Source: an uncultured archaeon (GTDB taxonomy: Archaea; Altiarchaeota; Altiarchaeia; IMC4; SCGC-AAA252-I15). Taken from it: DNA of 48,653 bases. The stretch is taken from positions 1 to 48,653 of the forward strand of contig CABMCB010000072.1 in NCBI GenBank assembly GCA_902384455.1. The letters run 5' to 3'. Under the pieces are notes generated by a model, which was given only the letters and a program-made list of their open reading frames with translations, ran no database searches and was not told the DNA's origin. The translations under genes and the position numbers were made by a program. Below are positions 1 to 48,653 of this stretch, one piece after another (within the stretch, counting starts at the first letter, position 1; the number at the start of each line of letters is the position of its first letter).

Positions 1-451
1 TGGCTCTTAGGTTTGCTTGGGCGGGGTCTGGAGGAGTTATTGTTATGGTTCGTATTTTGGGGTTAAGCGTTGGGTCTGGTATTGGGGGTGGGCTTCCGTC
101 TGGTTTTCTGCCTGTGAGGCATTCGGTGAGGTTGATTATATTTTGGTCTATGTGGGCGTTGCCGTTTGTTCCTGGAACTCCGTTTCCTATGAATAGGAAT
201 ATGTCTTGGCGGCTTGTTTGTTGGGCGAAGTAGGCTTCTTCTTCATCGCTTTCTGTTTTGATTCTGAACTTCCACCTGCCTTTTCCTACTCCGTTCTCTA
301 TGTCGCGCAGTGTGCGCGTTATTGTCGTAAGTATCTGACTGTCTTCTCCCAGGATTAGGACGTTTATTTCTGGCGGGAGGTTTCTTAGTTCAGGCGGTTC
401 CGCTCGTGCTGCAGCACTTATTATGACTTCACGTCCGCTGTTGCGTGTCAC
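1..451 (-). CDS. Partial CDS (runs off left edge); pseudo-receiver-like hypothetical protein
   Basis: Not in the ORF track. Open frame from GTG at 451 to the window edge: VTRNSGRE...INVLILGEDSQILTTITRTLRD...FRIKTESDEEEAYFAQQTSRQDIFLFIG, resembling the beta1-alpha1-beta2-alpha2-beta3 pattern of a REC domain without the phospho-Asp. Confidence 0.55.
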   Translation of the reverse strand, partial: MTRNSGREVIISAAARAEPPELRNLPPEINVLILGEDSQILTTITRTLRDIENGVGKGRWKFRIKTESDEEEAYFAQQTSRQDIFLFIGNGVPGTNGNAHIDQNIINLTECLTGRKPDGSPPPIPDPTLNPKIRTITITPPDPAQANLRA

Positions 452-493
452 GTCTAAATAAAAAGCATGTTCAGGAAAAAAACGTTTAGTCGG

Positions 494-1570
494 TCACCTT
501 AGGACGTCTACGCCGCAGTTTACGGTTAGTAACTCCGGGTGCGGCCTCTGGCAGTAGGGTTCGAATTCTTTCTTTATCGGTTCGCTGCAGTCTATGGCCT
601 TGAATGGGGGGCAGTAGTATCCTGCGGGTGGTTTGGGTTTGTGGGTGTTTCTGTAGTCCCATCGCGACGTGTCCTCGAGGAGCATTTTGTGGCCGTATCT
701 GTTTTGGAGTTTTAGTAGTGTGTTGGGGTACTGTTTTTTGAGCCAGTAGGTGTCTTGTCCGTCGTCGTATGTTACGTTGATTATTTGGGCGGGTATGACT
801 CCTATTCCGGTGGTTACTACGTCTTCGCCTGAGTATGTGATTCTTGCGGTGTGGGCGGAAGGCGTTCTTACGCTGGTTGAGGCCATAGGGTCTAGTATCC
901 TTACGTACTGGCTGAATCCTTTTTCCATGGGGAGGCTTCTTAGGGCTATGGGCAGCTGGTCTTCGAAGAGGTCGCCTCTGTTGAGGATGACGTCTTCTTT
1001 CCCTTCTCCTTGTCCGGGCTCGGGGCTACGGTACAAAAGCGTGGGTTGATTCCAGTTTTGGAATTCCTTGTAAAGCATTCCCGGCCACTGCTGCGCGGAC
1101 ACCGTCGCCTTAAGCGGGAGGAATACGTTGTCGCGCTGGACGAGGAATTCCGCCATAATACTTGTCGGATAGTTTACGGCATTGTAGTCTTCAATTGTTG
1201 TGTAAGCGAGTATTGGCGTTGAGCCGGGCGTGTTGTTGAAATTTTTGACGTGGTATATGCCGTCGAAGTAGGCTGCTTCCGTGAGCGTTATCGTCTGGTA
1301 GTTTACTGGTTGGCCGTCGACTATTCTGCTGCTGTTGTATACGGCGTATTCTGTGGCGCCGTCGTCCCACATTTTGTTTTTGGCCCAGGAGAGGTTGTTT
1401 ATGGAGTTGTATGCGGTCTGTTGTATTGTGGGTTGAGGTAGTGTTGGGGGTGTTTTTGCGGGTTCATAACTTGTTGTTGTGGAAGTTGTTTGGTCTTCTC
1501 CCCCTCCAAGGCATCCTGCGGTGAAAAGGAGGATTAATGCGGCAAAGAGTATGCGGCAGCTCATATACAT
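494..1570 (-). CDS. Secreted lipoprotein of unknown function (beta-rich domain, Thr/Pro linker, Cys-rich C-terminal tail)
   Basis: Signal peptide with lipobox-like FTAGC, T/P/Q linker, WDDG..E.A.Y and EDQLP..LR motifs, C-terminal tail with 4 Cys. Confidence 0.7.
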   Translation of the reverse strand: MYMSCRILFAALILLFTAGCLGGGEDQTTSTTTSYEPAKTPPTLPQPTIQQTAYNSINNLSWAKNKMWDDGATEYAVYNSSRIVDGQPVNYQTITLTEAAYFDGIYHVKNFNNTPGSTPILAYTTIEDYNAVNYPTSIMAEFLVQRDNVFLPLKATVSAQQWPGMLYKEFQNWNQPTLLYRSPEPGQGEGKEDVILNRGDLFEDQLPIALRSLPMEKGFSQYVRILDPMASTSVRTPSAHTARITYSGEDVVTTGIGVIPAQIINVTYDDGQDTYWLKKQYPNTLLKLQNRYGHKMLLEDTSRWDYRNTHKPKPPAGYYCPPFKAIDCSEPIKKEFEPYCQRPHPELLTVNCGVDVLR

Positions 1571-1608
1571 GGAATTTGCAGTGCCCGCATATAAGCGTCC
1601 GTCCGCAT

Positions 1609-2415
1609 CTATCTGAAGCGGGCGAATGCGGCAGTTGCGAAAAACATCAACACCGACGTAAGCACCACCGCTCCTCCTGTCGCCACGTTTAAGTAGTACG
1701 CAAGCGTTATTCCCGCAGCCGCAGACGTCACACCATAAGCCAAAGAAAACGCGATTGCCTGCCTGAAATTGCGCGCTAAAAGTATTGCGGCCGCAGCCGG
1801 CACCACAAGGAAAGACGACACAAGAAGTATCCCCACTATCCTCATTCCGGCTACGACTGATACGGCGGTGATTAGCATAAGCATTAGGTTGAGTCGGTCG
1901 ACTTGCAGGCCTGATGCTCTTGCTGAGTCTTCGTCGAATGTGGCGTAGGCAAGCTGCCTTCCGGTCAAAGCAACCGCCGTGAAGACGATTACTGCGAGTG
2001 CTGCGACAAACAGTATGTCTGTTGTTGTGACTGAAAGCAGGCTTCCGAAGAGGTAGCTAAGGAGGTTTACGTTGAATCCTGCGCTTGCGGAAGCGGCAAC
2101 CACCCCCAAAGCTAATCCTCCGCTGCAAAGTATCTGCACCGCCGCTTCCCCGTAAACTCCCGCGCGGCCCTTAAGGTAGTTTATCAGGAAGACCCCAATC
2201 ACTGAAGCGATTAACGCGAGAGGCAGAGGTGCCGCTCCAAAAAGAAGCCCCAACGCGATTCCTGCAAAAGCTATGTTGGCTAGTCCTTCGCCTATGTTGC
2301 TTAGGCGTTTGAGCACTATGAAGATGCCTACGACGCTTAATGTCGCAGCTGAAAGCAGTCCCGCCATGTATGCGCGCTGCATGAACCCGTAGGTGAGGAA
2401 GTCCGGGAGGTTCAT
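1609..2415 (-). CDS. znuB: Zn/Mn ABC transporter permease
   Basis: ABC-3 family motifs: FMQRA, LLSYLFGSLL, TFDEDSARASG, VGILLVSSFLVVPAAAA. Confidence 0.9.
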   Translation of the reverse strand: MNLPDFLTYGFMQRAYMAGLLSAATLSVVGIFIVLKRLSNIGEGLANIAFAGIALGLLFGAAPLPLALIASVIGVFLINYLKGRAGVYGEAAVQILCSGGLALGVVAASASAGFNVNLLSYLFGSLLSVTTTDILFVAALAVIVFTAVALTGRQLAYATFDEDSARASGLQVDRLNLMLMLITAVSVVAGMRIVGILLVSSFLVVPAAAAILLARNFRQAIAFSLAYGVTSAAAGITLAYYLNVATGGAVVLTSVLMFFATAAFARFR

Positions 2416-3179
2416 CCTTTTTCCTCCGCGTTGTGGTGATGGTGGTGGAGTATCTGCTGGTTACCGAAAATCTGCTTGATTCTATCTTCAGTGAACTCCT
2501 TTGAGGGGCAGTGGTAGAAGAGGTTTCCTGCCAGGCAGACTATCCTGTTTGCGTGCTGGGTTATTACTCCTATGTCGTGGCTTACCATGATTATTGTCAT
2601 CCCCTCTTTGTTGAACTCGTGAAGCAGGTCGTAGAACCTTTCGTGGCTTTCAACGTCCACCCCCGCGGTAGGTTCATCAAGGACAAGCAGCCTGGGCTTT
2701 TGGGCAAGCGCCCGCGCGATGAACGCCCGCTGCTTCTGGCCGCCGGAAAGCTCTCCGATTCGTCGGTCGGCAAGGTCTAGTATTCCCACCTTACTTAAGG
2801 CGTCATCGACTATACGCCGGTCTTCCCCAGCAATTGACGGCCCCATGCTGCTGGCAGAAAGGCGGCCCATTGTTACTACGTCTCTTACTGAGGCTGGGAA
2901 GTGGATGTCGAATGATGTTGCCGTCTGGGGCACGTATCCTATAAGGTGTTTTTCTTTGAACTGTCGTTGAGGTTTGCCGAAGAGCCGTATTTCGCCGCAT
3001 TTGGGCGTAAGCAGTCCCAGAATGAGTTTGACCAAAGTGGTTTTTCCTCCGCCGTTGGGTCCAACAAGCCCCACGAAGTCGCCTTCCTCGATGACTAAGT
3101 TGACTTTGTCAAGGACTGATACTGGGCCGTATGAGAAGCATGCTTCGTGGACTTCTACGACGGGATTCTTCATTTTCAT
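2412..3179 (-). CDS. znuC: Zn/Mn ABC transporter ATPase
   Basis: Walker A GPNGGGKT, LSGGQKQR signature, LDEPT, SHD, His5 tail; start chosen at the ATGA overlap with the upstream stop. Confidence 0.9.
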   Translation of the reverse strand: MKMKNPVVEVHEACFSYGPVSVLDKVNLVIEEGDFVGLVGPNGGGKTTLVKLILGLLTPKCGEIRLFGKPQRQFKEKHLIGYVPQTATSFDIHFPASVRDVVTMGRLSASSMGPSIAGEDRRIVDDALSKVGILDLADRRIGELSGGQKQRAFIARALAQKPRLLVLDEPTAGVDVESHERFYDLLHEFNKEGMTIIMVSHDIGVITQHANRIVCLAGNLFYHCPSKEFTEDRIKQIFGNQQILHHHHHNAEEKG

Positions 3180-4105
3180 GTTGCTCCTTTGCATCCGAGC
3201 GCCGTCTTCAGCGCATCAAGGTCTTCGCTAAGTATGTCTAAATAAGTTTTTCCTGCGGCAAATTCTTCGGCTGAAATCTCGTGCGCAGTCGAAACGTCCT
3301 CCACTTTGATGTTGGCTTCGCTTGCGACCGTTTCCGCAATCTTTGGCGACGCGGTTTTCTCAAGAAGGATGACGGTTGCGTTGAACCGGCGGGCTGTCGA
3401 GACTGCTGCCTCCAAGTCCCTTGGCGCAATCTCGGATTCAGGCGAAAGGCCTTGCAGGTAAATTTGCGTGAAATTGTAGCGTGCGGCGGGATAAGCGAGG
3501 AATTCGTGGTTTGTGAGTACTACGCGGCGGGCGCAGGACGAAAGTTCCTTTTTGTAGCTGGCATCAAGCGCCTCAAGTTTCATTCGGTACTTCTCGGCAT
3601 TTTTCATGTAGTCTCCGGCATGCGAAGGGTCTTTTTCTATGAACGCGGAAAGTATCGCATCAATCTGCGTCTGCGCAAGCACAGGGTCCTGGAACACATG
3701 GGGGTCAGGAGAGCCGGCCGAAACTTCGCCGCTTACCCCACTGAATATAAGCGGAGTAATATTTGCGGACGCATCCACAACCAAAAGATTCACGTTGCCA
3801 GCTGATCCCACAATCTTGTATGCCCACGGCTCAAGGCCCAGGCCGTTTATAATGAAAATGTCTGCGGACGCAATTTCCTTCGCTTTTTGGGGTGTTGGCT
3901 CGTAGCTGTGGGTTTCGCTTCCGGGAGGAACTAAAAGTGTGACGTCGGCGTATTCGTCCCCGATGTTTTTCGCCATGTCGTAGAGAGAGAAGATTGTGGC
4001 CACAACATCAATTTTTCCAGTCGAGTTCTGCTGTGTAGTGCCGTTTAGGCAGCCTGCGGAAAACACAATAAACAAGAGCAAAACGGCAGGCTTCTTCCCA
4101 TCCAT
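3176..4105 (-). CDS. znuA: Zn/Mn ABC substrate-binding lipoprotein (cluster A-I)
   Basis: Lipobox FSAGC; ETHSYEPTP, NGLGLEPW, DPHVF and NHEFLAY metal-ligand motifs; likely start MDGKKP at 4105. Confidence 0.88.
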   Translation of the reverse strand: MDGKKPAVLLLFIVFSAGCLNGTTQQNSTGKIDVVATIFSLYDMAKNIGDEYADVTLLVPPGSETHSYEPTPQKAKEIASADIFIINGLGLEPWAYKIVGSAGNVNLLVVDASANITPLIFSGVSGEVSAGSPDPHVFQDPVLAQTQIDAILSAFIEKDPSHAGDYMKNAEKYRMKLEALDASYKKELSSCARRVVLTNHEFLAYPAARYNFTQIYLQGLSPESEIAPRDLEAAVSTARRFNATVILLEKTASPKIAETVASEANIKVEDVSTAHEISAEEFAAGKTYLDILSEDLDALKTALGCKGAT

Positions 4106-4117
4106 ACCGTTGCTTGG

Positions 4118-4147
4118 GTTATTAATATTTATAAATAAGTTAATAAC
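4118..4147. promoter_or_regulatory. Inverted-repeat operator over the divergent znuA / NikR-like promoters
   Basis: GTTATTAA-N14-TTAATAAC enclosing TATTTATAAATA; core TTATTA-N16-TAATAA has NikR-operator geometry. Confidence 0.6.
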
Positions 4148-4178
4148 ATTCCGGCGAAACCCAAAGGAAATTATTAAA

Positions 4179-4562
4179 ATGACAATAGTAAGCCTGTCTC
4201 TGCCTGAAAACCAGCTTATGGAACTCGACGCAATAGCCCGCAAAGGCGGATACGGCGGAAGAAGCGACGCGCTGCGAGCGGCAGTAAAACTGCTCTCCAA
4301 AGAGCACTCCAAAGAAAAATCCATAAAAGGCCGAGTATCCGGCGCGCTTCTTCTTCTGCACGACGAAAAAGACGAAGCCGCATTCACGGAAGCACGCCAC
4401 CGCTACGAAGGCCTAATCAAGACGCTCGTCCACAACCAGCTGGGCAACGACAAATGCCTCGAAGTGTTCATATTCGAAGGAGACGCCGCCGACGTCCAAG
4501 ACCTCATAAAGGCCCTCAGGAAAAGCGGCAAAGCAGAAGACATAAAACTCGTCGTCGCGTAA
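4179..4562 (+). CDS. NikR-family (RHH + ACT-like) metal-responsive regulator
   Basis: MTIVSLSL...GYGGRSDALR RHH domain; ARH...VHNQL..DKCLEVFIFEG metal-binding domain. Confidence 0.85.
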   Translation: MTIVSLSLPENQLMELDAIARKGGYGGRSDALRAAVKLLSKEHSKEKSIKGRVSGALLLLHDEKDEAAFTEARHRYEGLIKTLVHNQLGNDKCLEVFIFEGDAADVQDLIKALRKSGKAEDIKLVVA

Positions 4563-4624
4563 GGCGGGCTTTTTTAATCTTGTCTCCTAATTTCACCGAG
4601 TCAGTTTCATATTTGGTGAACATA

Positions 4625-6901
4625 ATGGTTGTTTCAACAAGCTTGGGTTACCCGCCGATTGGACGTGCTCGTGAGACGAAGTTTGCGGTAGAGAAATTCC
4701 TTAAGGGGGAGATTACTGAAGTTCAGCTTAAGATTGAGGCGGACAAAGTACGCGACCAGATTTACCTGGCCCACAAGGACGCGGGCATCGACCTCATACC
4801 CGGCAACCAGTTCACATACTACGACTTCATGTTCGACTTGTCGCTCACGTTCGGCATGCTGCCGGACGCAGTCGTTAAAGGCGACATGAAAGCGTATTTC
4901 GCTTCTGCGAAAAGCTGGGATATGACAAGGTGGTTCACCACAAACTACTACATACTGCCGCCCATATTCGAAGGCAAACCTTTTGCGCTCGCAAGAAATT
5001 TGGCTTTAGAAGACTTCGAGTACCACAAAAAGAAGTTTTCCGCCAAAATCAAGCCGGTCATAGTGGGGCCGCTTTCTTTCGTCCTTGCGGGGAAGAACAA
5101 AAGCAAGAAGACGACTGAGGCGCTGGTCATGGAAGTCGCCGCAGTATACCAGACGTTAATAGCGCAGCTGGAGAAGGCCGGCTGCGTGGACGTCCAGATT
5201 GACGAGCCTATGGCGCTTAAGTTTCCTGAGCACATGGGGCTTTTGGAGAAGGCGCTTGTTGCACTCCGCCCCTCAAACTCTAAAATCAGAATCCACCTTG
5301 CGACGTACTTCGACGATGCGGGAGAGCATGTTGAAAAGCTGATGAAGATGCCCGCTGACGTCGTCTGTTTCGACGTAATCGAAGGGAGAAACGCGTTGAG
5401 GAAGTTGCGCGACGGAAAGCTGGTGCCCAAAGGGAAGAAAGTCGGGGTTGGGGCAATACACGGCAGAAATATCTGGCGTGCCAACCTGCATGAAGCAGTG
5501 AAGGAGACGCGGAAGGTTGCCGACTCAATCGGGACGGAAAACGTCTACGTCCACTCAAGCTGCAGCCTCCAGTACGTTCCCCACACTCTCAGCGCCGAGC
5601 CGCGGATGAAATCCGAGATCCGCCAGCTTATGGCGTTTTCCGACGAAAAGCTCAAGGAGATTGCCGTCGTAGCCAAAGGAGTCAACAAAGGCGACGCCGC
5701 AATCCGCACTGAGCTTGCCGCAGAAGAAAAGCACATCGCCACACTTCGCGACATAGTCTACGATGCCAAAGTGGCGAACCGGATGAAGGCGCTGACTGAA
5801 AAAGAATTCACCCGCCCGCCTTTCACCGAACGCCAGAAGGCGCAAAAAAAGGCGCTCAACCTCCCCCCGCTTTTCACTTCCACAATCGGAAGCTTCCCTC
5901 AGACGCAGGAAATCCGCAAAGCCCGCGCAGACTACAAGAAAGCGAAAACCGACCTTGACGCAGGAAAAATAACCAAAGACGCATTCGCAAAAGCGGAAGC
6001 CGCATACAAGACATTCATCAAATCTGAGATAAAGAAAGTCATAGAACTCCAGGAAAAAATAGGAATCGACGTCCTAGTGCACGGAGAGCCTGAAAGAAGC
6101 GACATGGTCGAATACTTCGCCGAACAACTCAAAGGAGTCGTCACAAGCGAAAACGGCTGGGTAAAATCATACGGCACAAGATGCGTACGACCCCCAATAA
6201 TATACGGCGACGTATCAAGGCCCACACCGATGACCGTGGAGTGGATTACTTACGCTCAGAGCTTGACGAAGAAGCCGGTGAAAGGCATGCTGACTGCGCC
6301 GACCACAATATACAACTGGAGCTTCACCCGCGTAGACATACCCCTATCCGAATCAGTCAACCAGATAGCGCTCGCGCTACGCGACGAAATAGCAGACCTA
6401 GAGAAAGCAGGAATCAAGATAATCCAGGTGGACGAACCCGCCCTCATAGAACGGATGCCGCCCCACGAACCGGCAAAAACCAAATACCTCGAAGACGTAG
6501 TCCGAGCATTCAGGCTCGCCACCGCAGGAGTAACAGCAGCAACCCAAATAGTAACGCACATGTGCTACGGAAACTTCGGCGAAATATACCCAAAACTACT
6601 CGAAATGGAAGCCGACGTATTCACATTCGAACTAACCAAAAGCGGCCACGACCTCTACCCCCAATTCACAAACCCCATATTCACACGCGGAATAGGCGTC
6701 GGAATATTCGACGTACACAACCCCAAAGTAGACGCCAAAGAAACAATCAAAAACCGCATAAAAGAAGCCACATCCAAATTCCCCCTCGAACTAATATCCA
6801 TAGTCCCAGACTGCGGCCTAAAAACCCGCGGATACGAGGAGACCGTGCCCATGCTCACCAACATGGTTGAGGCTGTGAAAGACGTTCGAAAGACGCTTTA
6901 G
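4625..6901 (+). CDS. metE: Cobalamin-independent methionine synthase, full-length two-barrel form
   Basis: MTRWFTTNYY, VQIDEP, TIGSFPQT, HGEPERSDMVEYF, SYGTRCVRPP, THMCY and PDCGLKTR Zn ligands; ATG at 4625. Confidence 0.95.
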   Translation: MVVSTSLGYPPIGRARETKFAVEKFLKGEITEVQLKIEADKVRDQIYLAHKDAGIDLIPGNQFTYYDFMFDLSLTFGMLPDAVVKGDMKAYFASAKSWDMTRWFTTNYYILPPIFEGKPFALARNLALEDFEYHKKKFSAKIKPVIVGPLSFVLAGKNKSKKTTEALVMEVAAVYQTLIAQLEKAGCVDVQIDEPMALKFPEHMGLLEKALVALRPSNSKIRIHLATYFDDAGEHVEKLMKMPADVVCFDVIEGRNALRKLRDGKLVPKGKKVGVGAIHGRNIWRANLHEAVKETRKVADSIGTENVYVHSSCSLQYVPHTLSAEPRMKSEIRQLMAFSDEKLKEIAVVAKGVNKGDAAIRTELAAEEKHIATLRDIVYDAKVANRMKALTEKEFTRPPFTERQKAQKKALNLPPLFTSTIGSFPQTQEIRKARADYKKAKTDLDAGKITKDAFAKAEAAYKTFIKSEIKKVIELQEKIGIDVLVHGEPERSDMVEYFAEQLKGVVTSENGWVKSYGTRCVRPPIIYGDVSRPTPMTVEWITYAQSLTKKPVKGMLTAPTTIYNWSFTRVDIPLSESVNQIALALRDEIADLEKAGIKIIQVDEPALIERMPPHEPAKTKYLEDVVRAFRLATAGVTAATQIVTHMCYGNFGEIYPKLLEMEADVFTFELTKSGHDLYPQFTNPIFTRGIGVGIFDVHNPKVDAKETIKNRIKEATSKFPLELISIVPDCGLKTRGYEETVPMLTNMVEAVKDVRKTL

Positions 6902-6922
6902 TCTTTGCGTGGCGGATAGTTT

Positions 6923-6938
6923 GTTAACTATCGTGAAC
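6923..6938. promoter_or_regulatory. Operator upstream of feoA
   Basis: GTTAACTATCGTGAAC, 13/14 match to TTAACTATCGTTAA, adjacent to a T-rich TATA-like element about 30 bp before the feoA ATG. Confidence 0.7.
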
Positions 6939-6973
6939 TTTTTTTAGGGTGGATTCCCAATAGAAACAAAAAA

Positions 6974-7249
6974 ATGCCGGAATTCCCCCTAGACCCAAAC
7001 AAAGACGAAGACATACCCTCACCTCCAGTTTGCACCCCACTATCGCAACTTAAGGAAGGCGAAGAAGCAGTAGTAACAGGATTCATAGGCGGCTGCGCAT
7101 TCACACAACGCCTAACAGAAATGGGCCTAAGAAGAAACGCCAAAATCAGAGTCCTAGTCTCACACGGCGGCGCAGTCGTAATACAAACAGGAAACGTGAA
7201 AATAGCGGTAGGCCTAAACATGGCCCGCAGGATACTAGCGAGGAGGTAG
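6974..7249 (+). CDS. feoA: Ferrous iron transport protein A
   Basis: PLSQLKEGEEAVV...QRLTEMGL...IAVGLNMARRI FeoA pattern; directly before feoB. Confidence 0.9.
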   Translation: MPEFPLDPNKDEDIPSPPVCTPLSQLKEGEEAVVTGFIGGCAFTQRLTEMGLRRNAKIRVLVSHGGAVVIQTGNVKIAVGLNMARRILARR

Positions 7250-7252
7250 AGT

Positions 7253-9301
7253 TTGGAAATACGCGTCGCACTGATAGGCAACCCCAACGTAGGCAAAACC
7301 GCGCTATTCAACGCATTAACCGGCTCCCGACAGCACGTAGGCAACTGGCCCGGCGTCACCGTAGAAAAAAAGGAAGGATTCTACACCCACAATGACGTCT
7401 CATACCACGTCGTAGACCTGCCAGGAACATACGGCCTGACCGCACGCTCAACGACAGAGGCTATAGCGCGAAACTTTCTTTTTGAGGAAAAGCCCGGCAT
7501 AGTCGTGAACATCATAGACTCATCCAACATTGAAAGAAACCTGTATCTTACTCTGCTTTTGCTTGAAGCTGAAGCCAACGTCATCGTAGCCCTCAACATG
7601 ACTGACATCGCCACGCACAGAGGCAACGTAGTAGACGCCAAAAAGCTCGGTGAGTTGCTCGGCGTTCCGGTCGTACCGACTGTAGCGGCGAAGGGCGTGG
7701 GCATCGAAGACCTAAAGGAGGCGGTACGTGCAGCGCCAAAAAGAAAAAACGCGTTTCAACATCCATCATACGGCGAGGCGGAGAAATACATACGTCAATT
7801 AGAAGAAGCAGTGCGAAAAGACGAAGACCTTCTGAATAAAGCCACGTCATTCTGGATTGCAACGCGCATCCTCGAAGGAGACCCCGACATCACAGCCCTC
7901 GTTAGCGCCTCAAACAGCAAAAAAAAGATCCTTGACGCCGTCTCCGAAGCAAAAAAAGGGTTGTGCGATGAACCCCGCATAGTTTTAGCCGACGCCCGAT
8001 ACGCTGCCGCAGAGAAGATAACGCGCAGCGTTCTCGTCCAAGACCACACTAAAGAGACCTCAACATCAGAGAAACTCGACCGAATACTACTCCACAAAAT
8101 ACTAGCCATACCCCTAGTCCTATTCCTCATGTGGGCGGCCTTCAATCTCACTTTCACCGTTTCAGCTCCCTTCGTAAGCCTCATAGAATCCGGGTTCTCA
8201 TATGTTGGGGCAGCTGTGGATGGCCGCATAGCGAATGCGGAGTTGAATTCTTTGGTTGTGTATGGGGTTATCGGTGGGTGGGGTTCTATTGTTGCGTTCC
8301 TTCCGCCGATATTTTTCATGTTTCTTGTGTTGTCTTTTCTTGAGGAGAGCGGTTATATGGTGAGGGCTGCTTTCGTTATGGATCGGTTCATGTCTGTTAT
8401 GGGTTTGTCGGGGCGTTCGTTTATTCCGTTCGTTCTTGGTTTTGGCTGTAACGTTCCGGCGATACTGTCTACGCGTGCTATAGATGATCGTAAGGAGCGT
8501 TTTGTGACTTTGCTTGTCACTCCCCTTATGAGTTGTCAGGCGAGGCTTCCGGTCTATATTCTGGTTGGCGGTGCCTTTTTTGGGGAATATGCTGGTTCGG
8601 TGGTATTCTCTTTGTATCTTTTGGGTATTGTGTTTGCTGTTCTTATGGCTCAGGTGCTTCGGAAATTCGTCTTTTTGGGTGAGCCTGAGCCATTGTTTAT
8701 GGAGTTGCCGCCTTATCATGCGCCGGATTTTGCGGCAATGTTGCGTCATGCGTGGCGGCGGTGCATGATGTTTTTGCGTAAGGCGGCGACGGTGCTTTTT
8801 GTTGGCTCCCTTTTAATGTGGTTTGTATGTACTCATCCGTGGGGTGTAGGCGGCATCGGGGAGTCTTACGCTGGTATGGTGGGGAAGGTGCTTCAGCCGT
8901 TGTTTTCTCCGCTTGGTTTCACATGGCGGGGTGTTGTGGCGCTCTTGTCTGGTTTCATTGCGAAGGAAATCGTCGTTGGGACTATGGGTGTTTTGTATGG
9001 TGTTGGTGGCAATGAGGCTGCTCTCCAGGTTTCCATTGCGCATGATATGACGCCGCTTACCGCGTACGCTTTCATGGCGTTTGTCTTAATCTATACTCCT
9101 TGTCTTGCGACGATATCCGTAATATGGTCTGAGACTGCTTCGCGCAGGTGGGCTTTGTTTTCCGTTGGATACAGTATTGCGCTGGCGTATTTGGTGGCGT
9201 TGGCCATTACTTTCGGGGGGGCGTTTGTTGGGTCTGGTGTGAGCTCGTGTGTGAGTGTGCTGACTGAGTGTGCGTTTTTGGCGCTTTTAACGGCGACTTA
9301 A
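7253..9301 (+). CDS. feoB: Ferrous iron transport protein B
   Basis: GNPNVGKT, VGNWPGVTVE, DLPG, NMTD GTPase motifs; LEESGYM, GFGCNVPA, AKEIVVG, YTPC membrane motifs; TTG start. Confidence 0.95.
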   Translation: MEIRVALIGNPNVGKTALFNALTGSRQHVGNWPGVTVEKKEGFYTHNDVSYHVVDLPGTYGLTARSTTEAIARNFLFEEKPGIVVNIIDSSNIERNLYLTLLLLEAEANVIVALNMTDIATHRGNVVDAKKLGELLGVPVVPTVAAKGVGIEDLKEAVRAAPKRKNAFQHPSYGEAEKYIRQLEEAVRKDEDLLNKATSFWIATRILEGDPDITALVSASNSKKKILDAVSEAKKGLCDEPRIVLADARYAAAEKITRSVLVQDHTKETSTSEKLDRILLHKILAIPLVLFLMWAAFNLTFTVSAPFVSLIESGFSYVGAAVDGRIANAELNSLVVYGVIGGWGSIVAFLPPIFFMFLVLSFLEESGYMVRAAFVMDRFMSVMGLSGRSFIPFVLGFGCNVPAILSTRAIDDRKERFVTLLVTPLMSCQARLPVYILVGGAFFGEYAGSVVFSLYLLGIVFAVLMAQVLRKFVFLGEPEPLFMELPPYHAPDFAAMLRHAWRRCMMFLRKAATVLFVGSLLMWFVCTHPWGVGGIGESYAGMVGKVLQPLFSPLGFTWRGVVALLSGFIAKEIVVGTMGVLYGVGGNEAALQVSIAHDMTPLTAYAFMAFVLIYTPCLATISVIWSETASRRWALFSVGYSIALAYLVALAITFGGAFVGSGVSSCVSVLTECAFLALLTAT

Positions 9302-9321
9302 CTATATTTAACAATGGCTAA
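9298..9321. promoter_or_regulatory. Tandem operator sites at the start of the HTH regulator gene (possible autoregulation)
   Basis: TTAACTATATTTAA (9298-9311) and TTAACAATGGCTAA (9308-9321), offset by 10 bp. Confidence 0.55.
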
Positions 9322-9685
9322 TGTGATGCCTCAGGAGATTGAGGTTTGGTATATTATTCCGTCTCTTCGTCGTGAGATAGCCAAGCATTTGGTGGCTGAG
9401 AGGGGTTTTCCTCAGAAGAAGGTGGCGGGTTTGTTGGGTGTTACCGAGTCTGCTGTCAGCCAGTACCTTAAGGATAAGAGGGCGAAGGGCGTGGATTTCA
9501 ATCCCGAAACCAAAAAGCTCATTTACGATGCCGCTGATAGGATTGGCGACAATAAGGCGTCGGCTTTGGAGGAGATTTGCCGTCTGTGCGAGGCGGTGAA
9601 GGCGTCTAAGTGGATGTGCAGCGTCCACAGGAAGTATGACGAGAACCTTCCCGGCAACTGCGACGTTTGCGGGAGAAGAAAGTAA
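9314..9685 (+). CDS. XRE-type HTH regulator with Cys-rich C-terminus (COG2522-like)
   Basis: IPSLRREIAKHL...PQKKVAGLLGVTESAVSQYLKDKRA HTH; CRLC-x9-CSVH-x10-CDVC; alternative start ATG at 9326. Confidence 0.85.
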   Translation: MANVMPQEIEVWYIIPSLRREIAKHLVAERGFPQKKVAGLLGVTESAVSQYLKDKRAKGVDFNPETKKLIYDAADRIGDNKASALEEICRLCEAVKASKWMCSVHRKYDENLPGNCDVCGRRK

Positions 9686-9705
9686 GTCTGCCCCTTTATG
9701 GCATA

Positions 9706-9729
9706 TTTATATATTAACGATAGTTAATA
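9706..9729 (+). promoter_or_regulatory. suf promoter: TATA box plus perfect operator
   Basis: TTTATATA (9706-9713) abutting TATTAAC-GATA-GTTAATA (9712-9729). Confidence 0.75.
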
Positions 9730-9762
9730 CTGCTTACATCTCCCCTATACAGCACCTTCCCC

Positions 9763-11163
9763 ATGCAGGAACACAAAGTTCACCCTCCGGCAATACACGC
9801 GCACCCCTACGAAGAGAGAATTCGCCTCAGAACGCCCCCCGGAATAAACCGCGACGTAGTAGAAGCAATAAGCCACTTCAAAGGCGAACCCGAATGGATG
9901 CTCGCGCACCGACTACAATGCCTTGAAATATTCGAGAAAATCCCAACGCCAGCCTGGGGCCCAGACTTATCTAACCTGGACCTGAACGCCATAACCTACT
10001 TCATCCAACCCCCAGCCGACAGAAACAGCCGGACATGGGAAGAAGTGCCCCCAGAAATACGCGAAACATTCGAACGCCTCGGAATCCCCCAAGCGGAACG
10101 CGAAGCACTATCCGGAGTAGGCGCCCAATACGAAAGCGAAGTCGTCTACCACAACATGAAAAAAACCCTTGAAGACCAAGGCGTCACATTCATGGACTGC
10201 GACCTAGCGCTCAAAAAACACGAAGAACTATTCCACAAACACTTCATGAAAGTCGTACCCCCAAACCTCCACAAATTCAGCGCACTACACGGCGCAGTCT
10301 GGAGCGGAGGCACATTCCTACACGTACCCAAAGGAGTCAAAATAGACCTGCCCCTGCAAGCCTACTTCAGAATGAACGCCCTCAAAATGGGGCAATTCGA
10401 ACACACACTCATAATAGCCGAAGAAGGCGCTCAAGTCCACTACATAGAAGGATGCAGCGCCCCAATGTACCTCGGCCAAAACAGCCTCCACGCAGGATGC
10501 GTCGAAATACACGCCAAAAGAAAGTCGCGCGTCCGCTACAGCAGCGTGGAAAACTGGAGTAAAAACACATACAACCTCAACACCAAAAGAGCCCACATAT
10601 ACGAAGGCGCGACAATGGAATGGGTCGGCGGCAACCTAGGCGCAGGAGTAACAATGCTCTACCCATCAAGCGTACTCGTGGAAAGAAACGCCCGCGCAGA
10701 CCACATAAGCGTAGCATACGCAGGAAAAGGCCAAAACCAAGACATCGGCGCCAAAATATACCACATAGCGCCCAACACCAAAAGCGTAGTCAAAAGCAAA
10801 AGCATAAGCAAAGAAGGCGGCATCACCACATACCGCGGAATGCTCCACGTATCAAAAGAAGCGCACAACTGCATGGCAAGCGTAACATGCGACGGACTAA
10901 TCATGGACGCAGAAAGCAAAAGCAACACACACCCAGTCATGAACGTCCAAAACGAAAACGTCGACATAGCGCACGAAGCAACAGTCGGCCGCATAAGCAA
11001 CGAGCAGCTTTTCTACCTCATGAGCAGAGGGCTAAGTAAGGAGCAGGCGATTCAGATGATTGTTTCAGGGTTCATAGAGCCTGTAGTAAAGGAGCTGCCG
11101 CTGGAGTACGCGGTGGAACTCAACCGCATAATATCGATGGAAATGGAGGGGAAAGTCGGATAA
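9763..11163 (+). CDS. sufB: Fe-S cluster assembly protein SufB
   Basis: EPEWML, GVGAQYESEVVY, AVWSGGTF, GQFEHTLII, YIEGCSAP, HEATVG, ELPLEYAVELNR. Confidence 0.95.
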   Translation: MQEHKVHPPAIHAHPYEERIRLRTPPGINRDVVEAISHFKGEPEWMLAHRLQCLEIFEKIPTPAWGPDLSNLDLNAITYFIQPPADRNSRTWEEVPPEIRETFERLGIPQAEREALSGVGAQYESEVVYHNMKKTLEDQGVTFMDCDLALKKHEELFHKHFMKVVPPNLHKFSALHGAVWSGGTFLHVPKGVKIDLPLQAYFRMNALKMGQFEHTLIIAEEGAQVHYIEGCSAPMYLGQNSLHAGCVEIHAKRKSRVRYSSVENWSKNTYNLNTKRAHIYEGATMEWVGGNLGAGVTMLYPSSVLVERNARADHISVAYAGKGQNQDIGAKIYHIAPNTKSVVKSKSISKEGGITTYRGMLHVSKEAHNCMASVTCDGLIMDAESKSNTHPVMNVQNENVDIAHEATVGRISNEQLFYLMSRGLSKEQAIQMIVSGFIEPVVKELPLEYAVELNRIISMEMEGKVG

Positions 11164-11164
11164 G

Positions 11165-12352
11165 ATGGAGGAAGACCTAAAACGCCACGTAAAGAAAATT
11201 GGCGAAAAAACGGGCGAACCAGACTGGCTCACAGAAATAAAACTAAAAGCAGCCCACGAATACGCCCGCCTACCAGAACCGTCACCCCGCCTAGGACTAC
11301 ACATAAACCGCCCAACAGACCGGGGAAATTGGGCAAAACTACCCACACACCAACGCGACCTAAGGTGGACCGGCACAGGCGAAGTACTAGTCCAACCGCT
11401 GACAGACGCCGCCAAAACAAACGAAAAAGAAGTCAGAAAACTGCTGTACTCCGAAGCCGCATACACGGCAGGCCGCTATGAGGCGTTGCATTCGGCTTTG
11501 GTTTCGCGGGGTCTTTATGTTGATGTTCCTGACGGGGTTGGCGGCGTGAAGATTATTATCGACGACGTTCTGTCTGAAGGCGCGTCATATGATCATCTGC
11601 TTGTTCATGTCGGCAAGAATTCGTCTGCGACTATTGTTAACCGCCGTTTAAGCGAGGGGTTAGGAAGCGCTTACCACAGCGAAGGAGCGGAGTTGTTTTT
11701 GGAGGACGGGGCAAATTTGACTTACGCTCCCGTTCAGGCATATGGCGCGGGAGTCCGCCATTATGAGACGCGTTGCGCTGTTGTAGGCAAGAACGCGCGC
11801 CTCAATTTGGTGACTTCGGACGCAGGCGGGTCTTTGGCTCAAGTCGAAAGCCGCACGCGCCTTAGCCGGCAAGGAGGTCAAGTCAACATAATGGGCCTGT
11901 TGTTTGGGGGGCTTGAGCAGACTATCGACGTGAACGTGAGCGTCCTGCATGAGGCGGCAAACACGGAAAGCAACATTCTGCTTAGAAACGTCCTTGCGGA
12001 CAAAGCCAAGGCGATAGTCAGGGGACTCATAAACGTCGCAGAAAACGCGCCTTCAAGCGTGGGATACCAAAAGGAAGACACTCTCCTCTTGTCGCCCACA
12101 ACCGAGGCGAGCGTCATACCAAACCTAGAAATAAACAACAACGACGTCCGGTGCACCCACGCATCCAGCATAACCCACATAGACGACGAAAAACTGTTTT
12201 ACCTCAAATCGCGCGGAATACACCCTGAAGAAGGCCGCAAGCTCATCATCGAAGGGTTCATCGAGCCGATAATGAAGGCGCTTCCGGAGGACACTACGCG
12301 CGCCACATTAAGCGAGCACATACTCCTTCAGGCAACCCATAAACCACAATGA
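11165..12352 (+). CDS. sufD: Fe-S cluster assembly protein SufD
   Basis: Beta-helix SufBD fold; PNLEINNNDVRCTHAS, LFYLKSRGI. Confidence 0.9.
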   Translation: MEEDLKRHVKKIGEKTGEPDWLTEIKLKAAHEYARLPEPSPRLGLHINRPTDRGNWAKLPTHQRDLRWTGTGEVLVQPLTDAAKTNEKEVRKLLYSEAAYTAGRYEALHSALVSRGLYVDVPDGVGGVKIIIDDVLSEGASYDHLLVHVGKNSSATIVNRRLSEGLGSAYHSEGAELFLEDGANLTYAPVQAYGAGVRHYETRCAVVGKNARLNLVTSDAGGSLAQVESRTRLSRQGGQVNIMGLLFGGLEQTIDVNVSVLHEAANTESNILLRNVLADKAKAIVRGLINVAENAPSSVGYQKEDTLLLSPTTEASVIPNLEINNNDVRCTHASSITHIDDEKLFYLKSRGIHPEEGRKLIIEGFIEPIMKALPEDTTRATLSEHILLQATHKPQ

Positions 12353-13566
12353 ACGCAAAAAAAATCAGGGCGGACTTCCCGGTCCTCACAAGGAAAATCC
12401 ACGGCAAACGCCTGGTATACCTGGATAACGCGGCAACAACGCAGAAGCCGACGCAGGTAATAGACGCACTTACGAACTACTATACCGGCTACAACAGCAA
12501 CGTCCACCGGGGGATACACACGTTAAGCATCGAAGCCACAAACGCCTACGACGAAGCCCGTAAAAAAATATCTTCGTTCTTCAACGCGCAATACGACGAA
12601 ACCATATTCACCCGAGGAACCACAGAATCCATAAACCTACTCGCATACACCCTCGAACGTTTACTACCCAAAGGCGGAGACATAGCGATAACCCAGATGG
12701 AACACCACAGCAACCTGGTGCCCTGGCAGCAGTACGCCCAAAGAACAGGAGCAAACCTGCGCATAATAAAAATCGACGAAGAAGGACGCCTCGACATGAA
12801 CTCCGCAGAAGAAACGATAACAGACAAAACCCGGATACTCGCGTTCGCCCACATGAGCAACGTACTTGGCACAATAAACGACGTAAACGCGCTCACCAAA
12901 ATAGCCTCCGACCACGGCGCCATCACAATACTCGACGCCGCACAAAGCGCAACCCACATCCCAATCAACTTCAAAAAAACGTCCGCCGACTTCCTCGCCG
13001 CAAGCGGACACAAAATGCTCGGTCCAACAGGCATAGGCATCCTAATAGGAAAAAGAGAAAGACTCGAATTGCTTCCTCCGTTCCACTTCGGCGGAGAAAT
13101 GATACGCGAAGTCCACTACAACAAATCCATATGGAACAACCCCCCCTACAAGTTCGAGGCGGGAACCCCAAACATCGCAGGCGCAATAGGATACGGCGCA
13201 GCAACAGACTACCTAAACAAAATAAGCATGAGCGAAATACAAGAACACGGAAAAAAACTCACCTCCTACGCGATAAAAAAACTAGAGCAAACAGGCGCCA
13301 CAACATACGGCCCCAAAGACAGCGACAGAGGACCGGTCATAAGCTTCAACCTGGACGGGATACACCCCCACGACGCAGGAAGCCTCCTTGACGACCAAGG
13401 CATAGCGGTACGCGCAGGACACCACTGCGCAATGCCACTCATGGAACTGCTTCAAGTGCCAGCCACAATACGCGCAAGCTTCTCAATATACAACGACAAA
13501 GACGACGTCGACGCGCTAATAGACGGCGTCGAATACGTGAAAAAAGTATTCGGAGGCCGCCTATGA
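12349..13566 (+). CDS. sufS: Cysteine desulfurase (group II)
   Basis: YLDNAATTQKP, NVHRG, MEHHSNLVPW, SGHKMLGPTG (PLP Lys), RAGHHCA. Confidence 0.95.
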   Translation: MNAKKIRADFPVLTRKIHGKRLVYLDNAATTQKPTQVIDALTNYYTGYNSNVHRGIHTLSIEATNAYDEARKKISSFFNAQYDETIFTRGTTESINLLAYTLERLLPKGGDIAITQMEHHSNLVPWQQYAQRTGANLRIIKIDEEGRLDMNSAEETITDKTRILAFAHMSNVLGTINDVNALTKIASDHGAITILDAAQSATHIPINFKKTSADFLAASGHKMLGPTGIGILIGKRERLELLPPFHFGGEMIREVHYNKSIWNNPPYKFEAGTPNIAGAIGYGAATDYLNKISMSEIQEHGKKLTSYAIKKLEQTGATTYGPKDSDRGPVISFNLDGIHPHDAGSLLDDQGIAVRAGHHCAMPLMELLQVPATIRASFSIYNDKDDVDALIDGVEYVKKVFGGRL

Positions 13567-13976
13567 AAGATTCCTCTTTGATGTACACTGAGGCGATACT
13601 TGACCACTACAAGAACCCCCGAAACAGCGGGAATATCGCTGACGCGCAAATCAGGCAGCGCGGAATCAACCCCATATGCGGCGACGACATAGAGTTGACT
13701 TTAAAGGTAGAGGCGGACGTGGTCAAAGACGCCAAATTCACCTCAAACTCATGCGCCATAAGCACCGCGTCAGCCGACATGCTACTAACTAAAATCAAAG
13801 GCAAAACAATCGCGCAAGCCGAATCAATAACAAGCGACGACGCGGTGTCGGCCCTGCACATACCCATATCGCCCGCCAGAATCAAATGCGCGGTGCTACC
13901 TCTTGTCACATTAAAAGACGGCATAAACTCATTCAAGAAAAAAAGCAAGGAAAACAAAACAAGCACCACGGAGTAA
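13563..13976 (+). CDS. sufU: SufU/IscU-family sulfur-transfer or scaffold protein
   Basis: ILDHYKNPRN, NPICGDDI, SCAISTAS, RIKCA. Confidence 0.88.
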   Translation: MKDSSLMYTEAILDHYKNPRNSGNIADAQIRQRGINPICGDDIELTLKVEADVVKDAKFTSNSCAISTASADMLLTKIKGKTIAQAESITSDDAVSALHIPISPARIKCAVLPLVTLKDGINSFKKKSKENKTSTTE

Positions 13977-13980
13977 AACA

Positions 13981-14727
13981 ATGACAGGCCAACTCGAAAT
14001 AGTGGACCTCCACGTCTCAGTCGGAGGAAAAGAAATACTCAAAGGAATCACACTCACAATACACGCCGGAGAAGTCGTCGCGCTAATGGGCCCAAACGGC
14101 AGCGGAAAAAGCACCCTCTCCTACGCAATAGCCGGCCACCCAGACTACGAAATAACCCGCGGAAGCATAATCCTAAACGGCAAAGAAATCACCCGCGCCA
14201 CCGCCGACGAACGCTCACGGCAAGGCCTATTCCTATCCTTCCAGTACCCAGTGTCCATACCCGGAGTAACAGTCGCCAACTTCCTGCGGACCGCATTAAA
14301 CGCGCACCGCCCCCAAAACGAACCAATAGACGTAATCGAGTTCTACGAGCTGCTGAACCAGAAAATCAAGGCCCTCAAAATAAGCGAAGACTTCGTAAAC
14401 AGGCACCTTAACGAAGGATTCTCAGGCGGAGAAAAAAAGAGGATGGAAATACTCCAAATGTCAATACTCACGCCAAACTACGCAATACTAGACGAAACAG
14501 ACTCCGGACTAGACGTAGACGCCCTCAAAATAGTCGCCGAAGGAATAAACGCTCAAAGAAACCCCAACCTAGGCGTACTGCTAATAACCCACTACGAACG
14601 CATACTCTCCTACATAAAACCCGACAAAGCAGTAGTCATGGTGAAAGGCCGCATAATGGACTCCGGGGGGCCTGAGCTGGTCAGGGCCATTGAGGCGGAA
14701 GGATACGACCGGTGGGTAAAGGAGTAA
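13981..14727 (+). CDS. sufC: Fe-S cluster assembly ATPase SufC
   Basis: GPNGSGKST, FQYPVSIPGV, NEGFSGGEKKR, LDETDSGLD, ITHY. Confidence 0.95.
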   Translation: MTGQLEIVDLHVSVGGKEILKGITLTIHAGEVVALMGPNGSGKSTLSYAIAGHPDYEITRGSIILNGKEITRATADERSRQGLFLSFQYPVSIPGVTVANFLRTALNAHRPQNEPIDVIEFYELLNQKIKALKISEDFVNRHLNEGFSGGEKKRMEILQMSILTPNYAILDETDSGLDVDALKIVAEGINAQRNPNLGVLLITHYERILSYIKPDKAVVMVKGRIMDSGGPELVRAIEAEGYDRWVKE

Positions 14728-14785
14728 GACCCCTAAGTAAGCCGCAGTCGGTCGGCCTTAGTTTGATTTGGGTGCGGGCTGGACT

Positions 14786-15208
14786 CTACTTCTTCTTCTC
14801 GTATACTACGGCTGGGTCGAACTGCGGTTTTTTGCCGTCTACGAGTTTGAGTTTTCCTTTACCCAGTTTCCTGTAGAAGCATGTGTTGTAGCCTGTGTGG
14901 CAGGCTGCGCCGCCAATCTGGTCTATCAAAAGCACGAGTGCGTCCTGGTCGCAGTCGACAAGAATCTCTTTGACCCGCTGGAAGTTGCGGCTTGATTCCC
15001 CCTTCTTCCACAGTTTGTTCCTGCTTCTGCTGAAGTAGGTGGCCGTGCCGCTTTTTACCGTCTCCTGAAAAGCTTCCTTGTTCATGTAAGCTACCATCAA
15101 CACTTCCTTGGTCTTGTAGTCTTGGGCTACGGCGGTAATTAGGCCTCCGGCCTTATCGAAGTTGATTACAAGCGGCGCGTCAGGCGCCTCGGTTTCGTTT
15201 ACTGTCAT
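14786..15208 (-). CDS. hisI: Phosphoribosyl-AMP cyclohydrolase
   Basis: YFSRSRNKLWKKGESS, DCDQD, ACHTGYNTCF. Confidence 0.92.
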   Translation of the reverse strand: MTVNETEAPDAPLVINFDKAGGLITAVAQDYKTKEVLMVAYMNKEAFQETVKSGTATYFSRSRNKLWKKGESSRNFQRVKEILVDCDQDALVLLIDQIGGAACHTGYNTCFYRKLGKGKLKLVDGKKPQFDPAVVYEKKK

Positions 15209-15423
15209 TTTTTATCTCCTTTCTGTAGTGAACCCATTATCTTCTTCCATTCTCCTTCGGGCAGGACGCGTCCTGAGTCGGGCAGCATTATGGGGACGTC
15301 GTCTTCTACCTTGTATGTTCGCCTGCAGCTTTTGTTCTCGCACACGAGTGAGACGCCTACTTGTTTTACATGCGTCTTGCAGACGGGGCATGCTAGTATC
15401 CTCAGAAGCTGCGAGTCAACCAT
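15205..15423 (-). CDS. Trm112/YcaR-family methyltransferase activator
   Basis: LLRILACPVCK...LVCENKSCRRTYKVEDDVPIML; ATG at 15423. Confidence 0.85.
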   Translation of the reverse strand: MVDSQLLRILACPVCKTHVKQVGVSLVCENKSCRRTYKVEDDVPIMLPDSGRVLPEGEWKKIMGSLQKGDKK

Positions 15424-15612
15424 CAGGTTACGTATTGTTTTCCCAAACCTAAATACGGTGGGGGGCAACTACTCAAGAGCCTAATGTCGGTGTCACAGCC
15501 AAAATCCTAAAGCGGATTGTGAGAAATTTTGCGATTCAATTGCAGCGTAAACGATGTAATACAAGCAGAGGTTGTAATCACGGATTAATTTAAATAACTC
15601 TTAAACGATAAG

Positions 15613-16410
15613 GTGCAAGCAGGCCTCAAAGATAAATCCGCAGCAACTGGCGGACTTCCGCGTCCTCTAGACCTAAATGCAACACTTAACCCAAAAGAAG
15701 AGTTGATAAAGGATAGGTGGCTTTGTACTGCGTATGAGGCGTGGAGAATCAAAATCCACATCATAGACCACCTCGCCGAAACCAGCCGGAGAACAGGCTG
15801 CCCTATGCTCGTTGTAGCTAACGGCACCAACGGAAAACACCTTCTTGAGGCCATGAAGCACGAACTCGACGCGGAAGGCATAAAATACGCCAGCAAAGAC
15901 GTTAGTTCAACCCGCATGGACATGGAGCCAAGACACGTTCCGACAGACCTTTTTACCGAAAGAGAGAAACACGTTTTAGCCGGAAAACCGCACATAGTCG
16001 TCGTTCTAGACACTACCACAAGCACTTTACTCCCTCCGGCATCCCATGTAGGCTATCAAAACTACTTTGATTTCTTTCCTTTCCAGCCCCCGTACCAGTT
16101 CGCCATATCCCATCTGGGAAACGTGGGTGTTTACTCAGGCAGGCAAAGCGGAAATCCCCTGTACGCCAGCCGAGAAGTTTCAGAGTTACAGCCGCCCATT
16201 GTAGTGTTTGCGAGCGGCAGCCTAAGTGACGCCGACCCCAGGATTACCGACTCTTTAACACAGATGGTCTACGCCCCAGGAGCATGCGACAGCAAATTCA
16301 TATGCGAACTCGAGAACGTGAGGGTACATGACGCCCAAACCAAAAAAAGTATACCTATCGCACAGTACAGTTACGAGAAAGTCAAAGAAATTTGCGGCGA
16401 CAGAAGATAA
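15613..16410 (+). CDS. Hypothetical protein (weak PRTase-like alpha/beta pattern)
   Basis: 265-aa ORF filling the gap; LVVANGTNG and HIVVVLDTTTS loosely recall PRT motifs; start uncertain. Confidence 0.5.
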   Translation: MQAGLKDKSAATGGLPRPLDLNATLNPKEELIKDRWLCTAYEAWRIKIHIIDHLAETSRRTGCPMLVVANGTNGKHLLEAMKHELDAEGIKYASKDVSSTRMDMEPRHVPTDLFTEREKHVLAGKPHIVVVLDTTTSTLLPPASHVGYQNYFDFFPFQPPYQFAISHLGNVGVYSGRQSGNPLYASREVSELQPPIVVFASGSLSDADPRITDSLTQMVYAPGACDSKFICELENVRVHDAQTKKSIPIAQYSYEKVKEICGDRR

Positions 16411-16426
16411 CGCATTTAACGCCCTC

Positions 16427-17707
16427 CTACTTCAACTCAAGATGCTTTATGCCGTTCATGTACGGCCTTAGGGCGTCGGGAACTGTGACTGAGCCGTCTT
16501 CCTTCTGGTAGACTTCGAGTATTATGCGAAGCGCCCGTGCGGTCGCAATCATGGTGTTGTTTAAAGTGTGGAGCGTCTCCTTGCTTGCGCCGTGGCGGCC
16601 CATCCTTATGTTGAGGCGGCGCGCCTGGTAGTCCGTGCAGTTGCTGCAGCTCATAAGCTCAATGTACTTCTGCTCTCTCGGACTCCACCCTTCAACGTCG
16701 TATTTTTTCGCCGCAACCGTCCCTATGTCGCCTGTGCACACGTTTACGACGCGGTAAGGAATCTTAAGTTTCTGAAGCAGGTCTTCGCTGTTCCTCAAAA
16801 GCTCCTCGTGGAATGCGGGGCTGTCCTGCGGCTTACAGAAAATAAACTGCTCAATCTTGTTGAACTGATGCACCCTAAACAATCCGCGCTCGTCCAGCCC
16901 ATGCTTGCCTATCTCCTTCCTAAAGCAGGCGGAAACTCCCGCATACTTAATCGGCAAAGCATCCTCAGATATCACCTCATCCATATGGAACGCCGCCATA
17001 GGATGCTCGCTTGTGGCAATCAAGTAAAGGTCGTCGCCTTCAATCTTGTACATGACGTTCTCAAAGTCGGCAAGGTCAGTGACTCCCTCGTAAGGGCGCC
17101 GTCGCATCAAAAACGGCGGCGCAACAGGAGTAAAACCCCGCTCAACCAGAATGTCCAACGCAAGACGCTGAAGAGCCAAATCCATCAAAACAAGCGGCCC
17201 CTTAAGCGCATAGAATCCCGCGCCGCTAACCTTAACCGCCCGCTCAAAGTCTGCGCCGCCCAAAGCGACGGCAATCTCCCCGTGATGCCTGATGGAAAAC
17301 GCCGGCACATAAGGCTCGCCAACCCGACGAACCTCCACATTATCCTCAGAAGACTTCCCAAAAGGAACAGAATCATCAAGCAAATTAGGCAAAGAAAGAA
17401 GCAACTTATCCCCCCTTTCACGCAAAGAAGCAAGCCCCTCATCACCCGCCTTAATCAACTGCGGAATACGCTTAGCCTCCTCAAACACCGCCGACACGTC
17501 GCGGCCATCCTTCTTCCCCACCTTAATCTCATCGCTCAGCTTGTTCCTCCGCGCCCTAAGAGCTTCAACCTCCTTTTTTTTCTGCTTCCACAGCGCATCC
17601 AAATCGACCAGTTCATTAAGCCGTTTGAGGTGGGCAGCATCCCCTCTACGGTGGATGTTCTCCTTAACGCGCGCGGGATCATCCCTTATGAGGTTTATGT
17701 CAAGCAT
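16427..17707 (-). CDS. serS: Seryl-tRNA synthetase (standard type)
   Basis: MLDINLIR coiled coil, LIATSEHP, CFRKEIG...GLFRVHQFNKIE, SCSNCTDYQARR, HTLNNT. Confidence 0.95.
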   Translation of the reverse strand: MLDINLIRDDPARVKENIHRRGDAAHLKRLNELVDLDALWKQKKKEVEALRARRNKLSDEIKVGKKDGRDVSAVFEEAKRIPQLIKAGDEGLASLRERGDKLLLSLPNLLDDSVPFGKSSEDNVEVRRVGEPYVPAFSIRHHGEIAVALGGADFERAVKVSGAGFYALKGPLVLMDLALQRLALDILVERGFTPVAPPFLMRRRPYEGVTDLADFENVMYKIEGDDLYLIATSEHPMAAFHMDEVISEDALPIKYAGVSACFRKEIGKHGLDERGLFRVHQFNKIEQFIFCKPQDSPAFHEELLRNSEDLLQKLKIPYRVVNVCTGDIGTVAAKKYDVEGWSPREQKYIELMSCSNCTDYQARRLNIRMGRHGASKETLHTLNNTMIATARALRIILEVYQKEDGSVTVPDALRPYMNGIKHLELK

Positions 17708-17883
17708 ACGCAGGCAACTATGGGATTCGCAGAAATAAAACCACTGCGAAGTCACATACGCGCATCCAGCCTGAACCCACCGAAGTTCAAGGCGCAAACG
17801 CCCCCAAAAAAGTTTTTATAGGCTAAGAGATAATACTACCTCATTTTACCATATTGCGAGAATAGGAATAGGTGAACAATCAA

Positions 17884-18207
17884 ATGACTACGAAGGGGAA
17901 ATCGACCGAAAAAAAGTCCTCCGCCAAAAAAGCGGGGGCGCCAAAAAAAGCAGCCGCAAAAAAAACTGAAAAAACCGCAAAGCCAACCGCCAAAAAGTCC
18001 ACCATAACCAAAAAAGCGGCAAAAGGCAAGAAAGGCGACGAAAAATCCAAGAAAAAACTGCGCCTAATCGACGAACTAAGCAAAATAGAAGACGAAAAAG
18101 ACGAAGCACTCAAAGGAATAGAAGAAGAAGAGCGCGTCGCATACCTAGAAGAATTCCGCGACGTAGAAGCCGCGGAAGAACCAGCACCCAGCAGCGAAGA
18201 ATTCTAG
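17884..18207 (+). CDS. Small Lys/Ala-rich (histone H1-like) protein with acidic C-terminus
   Basis: KKSSAKKAGAPKKAAAKK... followed by a Glu/Asp-rich tail; GGTGA RBS at 17871; TTTTTATA at 17813. Confidence 0.7.
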   Translation: MTTKGKSTEKKSSAKKAGAPKKAAAKKTEKTAKPTAKKSTITKKAAKGKKGDEKSKKKLRLIDELSKIEDEKDEALKGIEEEERVAYLEEFRDVEAAEEPAPSSEEF

Positions 18208-18240
18208 GCCCCAGCCTACGGTTGGGGCCGAAATCCTTTT
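18207..18240 (+). terminator. Hairpin after the H1-like gene
   Basis: GGCCCCAGCC-TAC-GGTTGGGGCC followed by CCTTTT. Confidence 0.4.
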
Positions 18241-18301
18241 ATACTGCTAAACGCATTATTGGCTACACTTACTCTTCACGTCTAATCTGAAGGCTTAAAA
18301 A

Positions 18302-20125
18302 ATGGACGATAAAGAAATCAACTGGATGGTGGGCGGCGAAGCCGGTCAGGGAATAATGACTTCCGGCGCGATGTTCGCCAAAGCCCTAATGCGCGGCGGC
18401 TACCACGTATGCGACACAGTCGAATACCCCAGCCTCGTGCGCGGCGGAAACAACACTTATACGGTGCGCGCAAGCACACAGAAAATCAACAGCGTAAGGC
18501 AGAACCTTGACGTCCTAATCGCCCTCAACAAGGAGACTATAGAACTCAACCAGCAATTCGTGCAGCAAGGCGGAGTAATAATATGGGACGGAGAATCCAA
18601 ACCCCTTGAAGAATCAGAGAAGAAGCAGAAGGGCGTAGAATACATAAGCGTACCATTCGCAAAAATCACCGCAGACGTAGGCGGACCCGCAGTAACCCAA
18701 AACACGGTCGCGGTAGGCGCAAGCATGGCGGTAATCGACTACGACCTGTCCCTATGCGAAGCAATACTCGCCGAAACGTTCGGAACAAAAAAGAAGGAAG
18801 TCCTCGACATAAACATAAAGGCGATACGCGGCGGATACGACTACGTAAAACAGAATTACCCCCACCTAAAGTTCTCAAACAAAATCAAGGCGGGCGCAAA
18901 CCCCAACCGCATCATAGTAGCAGGAAACGAAGCATGCGGCCTGGGCGCAATAAAAGCCGGCCTAAAACTCTACTGCGCCTACCCGATGACGCCCTCCTCA
19001 AGCATCATGCACTACATAGCAACGCAGGAGAAGCCACACAACCTGGTGCTAAAGCACGCCGAAGACGAAATCGCCGCAGTAATACAGGCGATAGGCGCAT
19101 CATACGCAGGAATACGCGCTGCAACCGGAACAAGCGGCGGAGGATTCGCCCTAATGACCGAAGCAATGGGTCTCGCCGGAATAACCGAAACGCCGATAGT
19201 CGTATTCGAAGTTCAAAGGCCAGGCCCCGCAACAGGCTTACCTACTCACACCGCGCAAGGCGACATAAGGCAGGTGCTGCACGCCGGCCAAGACGAGTCT
19301 CCTCGGGTGCTTCTTGCTCCTGGAGACGTCACTGAGGCGTATGAGTACGCGGCTGAAGCGTTCAACATCGCAGAGAAATACCAGATTCCGGTCATAGTCC
19401 TGTCGGACAAGTACTTGGGCGAAAGCCACTTTTCCGCAGAACCATTCAGCAAAATCCCATACACAGTCGAACGCGGGAAAATAATGTCCGACGAAGAAGC
19501 CGCCAAACAAACAGGCGACTTCGCCCGCTACAAAGACGCCCCAGACCACATAAGCGTCAGAACGCTCCCCGGCCAAAAAGGAGGCATACACCGCGTAACA
19601 AGCTACGAACACGACGAAAACACCTACCCAAGCGAAAACCCCACAGTAAGACAACACATGATGGACAAACGCATGGGCAAAATGGACGCAATCAAAAAAG
19701 GCGTACCCAAACCCAAATGGCACGGCCCCAAAGACGCAGACGTCACCCTCATCGTATGGGGAAGCGTCAAAGGCCCGGTGCTTGACGCGCTGCCAGCCCT
19801 CAAAAAACAAGGAATCACGGCAAACGTCCTACAGATAACGACACTATGGCCTTTCCCAATCGAGGAAGTTAAGGATGCGTTCAAGCACATAAAGAAAAGC
19901 ATAATAATCGAGCAAAACTACTCCTCGCAGCTGACCGGCCTTATGCGCGAAGAAGCAGGGCTTACCCCCGAAATCAAAATCCTAAAATACGACGGACGCC
20001 CATTATACCCTGAAGAAGTGGTGAGGGAAGTTGCGGCCGCAATAAAGAGCAATGAAGCACGCAGAGTCGTGGTTACACACGTGCACCCGAAGGAGGGCGA
20101 CCCGCACCCTGCGGGGGTTCAATGA
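18302..20125 (+). CDS. korA: 2-oxoacid:ferredoxin oxidoreductase alpha subunit (gamma-alpha fusion)
   Basis: GGEAGQGI, YPSLVRGG, AYPMTPSS, EDEIAA, TSGGGF, QRPGPATGLPT. Confidence 0.92.
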   Translation: MDDKEINWMVGGEAGQGIMTSGAMFAKALMRGGYHVCDTVEYPSLVRGGNNTYTVRASTQKINSVRQNLDVLIALNKETIELNQQFVQQGGVIIWDGESKPLEESEKKQKGVEYISVPFAKITADVGGPAVTQNTVAVGASMAVIDYDLSLCEAILAETFGTKKKEVLDINIKAIRGGYDYVKQNYPHLKFSNKIKAGANPNRIIVAGNEACGLGAIKAGLKLYCAYPMTPSSSIMHYIATQEKPHNLVLKHAEDEIAAVIQAIGASYAGIRAATGTSGGGFALMTEAMGLAGITETPIVVFEVQRPGPATGLPTHTAQGDIRQVLHAGQDESPRVLLAPGDVTEAYEYAAEAFNIAEKYQIPVIVLSDKYLGESHFSAEPFSKIPYTVERGKIMSDEEAAKQTGDFARYKDAPDHISVRTLPGQKGGIHRVTSYEHDENTYPSENPTVRQHMMDKRMGKMDAIKKGVPKPKWHGPKDADVTLIVWGSVKGPVLDALPALKKQGITANVLQITTLWPFPIEEVKDAFKHIKKSIIIEQNYSSQLTGLMREEAGLTPEIKILKYDGRPLYPEEVVREVAAAIKSNEARRVVVTHVHPKEGDPHPAGVQ

Positions 20126-20139
20126 GGAGGTAAATAAAG

Positions 20140-20994
20140 ATGGTTACAATGCAAGATCTGGCGACGAAACATAACCCCAACTGGTGCCCCGGATGCGGGG
20201 ACCACGCGATACTGGCGGCACTAAAAGGAGCAATAGTCGACGTAGGGGTGGAGCCCCATAAAATCGCCGCGGTATCCGGCATAGGGTGCGGAAGCAACCT
20301 TCCCGGCTGGCTCAACACTTACGGGTTCATGTCGCTTCACGGAAGAAGCCTGCCTGTCGCCACAGGAATAAAGCTCGCCAACAAAGACCTGACTGTAATC
20401 GCAGTAGGCGGAGACGGAGACGGATTCGGAATAGGATTAGGCCACTTCATACACACCGTCCGAAGAAACATCGACATGACGTACATAACCCAAGACAACC
20501 AAGTATATGGGCTCACCACAGGGCAAACTTCACCCACAAGCGCCAAAGGAATGAAAACCAAGAGCACCCCGATGGGCGTGCTTGAAGAACCCATAAACCC
20601 GCTTGAACTCGCAATAGTGTCCGGCGCAACATACGTGGCAAGAGCGTTCGCAGGAGACGTAGTCCACATGCGAAAACTAATCGCAGACGGAATAAGACAC
20701 AAAGGATTCGCCCTAGTCGACGTATTCCAACCGTGCGTCAGCTTCAATAAAATAAACACATACGACTTCTTCAAGCAAAACGTATACAAACTAGAAGACG
20801 TAGGACACGACCCCGCAGACCGAGAAGCCGCAATGCGAAAAGCATTCCAAAAAGACAAACTACCCATCGGCCTATTCTACAAAACAACCGCACAAACATA
20901 TGAAGACGGCCTTCCTCAGATGGCTCAGTTGCCTCTTGTGAAGCACGACATCAGAAACGTCGACATATCAGTCGCCCTTAAGGAGTTTATGTAG
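20140..20994 (+). CDS. korB: 2-oxoacid:ferredoxin oxidoreductase beta subunit
   Basis: WCPGCGD, SGIGC, HGR, GGDGD...N (TPP motif), YGLTTGQTSPT, QPCVSFN. Confidence 0.92.
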   Translation: MVTMQDLATKHNPNWCPGCGDHAILAALKGAIVDVGVEPHKIAAVSGIGCGSNLPGWLNTYGFMSLHGRSLPVATGIKLANKDLTVIAVGGDGDGFGIGLGHFIHTVRRNIDMTYITQDNQVYGLTTGQTSPTSAKGMKTKSTPMGVLEEPINPLELAIVSGATYVARAFAGDVVHMRKLIADGIRHKGFALVDVFQPCVSFNKINTYDFFKQNVYKLEDVGHDPADREAAMRKAFQKDKLPIGLFYKTTAQTYEDGLPQMAQLPLVKHDIRNVDISVALKEFM

Positions 20995-21056
20995 GAAGGT
21001 TCTTTTATTTCTTCCGTTATTTTCGGTTAGGGGTTTTTGGTGAAGGAGACGACGTG

Positions 21057-21102
21057 TTTTTATATGGGTATTCACTATTGTTAAGAAATTAACAATCCTG
21101 AA
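21057..21102 (+). promoter_or_regulatory. cysK promoter with two operator copies
   Basis: TTTTTATA (21057-21064), then TTCACTATTGTTAA (21071-21084) and TTAACAATCCTGAA (21089-21102) in inverted arrangement. Confidence 0.65.
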
Positions 21103-21114
21103 GAAGGTCTTAAA

Positions 21115-22050
21115 ATGATTTACAACAACGTCCTGGAAACGATAGGAAATACACCGCACGTCCGCCTAAACAAGGTGACAGGCCCCAAAGACGCGGAAGT
21201 AGTGGCTAAACTGGAAAGCAGAAACGCCGCATTCAGCGTCAAAGACAGGATAGCCAAATGCATGATAGAAGAAGCCGAAAAAGAAGGCGTCATCACCAAA
21301 GACACCACAATAATCGAACCCACAAGCGGAAACACAGGAATAGGACTTGCGATGGTGGCGGCAGTCAAAGGATACAAAATAAAACTCGTCATGCCGGAAA
21401 CAATGAGCATGGAACGCCGAAAACTACTCAAGGCGTTCGGCGCAGAAATCATACTAACAGAAGGCCCCAAAGGAATGGGGGGCGCAATAGCCAAAGCCGA
21501 AGAACTTGCGAAGGAAGACAACCACATATGGATTCCCCAGCAGTTCAAAAACAAAGCCAACGTCAAAGCCCACTTTGAAACCACAGGCCCTGAAATACTG
21601 CGGGAAGTAGGGAAACTGGATGCATTCGTCGCAGGAGTAGGGACAGGCGGAACAGTCAGCGGCGTGGGGAAATACCTAAAGCAAAAAATCCCCAACATAA
21701 AAATCATAGCAGTAGAACCAGCAACAAGCCCCGTACTATCCGGAGGACAACCCGGTCCACACAAGATACAGGGCATAGGCGCAGGATTCGTCCCCGAAAT
21801 ATTCGACCGCCAAGTAATCGACGAAATAATGCCTGTAGCCAGCGAAGACGCATTCAAAACGTCAGCACTGCTTGCCAGAAAAGAAGGGTTACTCGTGGGA
21901 ATAAGCGCAGGCGCAAACGCATACGCCGCACTTAAAGTCGCCAAAAAAATAGGCCACGGAAAACGCGTCGTAGTCGTACTCCCCGACACGGGCGAACGCT
22001 ACCTGTCCACACCGCTCTACGACGAATTCTTAGATGAGCCTGTGATATAA
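21115..22050 (+). CDS. cysK: Cysteine synthase A (O-acetylserine sulfhydrylase)
   Basis: SVKDRIA (PLP Lys), [32 protein letters not shown]. Confidence 0.95.
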
Positions 22051-22057
22051 TTAACCG

Positions 22058-22684
22058 ATGCTTGACACCCTAAGGACCGCATACAGGAAAGACCCCGCCC
22101 TCAAAGGAGGAATAAACGCGCTCGAAGTCTTCCTGTACCCCGGAGTCCAAGCAATATGGGCCCACCGCGTCGCCCACGCACTCCACACGCTTAAAGTCCC
22201 TTTTCTGCCCCGCCTCATAAGCCAAACAAGCCGCATACTAACTCAAATAGAAATCCACCCTGCCGCGCAAATAGGAAAACGATTCTTCATAGACCACGGC
22301 GCAGGAGTAGTCATAGGCGAAACAACCGTCATAGGAGACGACGTAATGATGTACCACGGCGTCACGCTTGGCGGCCACGGCTGGTGGACTGACGCTAAAG
22401 GAAGCAAACGCCACCCCACAATAGAAGACGGCGTAGTCATAGGAGTCGGCGCCACAATACTCGGGCCAGTAACAATCGGGAAAAACAGCCGCATAGGAGC
22501 AAATAGCCTGGTAATCAAAGACGTCCCAAAAAACAGCACCATCGTAAGCAACCTAGCCAACTACCTAATCAAAGAAGGCAAACCGGTAGCGGAAAAAGAC
22601 CAAACCAAACCCACAGTCCCAGACGCAGCATGGTTCGGCGACCGCGACAAACCCAAAAAAGAAGGGCCCGAATACTCAATCTGA
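22058..22684 (+). CDS. cysE: Serine O-acetyltransferase
   Basis: [40 protein letters not shown], hexapeptide repeats; ends EYSI. Confidence 0.92.
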
Positions 22685-22695
22685 ACGTTGAATGC

Positions 22696-23331
22696 TTAAC
22701 CACTCAGTTTTTTGCCGAAGTATGCGGCGATTATGAATGTTGCTGCGAGGTATATGATTAATCCTTTGTAGTCTGCGGGCGGTTTGGGCGGTGCGTCTAA
22801 CGTCAGGTTGTATCCTCCGAATTCGTCGTCTCTGTCTATGAAGCGCATTTCCTCCTTACTGCATTGTATTCCGACTAAAGTGAAGTTGTTTTCCTTAAGC
22901 AGTTTTCTGTCGTCGTCTGAAGGGGTGCAGCATCTGCTGCACGGACGCGTGATAAGCATGGCGTTGGTTTTACAGTCGGACGCATTGAAAGTCAAGTCCA
23001 TTGAAGGACACGTGGCATTGAAAGACGGCGGAAACACCGCCGAATCAATCATGTACGCTATGCCCTTGTCTGTCGCATTAAGGCAGATTCCCCGAGTACT
23101 ATAACGCATAATGTTGCGGCCTTCTTCTGCGGTGCTGTTGCGCCAAAGCTGGTTGAGCGCTGAGAGTATCTCCGGCTGGGCGCGAACCGTCTTACTGGGG
23201 TTCACCGCCGAATTGTTGCAGGACCGTGTGGCATTAAAGCAAGCGTAATCGCAGTCTGAAATAGGCAGTGAAATGCACAGGCTTACGGCGGCAACGCAGG
23301 CAGCCACAAGGATTATTACCGTCCGATTCAC
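22696..23331 (-). CDS. Secreted, C-terminally anchored Cys-rich protein with degenerate JAB/MPN-like domain
   Basis: Signal peptide, C-terminal TM, GICL...LITRP..CCTPSDDD...GIQC pattern. Confidence 0.6.
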   Translation of the reverse strand: MNRTVIILVAACVAAVSLCISLPISDCDYACFNATRSCNNSAVNPSKTVRAQPEILSALNQLWRNSTAEEGRNIMRYSTRGICLNATDKGIAYMIDSAVFPPSFNATCPSMDLTFNASDCKTNAMLITRPCSRCCTPSDDDRKLLKENNFTLVGIQCSKEEMRFIDRDDEFGGYNLTLDAPPKPPADYKGLIIYLAATFIIAAYFGKKLSG

Positions 23332-24737
23332 TTTCCAAGTCTCTCCCAGCTGGTACTGCCGTCCTTACCGTCAATAAGCCTGATACCCTGCCCAAGAAGA
23401 GTGTCTCTAATGGCGTCGGACTCGGCCCACTTCTTCTGCTTCCTAAGCAGGTTGCGTTTCTCTATCAAATCCGCCACATCCTCGCCCACCTCGCCCTCGT
23501 CAAGAGAAAGATTAAGGCCGAATACGTTTTCCGTGTCTTCGACGGCTTTTAGGGCTTTTTTGAGGGCGTTTTTTGATGCTGGTGCTTCGTCGAGCAGAGT
23601 GTTTGCGTCGCGTATGTAGTCGTAGAATGCTGCGAGCGCTTCTGGGGTTGCGAAGTCGGACTCCATCGCTTCGTTGAAGGCCGTTGTGAACGCGCTGGTG
23701 CGTTCAATGAGTTTTTCGTCGTTGCCGTCTGACGCCTTCTCGTCTTTTTCTGCGAGAGTGAGGCGTTTCTTGAAGTTTGTTAGGCGTTTGAGGCTTTCTT
23801 TTAGGCCGTCGAGTTTTTCGGGGGTGAAGTCTACTGGTTGGCGGTAGTGGTTTCCTATTACGAATAGGCGGAAGACTTGTGGGTCGTATTTCTTGAGTAG
23901 TTCTTCTACTGTGAGGAAGTTGCCCAGGCTTTTGCTCATTTTTTCTCCGCCTATGTTTAGGAAGCCCGTGTGCAGCCAGTATTTGACGAAGGGGTGTTCG
24001 CCTGTTGCGGCTTCGCTTTGGGCGATTTCGTTTTCGTGGTGGGGGAAAATCAGGTCTACTGCGCCGCCGTGTATGTCTATTTTGCCTCCCAGAAGGTCAG
24101 TGCTCATTGCGGAGCATTCGATGTGCCAGCCGGGACGTCCTTTGCCCCAGGGGCTGTCCCAGCTTATTTCGCCTTCTTTGGCGGCTTTCCATAGTGCGAA
24201 GTCGCCGGGGTTGCGTTTTTTTGGGTTGGGTTCTACGCGGTGTTTCTGGAGTTCCTCGCGGTTTTGCTTGGAGAGGTTTCCGTACTGCGGGAAGCTTTCG
24301 ACGTCGAAGTAGACGTCGCCTTCAAGCGCGTATGCGTGCCCTTTTTTTATGAGTGTTTCAGTGAGCGCTATTATCTGGGGGATGTACTGGCTGGCTTTGG
24401 GGTAGTGGTCTGCGCGGCGTATGCCCAGTGCGTCTTGGTCGGATAGCGCGTGTTTTGCGTACTCCTCAGAAAGCGTTAAAGGCGGAATGTTGCGTTCATG
24501 ACCCCTCTTGATGATTTTGTCGTCGACGTCCGTGACGTTTTGCACGCAAGTCACCTTGTAGCCCCGCTGCATCAGGTACCGCCGTATGACGTCGAAGGCG
24601 ATGTATGTGCGGGCGTGGCCTATGTGCATCCTGTCGTATACCGTGATGCCGCACACGTACATCTTGACTTCATTCTTGTGGTTGGGCTGGAAGTCTTCGA
24701 CGGTTCTAGACAGCGTGTTGTAGACGCGCGGTGCCAT
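23328..24737 (-). CDS. cysS: Cysteinyl-tRNA synthetase
   Basis: YVCGITVY, HIGH, GRPGWHIECS, FPHHENE, KMSKS. Confidence 0.96.
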   Translation of the reverse strand: MAPRVYNTLSRTVEDFQPNHKNEVKMYVCGITVYDRMHIGHARTYIAFDVIRRYLMQRGYKVTCVQNVTDVDDKIIKRGHERNIPPLTLSEEYAKHALSDQDALGIRRADHYPKASQYIPQIIALTETLIKKGHAYALEGDVYFDVESFPQYGNLSKQNREELQKHRVEPNPKKRNPGDFALWKAAKEGEISWDSPWGKGRPGWHIECSAMSTDLLGGKIDIHGGAVDLIFPHHENEIAQSEAATGEHPFVKYWLHTGFLNIGGEKMSKSLGNFLTVEELLKKYDPQVFRLFVIGNHYRQPVDFTPEKLDGLKESLKRLTNFKKRLTLAEKDEKASDGNDEKLIERTSAFTTAFNEAMESDFATPEALAAFYDYIRDANTLLDEAPASKNALKKALKAVEDTENVFGLNLSLDEGEVGEDVADLIEKRNLLRKQKKWAESDAIRDTLLGQGIRLIDGKDGSTSWERLGK

Positions 24738-24778
24738 AGCTTAAAGAGATAGGAGAGACGGTTAAAAGAGCGTCATAG

Positions 24779-25291
24779 TCACTCCGGAGTGGCAACTTTG
24801 TACAGCGGCCTTTGGTCGACTATTTCTATTGTGAAGTCTCCCATTGCGTCTATGGATTTCTGGATGTCTGTTCCAGGCTTGAATATTATGTATCCTGCGT
24901 GCGTGGGGTCGTTGAATGTTATGGCTACTTGATACACGCCGGGTATGCGTCCTCTCTGGATTTTCTGGCCGAAGCTTCTTTCTTGGCCGTATCCGTAGAC
25001 GCAGATGTATGCTTTCCATGAGTCTTTGGGGTATGTGGATGTTTCTTCCCAGATTTGAGGTTCTTCGTTTATGCCTTCAACCTTCCATTTGCATTGGCCT
25101 GGGGGTAGTGTGGTTGTTGTTGTCGTGGTGGTTGTTGTGGTTGTTGTCGTGTGGGGTTCAAAGAAACTCATGCTTTGTTTTAATGAGGCTCTGTCCACCA
25201 CCCACCATACAGCGGCTCCTCCGATAAGAAGGGTGCCAAGCATTATGAACACTGAGGCGACTGCCACAAGCTTCTTGGTGGTTGAAACCAT
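24779..25291 (-). CDS. Membrane-anchored hypothetical protein with Thr linker
   Basis: N-terminal TM, poly-Thr run, small extracellular domain with two Cys. Confidence 0.6.
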   Translation of the reverse strand: MVSTTKKLVAVASVFIMLGTLLIGGAAVWWVVDRASLKQSMSFFEPHTTTTTTTTTTTTTTLPPGQCKWKVEGINEEPQIWEETSTYPKDSWKAYICVYGYGQERSFGQKIQRGRIPGVYQVAITFNDPTHAGYIIFKPGTDIQKSIDAMGDFTIEIVDQRPLYKVATPE

Positions 25292-25332
25292 TGTGTACTA
25301 ACTTATGAGGGGCCCTATTAATAGTTCCTGAA

Positions 25333-26148
25333 TTAGGCCGTGCGTGAAACCAGCTTCACGTTAAACATGAATGTTATGCCTGCGTAGGGGCTGTTGTAGT
25401 CCACTATCATGTGGGTTCTGTTGACTGCGGTGACCCTGCCGTCGCCTGAAGACGTAGTAACAGGCGAGCCAACGGGCAGAACAGGCAGATTCACGTAAAC
25501 ATACATGTTGTCTGCGGTTACGTTAGCCGCTCCGAAAGGCGTTGAAATGGTCGCATTGGCGCCGGGATCATGCCTCAAAGTCACTGTTCCGTTGCTTACA
25601 GCCACAACTGTCATAGGCCACCCGTCAGGTCCGTCTGTTGCGTCCCCCACGGCGGGTGCGCGAGAAGTCACGCTCTCGTATGCTGCGGCGGTCGTATTCT
25701 GGAAGCGAGGACTCGGCTGGCTCAAAAGCACGGCCTCAACCTTGGATTTACTTACTGTTCCATAAGCCTTTTCAGGGGGGACGGTGACGTTCTTGTCCTG
25801 CCCCACCTGCATTCCTACGACTGCTTCGTCAAGTCCGTCGATTACGTACCTTTCGCCGACGATGAAAGCAAGCGGCTTGTAAGTGCGGCCGGAATCATAT
25901 ATGCCGTTTTGGCGTGCCACCGACTCTATCGTGGTGTCTGCTATGCTGCCGTTAATGAAGTAGCCGATGAAGTCTATGGAAACTGAATCTCCCTTCTTAG
26001 TTTTGCCGTCGTCGGGTGCGGGCGGCGCAGTCGTAGTAGTAAAGACGTTTACTGGTGTGGACTCTCCCGTCTGACGGGGAGTTGCGGCGTATATTATGAC
26101 CGCCAGCACAACAGCGGCGGCAATCAAAATAACATGTGAATTTTTCAT
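25333..26148 (-). CDS. Membrane-anchored FKBP-type peptidyl-prolyl isomerase (archaeal long flap insert)
   Basis: KKGDSVSIDFIG...DTT, VIDGLDEAVVGMQVG, VPPEKAYG, VDYNSPYAG; N-terminal TM; ATG at 26148. Confidence 0.85.
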   Translation of the reverse strand: MKNSHVILIAAAVVLAVIIYAATPRQTGESTPVNVFTTTTAPPAPDDGKTKKGDSVSIDFIGYFINGSIADTTIESVARQNGIYDSGRTYKPLAFIVGERYVIDGLDEAVVGMQVGQDKNVTVPPEKAYGTVSKSKVEAVLLSQPSPRFQNTTAAAYESVTSRAPAVGDATDGPDGWPMTVVAVSNGTVTLRHDPGANATISTPFGAANVTADNMYVYVNLPVLPVGSPVTTSSGDGRVTAVNRTHMIVDYNSPYAGITFMFNVKLVSRTA

Positions 26149-26176
26149 TTTGTATGGAAGCAATAGGGGCCTCCAT

Positions 26177-26262
26177 CTTATAAACCCCATTTGTTTCATC
26201 CAAGAAGCCCGACGTTTCACATTCTGAAACGCCTGTTTCAACAAACATCTTAGCTGGTTTCA
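26177..26262 (+). promoter_or_regulatory. TATA box followed by a phased GTTTCA array
   Basis: CTTATAAA at 26177; GTTTCA at 26193, 26214, 26235 and 26257; CGTTTCA-N5-TGAAACG palindrome at 26213-26231. Confidence 0.65.
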
Positions 26263-26302
26263 ACCCAAGACTCCTACAACGGGCAAACGCCCTAAACAAA
26301 AA

Positions 26303-27079
26303 ATGAAAACAACATGGAAGATAGCCGGTGGGTTGCTCACGGTCGCATTCTTGGCTGCCGCAGCATCCGCCTACTGGAACGTAAACCCCAATCGGGGATG
26401 GAAGAACGCAGACTTAGGCGGAGGAATGATGTGGCTTGACAACTTAGGCAACATCTCAGACAGGCCTCACGGCCAAGGCATGATGAGGCAAAACCCGGGC
26501 AACGACTCCAACTGGTCTAACGGATTGGGTCTGATGAAGCGCTTCGGCAACGAATCTAACTGGCCTAGAGGAATGGGTCCAATGAGGAACGCATTCGAAA
26601 ACGAGTCAGAAAGACCGAAAGGAAACTCAACCTGGCCTCATATCGCGTGCGAAGCATACTTGGCGCTGCAAACCGCTCTTGAGAACGGCGACTACGGAAC
26701 GTGGCTGAACGTAACACAAACGTACGGCCTCAAAAACCGGAACATGAGTGAACAGCAGTTTGAAGCGCACTCAACAATGCACAACGCGCTCGAGTCCGGA
26801 GACTACGGCGCTTGGGCTGCGGCAAGAGAAGACTTAGGACTTCCCGCCCTCCCTGAAGACGTCTACGATAAGATGCGCGAGCGCCATGAGCAGATGGATG
26901 CATACCTAAACGAAAGCAACGGCACATGCCCCAACTTAATCGGGCCTGTTAAGGCTGTTGCCGGCGGATTCCGTCAGGGATTCAAGAACGGGTTTAAGGA
27001 CGGTTTTATGAGCGGATTTAATATGGGGCGAGGAAACTGCCAGCGAAGGCAAACAGCCGAGGACGCGCAAAACGCGTAA
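26303..27079 (+). CDS. Secreted Met/Gly/Asn-rich repeat protein
   Basis: Signal peptide; repeats of NxSNW..GMG.M, two ALExGDYG.W units, GF..GF..GF tail. Confidence 0.7.
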   Translation: MKTTWKIAGGLLTVAFLAAAASAYWNVNPNRGWKNADLGGGMMWLDNLGNISDRPHGQGMMRQNPGNDSNWSNGLGLMKRFGNESNWPRGMGPMRNAFENESERPKGNSTWPHIACEAYLALQTALENGDYGTWLNVTQTYGLKNRNMSEQQFEAHSTMHNALESGDYGAWAAAREDLGLPALPEDVYDKMRERHEQMDAYLNESNGTCPNLIGPVKAVAGGFRQGFKNGFKDGFMSGFNMGRGNCQRRQTAEDAQNA

Positions 27080-27107
27080 TTTCCCCCTTTTTTTCCTTTC
27101 TTTTTCA
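27080..27107 (+). terminator. Oligo-T terminator
   Basis: TTTCCCCCTTTTTTTCCTTTCTTTTT directly after the stop codon. Confidence 0.45.
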
Positions 27108-27122
27108 CATTGATTATGGAAA

Positions 27123-27371
27123 ATGGCACAAGGAGTACCTTTTGCGGTTGGGAGCAGACTGGCGCACCCCATGATGTACCAACAGCCGATTTTGTTTAAC
27201 GTGTTTTTAGTCCTCCTGTTCATTTTGGCTTTCGTCGCAATACTATACTGGCTCTTCAAAAGTTCACGTCCGACGCCGTCGAACCCTCTGGAAATAGCCA
27301 AAATAAGGTACGCTAAAGGGGAATTAACCCGCGAAGAGTACCTGCACCTAAAAAAAGAACTGGAGACTTAA
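27123..27371 (+). CDS. SHOCT-domain membrane protein
   Basis: Single TM, then PLEIAKIRYAKGELTREEY...KKEL SHOCT motif. Confidence 0.85.
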   Translation: MAQGVPFAVGSRLAHPMMYQQPILFNVFLVLLFILAFVAILYWLFKSSRPTPSNPLEIAKIRYAKGELTREEYLHLKKELET

Positions 27372-27374
27372 CGC

Positions 27375-27785
27375 ATGGAAGTATCGGAAAAACGCCTACT
27401 AATAGCCATATTCGCAGTATTCCTGCTTGGCATACTATTCTCCATAGTCAACGGCCTATACACGGAGGAAACTGGCGAACCAATACCTTTGATTGTGTAC
27501 GGGCTGGCGGCATTAAGTTTGGGTGTCGGCGCCTTCCTAGTGCTTCTGTTCCAGTGGCGCATAAGCCAGGCGCAGATGCTCCACGTCCTTAAGGCGCTGC
27601 CCTCCGACGAAAGGAAAATACTGGAGGTTCTGGTGAAGGAAAAGCGGATAGAACAAAGCTACCTAGTCGCAATGACCGGCCTGTCAAAAGTCCGCGTAAG
27701 CCGGACGCTCTCGCGGCTAGAAGGCAGAGGAATACTCGAGAAAAAGCAGCTAGGGAACACGAACCTCGTGGTACTAAAAATATAG
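27375..27785 (+). CDS. Membrane-bound wHTH regulator (COG2512-like)
   Basis: Two TM helices, then LPSDERKILEVL...IEQSYLVAMTGLSKVRVSRTLSRLEGRGILEKKQLGNTN. Confidence 0.85.
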   Translation: MEVSEKRLLIAIFAVFLLGILFSIVNGLYTEETGEPIPLIVYGLAALSLGVGAFLVLLFQWRISQAQMLHVLKALPSDERKILEVLVKEKRIEQSYLVAMTGLSKVRVSRTLSRLEGRGILEKKQLGNTNLVVLKI

Positions 27786-27794
27786 TCTCAAAAA

Positions 27795-28628
27795 CTAAGG
27801 GTGCACCCGCCAGTCCCTGATCTTATCCAAAGACGGAGGCCACTCGTGAAATCCCATCATGGGCACCTGAGGATAATTGTGCTTTCTAAGCAGCCCCTCC
27901 ACGTAACCCCTGTTTTGCGGAGTGCTTAAAACAGCCACAAGCTGCCAATTCAAATCCGGAGAGTCAATGTTGACGTCCCGGTTACCTTCCTGCTCGGGGG
28001 TCGGCCTAATCACGAGCAATACTCCCGGAGGCATAAACTTCCCAAGCCCTCTATCCTTCACTCCCGCATACTGCTCTATACTAAGCTTTACCGAGTCGTT
28101 TTGGGTGACTGAAATGGTCCCCGGCGGGTCAAAGCTCGAGGAAGACCCTCCTTCCGTCTGGTCTATCTGAGTGGAAACGCTTCTAGCCTCCAAAATGCCT
28201 TCCAGACGCCATAGCCGCGTCCCATGATACTGATAATTGGGCAGTTCACTTTCGCGTTGCCGGCAACGCACAGGCAAGTATTGAATCTCCTGGTTAGCAT
28301 AAGCCATCTCTTCAGGCGTCTTTTCTCTGCCCAACAAACTCATCTTCCTCAAATCCGCGGCCCAAAGAGCCTTCTGTCGCGCCTCAGGTTCGTTGCCTTC
28401 CTGCCTGTAAATTTCTCCTTCGACATCCGCAACCTGCGCCCTCAATTCAGCCGCCTTTTTCCACGAATCTATTGTCCCATCCTTATGGAATGCTGCAATA
28501 GCCGCATCACGCACCTTTTTTCTGTCCAAAAGCTGCGCTCTTGCGTCAAGATGCCCAGCATCCTGTTGAACGGAACCTAATGCATCCACATGCTTATCTG
28601 CTCCTGGATGAGGAACGACTTTGGGCAT
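27795..28628 (-). CDS. Hypothetical protein with ADP-ribosyltransferase-like C-terminal domain
   Basis: YQYHGT...LEGILE...PGTISVT...YA pattern; helical N-terminus. Confidence 0.5.
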   Translation of the reverse strand: MPKVVPHPGADKHVDALGSVQQDAGHLDARAQLLDRKKVRDAAIAAFHKDGTIDSWKKAAELRAQVADVEGEIYRQEGNEPEARQKALWAADLRKMSLLGREKTPEEMAYANQEIQYLPVRCRQRESELPNYQYHGTRLWRLEGILEARSVSTQIDQTEGGSSSSFDPPGTISVTQNDSVKLSIEQYAGVKDRGLGKFMPPGVLLVIRPTPEQEGNRDVNIDSPDLNWQLVAVLSTPQNRGYVEGLLRKHNYPQVPMMGFHEWPPSLDKIRDWRVHP

Positions 28629-28713
28629 AGTAGTTACCTACGCGCATTTGACTGTATTAAAAGGCAGGCGCAGATTCATCGAATTTTTATTTTCAGCCGG
28701 GAGATTCTACTGC

Positions 28714-29742
28714 ATGGCGTCCGTCAAGGTTGTGCAGCAGGGTCTTGGAGTCATAGGGCAGTCTATCCTGAAGGAACTTATCTCACGTGGCTACGAAATA
28801 GTCGGAGTAGTCGACAAAAGGCCTGACTTAAAGGGTAAACGGCTGAAGGACTTAGGGTTCACCGGGAAGTATTCAGACCTTGCCATCACTGACGACTGGC
28901 GCAAGATAATTGAAAAAACGGAAGTTGACGTTTTATCCAACGCCACCGTATCAAAATTCGACGTACTTGCGCCGGACGTAAAGGCGATGGCTGAATCCGG
29001 CAGGATACGCGCTGTGATATCCACATGCGAAGAACTCTCGTACCCCCACCTAAAGCATAGAAAACTTGCTGAAGAACTTGACCAAACATTAAAGCAGAGG
29101 CATGTCTCATTGCTCGGCACAGGAGTAAACCCCGGCTACGTAATGGACACACTACCATTGGTTGCCTCAGCCCCATGCCTGACTGTAGAACGCATAGAAA
29201 TAGACCGAATAATGAACGCCTCCTTAAGGAGAGAAGCATTCCAACGCAAAATCGGCGCAGGCAGCACCCGCCAGCAGTTCAATCAACTTGTAAAAGAAGG
29301 CAAAATAAGGCACGTAGGCCTCACTGAATCAGTGGCTATGATGACGGCCGCATTAGGATTCGACATACACTCCTCTGACGTGGAAATCAAGGAAAGCGTC
29401 CCCGAACCCTTACTAGCCAAATACCCCGTTAAGACTGAGTTCATTGAAGTCGCACCCGGAAACCCCTCCGGGGTACACCAATACGCCACCTGCAAAATCA
29501 AAGGCAAAGAAACAATCCGACTCAACTTCAAAGCCGCAGTAGACCTGCAGGAGTCTTACGATGAATGCAGGATTTACCCGAAAGACGGCGGCGAGCCAGC
29601 AATGAAATTGCGTTGCGTCGGCGGAGTATTCGGCGACACCGCAACAATCGCAATGATAGCAAACTGCATACCATACCTGCGTACGGCCGGTCCGGGACTT
29701 AAGACGATGCTGGACGTGCCCGCAAGATACAGAAAAAACTGA
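28714..29742 (+). CDS. 2,4-diaminopentanoate dehydrogenase / DapB-like NAD(P) oxidoreductase
   Basis: GLGVIG Rossmann motif, STCEELSYP, GTGVNPGYVMD, QRKIGAG, HVGLTES, GDTAT; ATG at 28714. Confidence 0.8.
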   Translation: MASVKVVQQGLGVIGQSILKELISRGYEIVGVVDKRPDLKGKRLKDLGFTGKYSDLAITDDWRKIIEKTEVDVLSNATVSKFDVLAPDVKAMAESGRIRAVISTCEELSYPHLKHRKLAEELDQTLKQRHVSLLGTGVNPGYVMDTLPLVASAPCLTVERIEIDRIMNASLRREAFQRKIGAGSTRQQFNQLVKEGKIRHVGLTESVAMMTAALGFDIHSSDVEIKESVPEPLLAKYPVKTEFIEVAPGNPSGVHQYATCKIKGKETIRLNFKAAVDLQESYDECRIYPKDGGEPAMKLRCVGGVFGDTATIAMIANCIPYLRTAGPGLKTMLDVPARYRKN

Positions 29743-29746
29743 GGTA

Positions 29747-29817
29747 AGCGGAGGGAGGGAGTCGAACCCCCCTATGCCGGTCTGCAGCCGGCCCCATAGC
29801 CGATCTGGCACCTCCGC
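29747..29817 (-). tRNA. tRNA-Cys(GCA)
   Basis: Cloverleaf GCGGAGG...GCCGG-CTGCAGA-CCGGC...GGGGG-TTCGACT-CCCTC-CCTCCGC-T; U73 discriminator; CCA not encoded; no intron. Confidence 0.93.
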
Positions 29818-29897
29818 GTAAAGGGGAATTTAGGGTTAAAGAGTGGGGGGTTGAAGTTTAAGAAGATGCTTTTGAGGCGCTAATAAAATGGGGGGTT

Positions 29898-29922
29898 GGC
29901 CTGCGGTGTGTGTCTGCAGGCC
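29898..29922 (-). terminator. Hairpin downstream of the cupredoxin gene
   Basis: GGCCTGCGG-TGTGTGT-CTGCAGGCC, about 20 bp past the stop. Confidence 0.35.
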
Positions 29923-29943
29923 TGTTTGTTGTTTTGTCTGTGT

Positions 29944-30495
29944 TTATTGGACTGTTAGTGTGCCTACCATGTCTCTGTGTCCGCTTCCGCATCTGACTGA
30001 GCAGTAGTATGTGAATGTGCCTGTTTTGTCTGCGATGAAGTCTGCGTCAGCGGTTTTTCCTGCGGGTATTACGACGTTGACGTTGAGTTCGTCTATTGCG
30101 AATCCGTGGGCTACGTCTGTGCTTGTTAGGTGGATTATTACGTGGTCGCCTTTGTTCACGGTGATTGTTGCGGGGTCGAATGCGAATTGTTTAGCAGTCA
30201 TAGTGAATTCTTTAGCTGGCGCGGTTGCGACTACGGTTGTGGTTGTTGCTGTCGGTTGTTGGTTTATTTGGGTGGTGGTTGTGGTGGATTCTTGCGTTTG
30301 TGTTGGTTGCGGTGTTTTGGCGGGTTCTGTTGGCGGTGTTGTTGCGGGTGCCTCTGTCGTCGGTTTGACTGTCGTTTGTTGGGGAATTGTCGTTGGGGTT
30401 CCGCTTTGTTGCGTTTGCGTGTTGTTTGGTTCACTTCCTAAGCATCCTGCTGCGATTACGGTCAGCAGGATGGTTAATGCTAGCAGTTTTTTCAT
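29944..30495 (-). CDS. Lipoprotein with stand-alone CuA cupredoxin domain
   Basis: IAAGC lipobox, T/P/Q linker, DVAHGF...CSVRCGSGHRDM CuA ligand set. Confidence 0.85.
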   Translation of the reverse strand: MKKLLALTILLTVIAAGCLGSEPNNTQTQQSGTPTTIPQQTTVKPTTEAPATTPPTEPAKTPQPTQTQESTTTTTQINQQPTATTTTVVATAPAKEFTMTAKQFAFDPATITVNKGDHVIIHLTSTDVAHGFAIDELNVNVVIPAGKTADADFIADKTGTFTYYCSVRCGSGHRDMVGTLTVQ

Positions 30496-30513
30496 TCGAG
30501 TCCTCGTGGATAC

Positions 30514-30547
30514 TTAATTATCGTTAACCTTTATAAACTATCGTTAA
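30514..30547. promoter_or_regulatory. Divergent ferritin/cupredoxin promoter with two operator copies
   Basis: TTAATTATCGTTAA (30514-30527), palindromic TTTATAAA (30530-30537), TAAACTATCGTTAA (30534-30547). Confidence 0.75.
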
Positions 30548-30574
30548 GATAACTAATCCTACAAAGGTGAAACA

Positions 30575-31066
30575 ATGGAAATCAAAAAGAAAATGCAGGA
30601 CGCAATAAACACGCAAATAAACAAAGAGTTCTACTCGGCCTACCTCTACCTGTCGATGGCATCCTACTTCGACAACATGAACCTCAAGGGTTTCTCGCAT
30701 TGGATGAAGAAGCAGGCTCATGAGGAGTTGACTCACGGCATGAAGTTCTATGAGCACGTCACAGACCGCGGCGGTGTCGTGGTTTTGAAACCTATTGCCC
30801 AACCGCCCGTCTCCTGGAAGTCTCCTGAAGCCGCGTTTGAGGAGGTGCTTGCTCACGAGCGGAAGGTGACTGAATCAATAAACCAGCTTTATGCTCTGTC
30901 AAAATCCAGCAGCGACACCGCAGCCGAAGTCGCACTCCACTGGTTCATAACAGAACAAATCGAGGAGGAAGCGCACACAAGCGAAATACTCGCGAAAATC
31001 AAAGCCCTCGCCAAATCTCCAAGCGGCCTGCACATAATCGACAAGGAACTGAAGAAGCGCGAGTAA
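30575..31066 (+). CDS. ftnA: Non-heme ferritin
   Basis: QINKEFYSAYLYLSMA, EELTHGMKF, HERKVT, WFITEQIEEE ferroxidase ligands; GGTGA RBS. Confidence 0.93.
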   Translation: MEIKKKMQDAINTQINKEFYSAYLYLSMASYFDNMNLKGFSHWMKKQAHEELTHGMKFYEHVTDRGGVVVLKPIAQPPVSWKSPEAAFEEVLAHERKVTESINQLYALSKSSSDTAAEVALHWFITEQIEEEAHTSEILAKIKALAKSPSGLHIIDKELKKRE

Positions 31067-31083
31067 ACGCTTTAAACAGCCGG

Positions 31084-31122
31084 TTGTCCGCCAAAAACAT
31101 GGCGGGCAAATATTTTTTTTTT
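31084..31122. terminator. Hairpin plus T-run between convergent ftnA and pepA
   Basis: TTGTCCGCCA-AAAACA-TGGCGGGCAA followed by a T-run. Confidence 0.55.
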
Positions 31123-32683
31123 ATTCTCCTTTTTTGCTTTCTTCCTTCTTCTTTTCCTTCGCAAGAATCTCCGGTTTTTCTATGAGCTTCTCCAAAAACC
31201 TCAGCATAAGCCGCACGGGCGCTCCAGTTCCCCCCTTGGGGGTGTAGGCGTTTCCTCGGCTTACGTAAGCGGGGCCTGCGATGTCCAAGTGGACCCAAGG
31301 CGTATTCCCTATGAAATGCCTGAGGAAAACGGCCGCGGTAATAGTGCCCGCTTCGCCCTTCGACCAGCCGGTGTTCTTTATGTCAGTAATGTCTCCTTTA
31401 ACGGCCTCATCAAACTCAGAAAACATCGGCAGCTGCCACGCAAGCTCCCTCGTCTCCAAGCCAGCGTCCACCAGCTCCTTCGCCAAAGCATCGCGGTTAG
31501 TCATAACCCCAACAATAACCTCGCCAAGCGCAACAACACAAGCGCCAGTCAAAGTCGCAATGTCAACAATCAACTTAGGCTTCCGCTTAGACGCGACAAA
31601 CAAGGCGTCCGCAAGAATCAGACGGCCTTCCGCGTCTGTGTTTCCTATTTCGATTGTTTTGCCTGAGGCGCTTTTGATTATGTCGCTTGGGCGGTAGCTT
31701 CCTCCGTCCACGCTGTTTTCCACAAGAGGCGCGACTACAAGCAGGTTCATGGGTAGTTTGAGTTCGGCGGCCAAGGCGATGAGCGCGTAGGATGCTGCGG
31801 CGCCGCTCATGTCGTCCTTCATGTTCTCCATGTAGCCGGTAGGCTTAATGTTGAGGCCTCCGCTGTCGAAGCAGACTCCTTTGCCTACGACTGCGTACAG
31901 GTCTTTCGATTTGGGGTTTCCTTTGTATTCGAGCATGACTAAGTAAGGTTTGTTTACGCTTCCTTGGGCTACGGCCAAGAGAGTGTTCATTTTCTCCTGC
32001 TTAAGCTTTGTTTGGTCCCAGACTGTGAGTGAAAAACGGTGTTTTTTGGCGAGATTCCTTGCGACGTCCACCATGTACGCGGGGTTGACGACGTTAGCTG
32101 GCCTGTTCACCAGGTCTCGGGCTAAAATCACGTTCTGGGCGATTAGTGCGCCTTTCTTTGCGCCTTTCTGTACGGACTCGACAGGCAGGCCGTCAGGCAG
32201 AATTAACGCCTCTTTCACTGTAGTTTTGGGGTTTTCCTTTGACGGCGTCTTGTATTCGTCGAAGCTGTAGTCCCCAAGCAAAAGTCCCTCGGCCGCCGCC
32301 TGCCCTATGGCATCCGCTGTGAGGTCTTTAGAGTCTAATTTAGGCAGGATGAGCGCGAGAGAGGAGTATTGTTTGGCTTTCACGGTGCGGGCGGCTGAAC
32401 CCGCAATCTTTCTTATGGTGTTGGCGGAAACTTTCTCTTTCTCGCCGGCTCCCGCAAGAAGCACAGCTTTAGCGCCGATTCCGCCTGTCGTATAGAGTAT
32501 GTTTTGGCTTCCTTCATCAGCTACCTTAGGCTTCTCCTTAATGAGCTTCTGAGGCAGACCCTTCAGCGCGCGGTTAACTGCGGCCGGTATGATTATTCCC
32601 TTGTTTTTCTCCTTGAATATGGGCGCCACTAACACGTCGACCTTCGCTTTTATCGGGTCTGTTTTCTGAACTGATACTTTCAT
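31121..32683 (-). CDS. pepA: Leucyl aminopeptidase (M17)
   Basis: VGKGVCFDSGGLNIK, MKDDMSG, NTDAEGRL, IATLTGA, HLDIAG; ATG at 32683 after GGTGA. Confidence 0.93.
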   Translation of the reverse strand: MKVSVQKTDPIKAKVDVLVAPIFKEKNKGIIIPAAVNRALKGLPQKLIKEKPKVADEGSQNILYTTGGIGAKAVLLAGAGEKEKVSANTIRKIAGSAARTVKAKQYSSLALILPKLDSKDLTADAIGQAAAEGLLLGDYSFDEYKTPSKENPKTTVKEALILPDGLPVESVQKGAKKGALIAQNVILARDLVNRPANVVNPAYMVDVARNLAKKHRFSLTVWDQTKLKQEKMNTLLAVAQGSVNKPYLVMLEYKGNPKSKDLYAVVGKGVCFDSGGLNIKPTGYMENMKDDMSGAAASYALIALAAELKLPMNLLVVAPLVENSVDGGSYRPSDIIKSASGKTIEIGNTDAEGRLILADALFVASKRKPKLIVDIATLTGACVVALGEVIVGVMTNRDALAKELVDAGLETRELAWQLPMFSEFDEAVKGDITDIKNTGWSKGEAGTITAAVFLRHFIGNTPWVHLDIAGPAYVSRGNAYTPKGGTGAPVRLMLRFLEKLIEKPEILAKEKKKEESKKGE

Positions 32684-32706
32684 AGCATTCACCTAACGAA
32701 CATTAA

Positions 32707-33411
32707 TCAGCCCCAACCCTCAATCTTGATGTTCTCAGCCGGTACGCCAAGCTTCTCAAGAACAGTCTGGCATTCCTGGCACATCTTCATCATACCGCAG
32801 ACAAAAGCACGTTTGGGGCGGCCGTCCTGCGGAACGTATTTTTCGAGGATGCTTTGTACGTGGCCGCGGTCTCCTTTCCAGTTTTCGTCGCGGCTGCATA
32901 TGGGGTGGAATATGAAGTTGGGGTGTTTGGCGGTCAGTTCTTCTATTTCGTCTTTGAAGAGGAAGTCGCTTATGTACCTGAATCCGAAGAAGAGGTGGAC
33001 TTTTCCAGCGTGTCCTTTGGCGAGCAGGTCTTTGTATATTCCGCGCATGGGCGCTATGCCGGTGCCTGCGCCGATGAGGATGACGTCTGCGGTTTCTCCG
33101 TCAGGAACAGTGAAGTGGCCGAAAGGCCCGCTTATCTGCACTACGTCGCCTTTCTTTAGGTTGGATAAGTATTTGCCTGCTTTTCCGTCTGGGACGATTC
33201 TTATGCACAGTTCTATGGTGTTTTGCGACGGCGGGGAGGCGATGCTGTAGCTTCTTCGGGTGAGTGTGCCTTCAGCGTCGGTGAACTGTATCATGAGGAA
33301 TTGGCCTGCCTTGAATGTGAATGGTTTTTCGGGTGTTAAGGTGAAGAGAGTGTGGTCTTCGTTTAGTTTGGCGATGTCTGTTACCGTTGCTTTCTGGGGT
33401 TCAGGCGGCAT
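32707..33411 (-). CDS. Ferredoxin-NADP reductase-like FAD/NAD(P) oxidoreductase
   Basis: FKAGQF, RSYSIAS, GPFGHF, GAGTGIAP, FVCG, terminal EGW. Confidence 0.88.
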   Translation of the reverse strand: MPPEPQKATVTDIAKLNEDHTLFTLTPEKPFTFKAGQFLMIQFTDAEGTLTRRSYSIASPPSQNTIELCIRIVPDGKAGKYLSNLKKGDVVQISGPFGHFTVPDGETADVILIGAGTGIAPMRGIYKDLLAKGHAGKVHLFFGFRYISDFLFKDEIEELTAKHPNFIFHPICSRDENWKGDRGHVQSILEKYVPQDGRPKRAFVCGMMKMCQECQTVLEKLGVPAENIKIEGWG

Positions 33412-33416
33412 CTTTT

Positions 33417-34244
33417 TCAGAGTTTTTCGTATGTTCTCTTGAGGAGTAGTGCGTCGCCTTCGATGTTTGGGCTTTCGCAGACGACGACTCCGGATATGTT
33501 ATGTGTTTTGAGTATTTTAAGCAGAATCGGGTACTGCATGTCGCTTTCGTCAAGAAGCAGATGGTTTTTTTCCCCCTTATCGCCGTAGGCGATTCCCGAA
33601 AGGTGGGCGTGAAAAGACGAAAGCGCCCTACTCCCAAGCGCATCTTTAACCGCCGACACAACAGCCTCCCATTCCTGCTCCGTGTTGAATTTTCCGCCGC
33701 TTCTTGCGTGCAGGTGGCTGAAGTCAACGCAAGGCAGAACGTTGTCGAATTCGGCCGAAATCTGAAGCAGTTCCGTAAGACTTCCGAACTGCTTCGCTTT
33801 CCCTGTCGTTTCGGGGCGCAAAGTTACGTTTAAGCCTTCATCTGTGGCGGCCGCGGATATGTTTTTGAGGGTGTTTCTTATGTTTTCATACGTCTTCTGC
33901 GGGGTGTCTTTGAGGTAGAAACCGGGGTGAAAGACGACGCTTCCGCCTCCGCACTGGTCAAGCCGTCGGGCGGAAAGCAGTATCCGCTGTATGCTGGCCT
34001 CCTTCTTATCTTCTTCGACTGCGTTCAGGTTGACGTAATACGGCGCATGGCAGGATAATGTGACGCCGTGTTTTTTCGCTGCTGCCTTGACTTCCGGCGC
34101 CTTCTGCTCGGAGACGTTCACCGACTGGACGAATTCCAGTTCCATCGCATCAAGCCCTAACTCTCGGACTCTCTCTATCCCCCTGATGGTGTCGCGGGGT
34201 TCTGTTGAAAGGGGTATTCCTGCGGTTCCAAAAAGTAAGCTCAT
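33417..34244 (-). CDS. nfo: Endonuclease IV (archaeal type)
   Basis: FGTAGIP, HAPYYVNL, FHPG, ETTGK..QFG, DFSHLHAR, HLSGI, CESP. Confidence 0.85.
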   Translation of the reverse strand: MSLLFGTAGIPLSTEPRDTIRGIERVRELGLDAMELEFVQSVNVSEQKAPEVKAAAKKHGVTLSCHAPYYVNLNAVEEDKKEASIQRILLSARRLDQCGGGSVVFHPGFYLKDTPQKTYENIRNTLKNISAAATDEGLNVTLRPETTGKAKQFGSLTELLQISAEFDNVLPCVDFSHLHARSGGKFNTEQEWEAVVSAVKDALGSRALSSFHAHLSGIAYGDKGEKNHLLLDESDMQYPILLKILKTHNISGVVVCESPNIEGDALLLKRTYEKL

Positions 34245-34259
34245 GGAAAATCAACGTGT

Positions 34260-35696
34260 TCAGTCTGAAATCACGCTTGGACTGAAATCCTTCAGTAGGG
34301 TTAAAATGTTCGGTAAGTCAGTAACATTCTTGTTATACACTATCACCCAAAGAGACTGCTTGGAATCCAAAGCGTCCGAAGAAGCGATGCCGTCTGCGTT
34401 AGTCAAACGATACCTCAAATCCGCCAAACAAGTGGGGCAGTCGGTCTCAAGCCTCAAAGTGACCTGCGTATAATTCTCTGATACGCCCGCTATAATGGAA
34501 GTGGTCGTAGTCGCCTCGGCAGGCACCGTGTTGGTCACGACGCTAACCGGCAAAGATGCCTTCAGTAACTCTTCCTGCGACATTTTCACGGCCGCTATCT
34601 CGTCGTTCCAGAAGCCTTGGCCCCATTTGTCATCCACCGTCACGACCACCTTCAGAAGCGAGCAGTTGGTGAGGTCCTTTACCGCATAACCCTTTATGTT
34701 GCATGAAACCCTAAGCCTGTATTCGCCAATTACCGTCCTACCCCGCATGCTTTCTTTGCTGTAATAGTCCTTGCGGGCTCCGCGCCCAAGGAGGAAAAAG
34801 TTATCAACCGGCTTGTTGCCGCAAAACAGCTTAAAGTTGTCTATCGGGTTGTCCACCTGCCAAAGCTTAGTGCCAACGCCCCAGTCAGTGAGGTTAAGGA
34901 AGACGTCATTGAACTTCACGCTCGAACAATTCATGACCTCCATAACATCCACGCCGATGCTTCCGCACTCGCCACAAGGCCCGCCGCAGTCAATCCGCTG
35001 TTCCCCCTGATTCAAGACGCCGTCAAAACACGACGCATCCACTGTGGTAGTCGTAGTCGTTGAAACCAATGTTGTAGAAGTTGCCGGAGACAACCTATGC
35101 AGAACCGGCTGGCTGACTGTTGCGTTAATGGACGAACGAATCTTGCCGACAAAATCCGACACAGAACCCACCGCATTCTCCTCCATCCCAGCAATACCCC
35201 CCTCATGATAACCCTCAGCAGTCGGAAAAATGAAATAATAGCAGGCCACAAAAAACATAATCTGCATCACCAAAACCCCCGCAATCATCAAAGCATCCTG
35301 CTCAATAGAATACGACGCATCACCCTCCGGCCGCTCATCAAGCGCCGACTTAATCCAATACAAAACGTAAATCAAACCCAAAGTGAGAAAAAGACCGTTG
35401 AACTCCGTCACGGCCGGAACAAAAGAAATCCAGTCCGCGTTTAAAGCCCCTGAAATCAAGGCTGCCACGCTTGCAGCCAAGATGTAAGCGGAAGAGATGA
35501 ATCCGCCCTTAAGCCCAATCCAAGTCACCCTCTCCGCCGTAAACTCAGTCCTCCTTTTTATCCGGTGGTGAATGACATGCTTCTCATACTTGTCCAGAGA
35601 CTTCGCTATGTCATGGTGCACTCCCCACCCAAAAGACTTGCGATTAACGCGAGTCGCCGGCTTCTTAGCCCGCTTAACAGGTTGGCGCTTCTTCAT
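34260..35696 (-). CDS. Multi-TM protein with Cys-rich module and C-terminal HMA-like domain
   Basis: N-terminal TMs; CFDGVLNQGEQRIDCGGPCGEC; C-terminal VTLRLETDCPTC...IVYN HMA-like fold. Confidence 0.65.
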   Translation of the reverse strand: MKKRQPVKRAKKPATRVNRKSFGWGVHHDIAKSLDKYEKHVIHHRIKRRTEFTAERVTWIGLKGGFISSAYILAASVAALISGALNADWISFVPAVTEFNGLFLTLGLIYVLYWIKSALDERPEGDASYSIEQDALMIAGVLVMQIMFFVACYYFIFPTAEGYHEGGIAGMEENAVGSVSDFVGKIRSSINATVSQPVLHRLSPATSTTLVSTTTTTTVDASCFDGVLNQGEQRIDCGGPCGECGSIGVDVMEVMNCSSVKFNDVFLNLTDWGVGTKLWQVDNPIDNFKLFCGNKPVDNFFLLGRGARKDYYSKESMRGRTVIGEYRLRVSCNIKGYAVKDLTNCSLLKVVVTVDDKWGQGFWNDEIAAVKMSQEELLKASLPVSVVTNTVPAEATTTTSIIAGVSENYTQVTLRLETDCPTCLADLRYRLTNADGIASSDALDSKQSLWVIVYNKNVTDLPNILTLLKDFSPSVISD

Positions 35697-35879
35697 CACA
35701 CTTGATTACCCACTAAGACCGCAAAACGGCCTAAACTACCGTCAACACCCCCGACCGGCGATACATCGGCTGTAAGGCCGGTTTCGTCGGAGAAATTCAT
35801 CCCAGTAAAAAGAAGGACGAGGCGGTTAAAAACGCTGAAACCGCCGTTACGGCGGCATTAACGCAAACTTAGATATTTA

Positions 35880-36617
35880 ATGAATACTGACCATGTGAAA
35901 GTGATGGCCCCCCTTGCGACTGTAGTCATACCAGTCCTGAACGAAGAAAAGTACCTTCCCCTGTGCCTAAAGAGCTTAGGCGCACAGACCGTAGGGAAAG
36001 AAAACATTGAGGTCATAGTCGTAGACAGCGGAAGCACGGATAAAACAGTGGACGTAGCCCAAGAATGGGGGGCACGCGTCATAATGGGGGAAAAAAGCAT
36101 ACCCCTCAACCGCCAAAAAGGAACGGACGCCGCCTCAACCGAAATAGTCTTATCAACAGACGCAGACTGCATCCACCCCCCAGACTGGATTGAACGGATG
36201 CTTAAACACCTTGCAGACGAAAAAGTGCTCGCCGTATCCGGCCCCACAAAACCCATACCTGAGGAATCAATTTGGCTGGACAAAGCCTGCTACTTCATCG
36301 GAAACCTCACACTCCTGCTCCTGCACCGCCTCTTCAAGAAAAGCTGGTTTAGAGGAAGCAACAGCGCCTACCGCAAACAAGCAATAAAAAAAGCGGGCGG
36401 ATACAACCTGACCCTTAAGGCCCGCGAAGACAGCGACCTCTCAAGCCGCATAGACAAACTGGGCAAAACAAAATTCGACTGGAACATCGTCGTCTACACA
36501 AGCATGCGCCGCCGAAAAAACCAAGGATGGCTAAAGACCCTGCGATACTACGTAGACACGCCAATCCACCTAATAACCGGCAAAGTCTACTACAAAAAAG
36601 CAGAAGACAAAGAATAA
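35880..36617 (+). CDS. Glycosyltransferase family 2
   Basis: VVIPVLNEE, VVDSGSTD, TDAD, GSNSAYR, ED..L, TSMRR. Confidence 0.9.
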   Translation: MNTDHVKVMAPLATVVIPVLNEEKYLPLCLKSLGAQTVGKENIEVIVVDSGSTDKTVDVAQEWGARVIMGEKSIPLNRQKGTDAASTEIVLSTDADCIHPPDWIERMLKHLADEKVLAVSGPTKPIPEESIWLDKACYFIGNLTLLLLHRLFKKSWFRGSNSAYRKQAIKKAGGYNLTLKAREDSDLSSRIDKLGKTKFDWNIVVYTSMRRRKNQGWLKTLRYYVDTPIHLITGKVYYKKAEDKE

Positions 36618-36666
36618 CCGCATTATACCCCCTATTTATCGAACAAACTCCTCGTAATTAACCGCA

Positions 36667-38430
36667 ATGCCAGCTCCCGCCACCCCCTATGTAAAAGGCT
36701 CGACAAACACCTCATCACCCCTCCTAGAACCCAAAGAAATAGAACCAATAGAAAAAAACCTCTTCACCAGAGTCTGGCTCACCCGATTCAGACCATTCGG
36801 CGTAGACGCCCAGCCCATAGTGGAGCCGGCTGAAGCTGCCTTAAGAGGACATTCACCCGCAGAAGTAATCACCATAAAAGACTTAGGCCAATGGGACTCC
36901 CCCCTGTTAACCGACAGAAACCAGCTGAAAGCGGGCATTATAGGCGTAGAAGTCAAAACTAGAGAGCAACTTGAACTGGAAGAAGTCCTCCTAGACCGAC
37001 AGTCGACAATAAGCGAACGATTCACCGCCCTAAAAGGCCTCATGACTCTCGTCGAAGAAGGAAAGATAGTCCCACCAAAACCCATCCCAGAAAGCAACAA
37101 CCACATACACACATGGGCCTCATTCAGCCCCTACTCGCCTGCGGCCGCAGTCTGGGCGTCATACCTTGCAGGCCTAGAAGTCACTGGAATAATAGACCAC
37201 GACACAATCGCAGGAAACTACGAATTCATGGAGGCGGCGCGAATCTGCAAAATCAAGGCCACAAACGGATTCGAGTTGCGCACCAACGCAGGAGACGACC
37301 CCGAACTTAAGGGGCTAGTATGGAACTACCCCGGAATGCCGGGGGTAATCTACTTCCTCGCCCACGCCATACCTGAAGGCCGCCTAAGCGAATTCCAGAC
37401 TGAAATAATAGACGGCATACACGAAGCCAAAGACCGCCGAAACCGCACTATGATCGAAGGCGGAGTGTTCAGAGGCCTATACGACGGAGTGGAGCGGGAC
37501 ATAGAATGCAAGGGCGTAAACGGCCTGCTTACTGAAATGGGCGCTGGATTCACAATAGACTACGACAGAGACGTAGTGCCCCTGACATTCAAAGAAGGCG
37601 ACAGCAGTGAGCACACGGAAAACTCCACAGACCGCCACATCATGCTTGCTGTAGCCCGGAAAATAAACGAAAACGTGCCCCCCGAAGCAAGAGCAGAATT
37701 CTTAACGCGGCTGTTCGGAAGGCCCCTGTCCGATAAGGAAGTGAAAATGATGGGCAACGAAGAGGACTTCAAAGACCTGCTTAGGGCCGGACTACTCAAG
37801 CCGAAAAGCGAAAAAACGCCTAACTCCGTCCTAATAAACCCCGACGAAAGGGAATGCCCCAACATAAAGGAAGTCTCCGCAAAAATCAAGAAACTCGGCG
37901 GCATACCCGTCTACGCATACCTAGGCGACCCCACATGCCAGGAAGAACAAAACCTAGAGAAAATAGTCCAATACCTCGCAGACTCCGGAGTCGAAGGCAT
38001 AGCACTAATGCCCCACAGAAACACCCCAGAACAAATAGAACGCATCTCAAAACTAGCAAACAAATACGGACTACTAGTAATATCCGGCGTAGACATAAAC
38101 CGCCCAGAACAACCACTAATACACCACCGCGCCAAAGCCGAAGACTACCCAGAATTCAGAACCGCAGCAAACGCCATGATAGGCCACGAAAGAATGAGCG
38201 TATTTGGGGACTGCGGCTTCCTAAGCGACACACTAGCAACAGCCATCCCAGACCGCGTCCAACGGCTGCAATTCCTCGCCAAAGTAGGCCGCCTAAAAGG
38301 AATAAGCGAAGACTCAATACACGCGCTCTCAAGCAAACCCCCCGAAGAAGTCATAAGACTGATAGACGCAGGCCTAAGAGAGTTAGGCGATGCCAGACTA
38401 TACGACGCGGAATTAAGAGTTGCCGCCTAA
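36667..38430 (+). CDS. PHP-domain metallophosphoesterase with N-terminal extension
   Basis: NNHIHT.ASFSPYSP, GIIDHDT, GFE, RH, YAYLGD, SGVDIN. Confidence 0.75.
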   Translation: MPAPATPYVKGSTNTSSPLLEPKEIEPIEKNLFTRVWLTRFRPFGVDAQPIVEPAEAALRGHSPAEVITIKDLGQWDSPLLTDRNQLKAGIIGVEVKTREQLELEEVLLDRQSTISERFTALKGLMTLVEEGKIVPPKPIPESNNHIHTWASFSPYSPAAAVWASYLAGLEVTGIIDHDTIAGNYEFMEAARICKIKATNGFELRTNAGDDPELKGLVWNYPGMPGVIYFLAHAIPEGRLSEFQTEIIDGIHEAKDRRNRTMIEGGVFRGLYDGVERDIECKGVNGLLTEMGAGFTIDYDRDVVPLTFKEGDSSEHTENSTDRHIMLAVARKINENVPPEARAEFLTRLFGRPLSDKEVKMMGNEEDFKDLLRAGLLKPKSEKTPNSVLINPDERECPNIKEVSAKIKKLGGIPVYAYLGDPTCQEEQNLEKIVQYLADSGVEGIALMPHRNTPEQIERISKLANKYGLLVISGVDINRPEQPLIHHRAKAEDYPEFRTAANAMIGHERMSVFGDCGFLSDTLATAIPDRVQRLQFLAKVGRLKGISEDSIHALSSKPPEEVIRLIDAGLRELGDARLYDAELRVAA

Positions 38431-38438
38431 AAACCCCT

Positions 38439-39026
38439 CTACTGCGTGAAGTTGAAATCCACTTTAGGCGCGTTTTCAGCTCCTGTAGACGCTTCAAAGT
38501 AAGCGTGGGGCCCTAGTCCTGCGATTCCTGCGACGAAGCTTGCGGGGAAAGTGCGTATTTTGGCGTTATACTCCCGTGCGGCGTCGTTGTACCTCATCCT
38601 TTCGACGCTGATTCGGTTTTCAGTCCCTGAAAGCTCATCCTGCAATCTAAGGAACTGCTGGTCAGACTTCAAGTTAGGATAATTCTCCGCGACAAGAAGA
38701 AGCCGCGCGATGGCGCCGTCAAGGCCGTTTGCCGCGTTGACTTTTTCGTCCACCGTCTTGGCGTTCTGCCACTGGCTTCTTAACGCGGTAACCTCAGTGA
38801 GCGTAGATTTCTCGAAGTCTGCGTAACCTTGGGCTACGGAAACAAGATTGGGAATCAAGTCCGCCCTCCTCTGATAAACCACTTCGACCTGCTGCCACTG
38901 CGCCTTTACTCCTTCATCCATATTCACAAGAGTGTTGTACGTGCTCCAAACGTAAAGCAGCGGAATGAAAGCGAAAACAAACAAGACTGCGACAACGCCC
39001 AAAATAACCAAAACCTTATTATCCAT
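38439..39026 (-). CDS. lemA: LemA family protein
   Basis: YNTLV, YQRRADLIPNLV, ENYPNLKS, ELSGTENRI..ER.RYN; ATG at 39026. Confidence 0.92.
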   Translation of the reverse strand: MDNKVLVILGVVAVLFVFAFIPLLYVWSTYNTLVNMDEGVKAQWQQVEVVYQRRADLIPNLVSVAQGYADFEKSTLTEVTALRSQWQNAKTVDEKVNAANGLDGAIARLLLVAENYPNLKSDQQFLRLQDELSGTENRISVERMRYNDAAREYNAKIRTFPASFVAGIAGLGPHAYFEASTGAENAPKVDFNFTQ

Positions 39027-39060
39027 GCTACAAAATGAGGCACAGGAAGTATTTAAGCCG

Positions 39061-39279
39061 CTACCACCTGCCGCCTGCTCCTCCCCCTCCGCTGCGACCA
39101 CCTCCAAAGGCGCGGCCGCCGCTTACTGCCCTATTTTTTCCTCCGACCCACTGGCGCATTAATGCGATTAATGTCAGTGCTGCGATTCCTACGGAAAGAA
39201 TCTGCCAGTCGTCTATAAAATAAGCCCAAATGACTGTTACTGCGGCGCAAATCAGAAGAAATGAAGTGGGCCTCACCAT
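39061..39279 (-). CDS. Small 2-TM protein with Gly-rich tail
   Basis: 72 aa, overlaps the TPM gene stop; ends FGGGRSGGGGAGGRW. Confidence 0.6.
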   Translation of the reverse strand: MVRPTSFLLICAAVTVIWAYFIDDWQILSVGIAALTLIALMRQWVGGKNRAVSGGRAFGGGRSGGGGAGGRW

Positions 39280-40013
39280 CTGCCGCTTGCTCCTCCCCCG
39301 CCGCTATGTCCTCCCCCGAATCCGCCAAATCCGCCTCCTCCGAAACCTCCGCTGCTTCTTCCGCCGCCGAATCCTCCATTACGGATTATTCCTCCGCCAG
39401 GTCCTCCGCCGTATTTGATTGAGAGGAAGATTATCAAAAAGACTACTCCGAATATTACGAGTATGACGATAATCGTAATTACGACATCTGTCGTTGTTTC
39501 AGGAGACTCCTCCAATCCGACCTCAGGCGTGCCCTCCCCTGATACATACGCCTGAATCTGCTGCGCAGCGCCTCTAAAGCCGCCGTAATAGTCGCCTCCC
39601 TTAAAGGCCGGCGCAATAACCTGCCTTATGATGTCGCCCGCGCGGGCGTCGGTTACGACCGGTTCTAGGCCGTATCCTACTTCTATTCTGACTTGTCTGT
39701 CTGTTATTGAGGCGAGTATTAGGATTCCGTTGTCTTTCTTTTTTTCTCCTATGCCCCATTTTTCGAAGAGTTTGACTGCTGCTGTTTCTATTGTTTCCGT
39801 GGGCGGTAGCTCTTTTATGGTGACTATTGCTATTTGGGTTCCGTTGTTGTCTTTTATTGATGTTAGGTATTGTTCTAGGTCGTTTCTTTGTTGGGGCGTC
39901 ATGACTTGGGCGTAGTCGTTGACGTATCCCGTCGGAGTCAGGATTTTTATGTCTTCGGCGCTTGCGTAGGATGCCAGAATAAGCAGTACTGTCAGGGCTG
40001 CGAGTTTCTTCAC
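39273..40013 (-). CDS. TPM-domain (YgcG/MOLO-1) membrane protein
   Basis: YVNDYA, QIAIVT, WGIG.K..DNGIL, RIEVGYGLE, Gly-rich tail GGGGASGRW; probable GTG start at 40013. Confidence 0.88.
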   Translation of the reverse strand: MKKLAALTVLLILASYASAEDIKILTPTGYVNDYAQVMTPQQRNDLEQYLTSIKDNNGTQIAIVTIKELPPTETIETAAVKLFEKWGIGEKKKDNGILILASITDRQVRIEVGYGLEPVVTDARAGDIIRQVIAPAFKGGDYYGGFRGAAQQIQAYVSGEGTPEVGLEESPETTTDVVITIIVILVIFGVVFLIIFLSIKYGGGPGGGIIRNGGFGGGRSSGGFGGGGFGGFGGGHSGGGGASGRW

Positions 40014-40204
40014 GTTTAATTGATTGTTGATGGGGGTTAATATCAATGCTTTTTTCTGGTTGTGTCATGGATCGTATGGTCTGCCGCTTGCGGTAAACGT
40101 CTATCTGGCGTGCAATACGGCGCAGTAAGGCCTTTTTCTTTGGCGCTTTTGCTTGGTTTGCTTGTCTTGTCTGCTACCTTTTTGGTGTGGAAAAAGAGAA
40201 ACTA

Positions 40205-40241
40205 TTTAAAGAGTCATGACTAACTTGATAATAGTCATGAC
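40205..40241 (+). promoter_or_regulatory. TATA box plus inverted-repeat operator at the wHTH gene start
   Basis: TTTAAA (40205-40210); GTCATGACTA-N9-TAGTCATGAC (40213-40241), i.e. GTCATGAC twice at 21-bp spacing. Confidence 0.65.
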
Positions 40242-40770
40242 AGATGTGATTCGCCCCCCTGTATCAGACACAGAAACATTCGACCACGCATACACAAACA
40301 TACTTGAAACGCCGGAAATAAAAGCCGTCGAAAGCATATTCAAAAGCAAAACACCCGAAGAATCATTCCGCGCCGCGCTAACCCTCGCCGCAGCATTCAC
40401 CCAAATAAACGAAAACTCCCGAAAAAACAACCTCGTATTCAGGCAAATAAACGCCAAACTAGACCGCCTCCAACTGCTTTCTGAAAAAATCGACACGCTC
40501 AACGAACAACTCTCAGAAATCACCGAAAGACTCGACGCAATAGAAGCAGCCGCACCCCGCGAACACAACAGTCCGGAACTGTCAGAGCGCGACATGGAAG
40601 TCCTCGATTACGTAAAATCAAACAAAAGAGTCTGCGCCGAGGACCTGCAAGAAAAATTCGAATACAAAGGCAGAAACGCCGCAAGCGCGCGCCTACACAA
40701 ACTATTCCGCGAAAACAAGCTGGAAAAAGTATACTCCGGCAGGAAAGTTTACTACCAAATCAAGGAATAA
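40237..40770 (+). CDS. Coiled-coil protein with C-terminal winged-helix DNA-binding domain
   Basis: Heptads LDRLQLLSEKIDTLNEQLSEITERLD; LSERDMEVLDYV...NAASARLHKLFRENKLEKVYSGRKVYY; ATG at 40237 (alternative 40216). Confidence 0.8.
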   Translation: MTDVIRPPVSDTETFDHAYTNILETPEIKAVESIFKSKTPEESFRAALTLAAAFTQINENSRKNNLVFRQINAKLDRLQLLSEKIDTLNEQLSEITERLDAIEAAAPREHNSPELSERDMEVLDYVKSNKRVCAEDLQEKFEYKGRNAASARLHKLFRENKLEKVYSGRKVYYQIKE

Positions 40771-40798
40771 GAATCAGTACATCACCCCAACCACCCCC

Positions 40799-41037
40799 CC
40801 ACCCCCAGCCGGCCCCCACTGGCTGGGGGTGGACATGCTAACCCACAAGCGCTAAACGCAAAAAGCGGGAAGCGCTATAGACCCACCACCCAATACACCC
40901 ACCCGCGGGCTAAAAATCGCGGGTGGTCATGCTCGCCACAAAAAAGGAGGACGAAGGCGAGAGTTCCTCGCCGCGTCAAAAAAGACGCGGTAATCAGCCA
41001 ATCACCCGCGCCCCCGCCAAAAAGCGGGGGTGCTGGG
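40799..41037. other. Intergenic array of GC-rich hairpins (candidate structured RNA or cis element)
   Basis: At least six stems, most with A5-6 loops; repeated GGGTGGWCATGCT..CCACAA at 40827 and 40921. Confidence 0.5.
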
Positions 41038-41043
41038 AAAAAC

Positions 41044-41724
41044 CTACTTCTTCGCTTTAATTAATTCGGATATCCGCACCGTCTTTTCCTTAAGAAGCTC
41101 CTTTAGGTTGGTCCTGTAGTTCTCCTTCGCGTACCCCCACTTGAGTTGGTCGCGTCTTTTCTCCATTATCTTGCTGAAGTCAAACCCTCCGTACTCCCAC
41201 GGATGGATGAAAAACACTTTATTCTCAGGCCTTGGGAAATGGCGGATTCTATTAAACCAGGAGTTGCTGAACCCAAACAGTTTGCCGCCGGAATATATCG
41301 GCGCCTCCTCTATGACATGCGGCTGCTTGTGATAAAACACGACGCTGCTGTCGTACTCGAAAATGCGTCGGACGCTGTCCAACACCATGTTGTTGACGCG
41401 CGCATAAGGCGCCCTGAACCCGCTGGGCTTGATTCCATGCTCATTGAAAGCCTCCATCGCCTCAACGAGCTCGTGGTACACCTGCAAGTCCCTAAGTTCA
41501 GTCAAATCAATGTGCCTAAATCCGTGGCAGCCGATTTCGAATCCCTTAAGTAAGTCTAATACTTCGGGTTTTTTGTCAAGAAGCTCCCCCGTAACGAAAA
41601 ATGTCGCGTCGGCGTTCGCCTCCCGGATGTCCGCCACGAGGGCTGTAAGCCCCTCGCCCAATCCATCTAACGACTCATAGTGCGGAGGAAAATCAGGTTC
41701 GACATCGACTGACAAAGCAATCAT
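41044..41724 (-). CDS. Polysaccharide deacetylase (CE4/NodB)
   Basis: SVDVE, ATFFV, EIGCHGFRH, GFRAP, YDSS, HPWE. Confidence 0.85.
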   Translation of the reverse strand: MIALSVDVEPDFPPHYESLDGLGEGLTALVADIREANADATFFVTGELLDKKPEVLDLLKGFEIGCHGFRHIDLTELRDLQVYHELVEAMEAFNEHGIKPSGFRAPYARVNNMVLDSVRRIFEYDSSVVFYHKQPHVIEEAPIYSGGKLFGFSNSWFNRIRHFPRPENKVFFIHPWEYGGFDFSKIMEKRRDQLKWGYAKENYRTNLKELLKEKTVRISELIKAKK

Positions 41725-41749
41725 CAAAAACAATTATGTACGGCCGGAT

Positions 41750-42979
41750 TTAAACGAGTTGCTCAACGAACCAGCGGGGGTCGAATGGCTTCAGGTCGTC
41801 GTACGTCTGGCCTACTCCGACGTATATGATGGGTTTTTTGGTTTCGTGTGCGATGCTTATGGCGCATCCTCCGTTGGCGTCGGCGTCCATTTTGGTGAGT
41901 ATGACTGCGTCTATTCCTACTGCTTGGTGGAACTCCCGGGCTTGTTGTACTGCGTCGTTTCCTGTTAGTGCGTCGCCTATGAATATTTTGAGGTCGGGTT
42001 TGTTTACGCGCACTATCTTCTTGAGTTCGTCCATCAGGTTTATGTTTGTTTGAATTCGGCCTGCGCTGTCGGCGAGTACTACGTCTATTTGGCGTGCTTT
42101 GGCGTGTTCTATTGCGTCGTATATTACTGCTGCGGCGTCGCTTCCTTTTTTGTGGGCGACTACCGGGGCGCCGACTCTGTCTGCGTGTTCCTTGAGTTGT
42201 TCTATTGCGCCTGCGCGGAACGTGTCTCCTGCGGCGAACACTACTTTGAGTTTGTGGTTCATCAGGTGGCGTGCGACTTTAGCCATCGTGGTTGTTTTTC
42301 CTGTTCCGTTTACTCCGATGAAAAGTATTTTGTATGGTTTGTTTGCGGCGTTGATTTCTGAAAGGAGGTTTATGGGTTTGTCCGGCGTCAGAGTTGTGAG
42401 TAAGACTTCTTTGAGGGTTTCGCGGACGCTTGCTGCGACGTCGTCTGAAGGCAAGTCGGTGGATAGCAGCCTGTTCTTTATTTCCCCGGTTATGTAGTCT
42501 GCGGTTTCCACCGCGATGTCTGACTGAAGCAGGTCAAGTTGAAGCTGCCAAATAAGGTCCTCTACCTCGCCTTCGGAAAGCCGAACTTTGCGGGTGAAAA
42601 GCGACTTGACTTTGCTTACCGCCGACAGCCTGGGTGCCGCGGACGCCTTCTCCTTCTTCTGCGCTTCCACCGCCGCGCGGCTGACTGTGACTTCAGCCTC
42701 AACGGTTTCCTCTTCAACTACGACTTCAGGCAAAGCCTTAATCGGCTCCCTCTTAGTCGGATGATGTATGGCGGAGTCTTTTTTTCCGGCGGCCGCAACC
42801 TTTTGCGTCGCCTCAACTTTGTGGGGGGCTGTTTCGTCTTTTTTCTCGGTTGAATGAGTTGATGCTTCAGGCGGCTGCTTTTCTTCCTCCTGTACTACCC
42901 CCTCGTCTGGGACTGATTGAGCTACTTCTTCGCTTCGCCCTATGAATTCAGCAAGCCGTTTCTTGAGTGCTCCAAACAT
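41750..42979 (-). CDS. ftsY: SRP receptor FtsY
   Basis: GVNGTGKTT, DTFRAGA, DSAGR, TKMD, GVGQ; ATG at 42979 (MFGALKK). Confidence 0.93.
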   Translation of the reverse strand: MFGALKKRLAEFIGRSEEVAQSVPDEGVVQEEEKQPPEASTHSTEKKDETAPHKVEATQKVAAAGKKDSAIHHPTKREPIKALPEVVVEEETVEAEVTVSRAAVEAQKKEKASAAPRLSAVSKVKSLFTRKVRLSEGEVEDLIWQLQLDLLQSDIAVETADYITGEIKNRLLSTDLPSDDVAASVRETLKEVLLTTLTPDKPINLLSEINAANKPYKILFIGVNGTGKTTTMAKVARHLMNHKLKVVFAAGDTFRAGAIEQLKEHADRVGAPVVAHKKGSDAAAVIYDAIEHAKARQIDVVLADSAGRIQTNINLMDELKKIVRVNKPDLKIFIGDALTGNDAVQQAREFHQAVGIDAVILTKMDADANGGCAISIAHETKKPIIYVGVGQTYDDLKPFDPRWFVEQLV

Positions 42980-42995
42980 GTTTGTAGAACAAAAA

Positions 42996-43436
42996 TTACT
43001 GTGCTCCCGAAGCCATCTCCTCAGCCCTCTGGTTGAGGCGGCCAAGTAAGGCGGCCATTTCGTCGGCTGTTTTGCTTAGTTTGTCTTGGGTTTTGTTAAG
43101 GGACTCTTTGCGTTTGGTGAGGAATGCTTGTGCGTCAGGCAGTTTCTTTTCCACTGATATTCTGGCTCCAACGCCTACAAGTATGTTTGTTGGGTCTGTG
43201 ACCGTCGCTTTTACGAAGCTGTCTGAGCCTAAAGGCACAAGTATTTCTGTTCCCTCCTTTGTTTCGGATAGTGCTTCAAGGGCTTTTTCCGTCTGAGCTA
43301 TCTGGTCGAGGGCTGCGGCCACCATCTGGAGTTGTTGTGTTGTCGCTTCCAGTTGGCGTCTTAGCATTTCGATTTGGATTACTGCTTCCTGCAGTTGTTT
43401 TGAGTCTTGTTGGTTTTGGGGTTTGTTTTCTTTCAT
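42996..43436 (-). CDS. pfdA: Prefoldin alpha subunit
   Basis: Coiled coils flanking EILVPLGSDSFVKA...ILVGVGARISVEK; upstream of ftsY as in the archaeal norm. Confidence 0.9.
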   Translation of the reverse strand: MKENKPQNQQDSKQLQEAVIQIEMLRRQLEATTQQLQMVAAALDQIAQTEKALEALSETKEGTEILVPLGSDSFVKATVTDPTNILVGVGARISVEKKLPDAQAFLTKRKESLNKTQDKLSKTADEMAALLGRLNQRAEEMASGAQ

Positions 43437-44101
43437 CCTTTGTTGTTTAGTGTTTCTACTACCTTGCCTTTGGCTATGAGTATTATGTCTGGTTGTCTTA
43501 CGCTGAATATGCCGTTTTCTAGTACGCCTGGTATGTTGTTTAGTTCGGTCTCAAGTTGCAGTGGGTCGGCGAAGTCGAGGTTTTTCACGTCGAGTATTAT
43601 GTTGCCGTTGTCTGTTGTGTATCCTTTTCTTTCGGTGACTTCTGCTTCTAGTTCTGTTAGTTCGCGCGTCACGTATTCTTTGGCGAATGATATGACTTCT
43701 ATTGGTAGCGGGTAGGCGCCTATTTTCGGTACTTGTTTGCTTGAGTCTATTATGCAGATGAATTGGTATGATGCGGAGGCGAGCACTTTTTCGCGGGTGA
43801 GGCATCCGCCTCCTCCTTTTATGAGGTTGAATTTCTTGTCAGCTTCGTCTGCGCCGTCCACGTATACGTCCAGTTCCTGCGCCTGCTGGAACGGTATGAC
43901 CTTGAGTTTCAGCGCCTTAGCCTTTTTCTCCGTGTCGCCGCCTGAGGCCACGCATACGACGTCTTTTTTGCTTTTGGCGAGGGCTTCTATGAAGTAGCCG
44001 GATGTGGTGCCGCTTCCCAAGCCGACTTTCATCCCGTCTTCTATGTATTTGAGTGCTGCTTCTGCAGCCGCCTTCTTTTCTGATTCCTGCTGCTGGGCCA
44101 T
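43433..44101 (-). CDS. rpiA: Ribose-5-phosphate isomerase A
   Basis: GLGSGTT, DGADE, IKGGGG..REK, TDNGN, PGVLENG. Confidence 0.93.
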   Translation of the reverse strand: MAQQQESEKKAAAEAALKYIEDGMKVGLGSGTTSGYFIEALAKSKKDVVCVASGGDTEKKAKALKLKVIPFQQAQELDVYVDGADEADKKFNLIKGGGGCLTREKVLASASYQFICIIDSSKQVPKIGAYPLPIEVISFAKEYVTRELTELEAEVTERKGYTTDNGNIILDVKNLDFADPLQLETELNNIPGVLENGIFSVRQPDIILIAKGKVVETLNNKG

Positions 44102-44212
44102 TGTGGGTTAGAAGATGGGGGCATTGCTTATAAAAACAGAGGAACGGTTTTCACTCCGGTTTTTAACATCAACGCCAATAACAATTCAGGCCTCTTTGAG
44201 GTGGTTTTTGAT

Positions 44213-44440
44213 ATGAAAGCTAATGTTGGAACAATTGACCGTGTTGCGCGGATTATACTGGGTTTTGCGTTAATCGCATTTGGCGTTCGCCAAGGCGGCA
44301 CATTAGGCCTTCTTTTGGAGGTTGTTGGTGTTGTGTTTCTTTTTACGGCAATAACCGCGTACTGTCTGCTGTATCAGTTGTTGGGTATATGTACTTGCCC
44401 TAAGGAGGCTGGTGCGAAGAAGCCTGCTGCGAAGAAGTAG
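44213..44440 (+). CDS. DUF2892 (YgaP-like) membrane protein
   Basis: MKANVGTIDR..RI..G...YCLLYQLLGICTC. Confidence 0.85.
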   Translation: MKANVGTIDRVARIILGFALIAFGVRQGGTLGLLLEVVGVVFLFTAITAYCLLYQLLGICTCPKEAGAKKPAAKK

Positions 44441-44478
44441 CGGGGTTCAAGAAGGGGCCGAAGTTGTTGTTTTAAGGT

Positions 44479-46386
44479 TTATCCGACGAACTTCGGTCTT
44501 TTTGATAGCAGTAGTGGTAGTGGGAGTTTTTTTGTTGGTTTGCCTTCGGTTTTTTGGTGGATTTCTTGCGCGAGTTCTATGAGTGTTAGTGTGCGTTGTT
44601 CTTTTTCGCCTCTTATGCGTGCTTGGAATTTTTTGGTTTCCTTTTCTTTGTCGCCTATGACGAGTATGTAGGGTGCCCATTCGCGTTCCGCTTCTCTTAT
44701 GCGTCGTCCTACGCTTTCGTTTCTGTCGTCGACGTCGGCGCGGATTCCTTCTTTGTTGAGTGCTTCTGCGGCTTCGATTGCGGTTTCGTTGAAGTTTTCC
44801 GACAGCGGCAGTATCCTGACTTGCGTTGGGGCAAGCCATAGGGGGAGCGTTGGTGTTCCGCCTGCTTCTTGTGTGCGGTGGGCGTTTTCAAGCAGCGCGT
44901 ATATGAGGCGTTCTATGGCGCCGGATGGGCTGCAGTGTAGGACGAGGGGGTGTTTTTTGCTTCCGTCTTCTGCGACGTACGTCATGTCGTATCTTTCGCC
45001 GTTTTCCACGTCAATTTGGTCTGTGGATAAGGCGGATGCTTTGTCTAATGTGTCGACGAAGTTGAACTCATACTTCAGTACAAAGTAGAAGACGCGTTCC
45101 TTCCACATCTCAACTACAGCGGGCTTGCCCCATTCTCTCACCAGTTCGGTGAGGAACTCTTTGTGTTCGCTGTAGAAGTCTTCTGTGACTCGGATGGCGA
45201 GCTGCAGGCCGTCTCTATCTATTCCTGCTCCTTCTACTGTGTCGAGGCATAGTTTGAATCGTGTTTTGTATTCTGGTAGTGCCTGTTTTACGTCTGCGAC
45301 GAGCGCGTGGCAGTCTGGCATTGTGAATGCGCGCAGGCGGCGTAGGCCTGTTAGTTCGCCGCTTTTTTCTCGGCGGAAGCTGTAGCGTGTGAGTTCGTAG
45401 AATCGGAGGGGGAGTTGGCGGTAGCTTATGGTGGCGTCGTGTGCTATGAGGAATTGGCCGAAGCATGCGGCGAATCTTAGGAAGAATTTGCTGTCGTCTG
45501 AGAGTACTGTGTATTGTCGTGCGGGGAAGCGGTTGAGGTAGCTTTTGAGGCTTTTGTGGTTGAAGTCGTACATTATGGGTGTTTCGACTTCCATTCCTCC
45601 GTAGGCGACTATTTTTTCGCTGACGTATTGTTCTAGGAGGCTTTTGATGAATCGGCCTTTTGGGTAGTACCTTAGGTTTCCTGCGTCGCTTCCGGGTTCG
45701 TAGTCGACGAGTTCGAGGCGTTTCATTAGGGCGACGTGGGGTGGTTCGCGGTCTACGGCGCGCACCTTCTGTGTTTCGTATGTGGCAAGCTTTTTGAGTC
45801 CTATTTCCCCCTTGTAGTCGTAGTCGGCAAGGGGCGTTAGTTTTCCGTCCTGCGTGAGTATGTGCCAGGTGCTTTTGAGTTTCTCTTCTTTTTTGAGTGC
45901 TTCTGAGACGTCTTTTTCCTCGCCTTTCTTTTCTGCCCCCTCATTCTTTTCGCCTTCCGCGTCCGGCAGCAATGTGCGCGATAGCTCTGAAAGGGGGTGG
46001 CCCTTGCATTTTATCTCGAAGCTTTTGTACCAGCCGAACGGGGCGTAAATCGCTTTGTCGCCCCATTTCTCCTTAAGCAGAGCGTGCGCGTCAGAAAGGA
46101 TTTTCTGGGCCGTCTTCGGGTCTCCTAGGTTGCTTGATAGGTGGGCGTATGGGTAGAGGGCGACGTTTTTTGCGTCGACTTTCTGCGCCAGGGAATTAAC
46201 TTCATCCACAAGTTTCTTTGTGACGGATGCCGGATTCGTTTCGTCCACTTTTTCTACTGCGAAGAAGGCCACAAGCACGTCGTCTTCGACGCCTCCGGTC
46301 TTATCTCTTGTTTCCTCAGCGAAACTGCCGGCCTTCTTTTTGCTTTCGAATCGAAGGTAGTCGCTGTGGACGAGCAAAACGCGCAT
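44479..46386 (-). CDS. thrS: Threonyl-tRNA synthetase, archaeal type
   Basis: Archaeal editing domain MRVLLVHSD...YPYAHLSS...PFGWYK.F...CKGHPLSELSR; FAACFG, RAFTMPDCH. Confidence 0.95.
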   Translation of the reverse strand: MRVLLVHSDYLRFESKKKAGSFAEETRDKTGGVEDDVLVAFFAVEKVDETNPASVTKKLVDEVNSLAQKVDAKNVALYPYAHLSSNLGDPKTAQKILSDAHALLKEKWGDKAIYAPFGWYKSFEIKCKGHPLSELSRTLLPDAEGEKNEGAEKKGEEKDVSEALKKEEKLKSTWHILTQDGKLTPLADYDYKGEIGLKKLATYETQKVRAVDREPPHVALMKRLELVDYEPGSDAGNLRYYPKGRFIKSLLEQYVSEKIVAYGGMEVETPIMYDFNHKSLKSYLNRFPARQYTVLSDDSKFFLRFAACFGQFLIAHDATISYRQLPLRFYELTRYSFRREKSGELTGLRRLRAFTMPDCHALVADVKQALPEYKTRFKLCLDTVEGAGIDRDGLQLAIRVTEDFYSEHKEFLTELVREWGKPAVVEMWKERVFYFVLKYEFNFVDTLDKASALSTDQIDVENGERYDMTYVAEDGSKKHPLVLHCSPSGAIERLIYALLENAHRTQEAGGTPTLPLWLAPTQVRILPLSENFNETAIEAAEALNKEGIRADVDDRNESVGRRIREAEREWAPYILVIGDKEKETKKFQARIRGEKEQRTLTLIELAQEIHQKTEGKPTKKLPLPLLLSKRPKFVG

Positions 46387-46461
46387 GGTAAGAACGAGGA
46401 GGAACGGGCTTAAATCTTGCGTGCGCCCGTTTAATTTGTTATACGCCCTAAGTATGAGTCG

Positions 46462-47100
46462 ATGAAAGTCAAAGTTGAGCTTTGGGTCGCAGGCTTAGTT
46501 GCGCTTTCAGTGCTTGTCGGCGTATACGCATATCCTCGTATGCCCGATTTGATGGCCTCCCATTGGGACGCTCGCGGGGAAGTCAACGGTCACATGTCGA
46601 AGTTTTGGGGCGTGTTTCTGTTGCCTATTGTGCTTGCCGGAGTTGGCGGTATTCTTTTGGTTTTGCCGCGTATTGATCCGCTTAGGAAAAATATTGAGTC
46701 TTTCAGGGATTATTTCGATAGGTTCATCATTTTGATTTCCCTGTTTTTGTTTGTTGTCTACGTGCATACTCTCCTGTGGAATGCTGGCGTCATGTTGAAT
46801 ACGATGGTTTTGGTTTCAGTGGGTTTGGCCGCCGTATTTTATTATTTGGGTGTTTTGCTTCCTCACGCTAAGAGGAATTGGACTGTTGGAATTCGGACGC
46901 CGTGGACTTTAAGCAGCGAAGTCGTCTGGGATAAGACTCATGCGCTTGGGGGGAAGCTGTACAAGGCGATGGGTGTGATTGCTTTGTTGGGGGTTTTCGT
47001 TCCTCAGTATACTCTGGTGGTCGTAGTGGTCCCTATAATCGCTCTTTCTTTTTATCTCATAGTCTACTCTTTCTTGGAGTTCAGGAAATTGGAGAAGTGA
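46462..47100 (+). CDS. DUF1648/SdpI family membrane protein
   Basis: MPD.MASHW...GEVNG, IDP, NWTVGIRTPWTLSSE.VW.KTH. Confidence 0.88.
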   Translation: MKVKVELWVAGLVALSVLVGVYAYPRMPDLMASHWDARGEVNGHMSKFWGVFLLPIVLAGVGGILLVLPRIDPLRKNIESFRDYFDRFIILISLFLFVVYVHTLLWNAGVMLNTMVLVSVGLAAVFYYLGVLLPHAKRNWTVGIRTPWTLSSEVVWDKTHALGGKLYKAMGVIALLGVFVPQYTLVVVVVPIIALSFYLIVYSFLEFRKLEK

Positions 47101-47140
47101 TGTTTTTCTGATTTAAGGGCGTACTGCGGGGTATTTAATC

Positions 47141-48653
47141 ATGTTGAAGACGCCTCAAGGGAACGGTGACGTTGGACGGCAGAATACGGCTGGTGAGGGG
47201 GTCTTAAGTTCTGATTCGTCGGGTTTAGCGCCTGAGTGTATTGTTTCGGGCGGGGCAGGTAGCATAAGCAAGTTAGAGGGATCTAAGGGGGTTTTTGGGC
47301 GTACTTTTGCGCCGGACTCGCTTAGAGCGGGTATTACTTTTGCCGGGCAAACTTGGGCTGACGCCAACTACGCGACGTTTCCTGCCTTTTCTTCGACCCT
47401 CATAAGCGACCACGCTATGACCTACTACCACGTGAAGAAGCTTCAGGCGGTGGATGCATTGCCTCATTCTGATATTGTCGTCGTATTCAGAGATACACAC
47501 AGAGACGACCACATTCCAAGGATCCCCTCTCCTATTAATCCCACTCTAGAACAAGCTTTGGATTACCAGCAAAAAGAGGTGCACTCAGTCAACTTTAAGG
47601 CACCCCTTGTCGGCGACGGAAGCATAGGCGTCTTAGTTGAAGTCATACCAGACCGAATAAATTCCGTGCAATTAGGTAGTCGCATAATAAGCAGCCGCCT
47701 TTGGGACGCCAAAGGCGACCAGAGATCGGACGAACTATGGGACATGCCCGCACCCGAGGCCGATAAAAAAGGCGTTTTGATCGTCCGATGTAGGGAACGT
47801 GAAGTCCCGGAAATCCTGCGCGAACTTTCTGGGGGGAGGCCACATGTTTTTAGGGGGCGGGTTTTGCATCTTGTTGATGATGATGCTTTTGTTGTTGATC
47901 CTGTGGCTAGTCCTAGTCATGAGACTTCTCCTGTTGTTGATCACAGGCAGATTGAGTTGTTTAGGGAGACTCAGCGTCATCTTGTGGAGATGGGTTTGGG
48001 GGCTGCTCCTTCGGTTGTGAGTTTGCTTGGTTGTTCTATTGAAGGGAATAGTTTTGTGCCTCCTGTTAGTGTCGGTTACATTGGGAACGAGGTTGCTGAA
48101 GTTCTTGCGGGAGGATTCAGTGTTCCCGTAGTAAGAAGTGAACCTCATAGGGATGGGCGGGTTGAGATTGAGCGGCAGATGGACGATTCTAAAACTAGGT
48201 CTCATGCTTTTGTTGCTGCTGCTGTGTATGGAGACGAGTGGTCTGATCGTCATTTGAGGGCGGCTGCTGGGGATGGGGATTCTTCAGTTAGGGCTGATGT
48301 TGCTTCTGCTTTGGCTTGTAGTCCGTCTCCTGTTGCAAGGGGGCTTTCTGAGCGGCTGCTTGGGGATGAGGCGTCTGCGGTGCGTGCTGCTGCGGCGAAG
48401 GGTGTGTTTCTATGGGAGGGTTTAGCTGCTTTGCGTCGTTTGGTTGCGTTTTTCTTGGAAGAGCAGCGCAGGTTTGCTGCGACGGCTTTAGTGAACGGGA
48501 CCTACGGTCCTGTTGGCGGTGGGTTTTTCGTGGACGGCACTAGGCAAGCTCATATTGATGTGGTCGGCGTTTTGCATGACGAATTCTCTAATCTACTCCA
48601 TCACCTTGACGACGGCGGTAGGGCTTCAGTCACAAAGTTTAAGGGCGCATTAA
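47141..48653 (+). CDS. Partial CDS (runs off right edge); HEAT-repeat-containing hypothetical protein
   Basis: Not in the ORF track. Frame open from ATG 47141 to the end (504 codons); HEAT-like LRAAAGDGDSSVRADVASAL and LLGDEASAVRAAAAKG. Confidence 0.7.
   Translation, partial: MLKTPQGNGDVGRQNTAGEGVLSSDSSGLAPECIVSGGAGSISKLEGSKGVFGRTFAPDSLRAGITFAGQTWADANYATFPAFSSTLISDHAMTYYHVKKLQAVDALPHSDIVVVFRDTHRDDHIPRIPSPINPTLEQALDYQQKEVHSVNFKAPLVGDGSIGVLVEVIPDRINSVQLGSRIISSRLWDAKGDQRSDELWDMPAPEADKKGVLIVRCREREVPEILRELSGGRPHVFRGRVLHLVDDDAFVVDPVASPSHETSPVVDHRQIELFRETQRHLVEMGLGAAPSVVSLLGCSIEGNSFVPPVSVGYIGNEVAEVLAGGFSVPVVRSEPHRDGRVEIERQMDDSKTRSHAFVAAAVYGDEWSDRHLRAAAGDGDSSVRADVASALACSPSPVARGLSERLLGDEASAVRAAAAKGVFLWEGLAALRRLVAFFLEEQRRFAATALVNGTYGPVGGGFFVDGTRQAHIDVVGVLHDEFSNLLHHLDDGGRASVTKFKGAL

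Follow-up and report, generated by a model that had tools for sequence, protein, structure and literature searches.

Which protein recognises the 14-bp palindrome that recurs at iron, Fe-S and cysteine genes of an uncultured archaeon, and to which signal would it respond? The window, the whole stretch of DNA analysed, is 48,653 nt long. Its contig is archaeal (archaea-specific ThrRS editing domain, prefoldin subunit), and the genome carries two TBP genes. An earlier sequence-only reading placed eight copies of the palindrome here; all eight are present, and Pfam agrees with the gene identities then given (FeoA, FeoB, SufB, SufD, SufS, SufU, SufC, CysK as PALP, CysE as hexapeptide protein, cupredoxin, ferritin). 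Scores in bits come from a matrix trained on 49 sites from 46 DPANN loci, that is, on the DNA of other organisms only.

6924..6937, no strand: predicted feoA operator TTAACTATCGTGAA, 19.0 bits.
6974-7249, plus strand: feoA (Pfam FeoA, 1.8e-14); feoAB serves ferrous iron uptake.
7253-9301, plus strand: feoB (Pfam FeoB_N, 4e-63).
9298..9311, no strand: predicted operator of the proposed regulator's own gene TTAACTATATTTAA, 19.0 bits.
9308..9321, no strand: weaker auxiliary site TTAACAATGGCTAA, 13.9 bits.
9314..9685, plus strand: HTH protein P0001, 123 aa, proposed regulator (from sequence).
9714..9727, no strand: predicted suf operon operator TTAACGATAGTTAA, 23.2 bits, the top score in the genome.
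9763..14727, plus strand: suf operon (Pfam).
9763-11163, plus strand: sufB (Pfam).
11165-12352, plus strand: sufD (Pfam).
12349-13566, plus strand: sufS (Pfam).
13563-13976, plus strand: sufU (Pfam).
13981-14727, plus strand: sufC (Pfam).
21071..21084, no strand: predicted cysK operator TTCACTATTGTTAA, 19.6 bits.
21089..21102, no strand: weaker auxiliary site TTAACAATCCTGAA, 13.2 bits.
21115-22050, plus strand: cysK (Pfam PALP, 1.9e-75); cysK and cysE serve cysteine synthesis.
22058-22684, plus strand: cysE (Pfam Hexapep).
29944..30495, minus strand: cupredoxin-domain protein (Pfam Cupredoxin_1), divergent from ferritin.
30514..30527, no strand: predicted operator 1 of the divergent cupredoxin/ferritin region TTAATTATCGTTAA, 17.6 bits.
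30534..30547, no strand: predicted operator 2, cupredoxin/ferritin TAAACTATCGTTAA, 19.0 bits.
30575..31066, plus strand: ferritin (Pfam Ferritin, 3.2e-43).

The consensus is TTAAC-D-A-T-H-GTTAA, symmetric throughout its 14 bp. The spacer had been described as non-palindromic; it mostly continues the palindrome. The central A7 and T8 were not selected for, yet each is kept at 97% across the 49 training sites. C is almost absent at position 6 and G at position 9 of the same sites. The suf site does not have the 7-bp perfect arms ascribed to it: 12 of its 14 positions are palindromic, positions 6 and 9 being unpaired.

Most sites abut a TATA box, as had been proposed; the boxes were assigned by eye. 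The feoA site occupies the BRE position, directly 5' of a TATA-like T-run, with the ATG 36 nt on. Site 9298 takes in the feoB stop codon and stops 2 nt short of the ATG of the HTH gene; site 9308, offset from it by 10 bp, overlaps the HTH start codon. The suf site is directly 3' of TTTATATA, with the sufB ATG 35 nt on. The cysK site is 5 nt 3' of TTTTTATATG, and site 21089 is offset from it by 18 bp. Operator 2 (30534) overlaps the shared TTTATAAA box, with the ferritin ATG 27 nt on. Two promoter geometries result: in one, the TATA box and the expected start flank the site (sufB, cysK, HTH gene, cupredoxin, ferritin operator 2); in the other, the site is directly 5' of the TATA box and over the BRE (feoA, ferritin operator 1 and the genes for Fe/Mn SOD, MsrB and peroxiredoxin).

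Such sites could be a by-product of AT-rich BRE/TATA composition, or of chance, with no dedicated binding protein. Half-sites such as CGTTAA are indeed BRE-like and adjoin TATA boxes, and at up to 2 mismatches to TTAACNNNNGTTAA the window is not enriched (18 matches, 21.7 expected). At up to 1 mismatch it holds 8 matches against 1.96 expected, a number reached in none of 100 shuffles; seven are sites noted earlier, the eighth (11637) lies inside sufD, and the noted site 21089 has 2 mismatches. On the independent matrix six of the eight noted sites score 17.6–23.2 bits; the two weak ones, 9308 and 21089, each have a strong neighbour within 45 bp, a distance at which chance would supply 0.007 weak matches. 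Across the genome (2.41 Mb) the matrix finds 10 matches of at least 17.6 bits, all intergenic, against 0.99 expected under a first-order Markov model over the intergenic 23.9% of the genome (own gene calls), so that about one of the ten may be fortuitous; at 19 bits or more there are 8 matches (0.10 expected). In the reversed genome nothing scores 16 bits or more. Together with the centre, conserved although unselected, and with operators both 5' and 3' of TATA boxes, these counts leave the compositional explanation hardly any probability.

Six of the ten strong sites are in the window (feoA, HTH gene, sufB, cysK, two at ferritin/cupredoxin). The remaining four, outside it, are at genes for Fe/Mn SOD, MsrB and peroxiredoxin, with one lacking a clear target (C71:197718). 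The regulon scope first claimed was too narrow, the SOD, MsrB and peroxiredoxin genes on other contigs bearing strong sites as well.

Homologues of the HTH gene carry the same palindrome 5' of their own gene. The DPANN sample comprises 80 loci with an HTH homologue of 39–57% identity (807,497 bases). Genes of suf or iscS/iscU type lie beside the homologue in 61/80 (49 SufB-type, 12 SufS/SufU-like pairs). Perfect TTAACNNNNGTTAA occurs 70 times, 41 of them within 200 bp 5' of the HTH gene. The matrix gives 79 matches, against 4 in reversed sequence, and in 68 cases the match precedes the HTH gene and/or sufB. The palindrome precedes the HTH gene in 45/80 loci, and that gene or sufB in 63/80; for the counts upstream of the HTH gene the matrix was trained on the same sites, whereas the sufB sites, the relatives and the window's genome are independent. 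No site is present in 14/80 loci. Further site-bearing targets are Fe/Mn SOD (2 loci), cupredoxin, FTR1 iron permease and an A-type Fe-S carrier; cupredoxin homologues occur in 5/80 regulator loci, one of them preceded by a site.

In 61 genomes of the phylum (relatives named Altiarchaeota; protein called by profile A2, E <= 1e-8), the HTH protein is present in 26. Perfect TTAACDATHGTTAA is found in 24, all among those 26, and in 0/35 genomes without the protein; two regulator-bearing genomes lack a perfect palindrome. The reversed control pattern matched two genomes, once each. By genus, the regulator occurs in 16/31 and the motif in 14/31; these co-occurrence counts overstate independence because genomes of one phylum are kin. 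By comparative genomics, then, HTH protein and palindrome occur together. In the 35 genomes lacking both, promoters exist all the same, which again speaks against mere composition. Among relatives, at least 11 have the palindrome ahead of cysK-cysE (orthologues of 67–73% identity) and 6 ahead of iscS/iscU-like pairs; other Pfam-checked targets are Cys_Met_Meta_PP enzymes, a CBS-type PALP enzyme, CysRS, a CDGSH protein and ApbE. Conservation of the motif holds in other lineages at suf, iscSU, cysKE and the regulator's gene but not at feo or ferritin: sites of 11 bits or more are found at 0/19 FeoA-domain loci and 0/8 ferritin loci in other genomes of the order.

A regulator of known type, encoded elsewhere, might bind the palindrome (CRP/FNR of NssR type, or a DtxR-family iron repressor), the HTH gene being merely a target. 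NssR is a bacterial cNMP-domain activator of a globin gene in Campylobacter, and its FNR-like box, given as TTAACnnnnGTTAA in the accessible part of PMC1274295, has an arm pattern identical to the palindrome arms; the central A-T and the D/H positions are, however, specific to the archaeal motif. Full DtxR-family proteins are present in three relatives checked, but the iron-gene loci of DtxR-bearing relatives lack such a site. In the window's genome, which is 91.9% complete, no Fur, no CRP/FNR and no NssR-type protein was found, and no DtxR over cut-off. The sole HTH_Crp_2 match over cut-off, considered as an alternative, is a CTP-dependent riboflavin kinase fusion. With the 24/26 versus 0/35 distribution, a regulator of this kind is very improbable.

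The preferred reading is that the 14-bp palindrome is the operator of the 9314-9685 HTH protein, an autoregulated repressor; it is held with good confidence. The sequence-only reading of a single regulon under a non-Rrf2, non-Fur archaeal regulator gains support from the domain searches (no Rrf2, FUR or DtxR domain detected in the HTH protein), from co-occurrence and from conserved placement; co-occurrence and the palindrome at its own gene likewise favour the 9314-9685 product as candidate. Judged from these sequence comparisons, the small HTH protein is probably the shared regulator of the palindrome-marked genes. Since the palindrome lies 5' of the regulator's own gene, the regulator is likely autoregulated. 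On the preferred reading, the supply of iron and of sulfur, cluster assembly, iron storage and defence against oxidative damage would all be coordinated by one protein.

The HTH protein has an N-terminal segment PQE..WY..P..R, a helix-turn-helix with an A-x-SQY-x3-KR recognition region, and a C-terminal Cys3His motif, C102-x2-H105-x10-C116-x2-C119, with further cysteines at C89 and C92. A47, S49, Q50, Y51, K55 and R56 of the recognition helix are invariant or nearly so in long and short forms, matching the invariant operator. Family size is 2,732 clusters; no solved structure was matched and no published description of the family was found. Tail ligands in 145 representatives are conserved as follows: C102 in 139, H105 in 125 (Cys in another 14), C116 in 142, C119 in 135. 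Representative P0179 (506 aa) is a fusion of the HTH-family domain with a class-V aminotransferase of cysteine desulfurase type. Relatives have a short form (about 95–110 aa) with other cysteines (PCE...CxCC) and no Cys3His tail, so DNA-binding specificity cannot depend on that tail. Sensing may differ between the two forms.

From the two-fold symmetry, the HTH protein would bind the palindrome as a dimer, and from promoter geometry it would act mainly as a repressor. Predicted targets in the window's genome are its own gene, suf, cysKE, feoAB, ferritin/cupredoxin, Fe/Mn SOD, MsrB and peroxiredoxin. Bound between TATA box and start, it would block RNA polymerase; bound over the BRE, it would obstruct TFB or, less probably, bring it in. 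Tentatively, the conserved C-x2-H-x10-C-x2-C tail may hold an Fe-S cluster or redox-sensitive metal, the loaded form binding DNA. Should iron or sulfur run short, or oxidation set in, loss of the cluster would free all these genes from repression, as in IscR, SufR and RirA. The HTH protein would then possibly sense Fe-S status or redox state. Alternatively, zinc in a purely structural role may occupy the Cys3His site.

The same protein and operator could instead answer to a sulfur metabolite (cysteine, O-acetylserine, sulfide, persulfide), as a cysteine regulator like CymR or CysB whose tail is structural zinc or a later addition. The conserved regulon core of the order fits this, consisting of sulfur amino-acid metabolism and iscS/iscU-like genes (core targets cysK-cysE, Cys_Met_Meta_PP, CBS-type enzyme, cysteinyl-tRNA synthetase, SBP_bac_11 solute-binding protein, ApbE), and the order's regulator is the tailless short form, usually divergent to cysK. 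In DPANN, however, the neighbouring genes are suf or iscSU in 61/80 loci and cysKE in 1/80; sites at SOD, peroxiredoxin, MsrB, ferritin, feoAB and FTR1 suit an iron or redox signal better, and the four tail ligand positions are kept. A sulfur-metabolite signal is accordingly rated unlikely.

Among known systems, archaeal ThiR, whose DNA-binding domain is the part compared here, senses thiamine via its ThiN domain. ESM Atlas clusters named 'Transcription regulator ThiR' (HTH_3 + ThiN) match the Atlas model of the HTH protein at TM 0.80, and small archaeal XRE/HTH_3 clusters match at feature scores of 0.95–0.96; kinship with either is a lead only. The part added in the HTH protein is the Cys3His tail, in contrast to ThiN, and the ThiN proteins of two relatives (three fetched) have no HTH. 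SurR of Thermococcales is an archaeal regulator with a redox switch, its effect set by a site upstream or downstream of BRE/TATA; it has an ArsR-type winged helix, a CxxC switch and a GTT-N3-AAC site. The two promoter geometries in the window's genome invite the same reading, and Pfam suggests no homology to the HTH protein.

CymR and CysB each act in bacteria as one regulator for cysteine synthesis. RirA, the rhizobial iron regulator, is counted among Fe-S-sensing regulators (PMC13066941). All three differ in belonging to unrelated bacterial families (Rrf2, LysR), and none alone is known to cover the combination predicted here of suf, cysKE, feo, ferritin, SOD and Prx. SufR has about 220–240 aa, whereas the HTH protein has 123 aa, an HTH_3-like domain and the site TTAAC-N4-GTTAA. 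[quoted passage not shown] Putative archaeal SufR homologues in the same part of that source are COG2345, a family other than that of the HTH protein.

IscR (Rrf2 family, bacteria) is a small autoregulated HTH regulator of Fe-S assembly genes. Its sensor site consists of three Cys and one His, the same composition as the tail of the HTH protein. The HTH protein differs in having no detected Rrf2 domain, in its ligand spacing (C-x2-H-x10-C-x2-C), in its operator and in its archaeal host, and its cluster is only predicted. On the sequence evidence, an autoregulated repressor resembling IscR, SufR or CymR in action would be the best reading.

The motif is a 14-bp palindrome, TTAAC-D-A-T-H-GTTAA. 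The eight copies reported for the window in the sequence-only reading are all correctly placed, and the genes named beside them (feoA, feoB, the gene of a helix-turn-helix protein, sufBDSUC, cysK-cysE and a divergent cupredoxin/ferritin pair) are all correctly identified.

Palindromes of the window and gene of the proposed regulator
6924, palindrome beside feoA and feoB
9298 and 9308, palindromes beside the gene of P0001
9314-9685, gene of P0001, a 123-aa helix-turn-helix (HTH) protein, upstream of sufBDSUC
9714, palindrome beside sufBDSUC
21071 and 21089, palindromes beside cysK-cysE
30514 and 30534, palindromes beside the divergent cupredoxin/ferritin pair

With at most one mismatch, TTAACNNNNGTTAA is present 8 times in the window versus 1.96 expected, a count of 8 being attained in 0 of 100 shuffles. 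With two mismatches no enrichment is observed in the window (18 matches versus 21.7 expected); such loose matching is rejected, the signal being confined to the stricter definitions. A search with P0001 against one genome per species gave 80 homologue loci (39–57% identity), labelled mostly Woesearchaeota, Pacearchaeota and Nanoarchaeota and here called DPANN loci. Their 807,497 bases contain 70 perfect copies of TTAACNNNNGTTAA, 41 of them no more than 200 bp upstream of the homologue start and spread over 40 loci. The matrix was trained without the window, on 49 sites of 46 loci located upstream of the homologue and having at most one arm mismatch. The two central positions, free in the search pattern, are A and T (97% each) in the training sites. 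C is almost absent at position 6, G at position 9. Because the unselected centre is conserved and positions 6 and 9 are restricted, the motif is the full 14-bp palindrome, and the central bases, previously regarded as a non-palindromic spacer, are part of it. On the DPANN loci the matrix gives 79 matches of at least 14 bits versus 4 in reversed sequence: 34 upstream of the homologue (a class circular with the training set), 21 upstream of sufB, 13 in the divergent region shared by both and 11 elsewhere. The sufB class, the relatives and the genome scan are independent of the training set. A site at the homologue, sufB or their shared region is present in 63 of the 80 loci; 14 are without any site.

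The genome assembly to which the window belongs (G000) is characterized by the size of 2.41 Mb, 103 contigs, a G+C content of 50.5% and 91.9% completeness. Ten sites of at least 17.6 bits are present, followed by a gap down to 14.5 bits; 0.99 are expected in its intergenic DNA under a first-order Markov model. At 19 bits or more, eight are seen in intergenic DNA versus 0.10 expected under the same model. No match of at least 16 bits is present in the reversed genome. All ten strong sites are intergenic (23.9% of the genome), as delimited by a crude ORF and codon-usage caller, which covers 77% of bases and missed the P0001 gene. Six of them are palindromes of the window; a whole-genome matrix scan, put forward earlier as a check on the motif, is in its favour.

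Strong palindromes of G000 on other contigs (C71, C9)
C71:177624, perfect, between the gene of Fe/Mn superoxide dismutase (SOD) and a 1,783-aa ORF
C71:165480, upstream of MsrB
C9:39827, between the gene of peroxiredoxin and a 170-aa ORF
C71:197718, without a clear target

Since 0.99 sites are expected in intergenic DNA, about one of the ten may be a chance match, and this may be the one at C71:197708-197731. There a strong site and an overlapping TTAAC-type 14-mer are located 225 bp upstream of formate-tetrahydrofolate ligase and adjoin a small Cys-containing ORF (no more than 62 aa, no Pfam match). The 1,783-aa ORF (C71:177682-183030) is divergent from SOD, with a perfect operator and a TATA-like box common to both; its first 506 residues gave no Pfam match. 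The copies at 9308 and 21089 score 13–14 bits and lie no more than 45 bp from strong sites, where 0.007 weak matches are expected; they are read as auxiliary sites.

Within the window's order, at least 11 genomes have a perfect site upstream of cysK-cysE, and 6 have one upstream of iscS/iscU-like pairs. Other Pfam-checked targets in this order are Cys_Met_Meta_PP enzymes, a CBS-type enzyme, a 442-aa PALP enzyme, cysteinyl-tRNA synthetase (CysRS), a CDGSH protein, ApbE, a solute-binding protein, a ferredoxin-domain protein and a BadF-type ATPase. The DPANN loci, apart from regulator and suf genes, have sites at Fe/Mn SOD (2 loci), cupredoxin, FTR1 iron permease, A-type Fe-S carrier, radical-SAM enzyme, rhodanese, HTH_10 protein and 6-phosphogluconolactonase-like protein. 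Sites at SOD and cupredoxin are present in both the DPANN loci and G000, which makes these genes recurrent candidate targets. Among relatives of the same order, no site of at least 11 bits was found at ferritin loci (0/8) or at FeoA-domain loci (0/19, about ten of them DtxR-sized ORFs, three of these confirmed as DtxR). This counts against the wider part of the regulon proposed from the window, with iron uptake and iron storage. Three relatives (G002, G004 and G022; loci L177, L184 and L189) encode full-length DtxR-family repressors that end in a FeoA domain, at loci without the palindrome. CysRS is also encoded in the window (23328-24737, minus strand), near cysK-cysE; no site was found upstream of this copy, and in the relative G022 a perfect operator is located 208 bp upstream of CysRS. 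In G000 (91.9% complete) no FUR match was found and no DtxR over the cut-off, only two sub-threshold matches. The regulon of G000 may have been extended to iron genes: with sites at feo, ferritin, SOD, peroxiredoxin and MsrB and no DtxR or Fur found, it would be a case of regulon growth.

Position, neighbourhood and phyletic pattern point to P0001 and its family as the probable binder of the palindrome. Genes of the family, in DPANN loci as in relatives of G000, have the palindrome immediately upstream; in 22 of 47 DPANN cases it is less than 20 nt from the predicted start codon. The regulator adjoins suf genes (49) or an iscS/iscU-like pair (12) in 61 of the 80 DPANN loci. Among 61 genomes of the phylum, the protein is present in 26 and the perfect palindrome in 24, all within the 26; the genomes are kin and these counts overstate independence (by genus, 16/31 are positive for the protein and 14/31 for the palindrome). 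None of the 35 phylum genomes without the protein has a perfect palindrome. A smaller set, of 31 relatives, shows the same co-occurrence. The window also encodes another small DNA-binding protein (27375-27785, plus strand, 136 aa, DUF7343 / MarR_2-like winged helix), which shows no link to the palindrome.

The family comprises a long form with a Cys3His tail, as in P0001, and a short form without it (about 95–110 aa, in relatives of the window's genome), the latter with Cys in the N-terminal PCE and a C-terminal CxCC. When a library of 1.84 billion representatives was searched with a profile of both forms, 2,732 clusters (taken at 50% identity) matched at E ≤ 0.001 and 1,266 at 1e-10; most are 115–130 aa in length. 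Conserved are the N-terminal segment P-Q/C-E..WY..P..R (P6, E8, W12, Y13, P16, R19) and, in the HTH, A47, S49, Q50, Y51, K55 and R56 (A-x-SQY-x3-KR recognition region). P0001 has both, and an operator at its own gene (9298-9311). The long-form tail is C102-x2-H105-x10-C116-x2-C119, with C102 in 139 of 145 representatives, H105 in 125 (Cys in 14 more), C116 in 142 and C119 in 135. P0001 bears C89 and C92 at the position of the short form's C-terminal Cys, plus the complete tail. Close relatives of short form have the source name Candidatus Altiarchaeota. Operator spacings in the window are 10, 18 and 20 bp; in several Altiarchaeota genomes (loci L085, L087, L090, L092, L156) the divergent region of cysK and a short-form regulator gene holds two operators, always spaced by 39 bp.

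Pfam and NCBIfam scans of P0001 gave sub-threshold matches only (HTH_23, HTH_3, ArsR-type, sigma-70-type, CmtR-type). XRE/HTH_3 (PF01381) reaches 20.8 bits at a cut-off of 23, and many homologues have a precomputed PF01381 match. AlphaFold predicts six helices with good confidence (pLDDT 84.9). A sequence search of solved structures gave nothing below E 0.7, and Foldseek with the model nothing at E ≤ 0.001. The best match of VIA-align over 48,161 chains is Z 5.5, to helical proteins of Bcl-2-like and OTU type, a value inside the stated noise for helical models; none of these searches gave a solved structure matching P0001 over its full length. For the HTH part the best structural matches are the DNA-binding domains of DeoR, LsrR and SorC (Z 3.8–4.7). 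The homodimer prediction scores 0.27 (mark 0.42), which speaks neither for nor against a dimer. Longer or fused relatives were not found by word search. The profile search gave one fusion, P0179 (506 aa), of a regulator domain (residues 8–121) with a class-V aminotransferase of the cysteine desulfurase type; it could also be a read-through gene call. Atlas matches of P0001 are small archaeal HTH_3 proteins and the DNA-binding part of ThiR-named clusters; the putative resemblance to ThiR, seen in the Atlas only, is a lead. ThiN in relatives is a fusion of about 440 aa or a stand-alone protein of about 200 aa, and of three stand-alone loci the two whose ORFs were examined have no HTH.

TATA-like boxes were assigned by eye. 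In one group of promoters (sufB, cysK, regulator gene, cupredoxin, operator 2 of ferritin, 1,783-aa ORF) the operator closely follows the TATA-like box and covers the expected start site; archaeal repressors classically bind in this position. In the other group (feoA, SOD, MsrB, peroxiredoxin, operator 1 of ferritin) it adjoins the upstream side of the box and covers the BRE. Here the regulator could block TFB or, as SurR can, activate. Repression is favoured for SOD too, because in two DPANN loci its site is no more than 13 nt from the start codon. From the operator positions at promoters, the favoured reading is that the regulator would repress the whole gene set and come off its operators on scarcity or oxidation of Fe-S clusters, with the Cys3His tail as candidate sensor. 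The sensing role of the tail is the weakest link of the proposed mechanism: the short form does without the tail, and the tail may bind zinc. In the main rival explanation the signal would be a sulfur metabolite, not Fe-S status.

The window's contig is archaeal: its genes include those of a prefoldin subunit and of a ThrRS bearing the archaea-specific editing domain, and two TBP genes are present in the genome. The sole SSU rRNA found in G000 (contig C6, 1064-2424) scores 1242 bits with the bacterial versus 853 with the archaeal model, and adjoins a group II intron fragment. Genes with sigma-70 region 2 are located on C68 (about 28950-29980) and C4 (about 62790-62950). Because of this rRNA and these genes, some contigs of the archaeal bin are taken as bacterial. 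SufB of G000 is 55–65% identical to SufB in the DPANN loci versus only 24–30% for the top SufB-like proteins of its own order (16 genomes; L193-L204 among the compared loci). This suggests, by comparison of identities rather than by a tree, horizontal exchange of the regulator-sufBDSUC module (9314-14727) and its operator with DPANN lineages. P0001 is 39–57% identical to DPANN forms and 34–49% to the short forms of relatives, the latter over their shorter length only.

P0001 was compared with known regulators. Membership of Rrf2 / IscR is rejected, the Rrf2 domain (PF02082) not being among its Pfam and NCBIfam matches, as is Fur / PerR, the FUR domain (PF01475) being absent; with no Fur match in G000 either, the earlier proposal of a non-Rrf2, non-Fur regulator is supported. 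Also rejected are DtxR / IdeR / MntR (Fe_dep_repress and Fe_dep_repr_C absent) and CRP/FNR (cNMP-binding and HTH_Crp_2 domains absent); the single HTH_Crp_2 match over the cut-off in G000 is a riboflavin-kinase fusion. IscR ligands are not spaced C-x2-H-x10-C-x2-C. P0001 has this conserved pattern as candidate ligands, and differs in spacing from the Cys3His cluster site of IscR. SufR is about 220–240 aa in length. P0001 is rejected as SufR, with 123 aa, the operator TTAAC-N4-GTTAA and no longer relatives by word search. SufR (COG2345) is described with a winged HTH, an AT-hook, a C-terminal three-Cys [4Fe-4S] site and the operator CAAC-N6-GTTG (bioRxiv 10.64898/2025.12.26.696629), and is on this description another protein with another site. 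The arm pattern TTAAC-N4-GTTAA equals the NssR box of Campylobacter (PMC1274295).

Full-text literature searches gave no archaeal description of the motif or protein. The accessible part of a 2026 review names only IscR, SufR, NsrR, SoxR, RirA and FNR as Fe-S-sensing regulators (PMC13066941). Archaeal regulation of Fe-S assembly and cysteine supply appears so far undescribed. To our knowledge, almost nothing is known of gene regulation in uncultured DPANN and Altiarchaeota. The parts supplied here are three, all testable: the family of the regulator, an operator of sharp definition and a list of targets that these uncultured lineages share; with them, regulons could be predicted in many genomes. 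On sequence evidence, P0001 and the palindrome are rated as a new family and operator in the probable role of bacterial IscR, SufR and CymR. The fullest reading, tentative and as a whole somewhat doubtful, is that Fe-S biogenesis and the supply of cysteine have here their first transcription factor recognisable in Archaea, together with its operator and regulon. In it, a family of about 120 aa (2,732 clusters) would bind an Fe-S cluster through Cys3His; through one palindrome it would control, in both DPANN and Altiarchaeota, suf/isc and cysKE as well as antioxidant genes and those for taking up and storing iron; the regulator-suf module would have passed from lineage to lineage, with the regulon expanded where DtxR was not found; and the regulator would be the counterpart of IscR, SufR, CymR and PerR combined.
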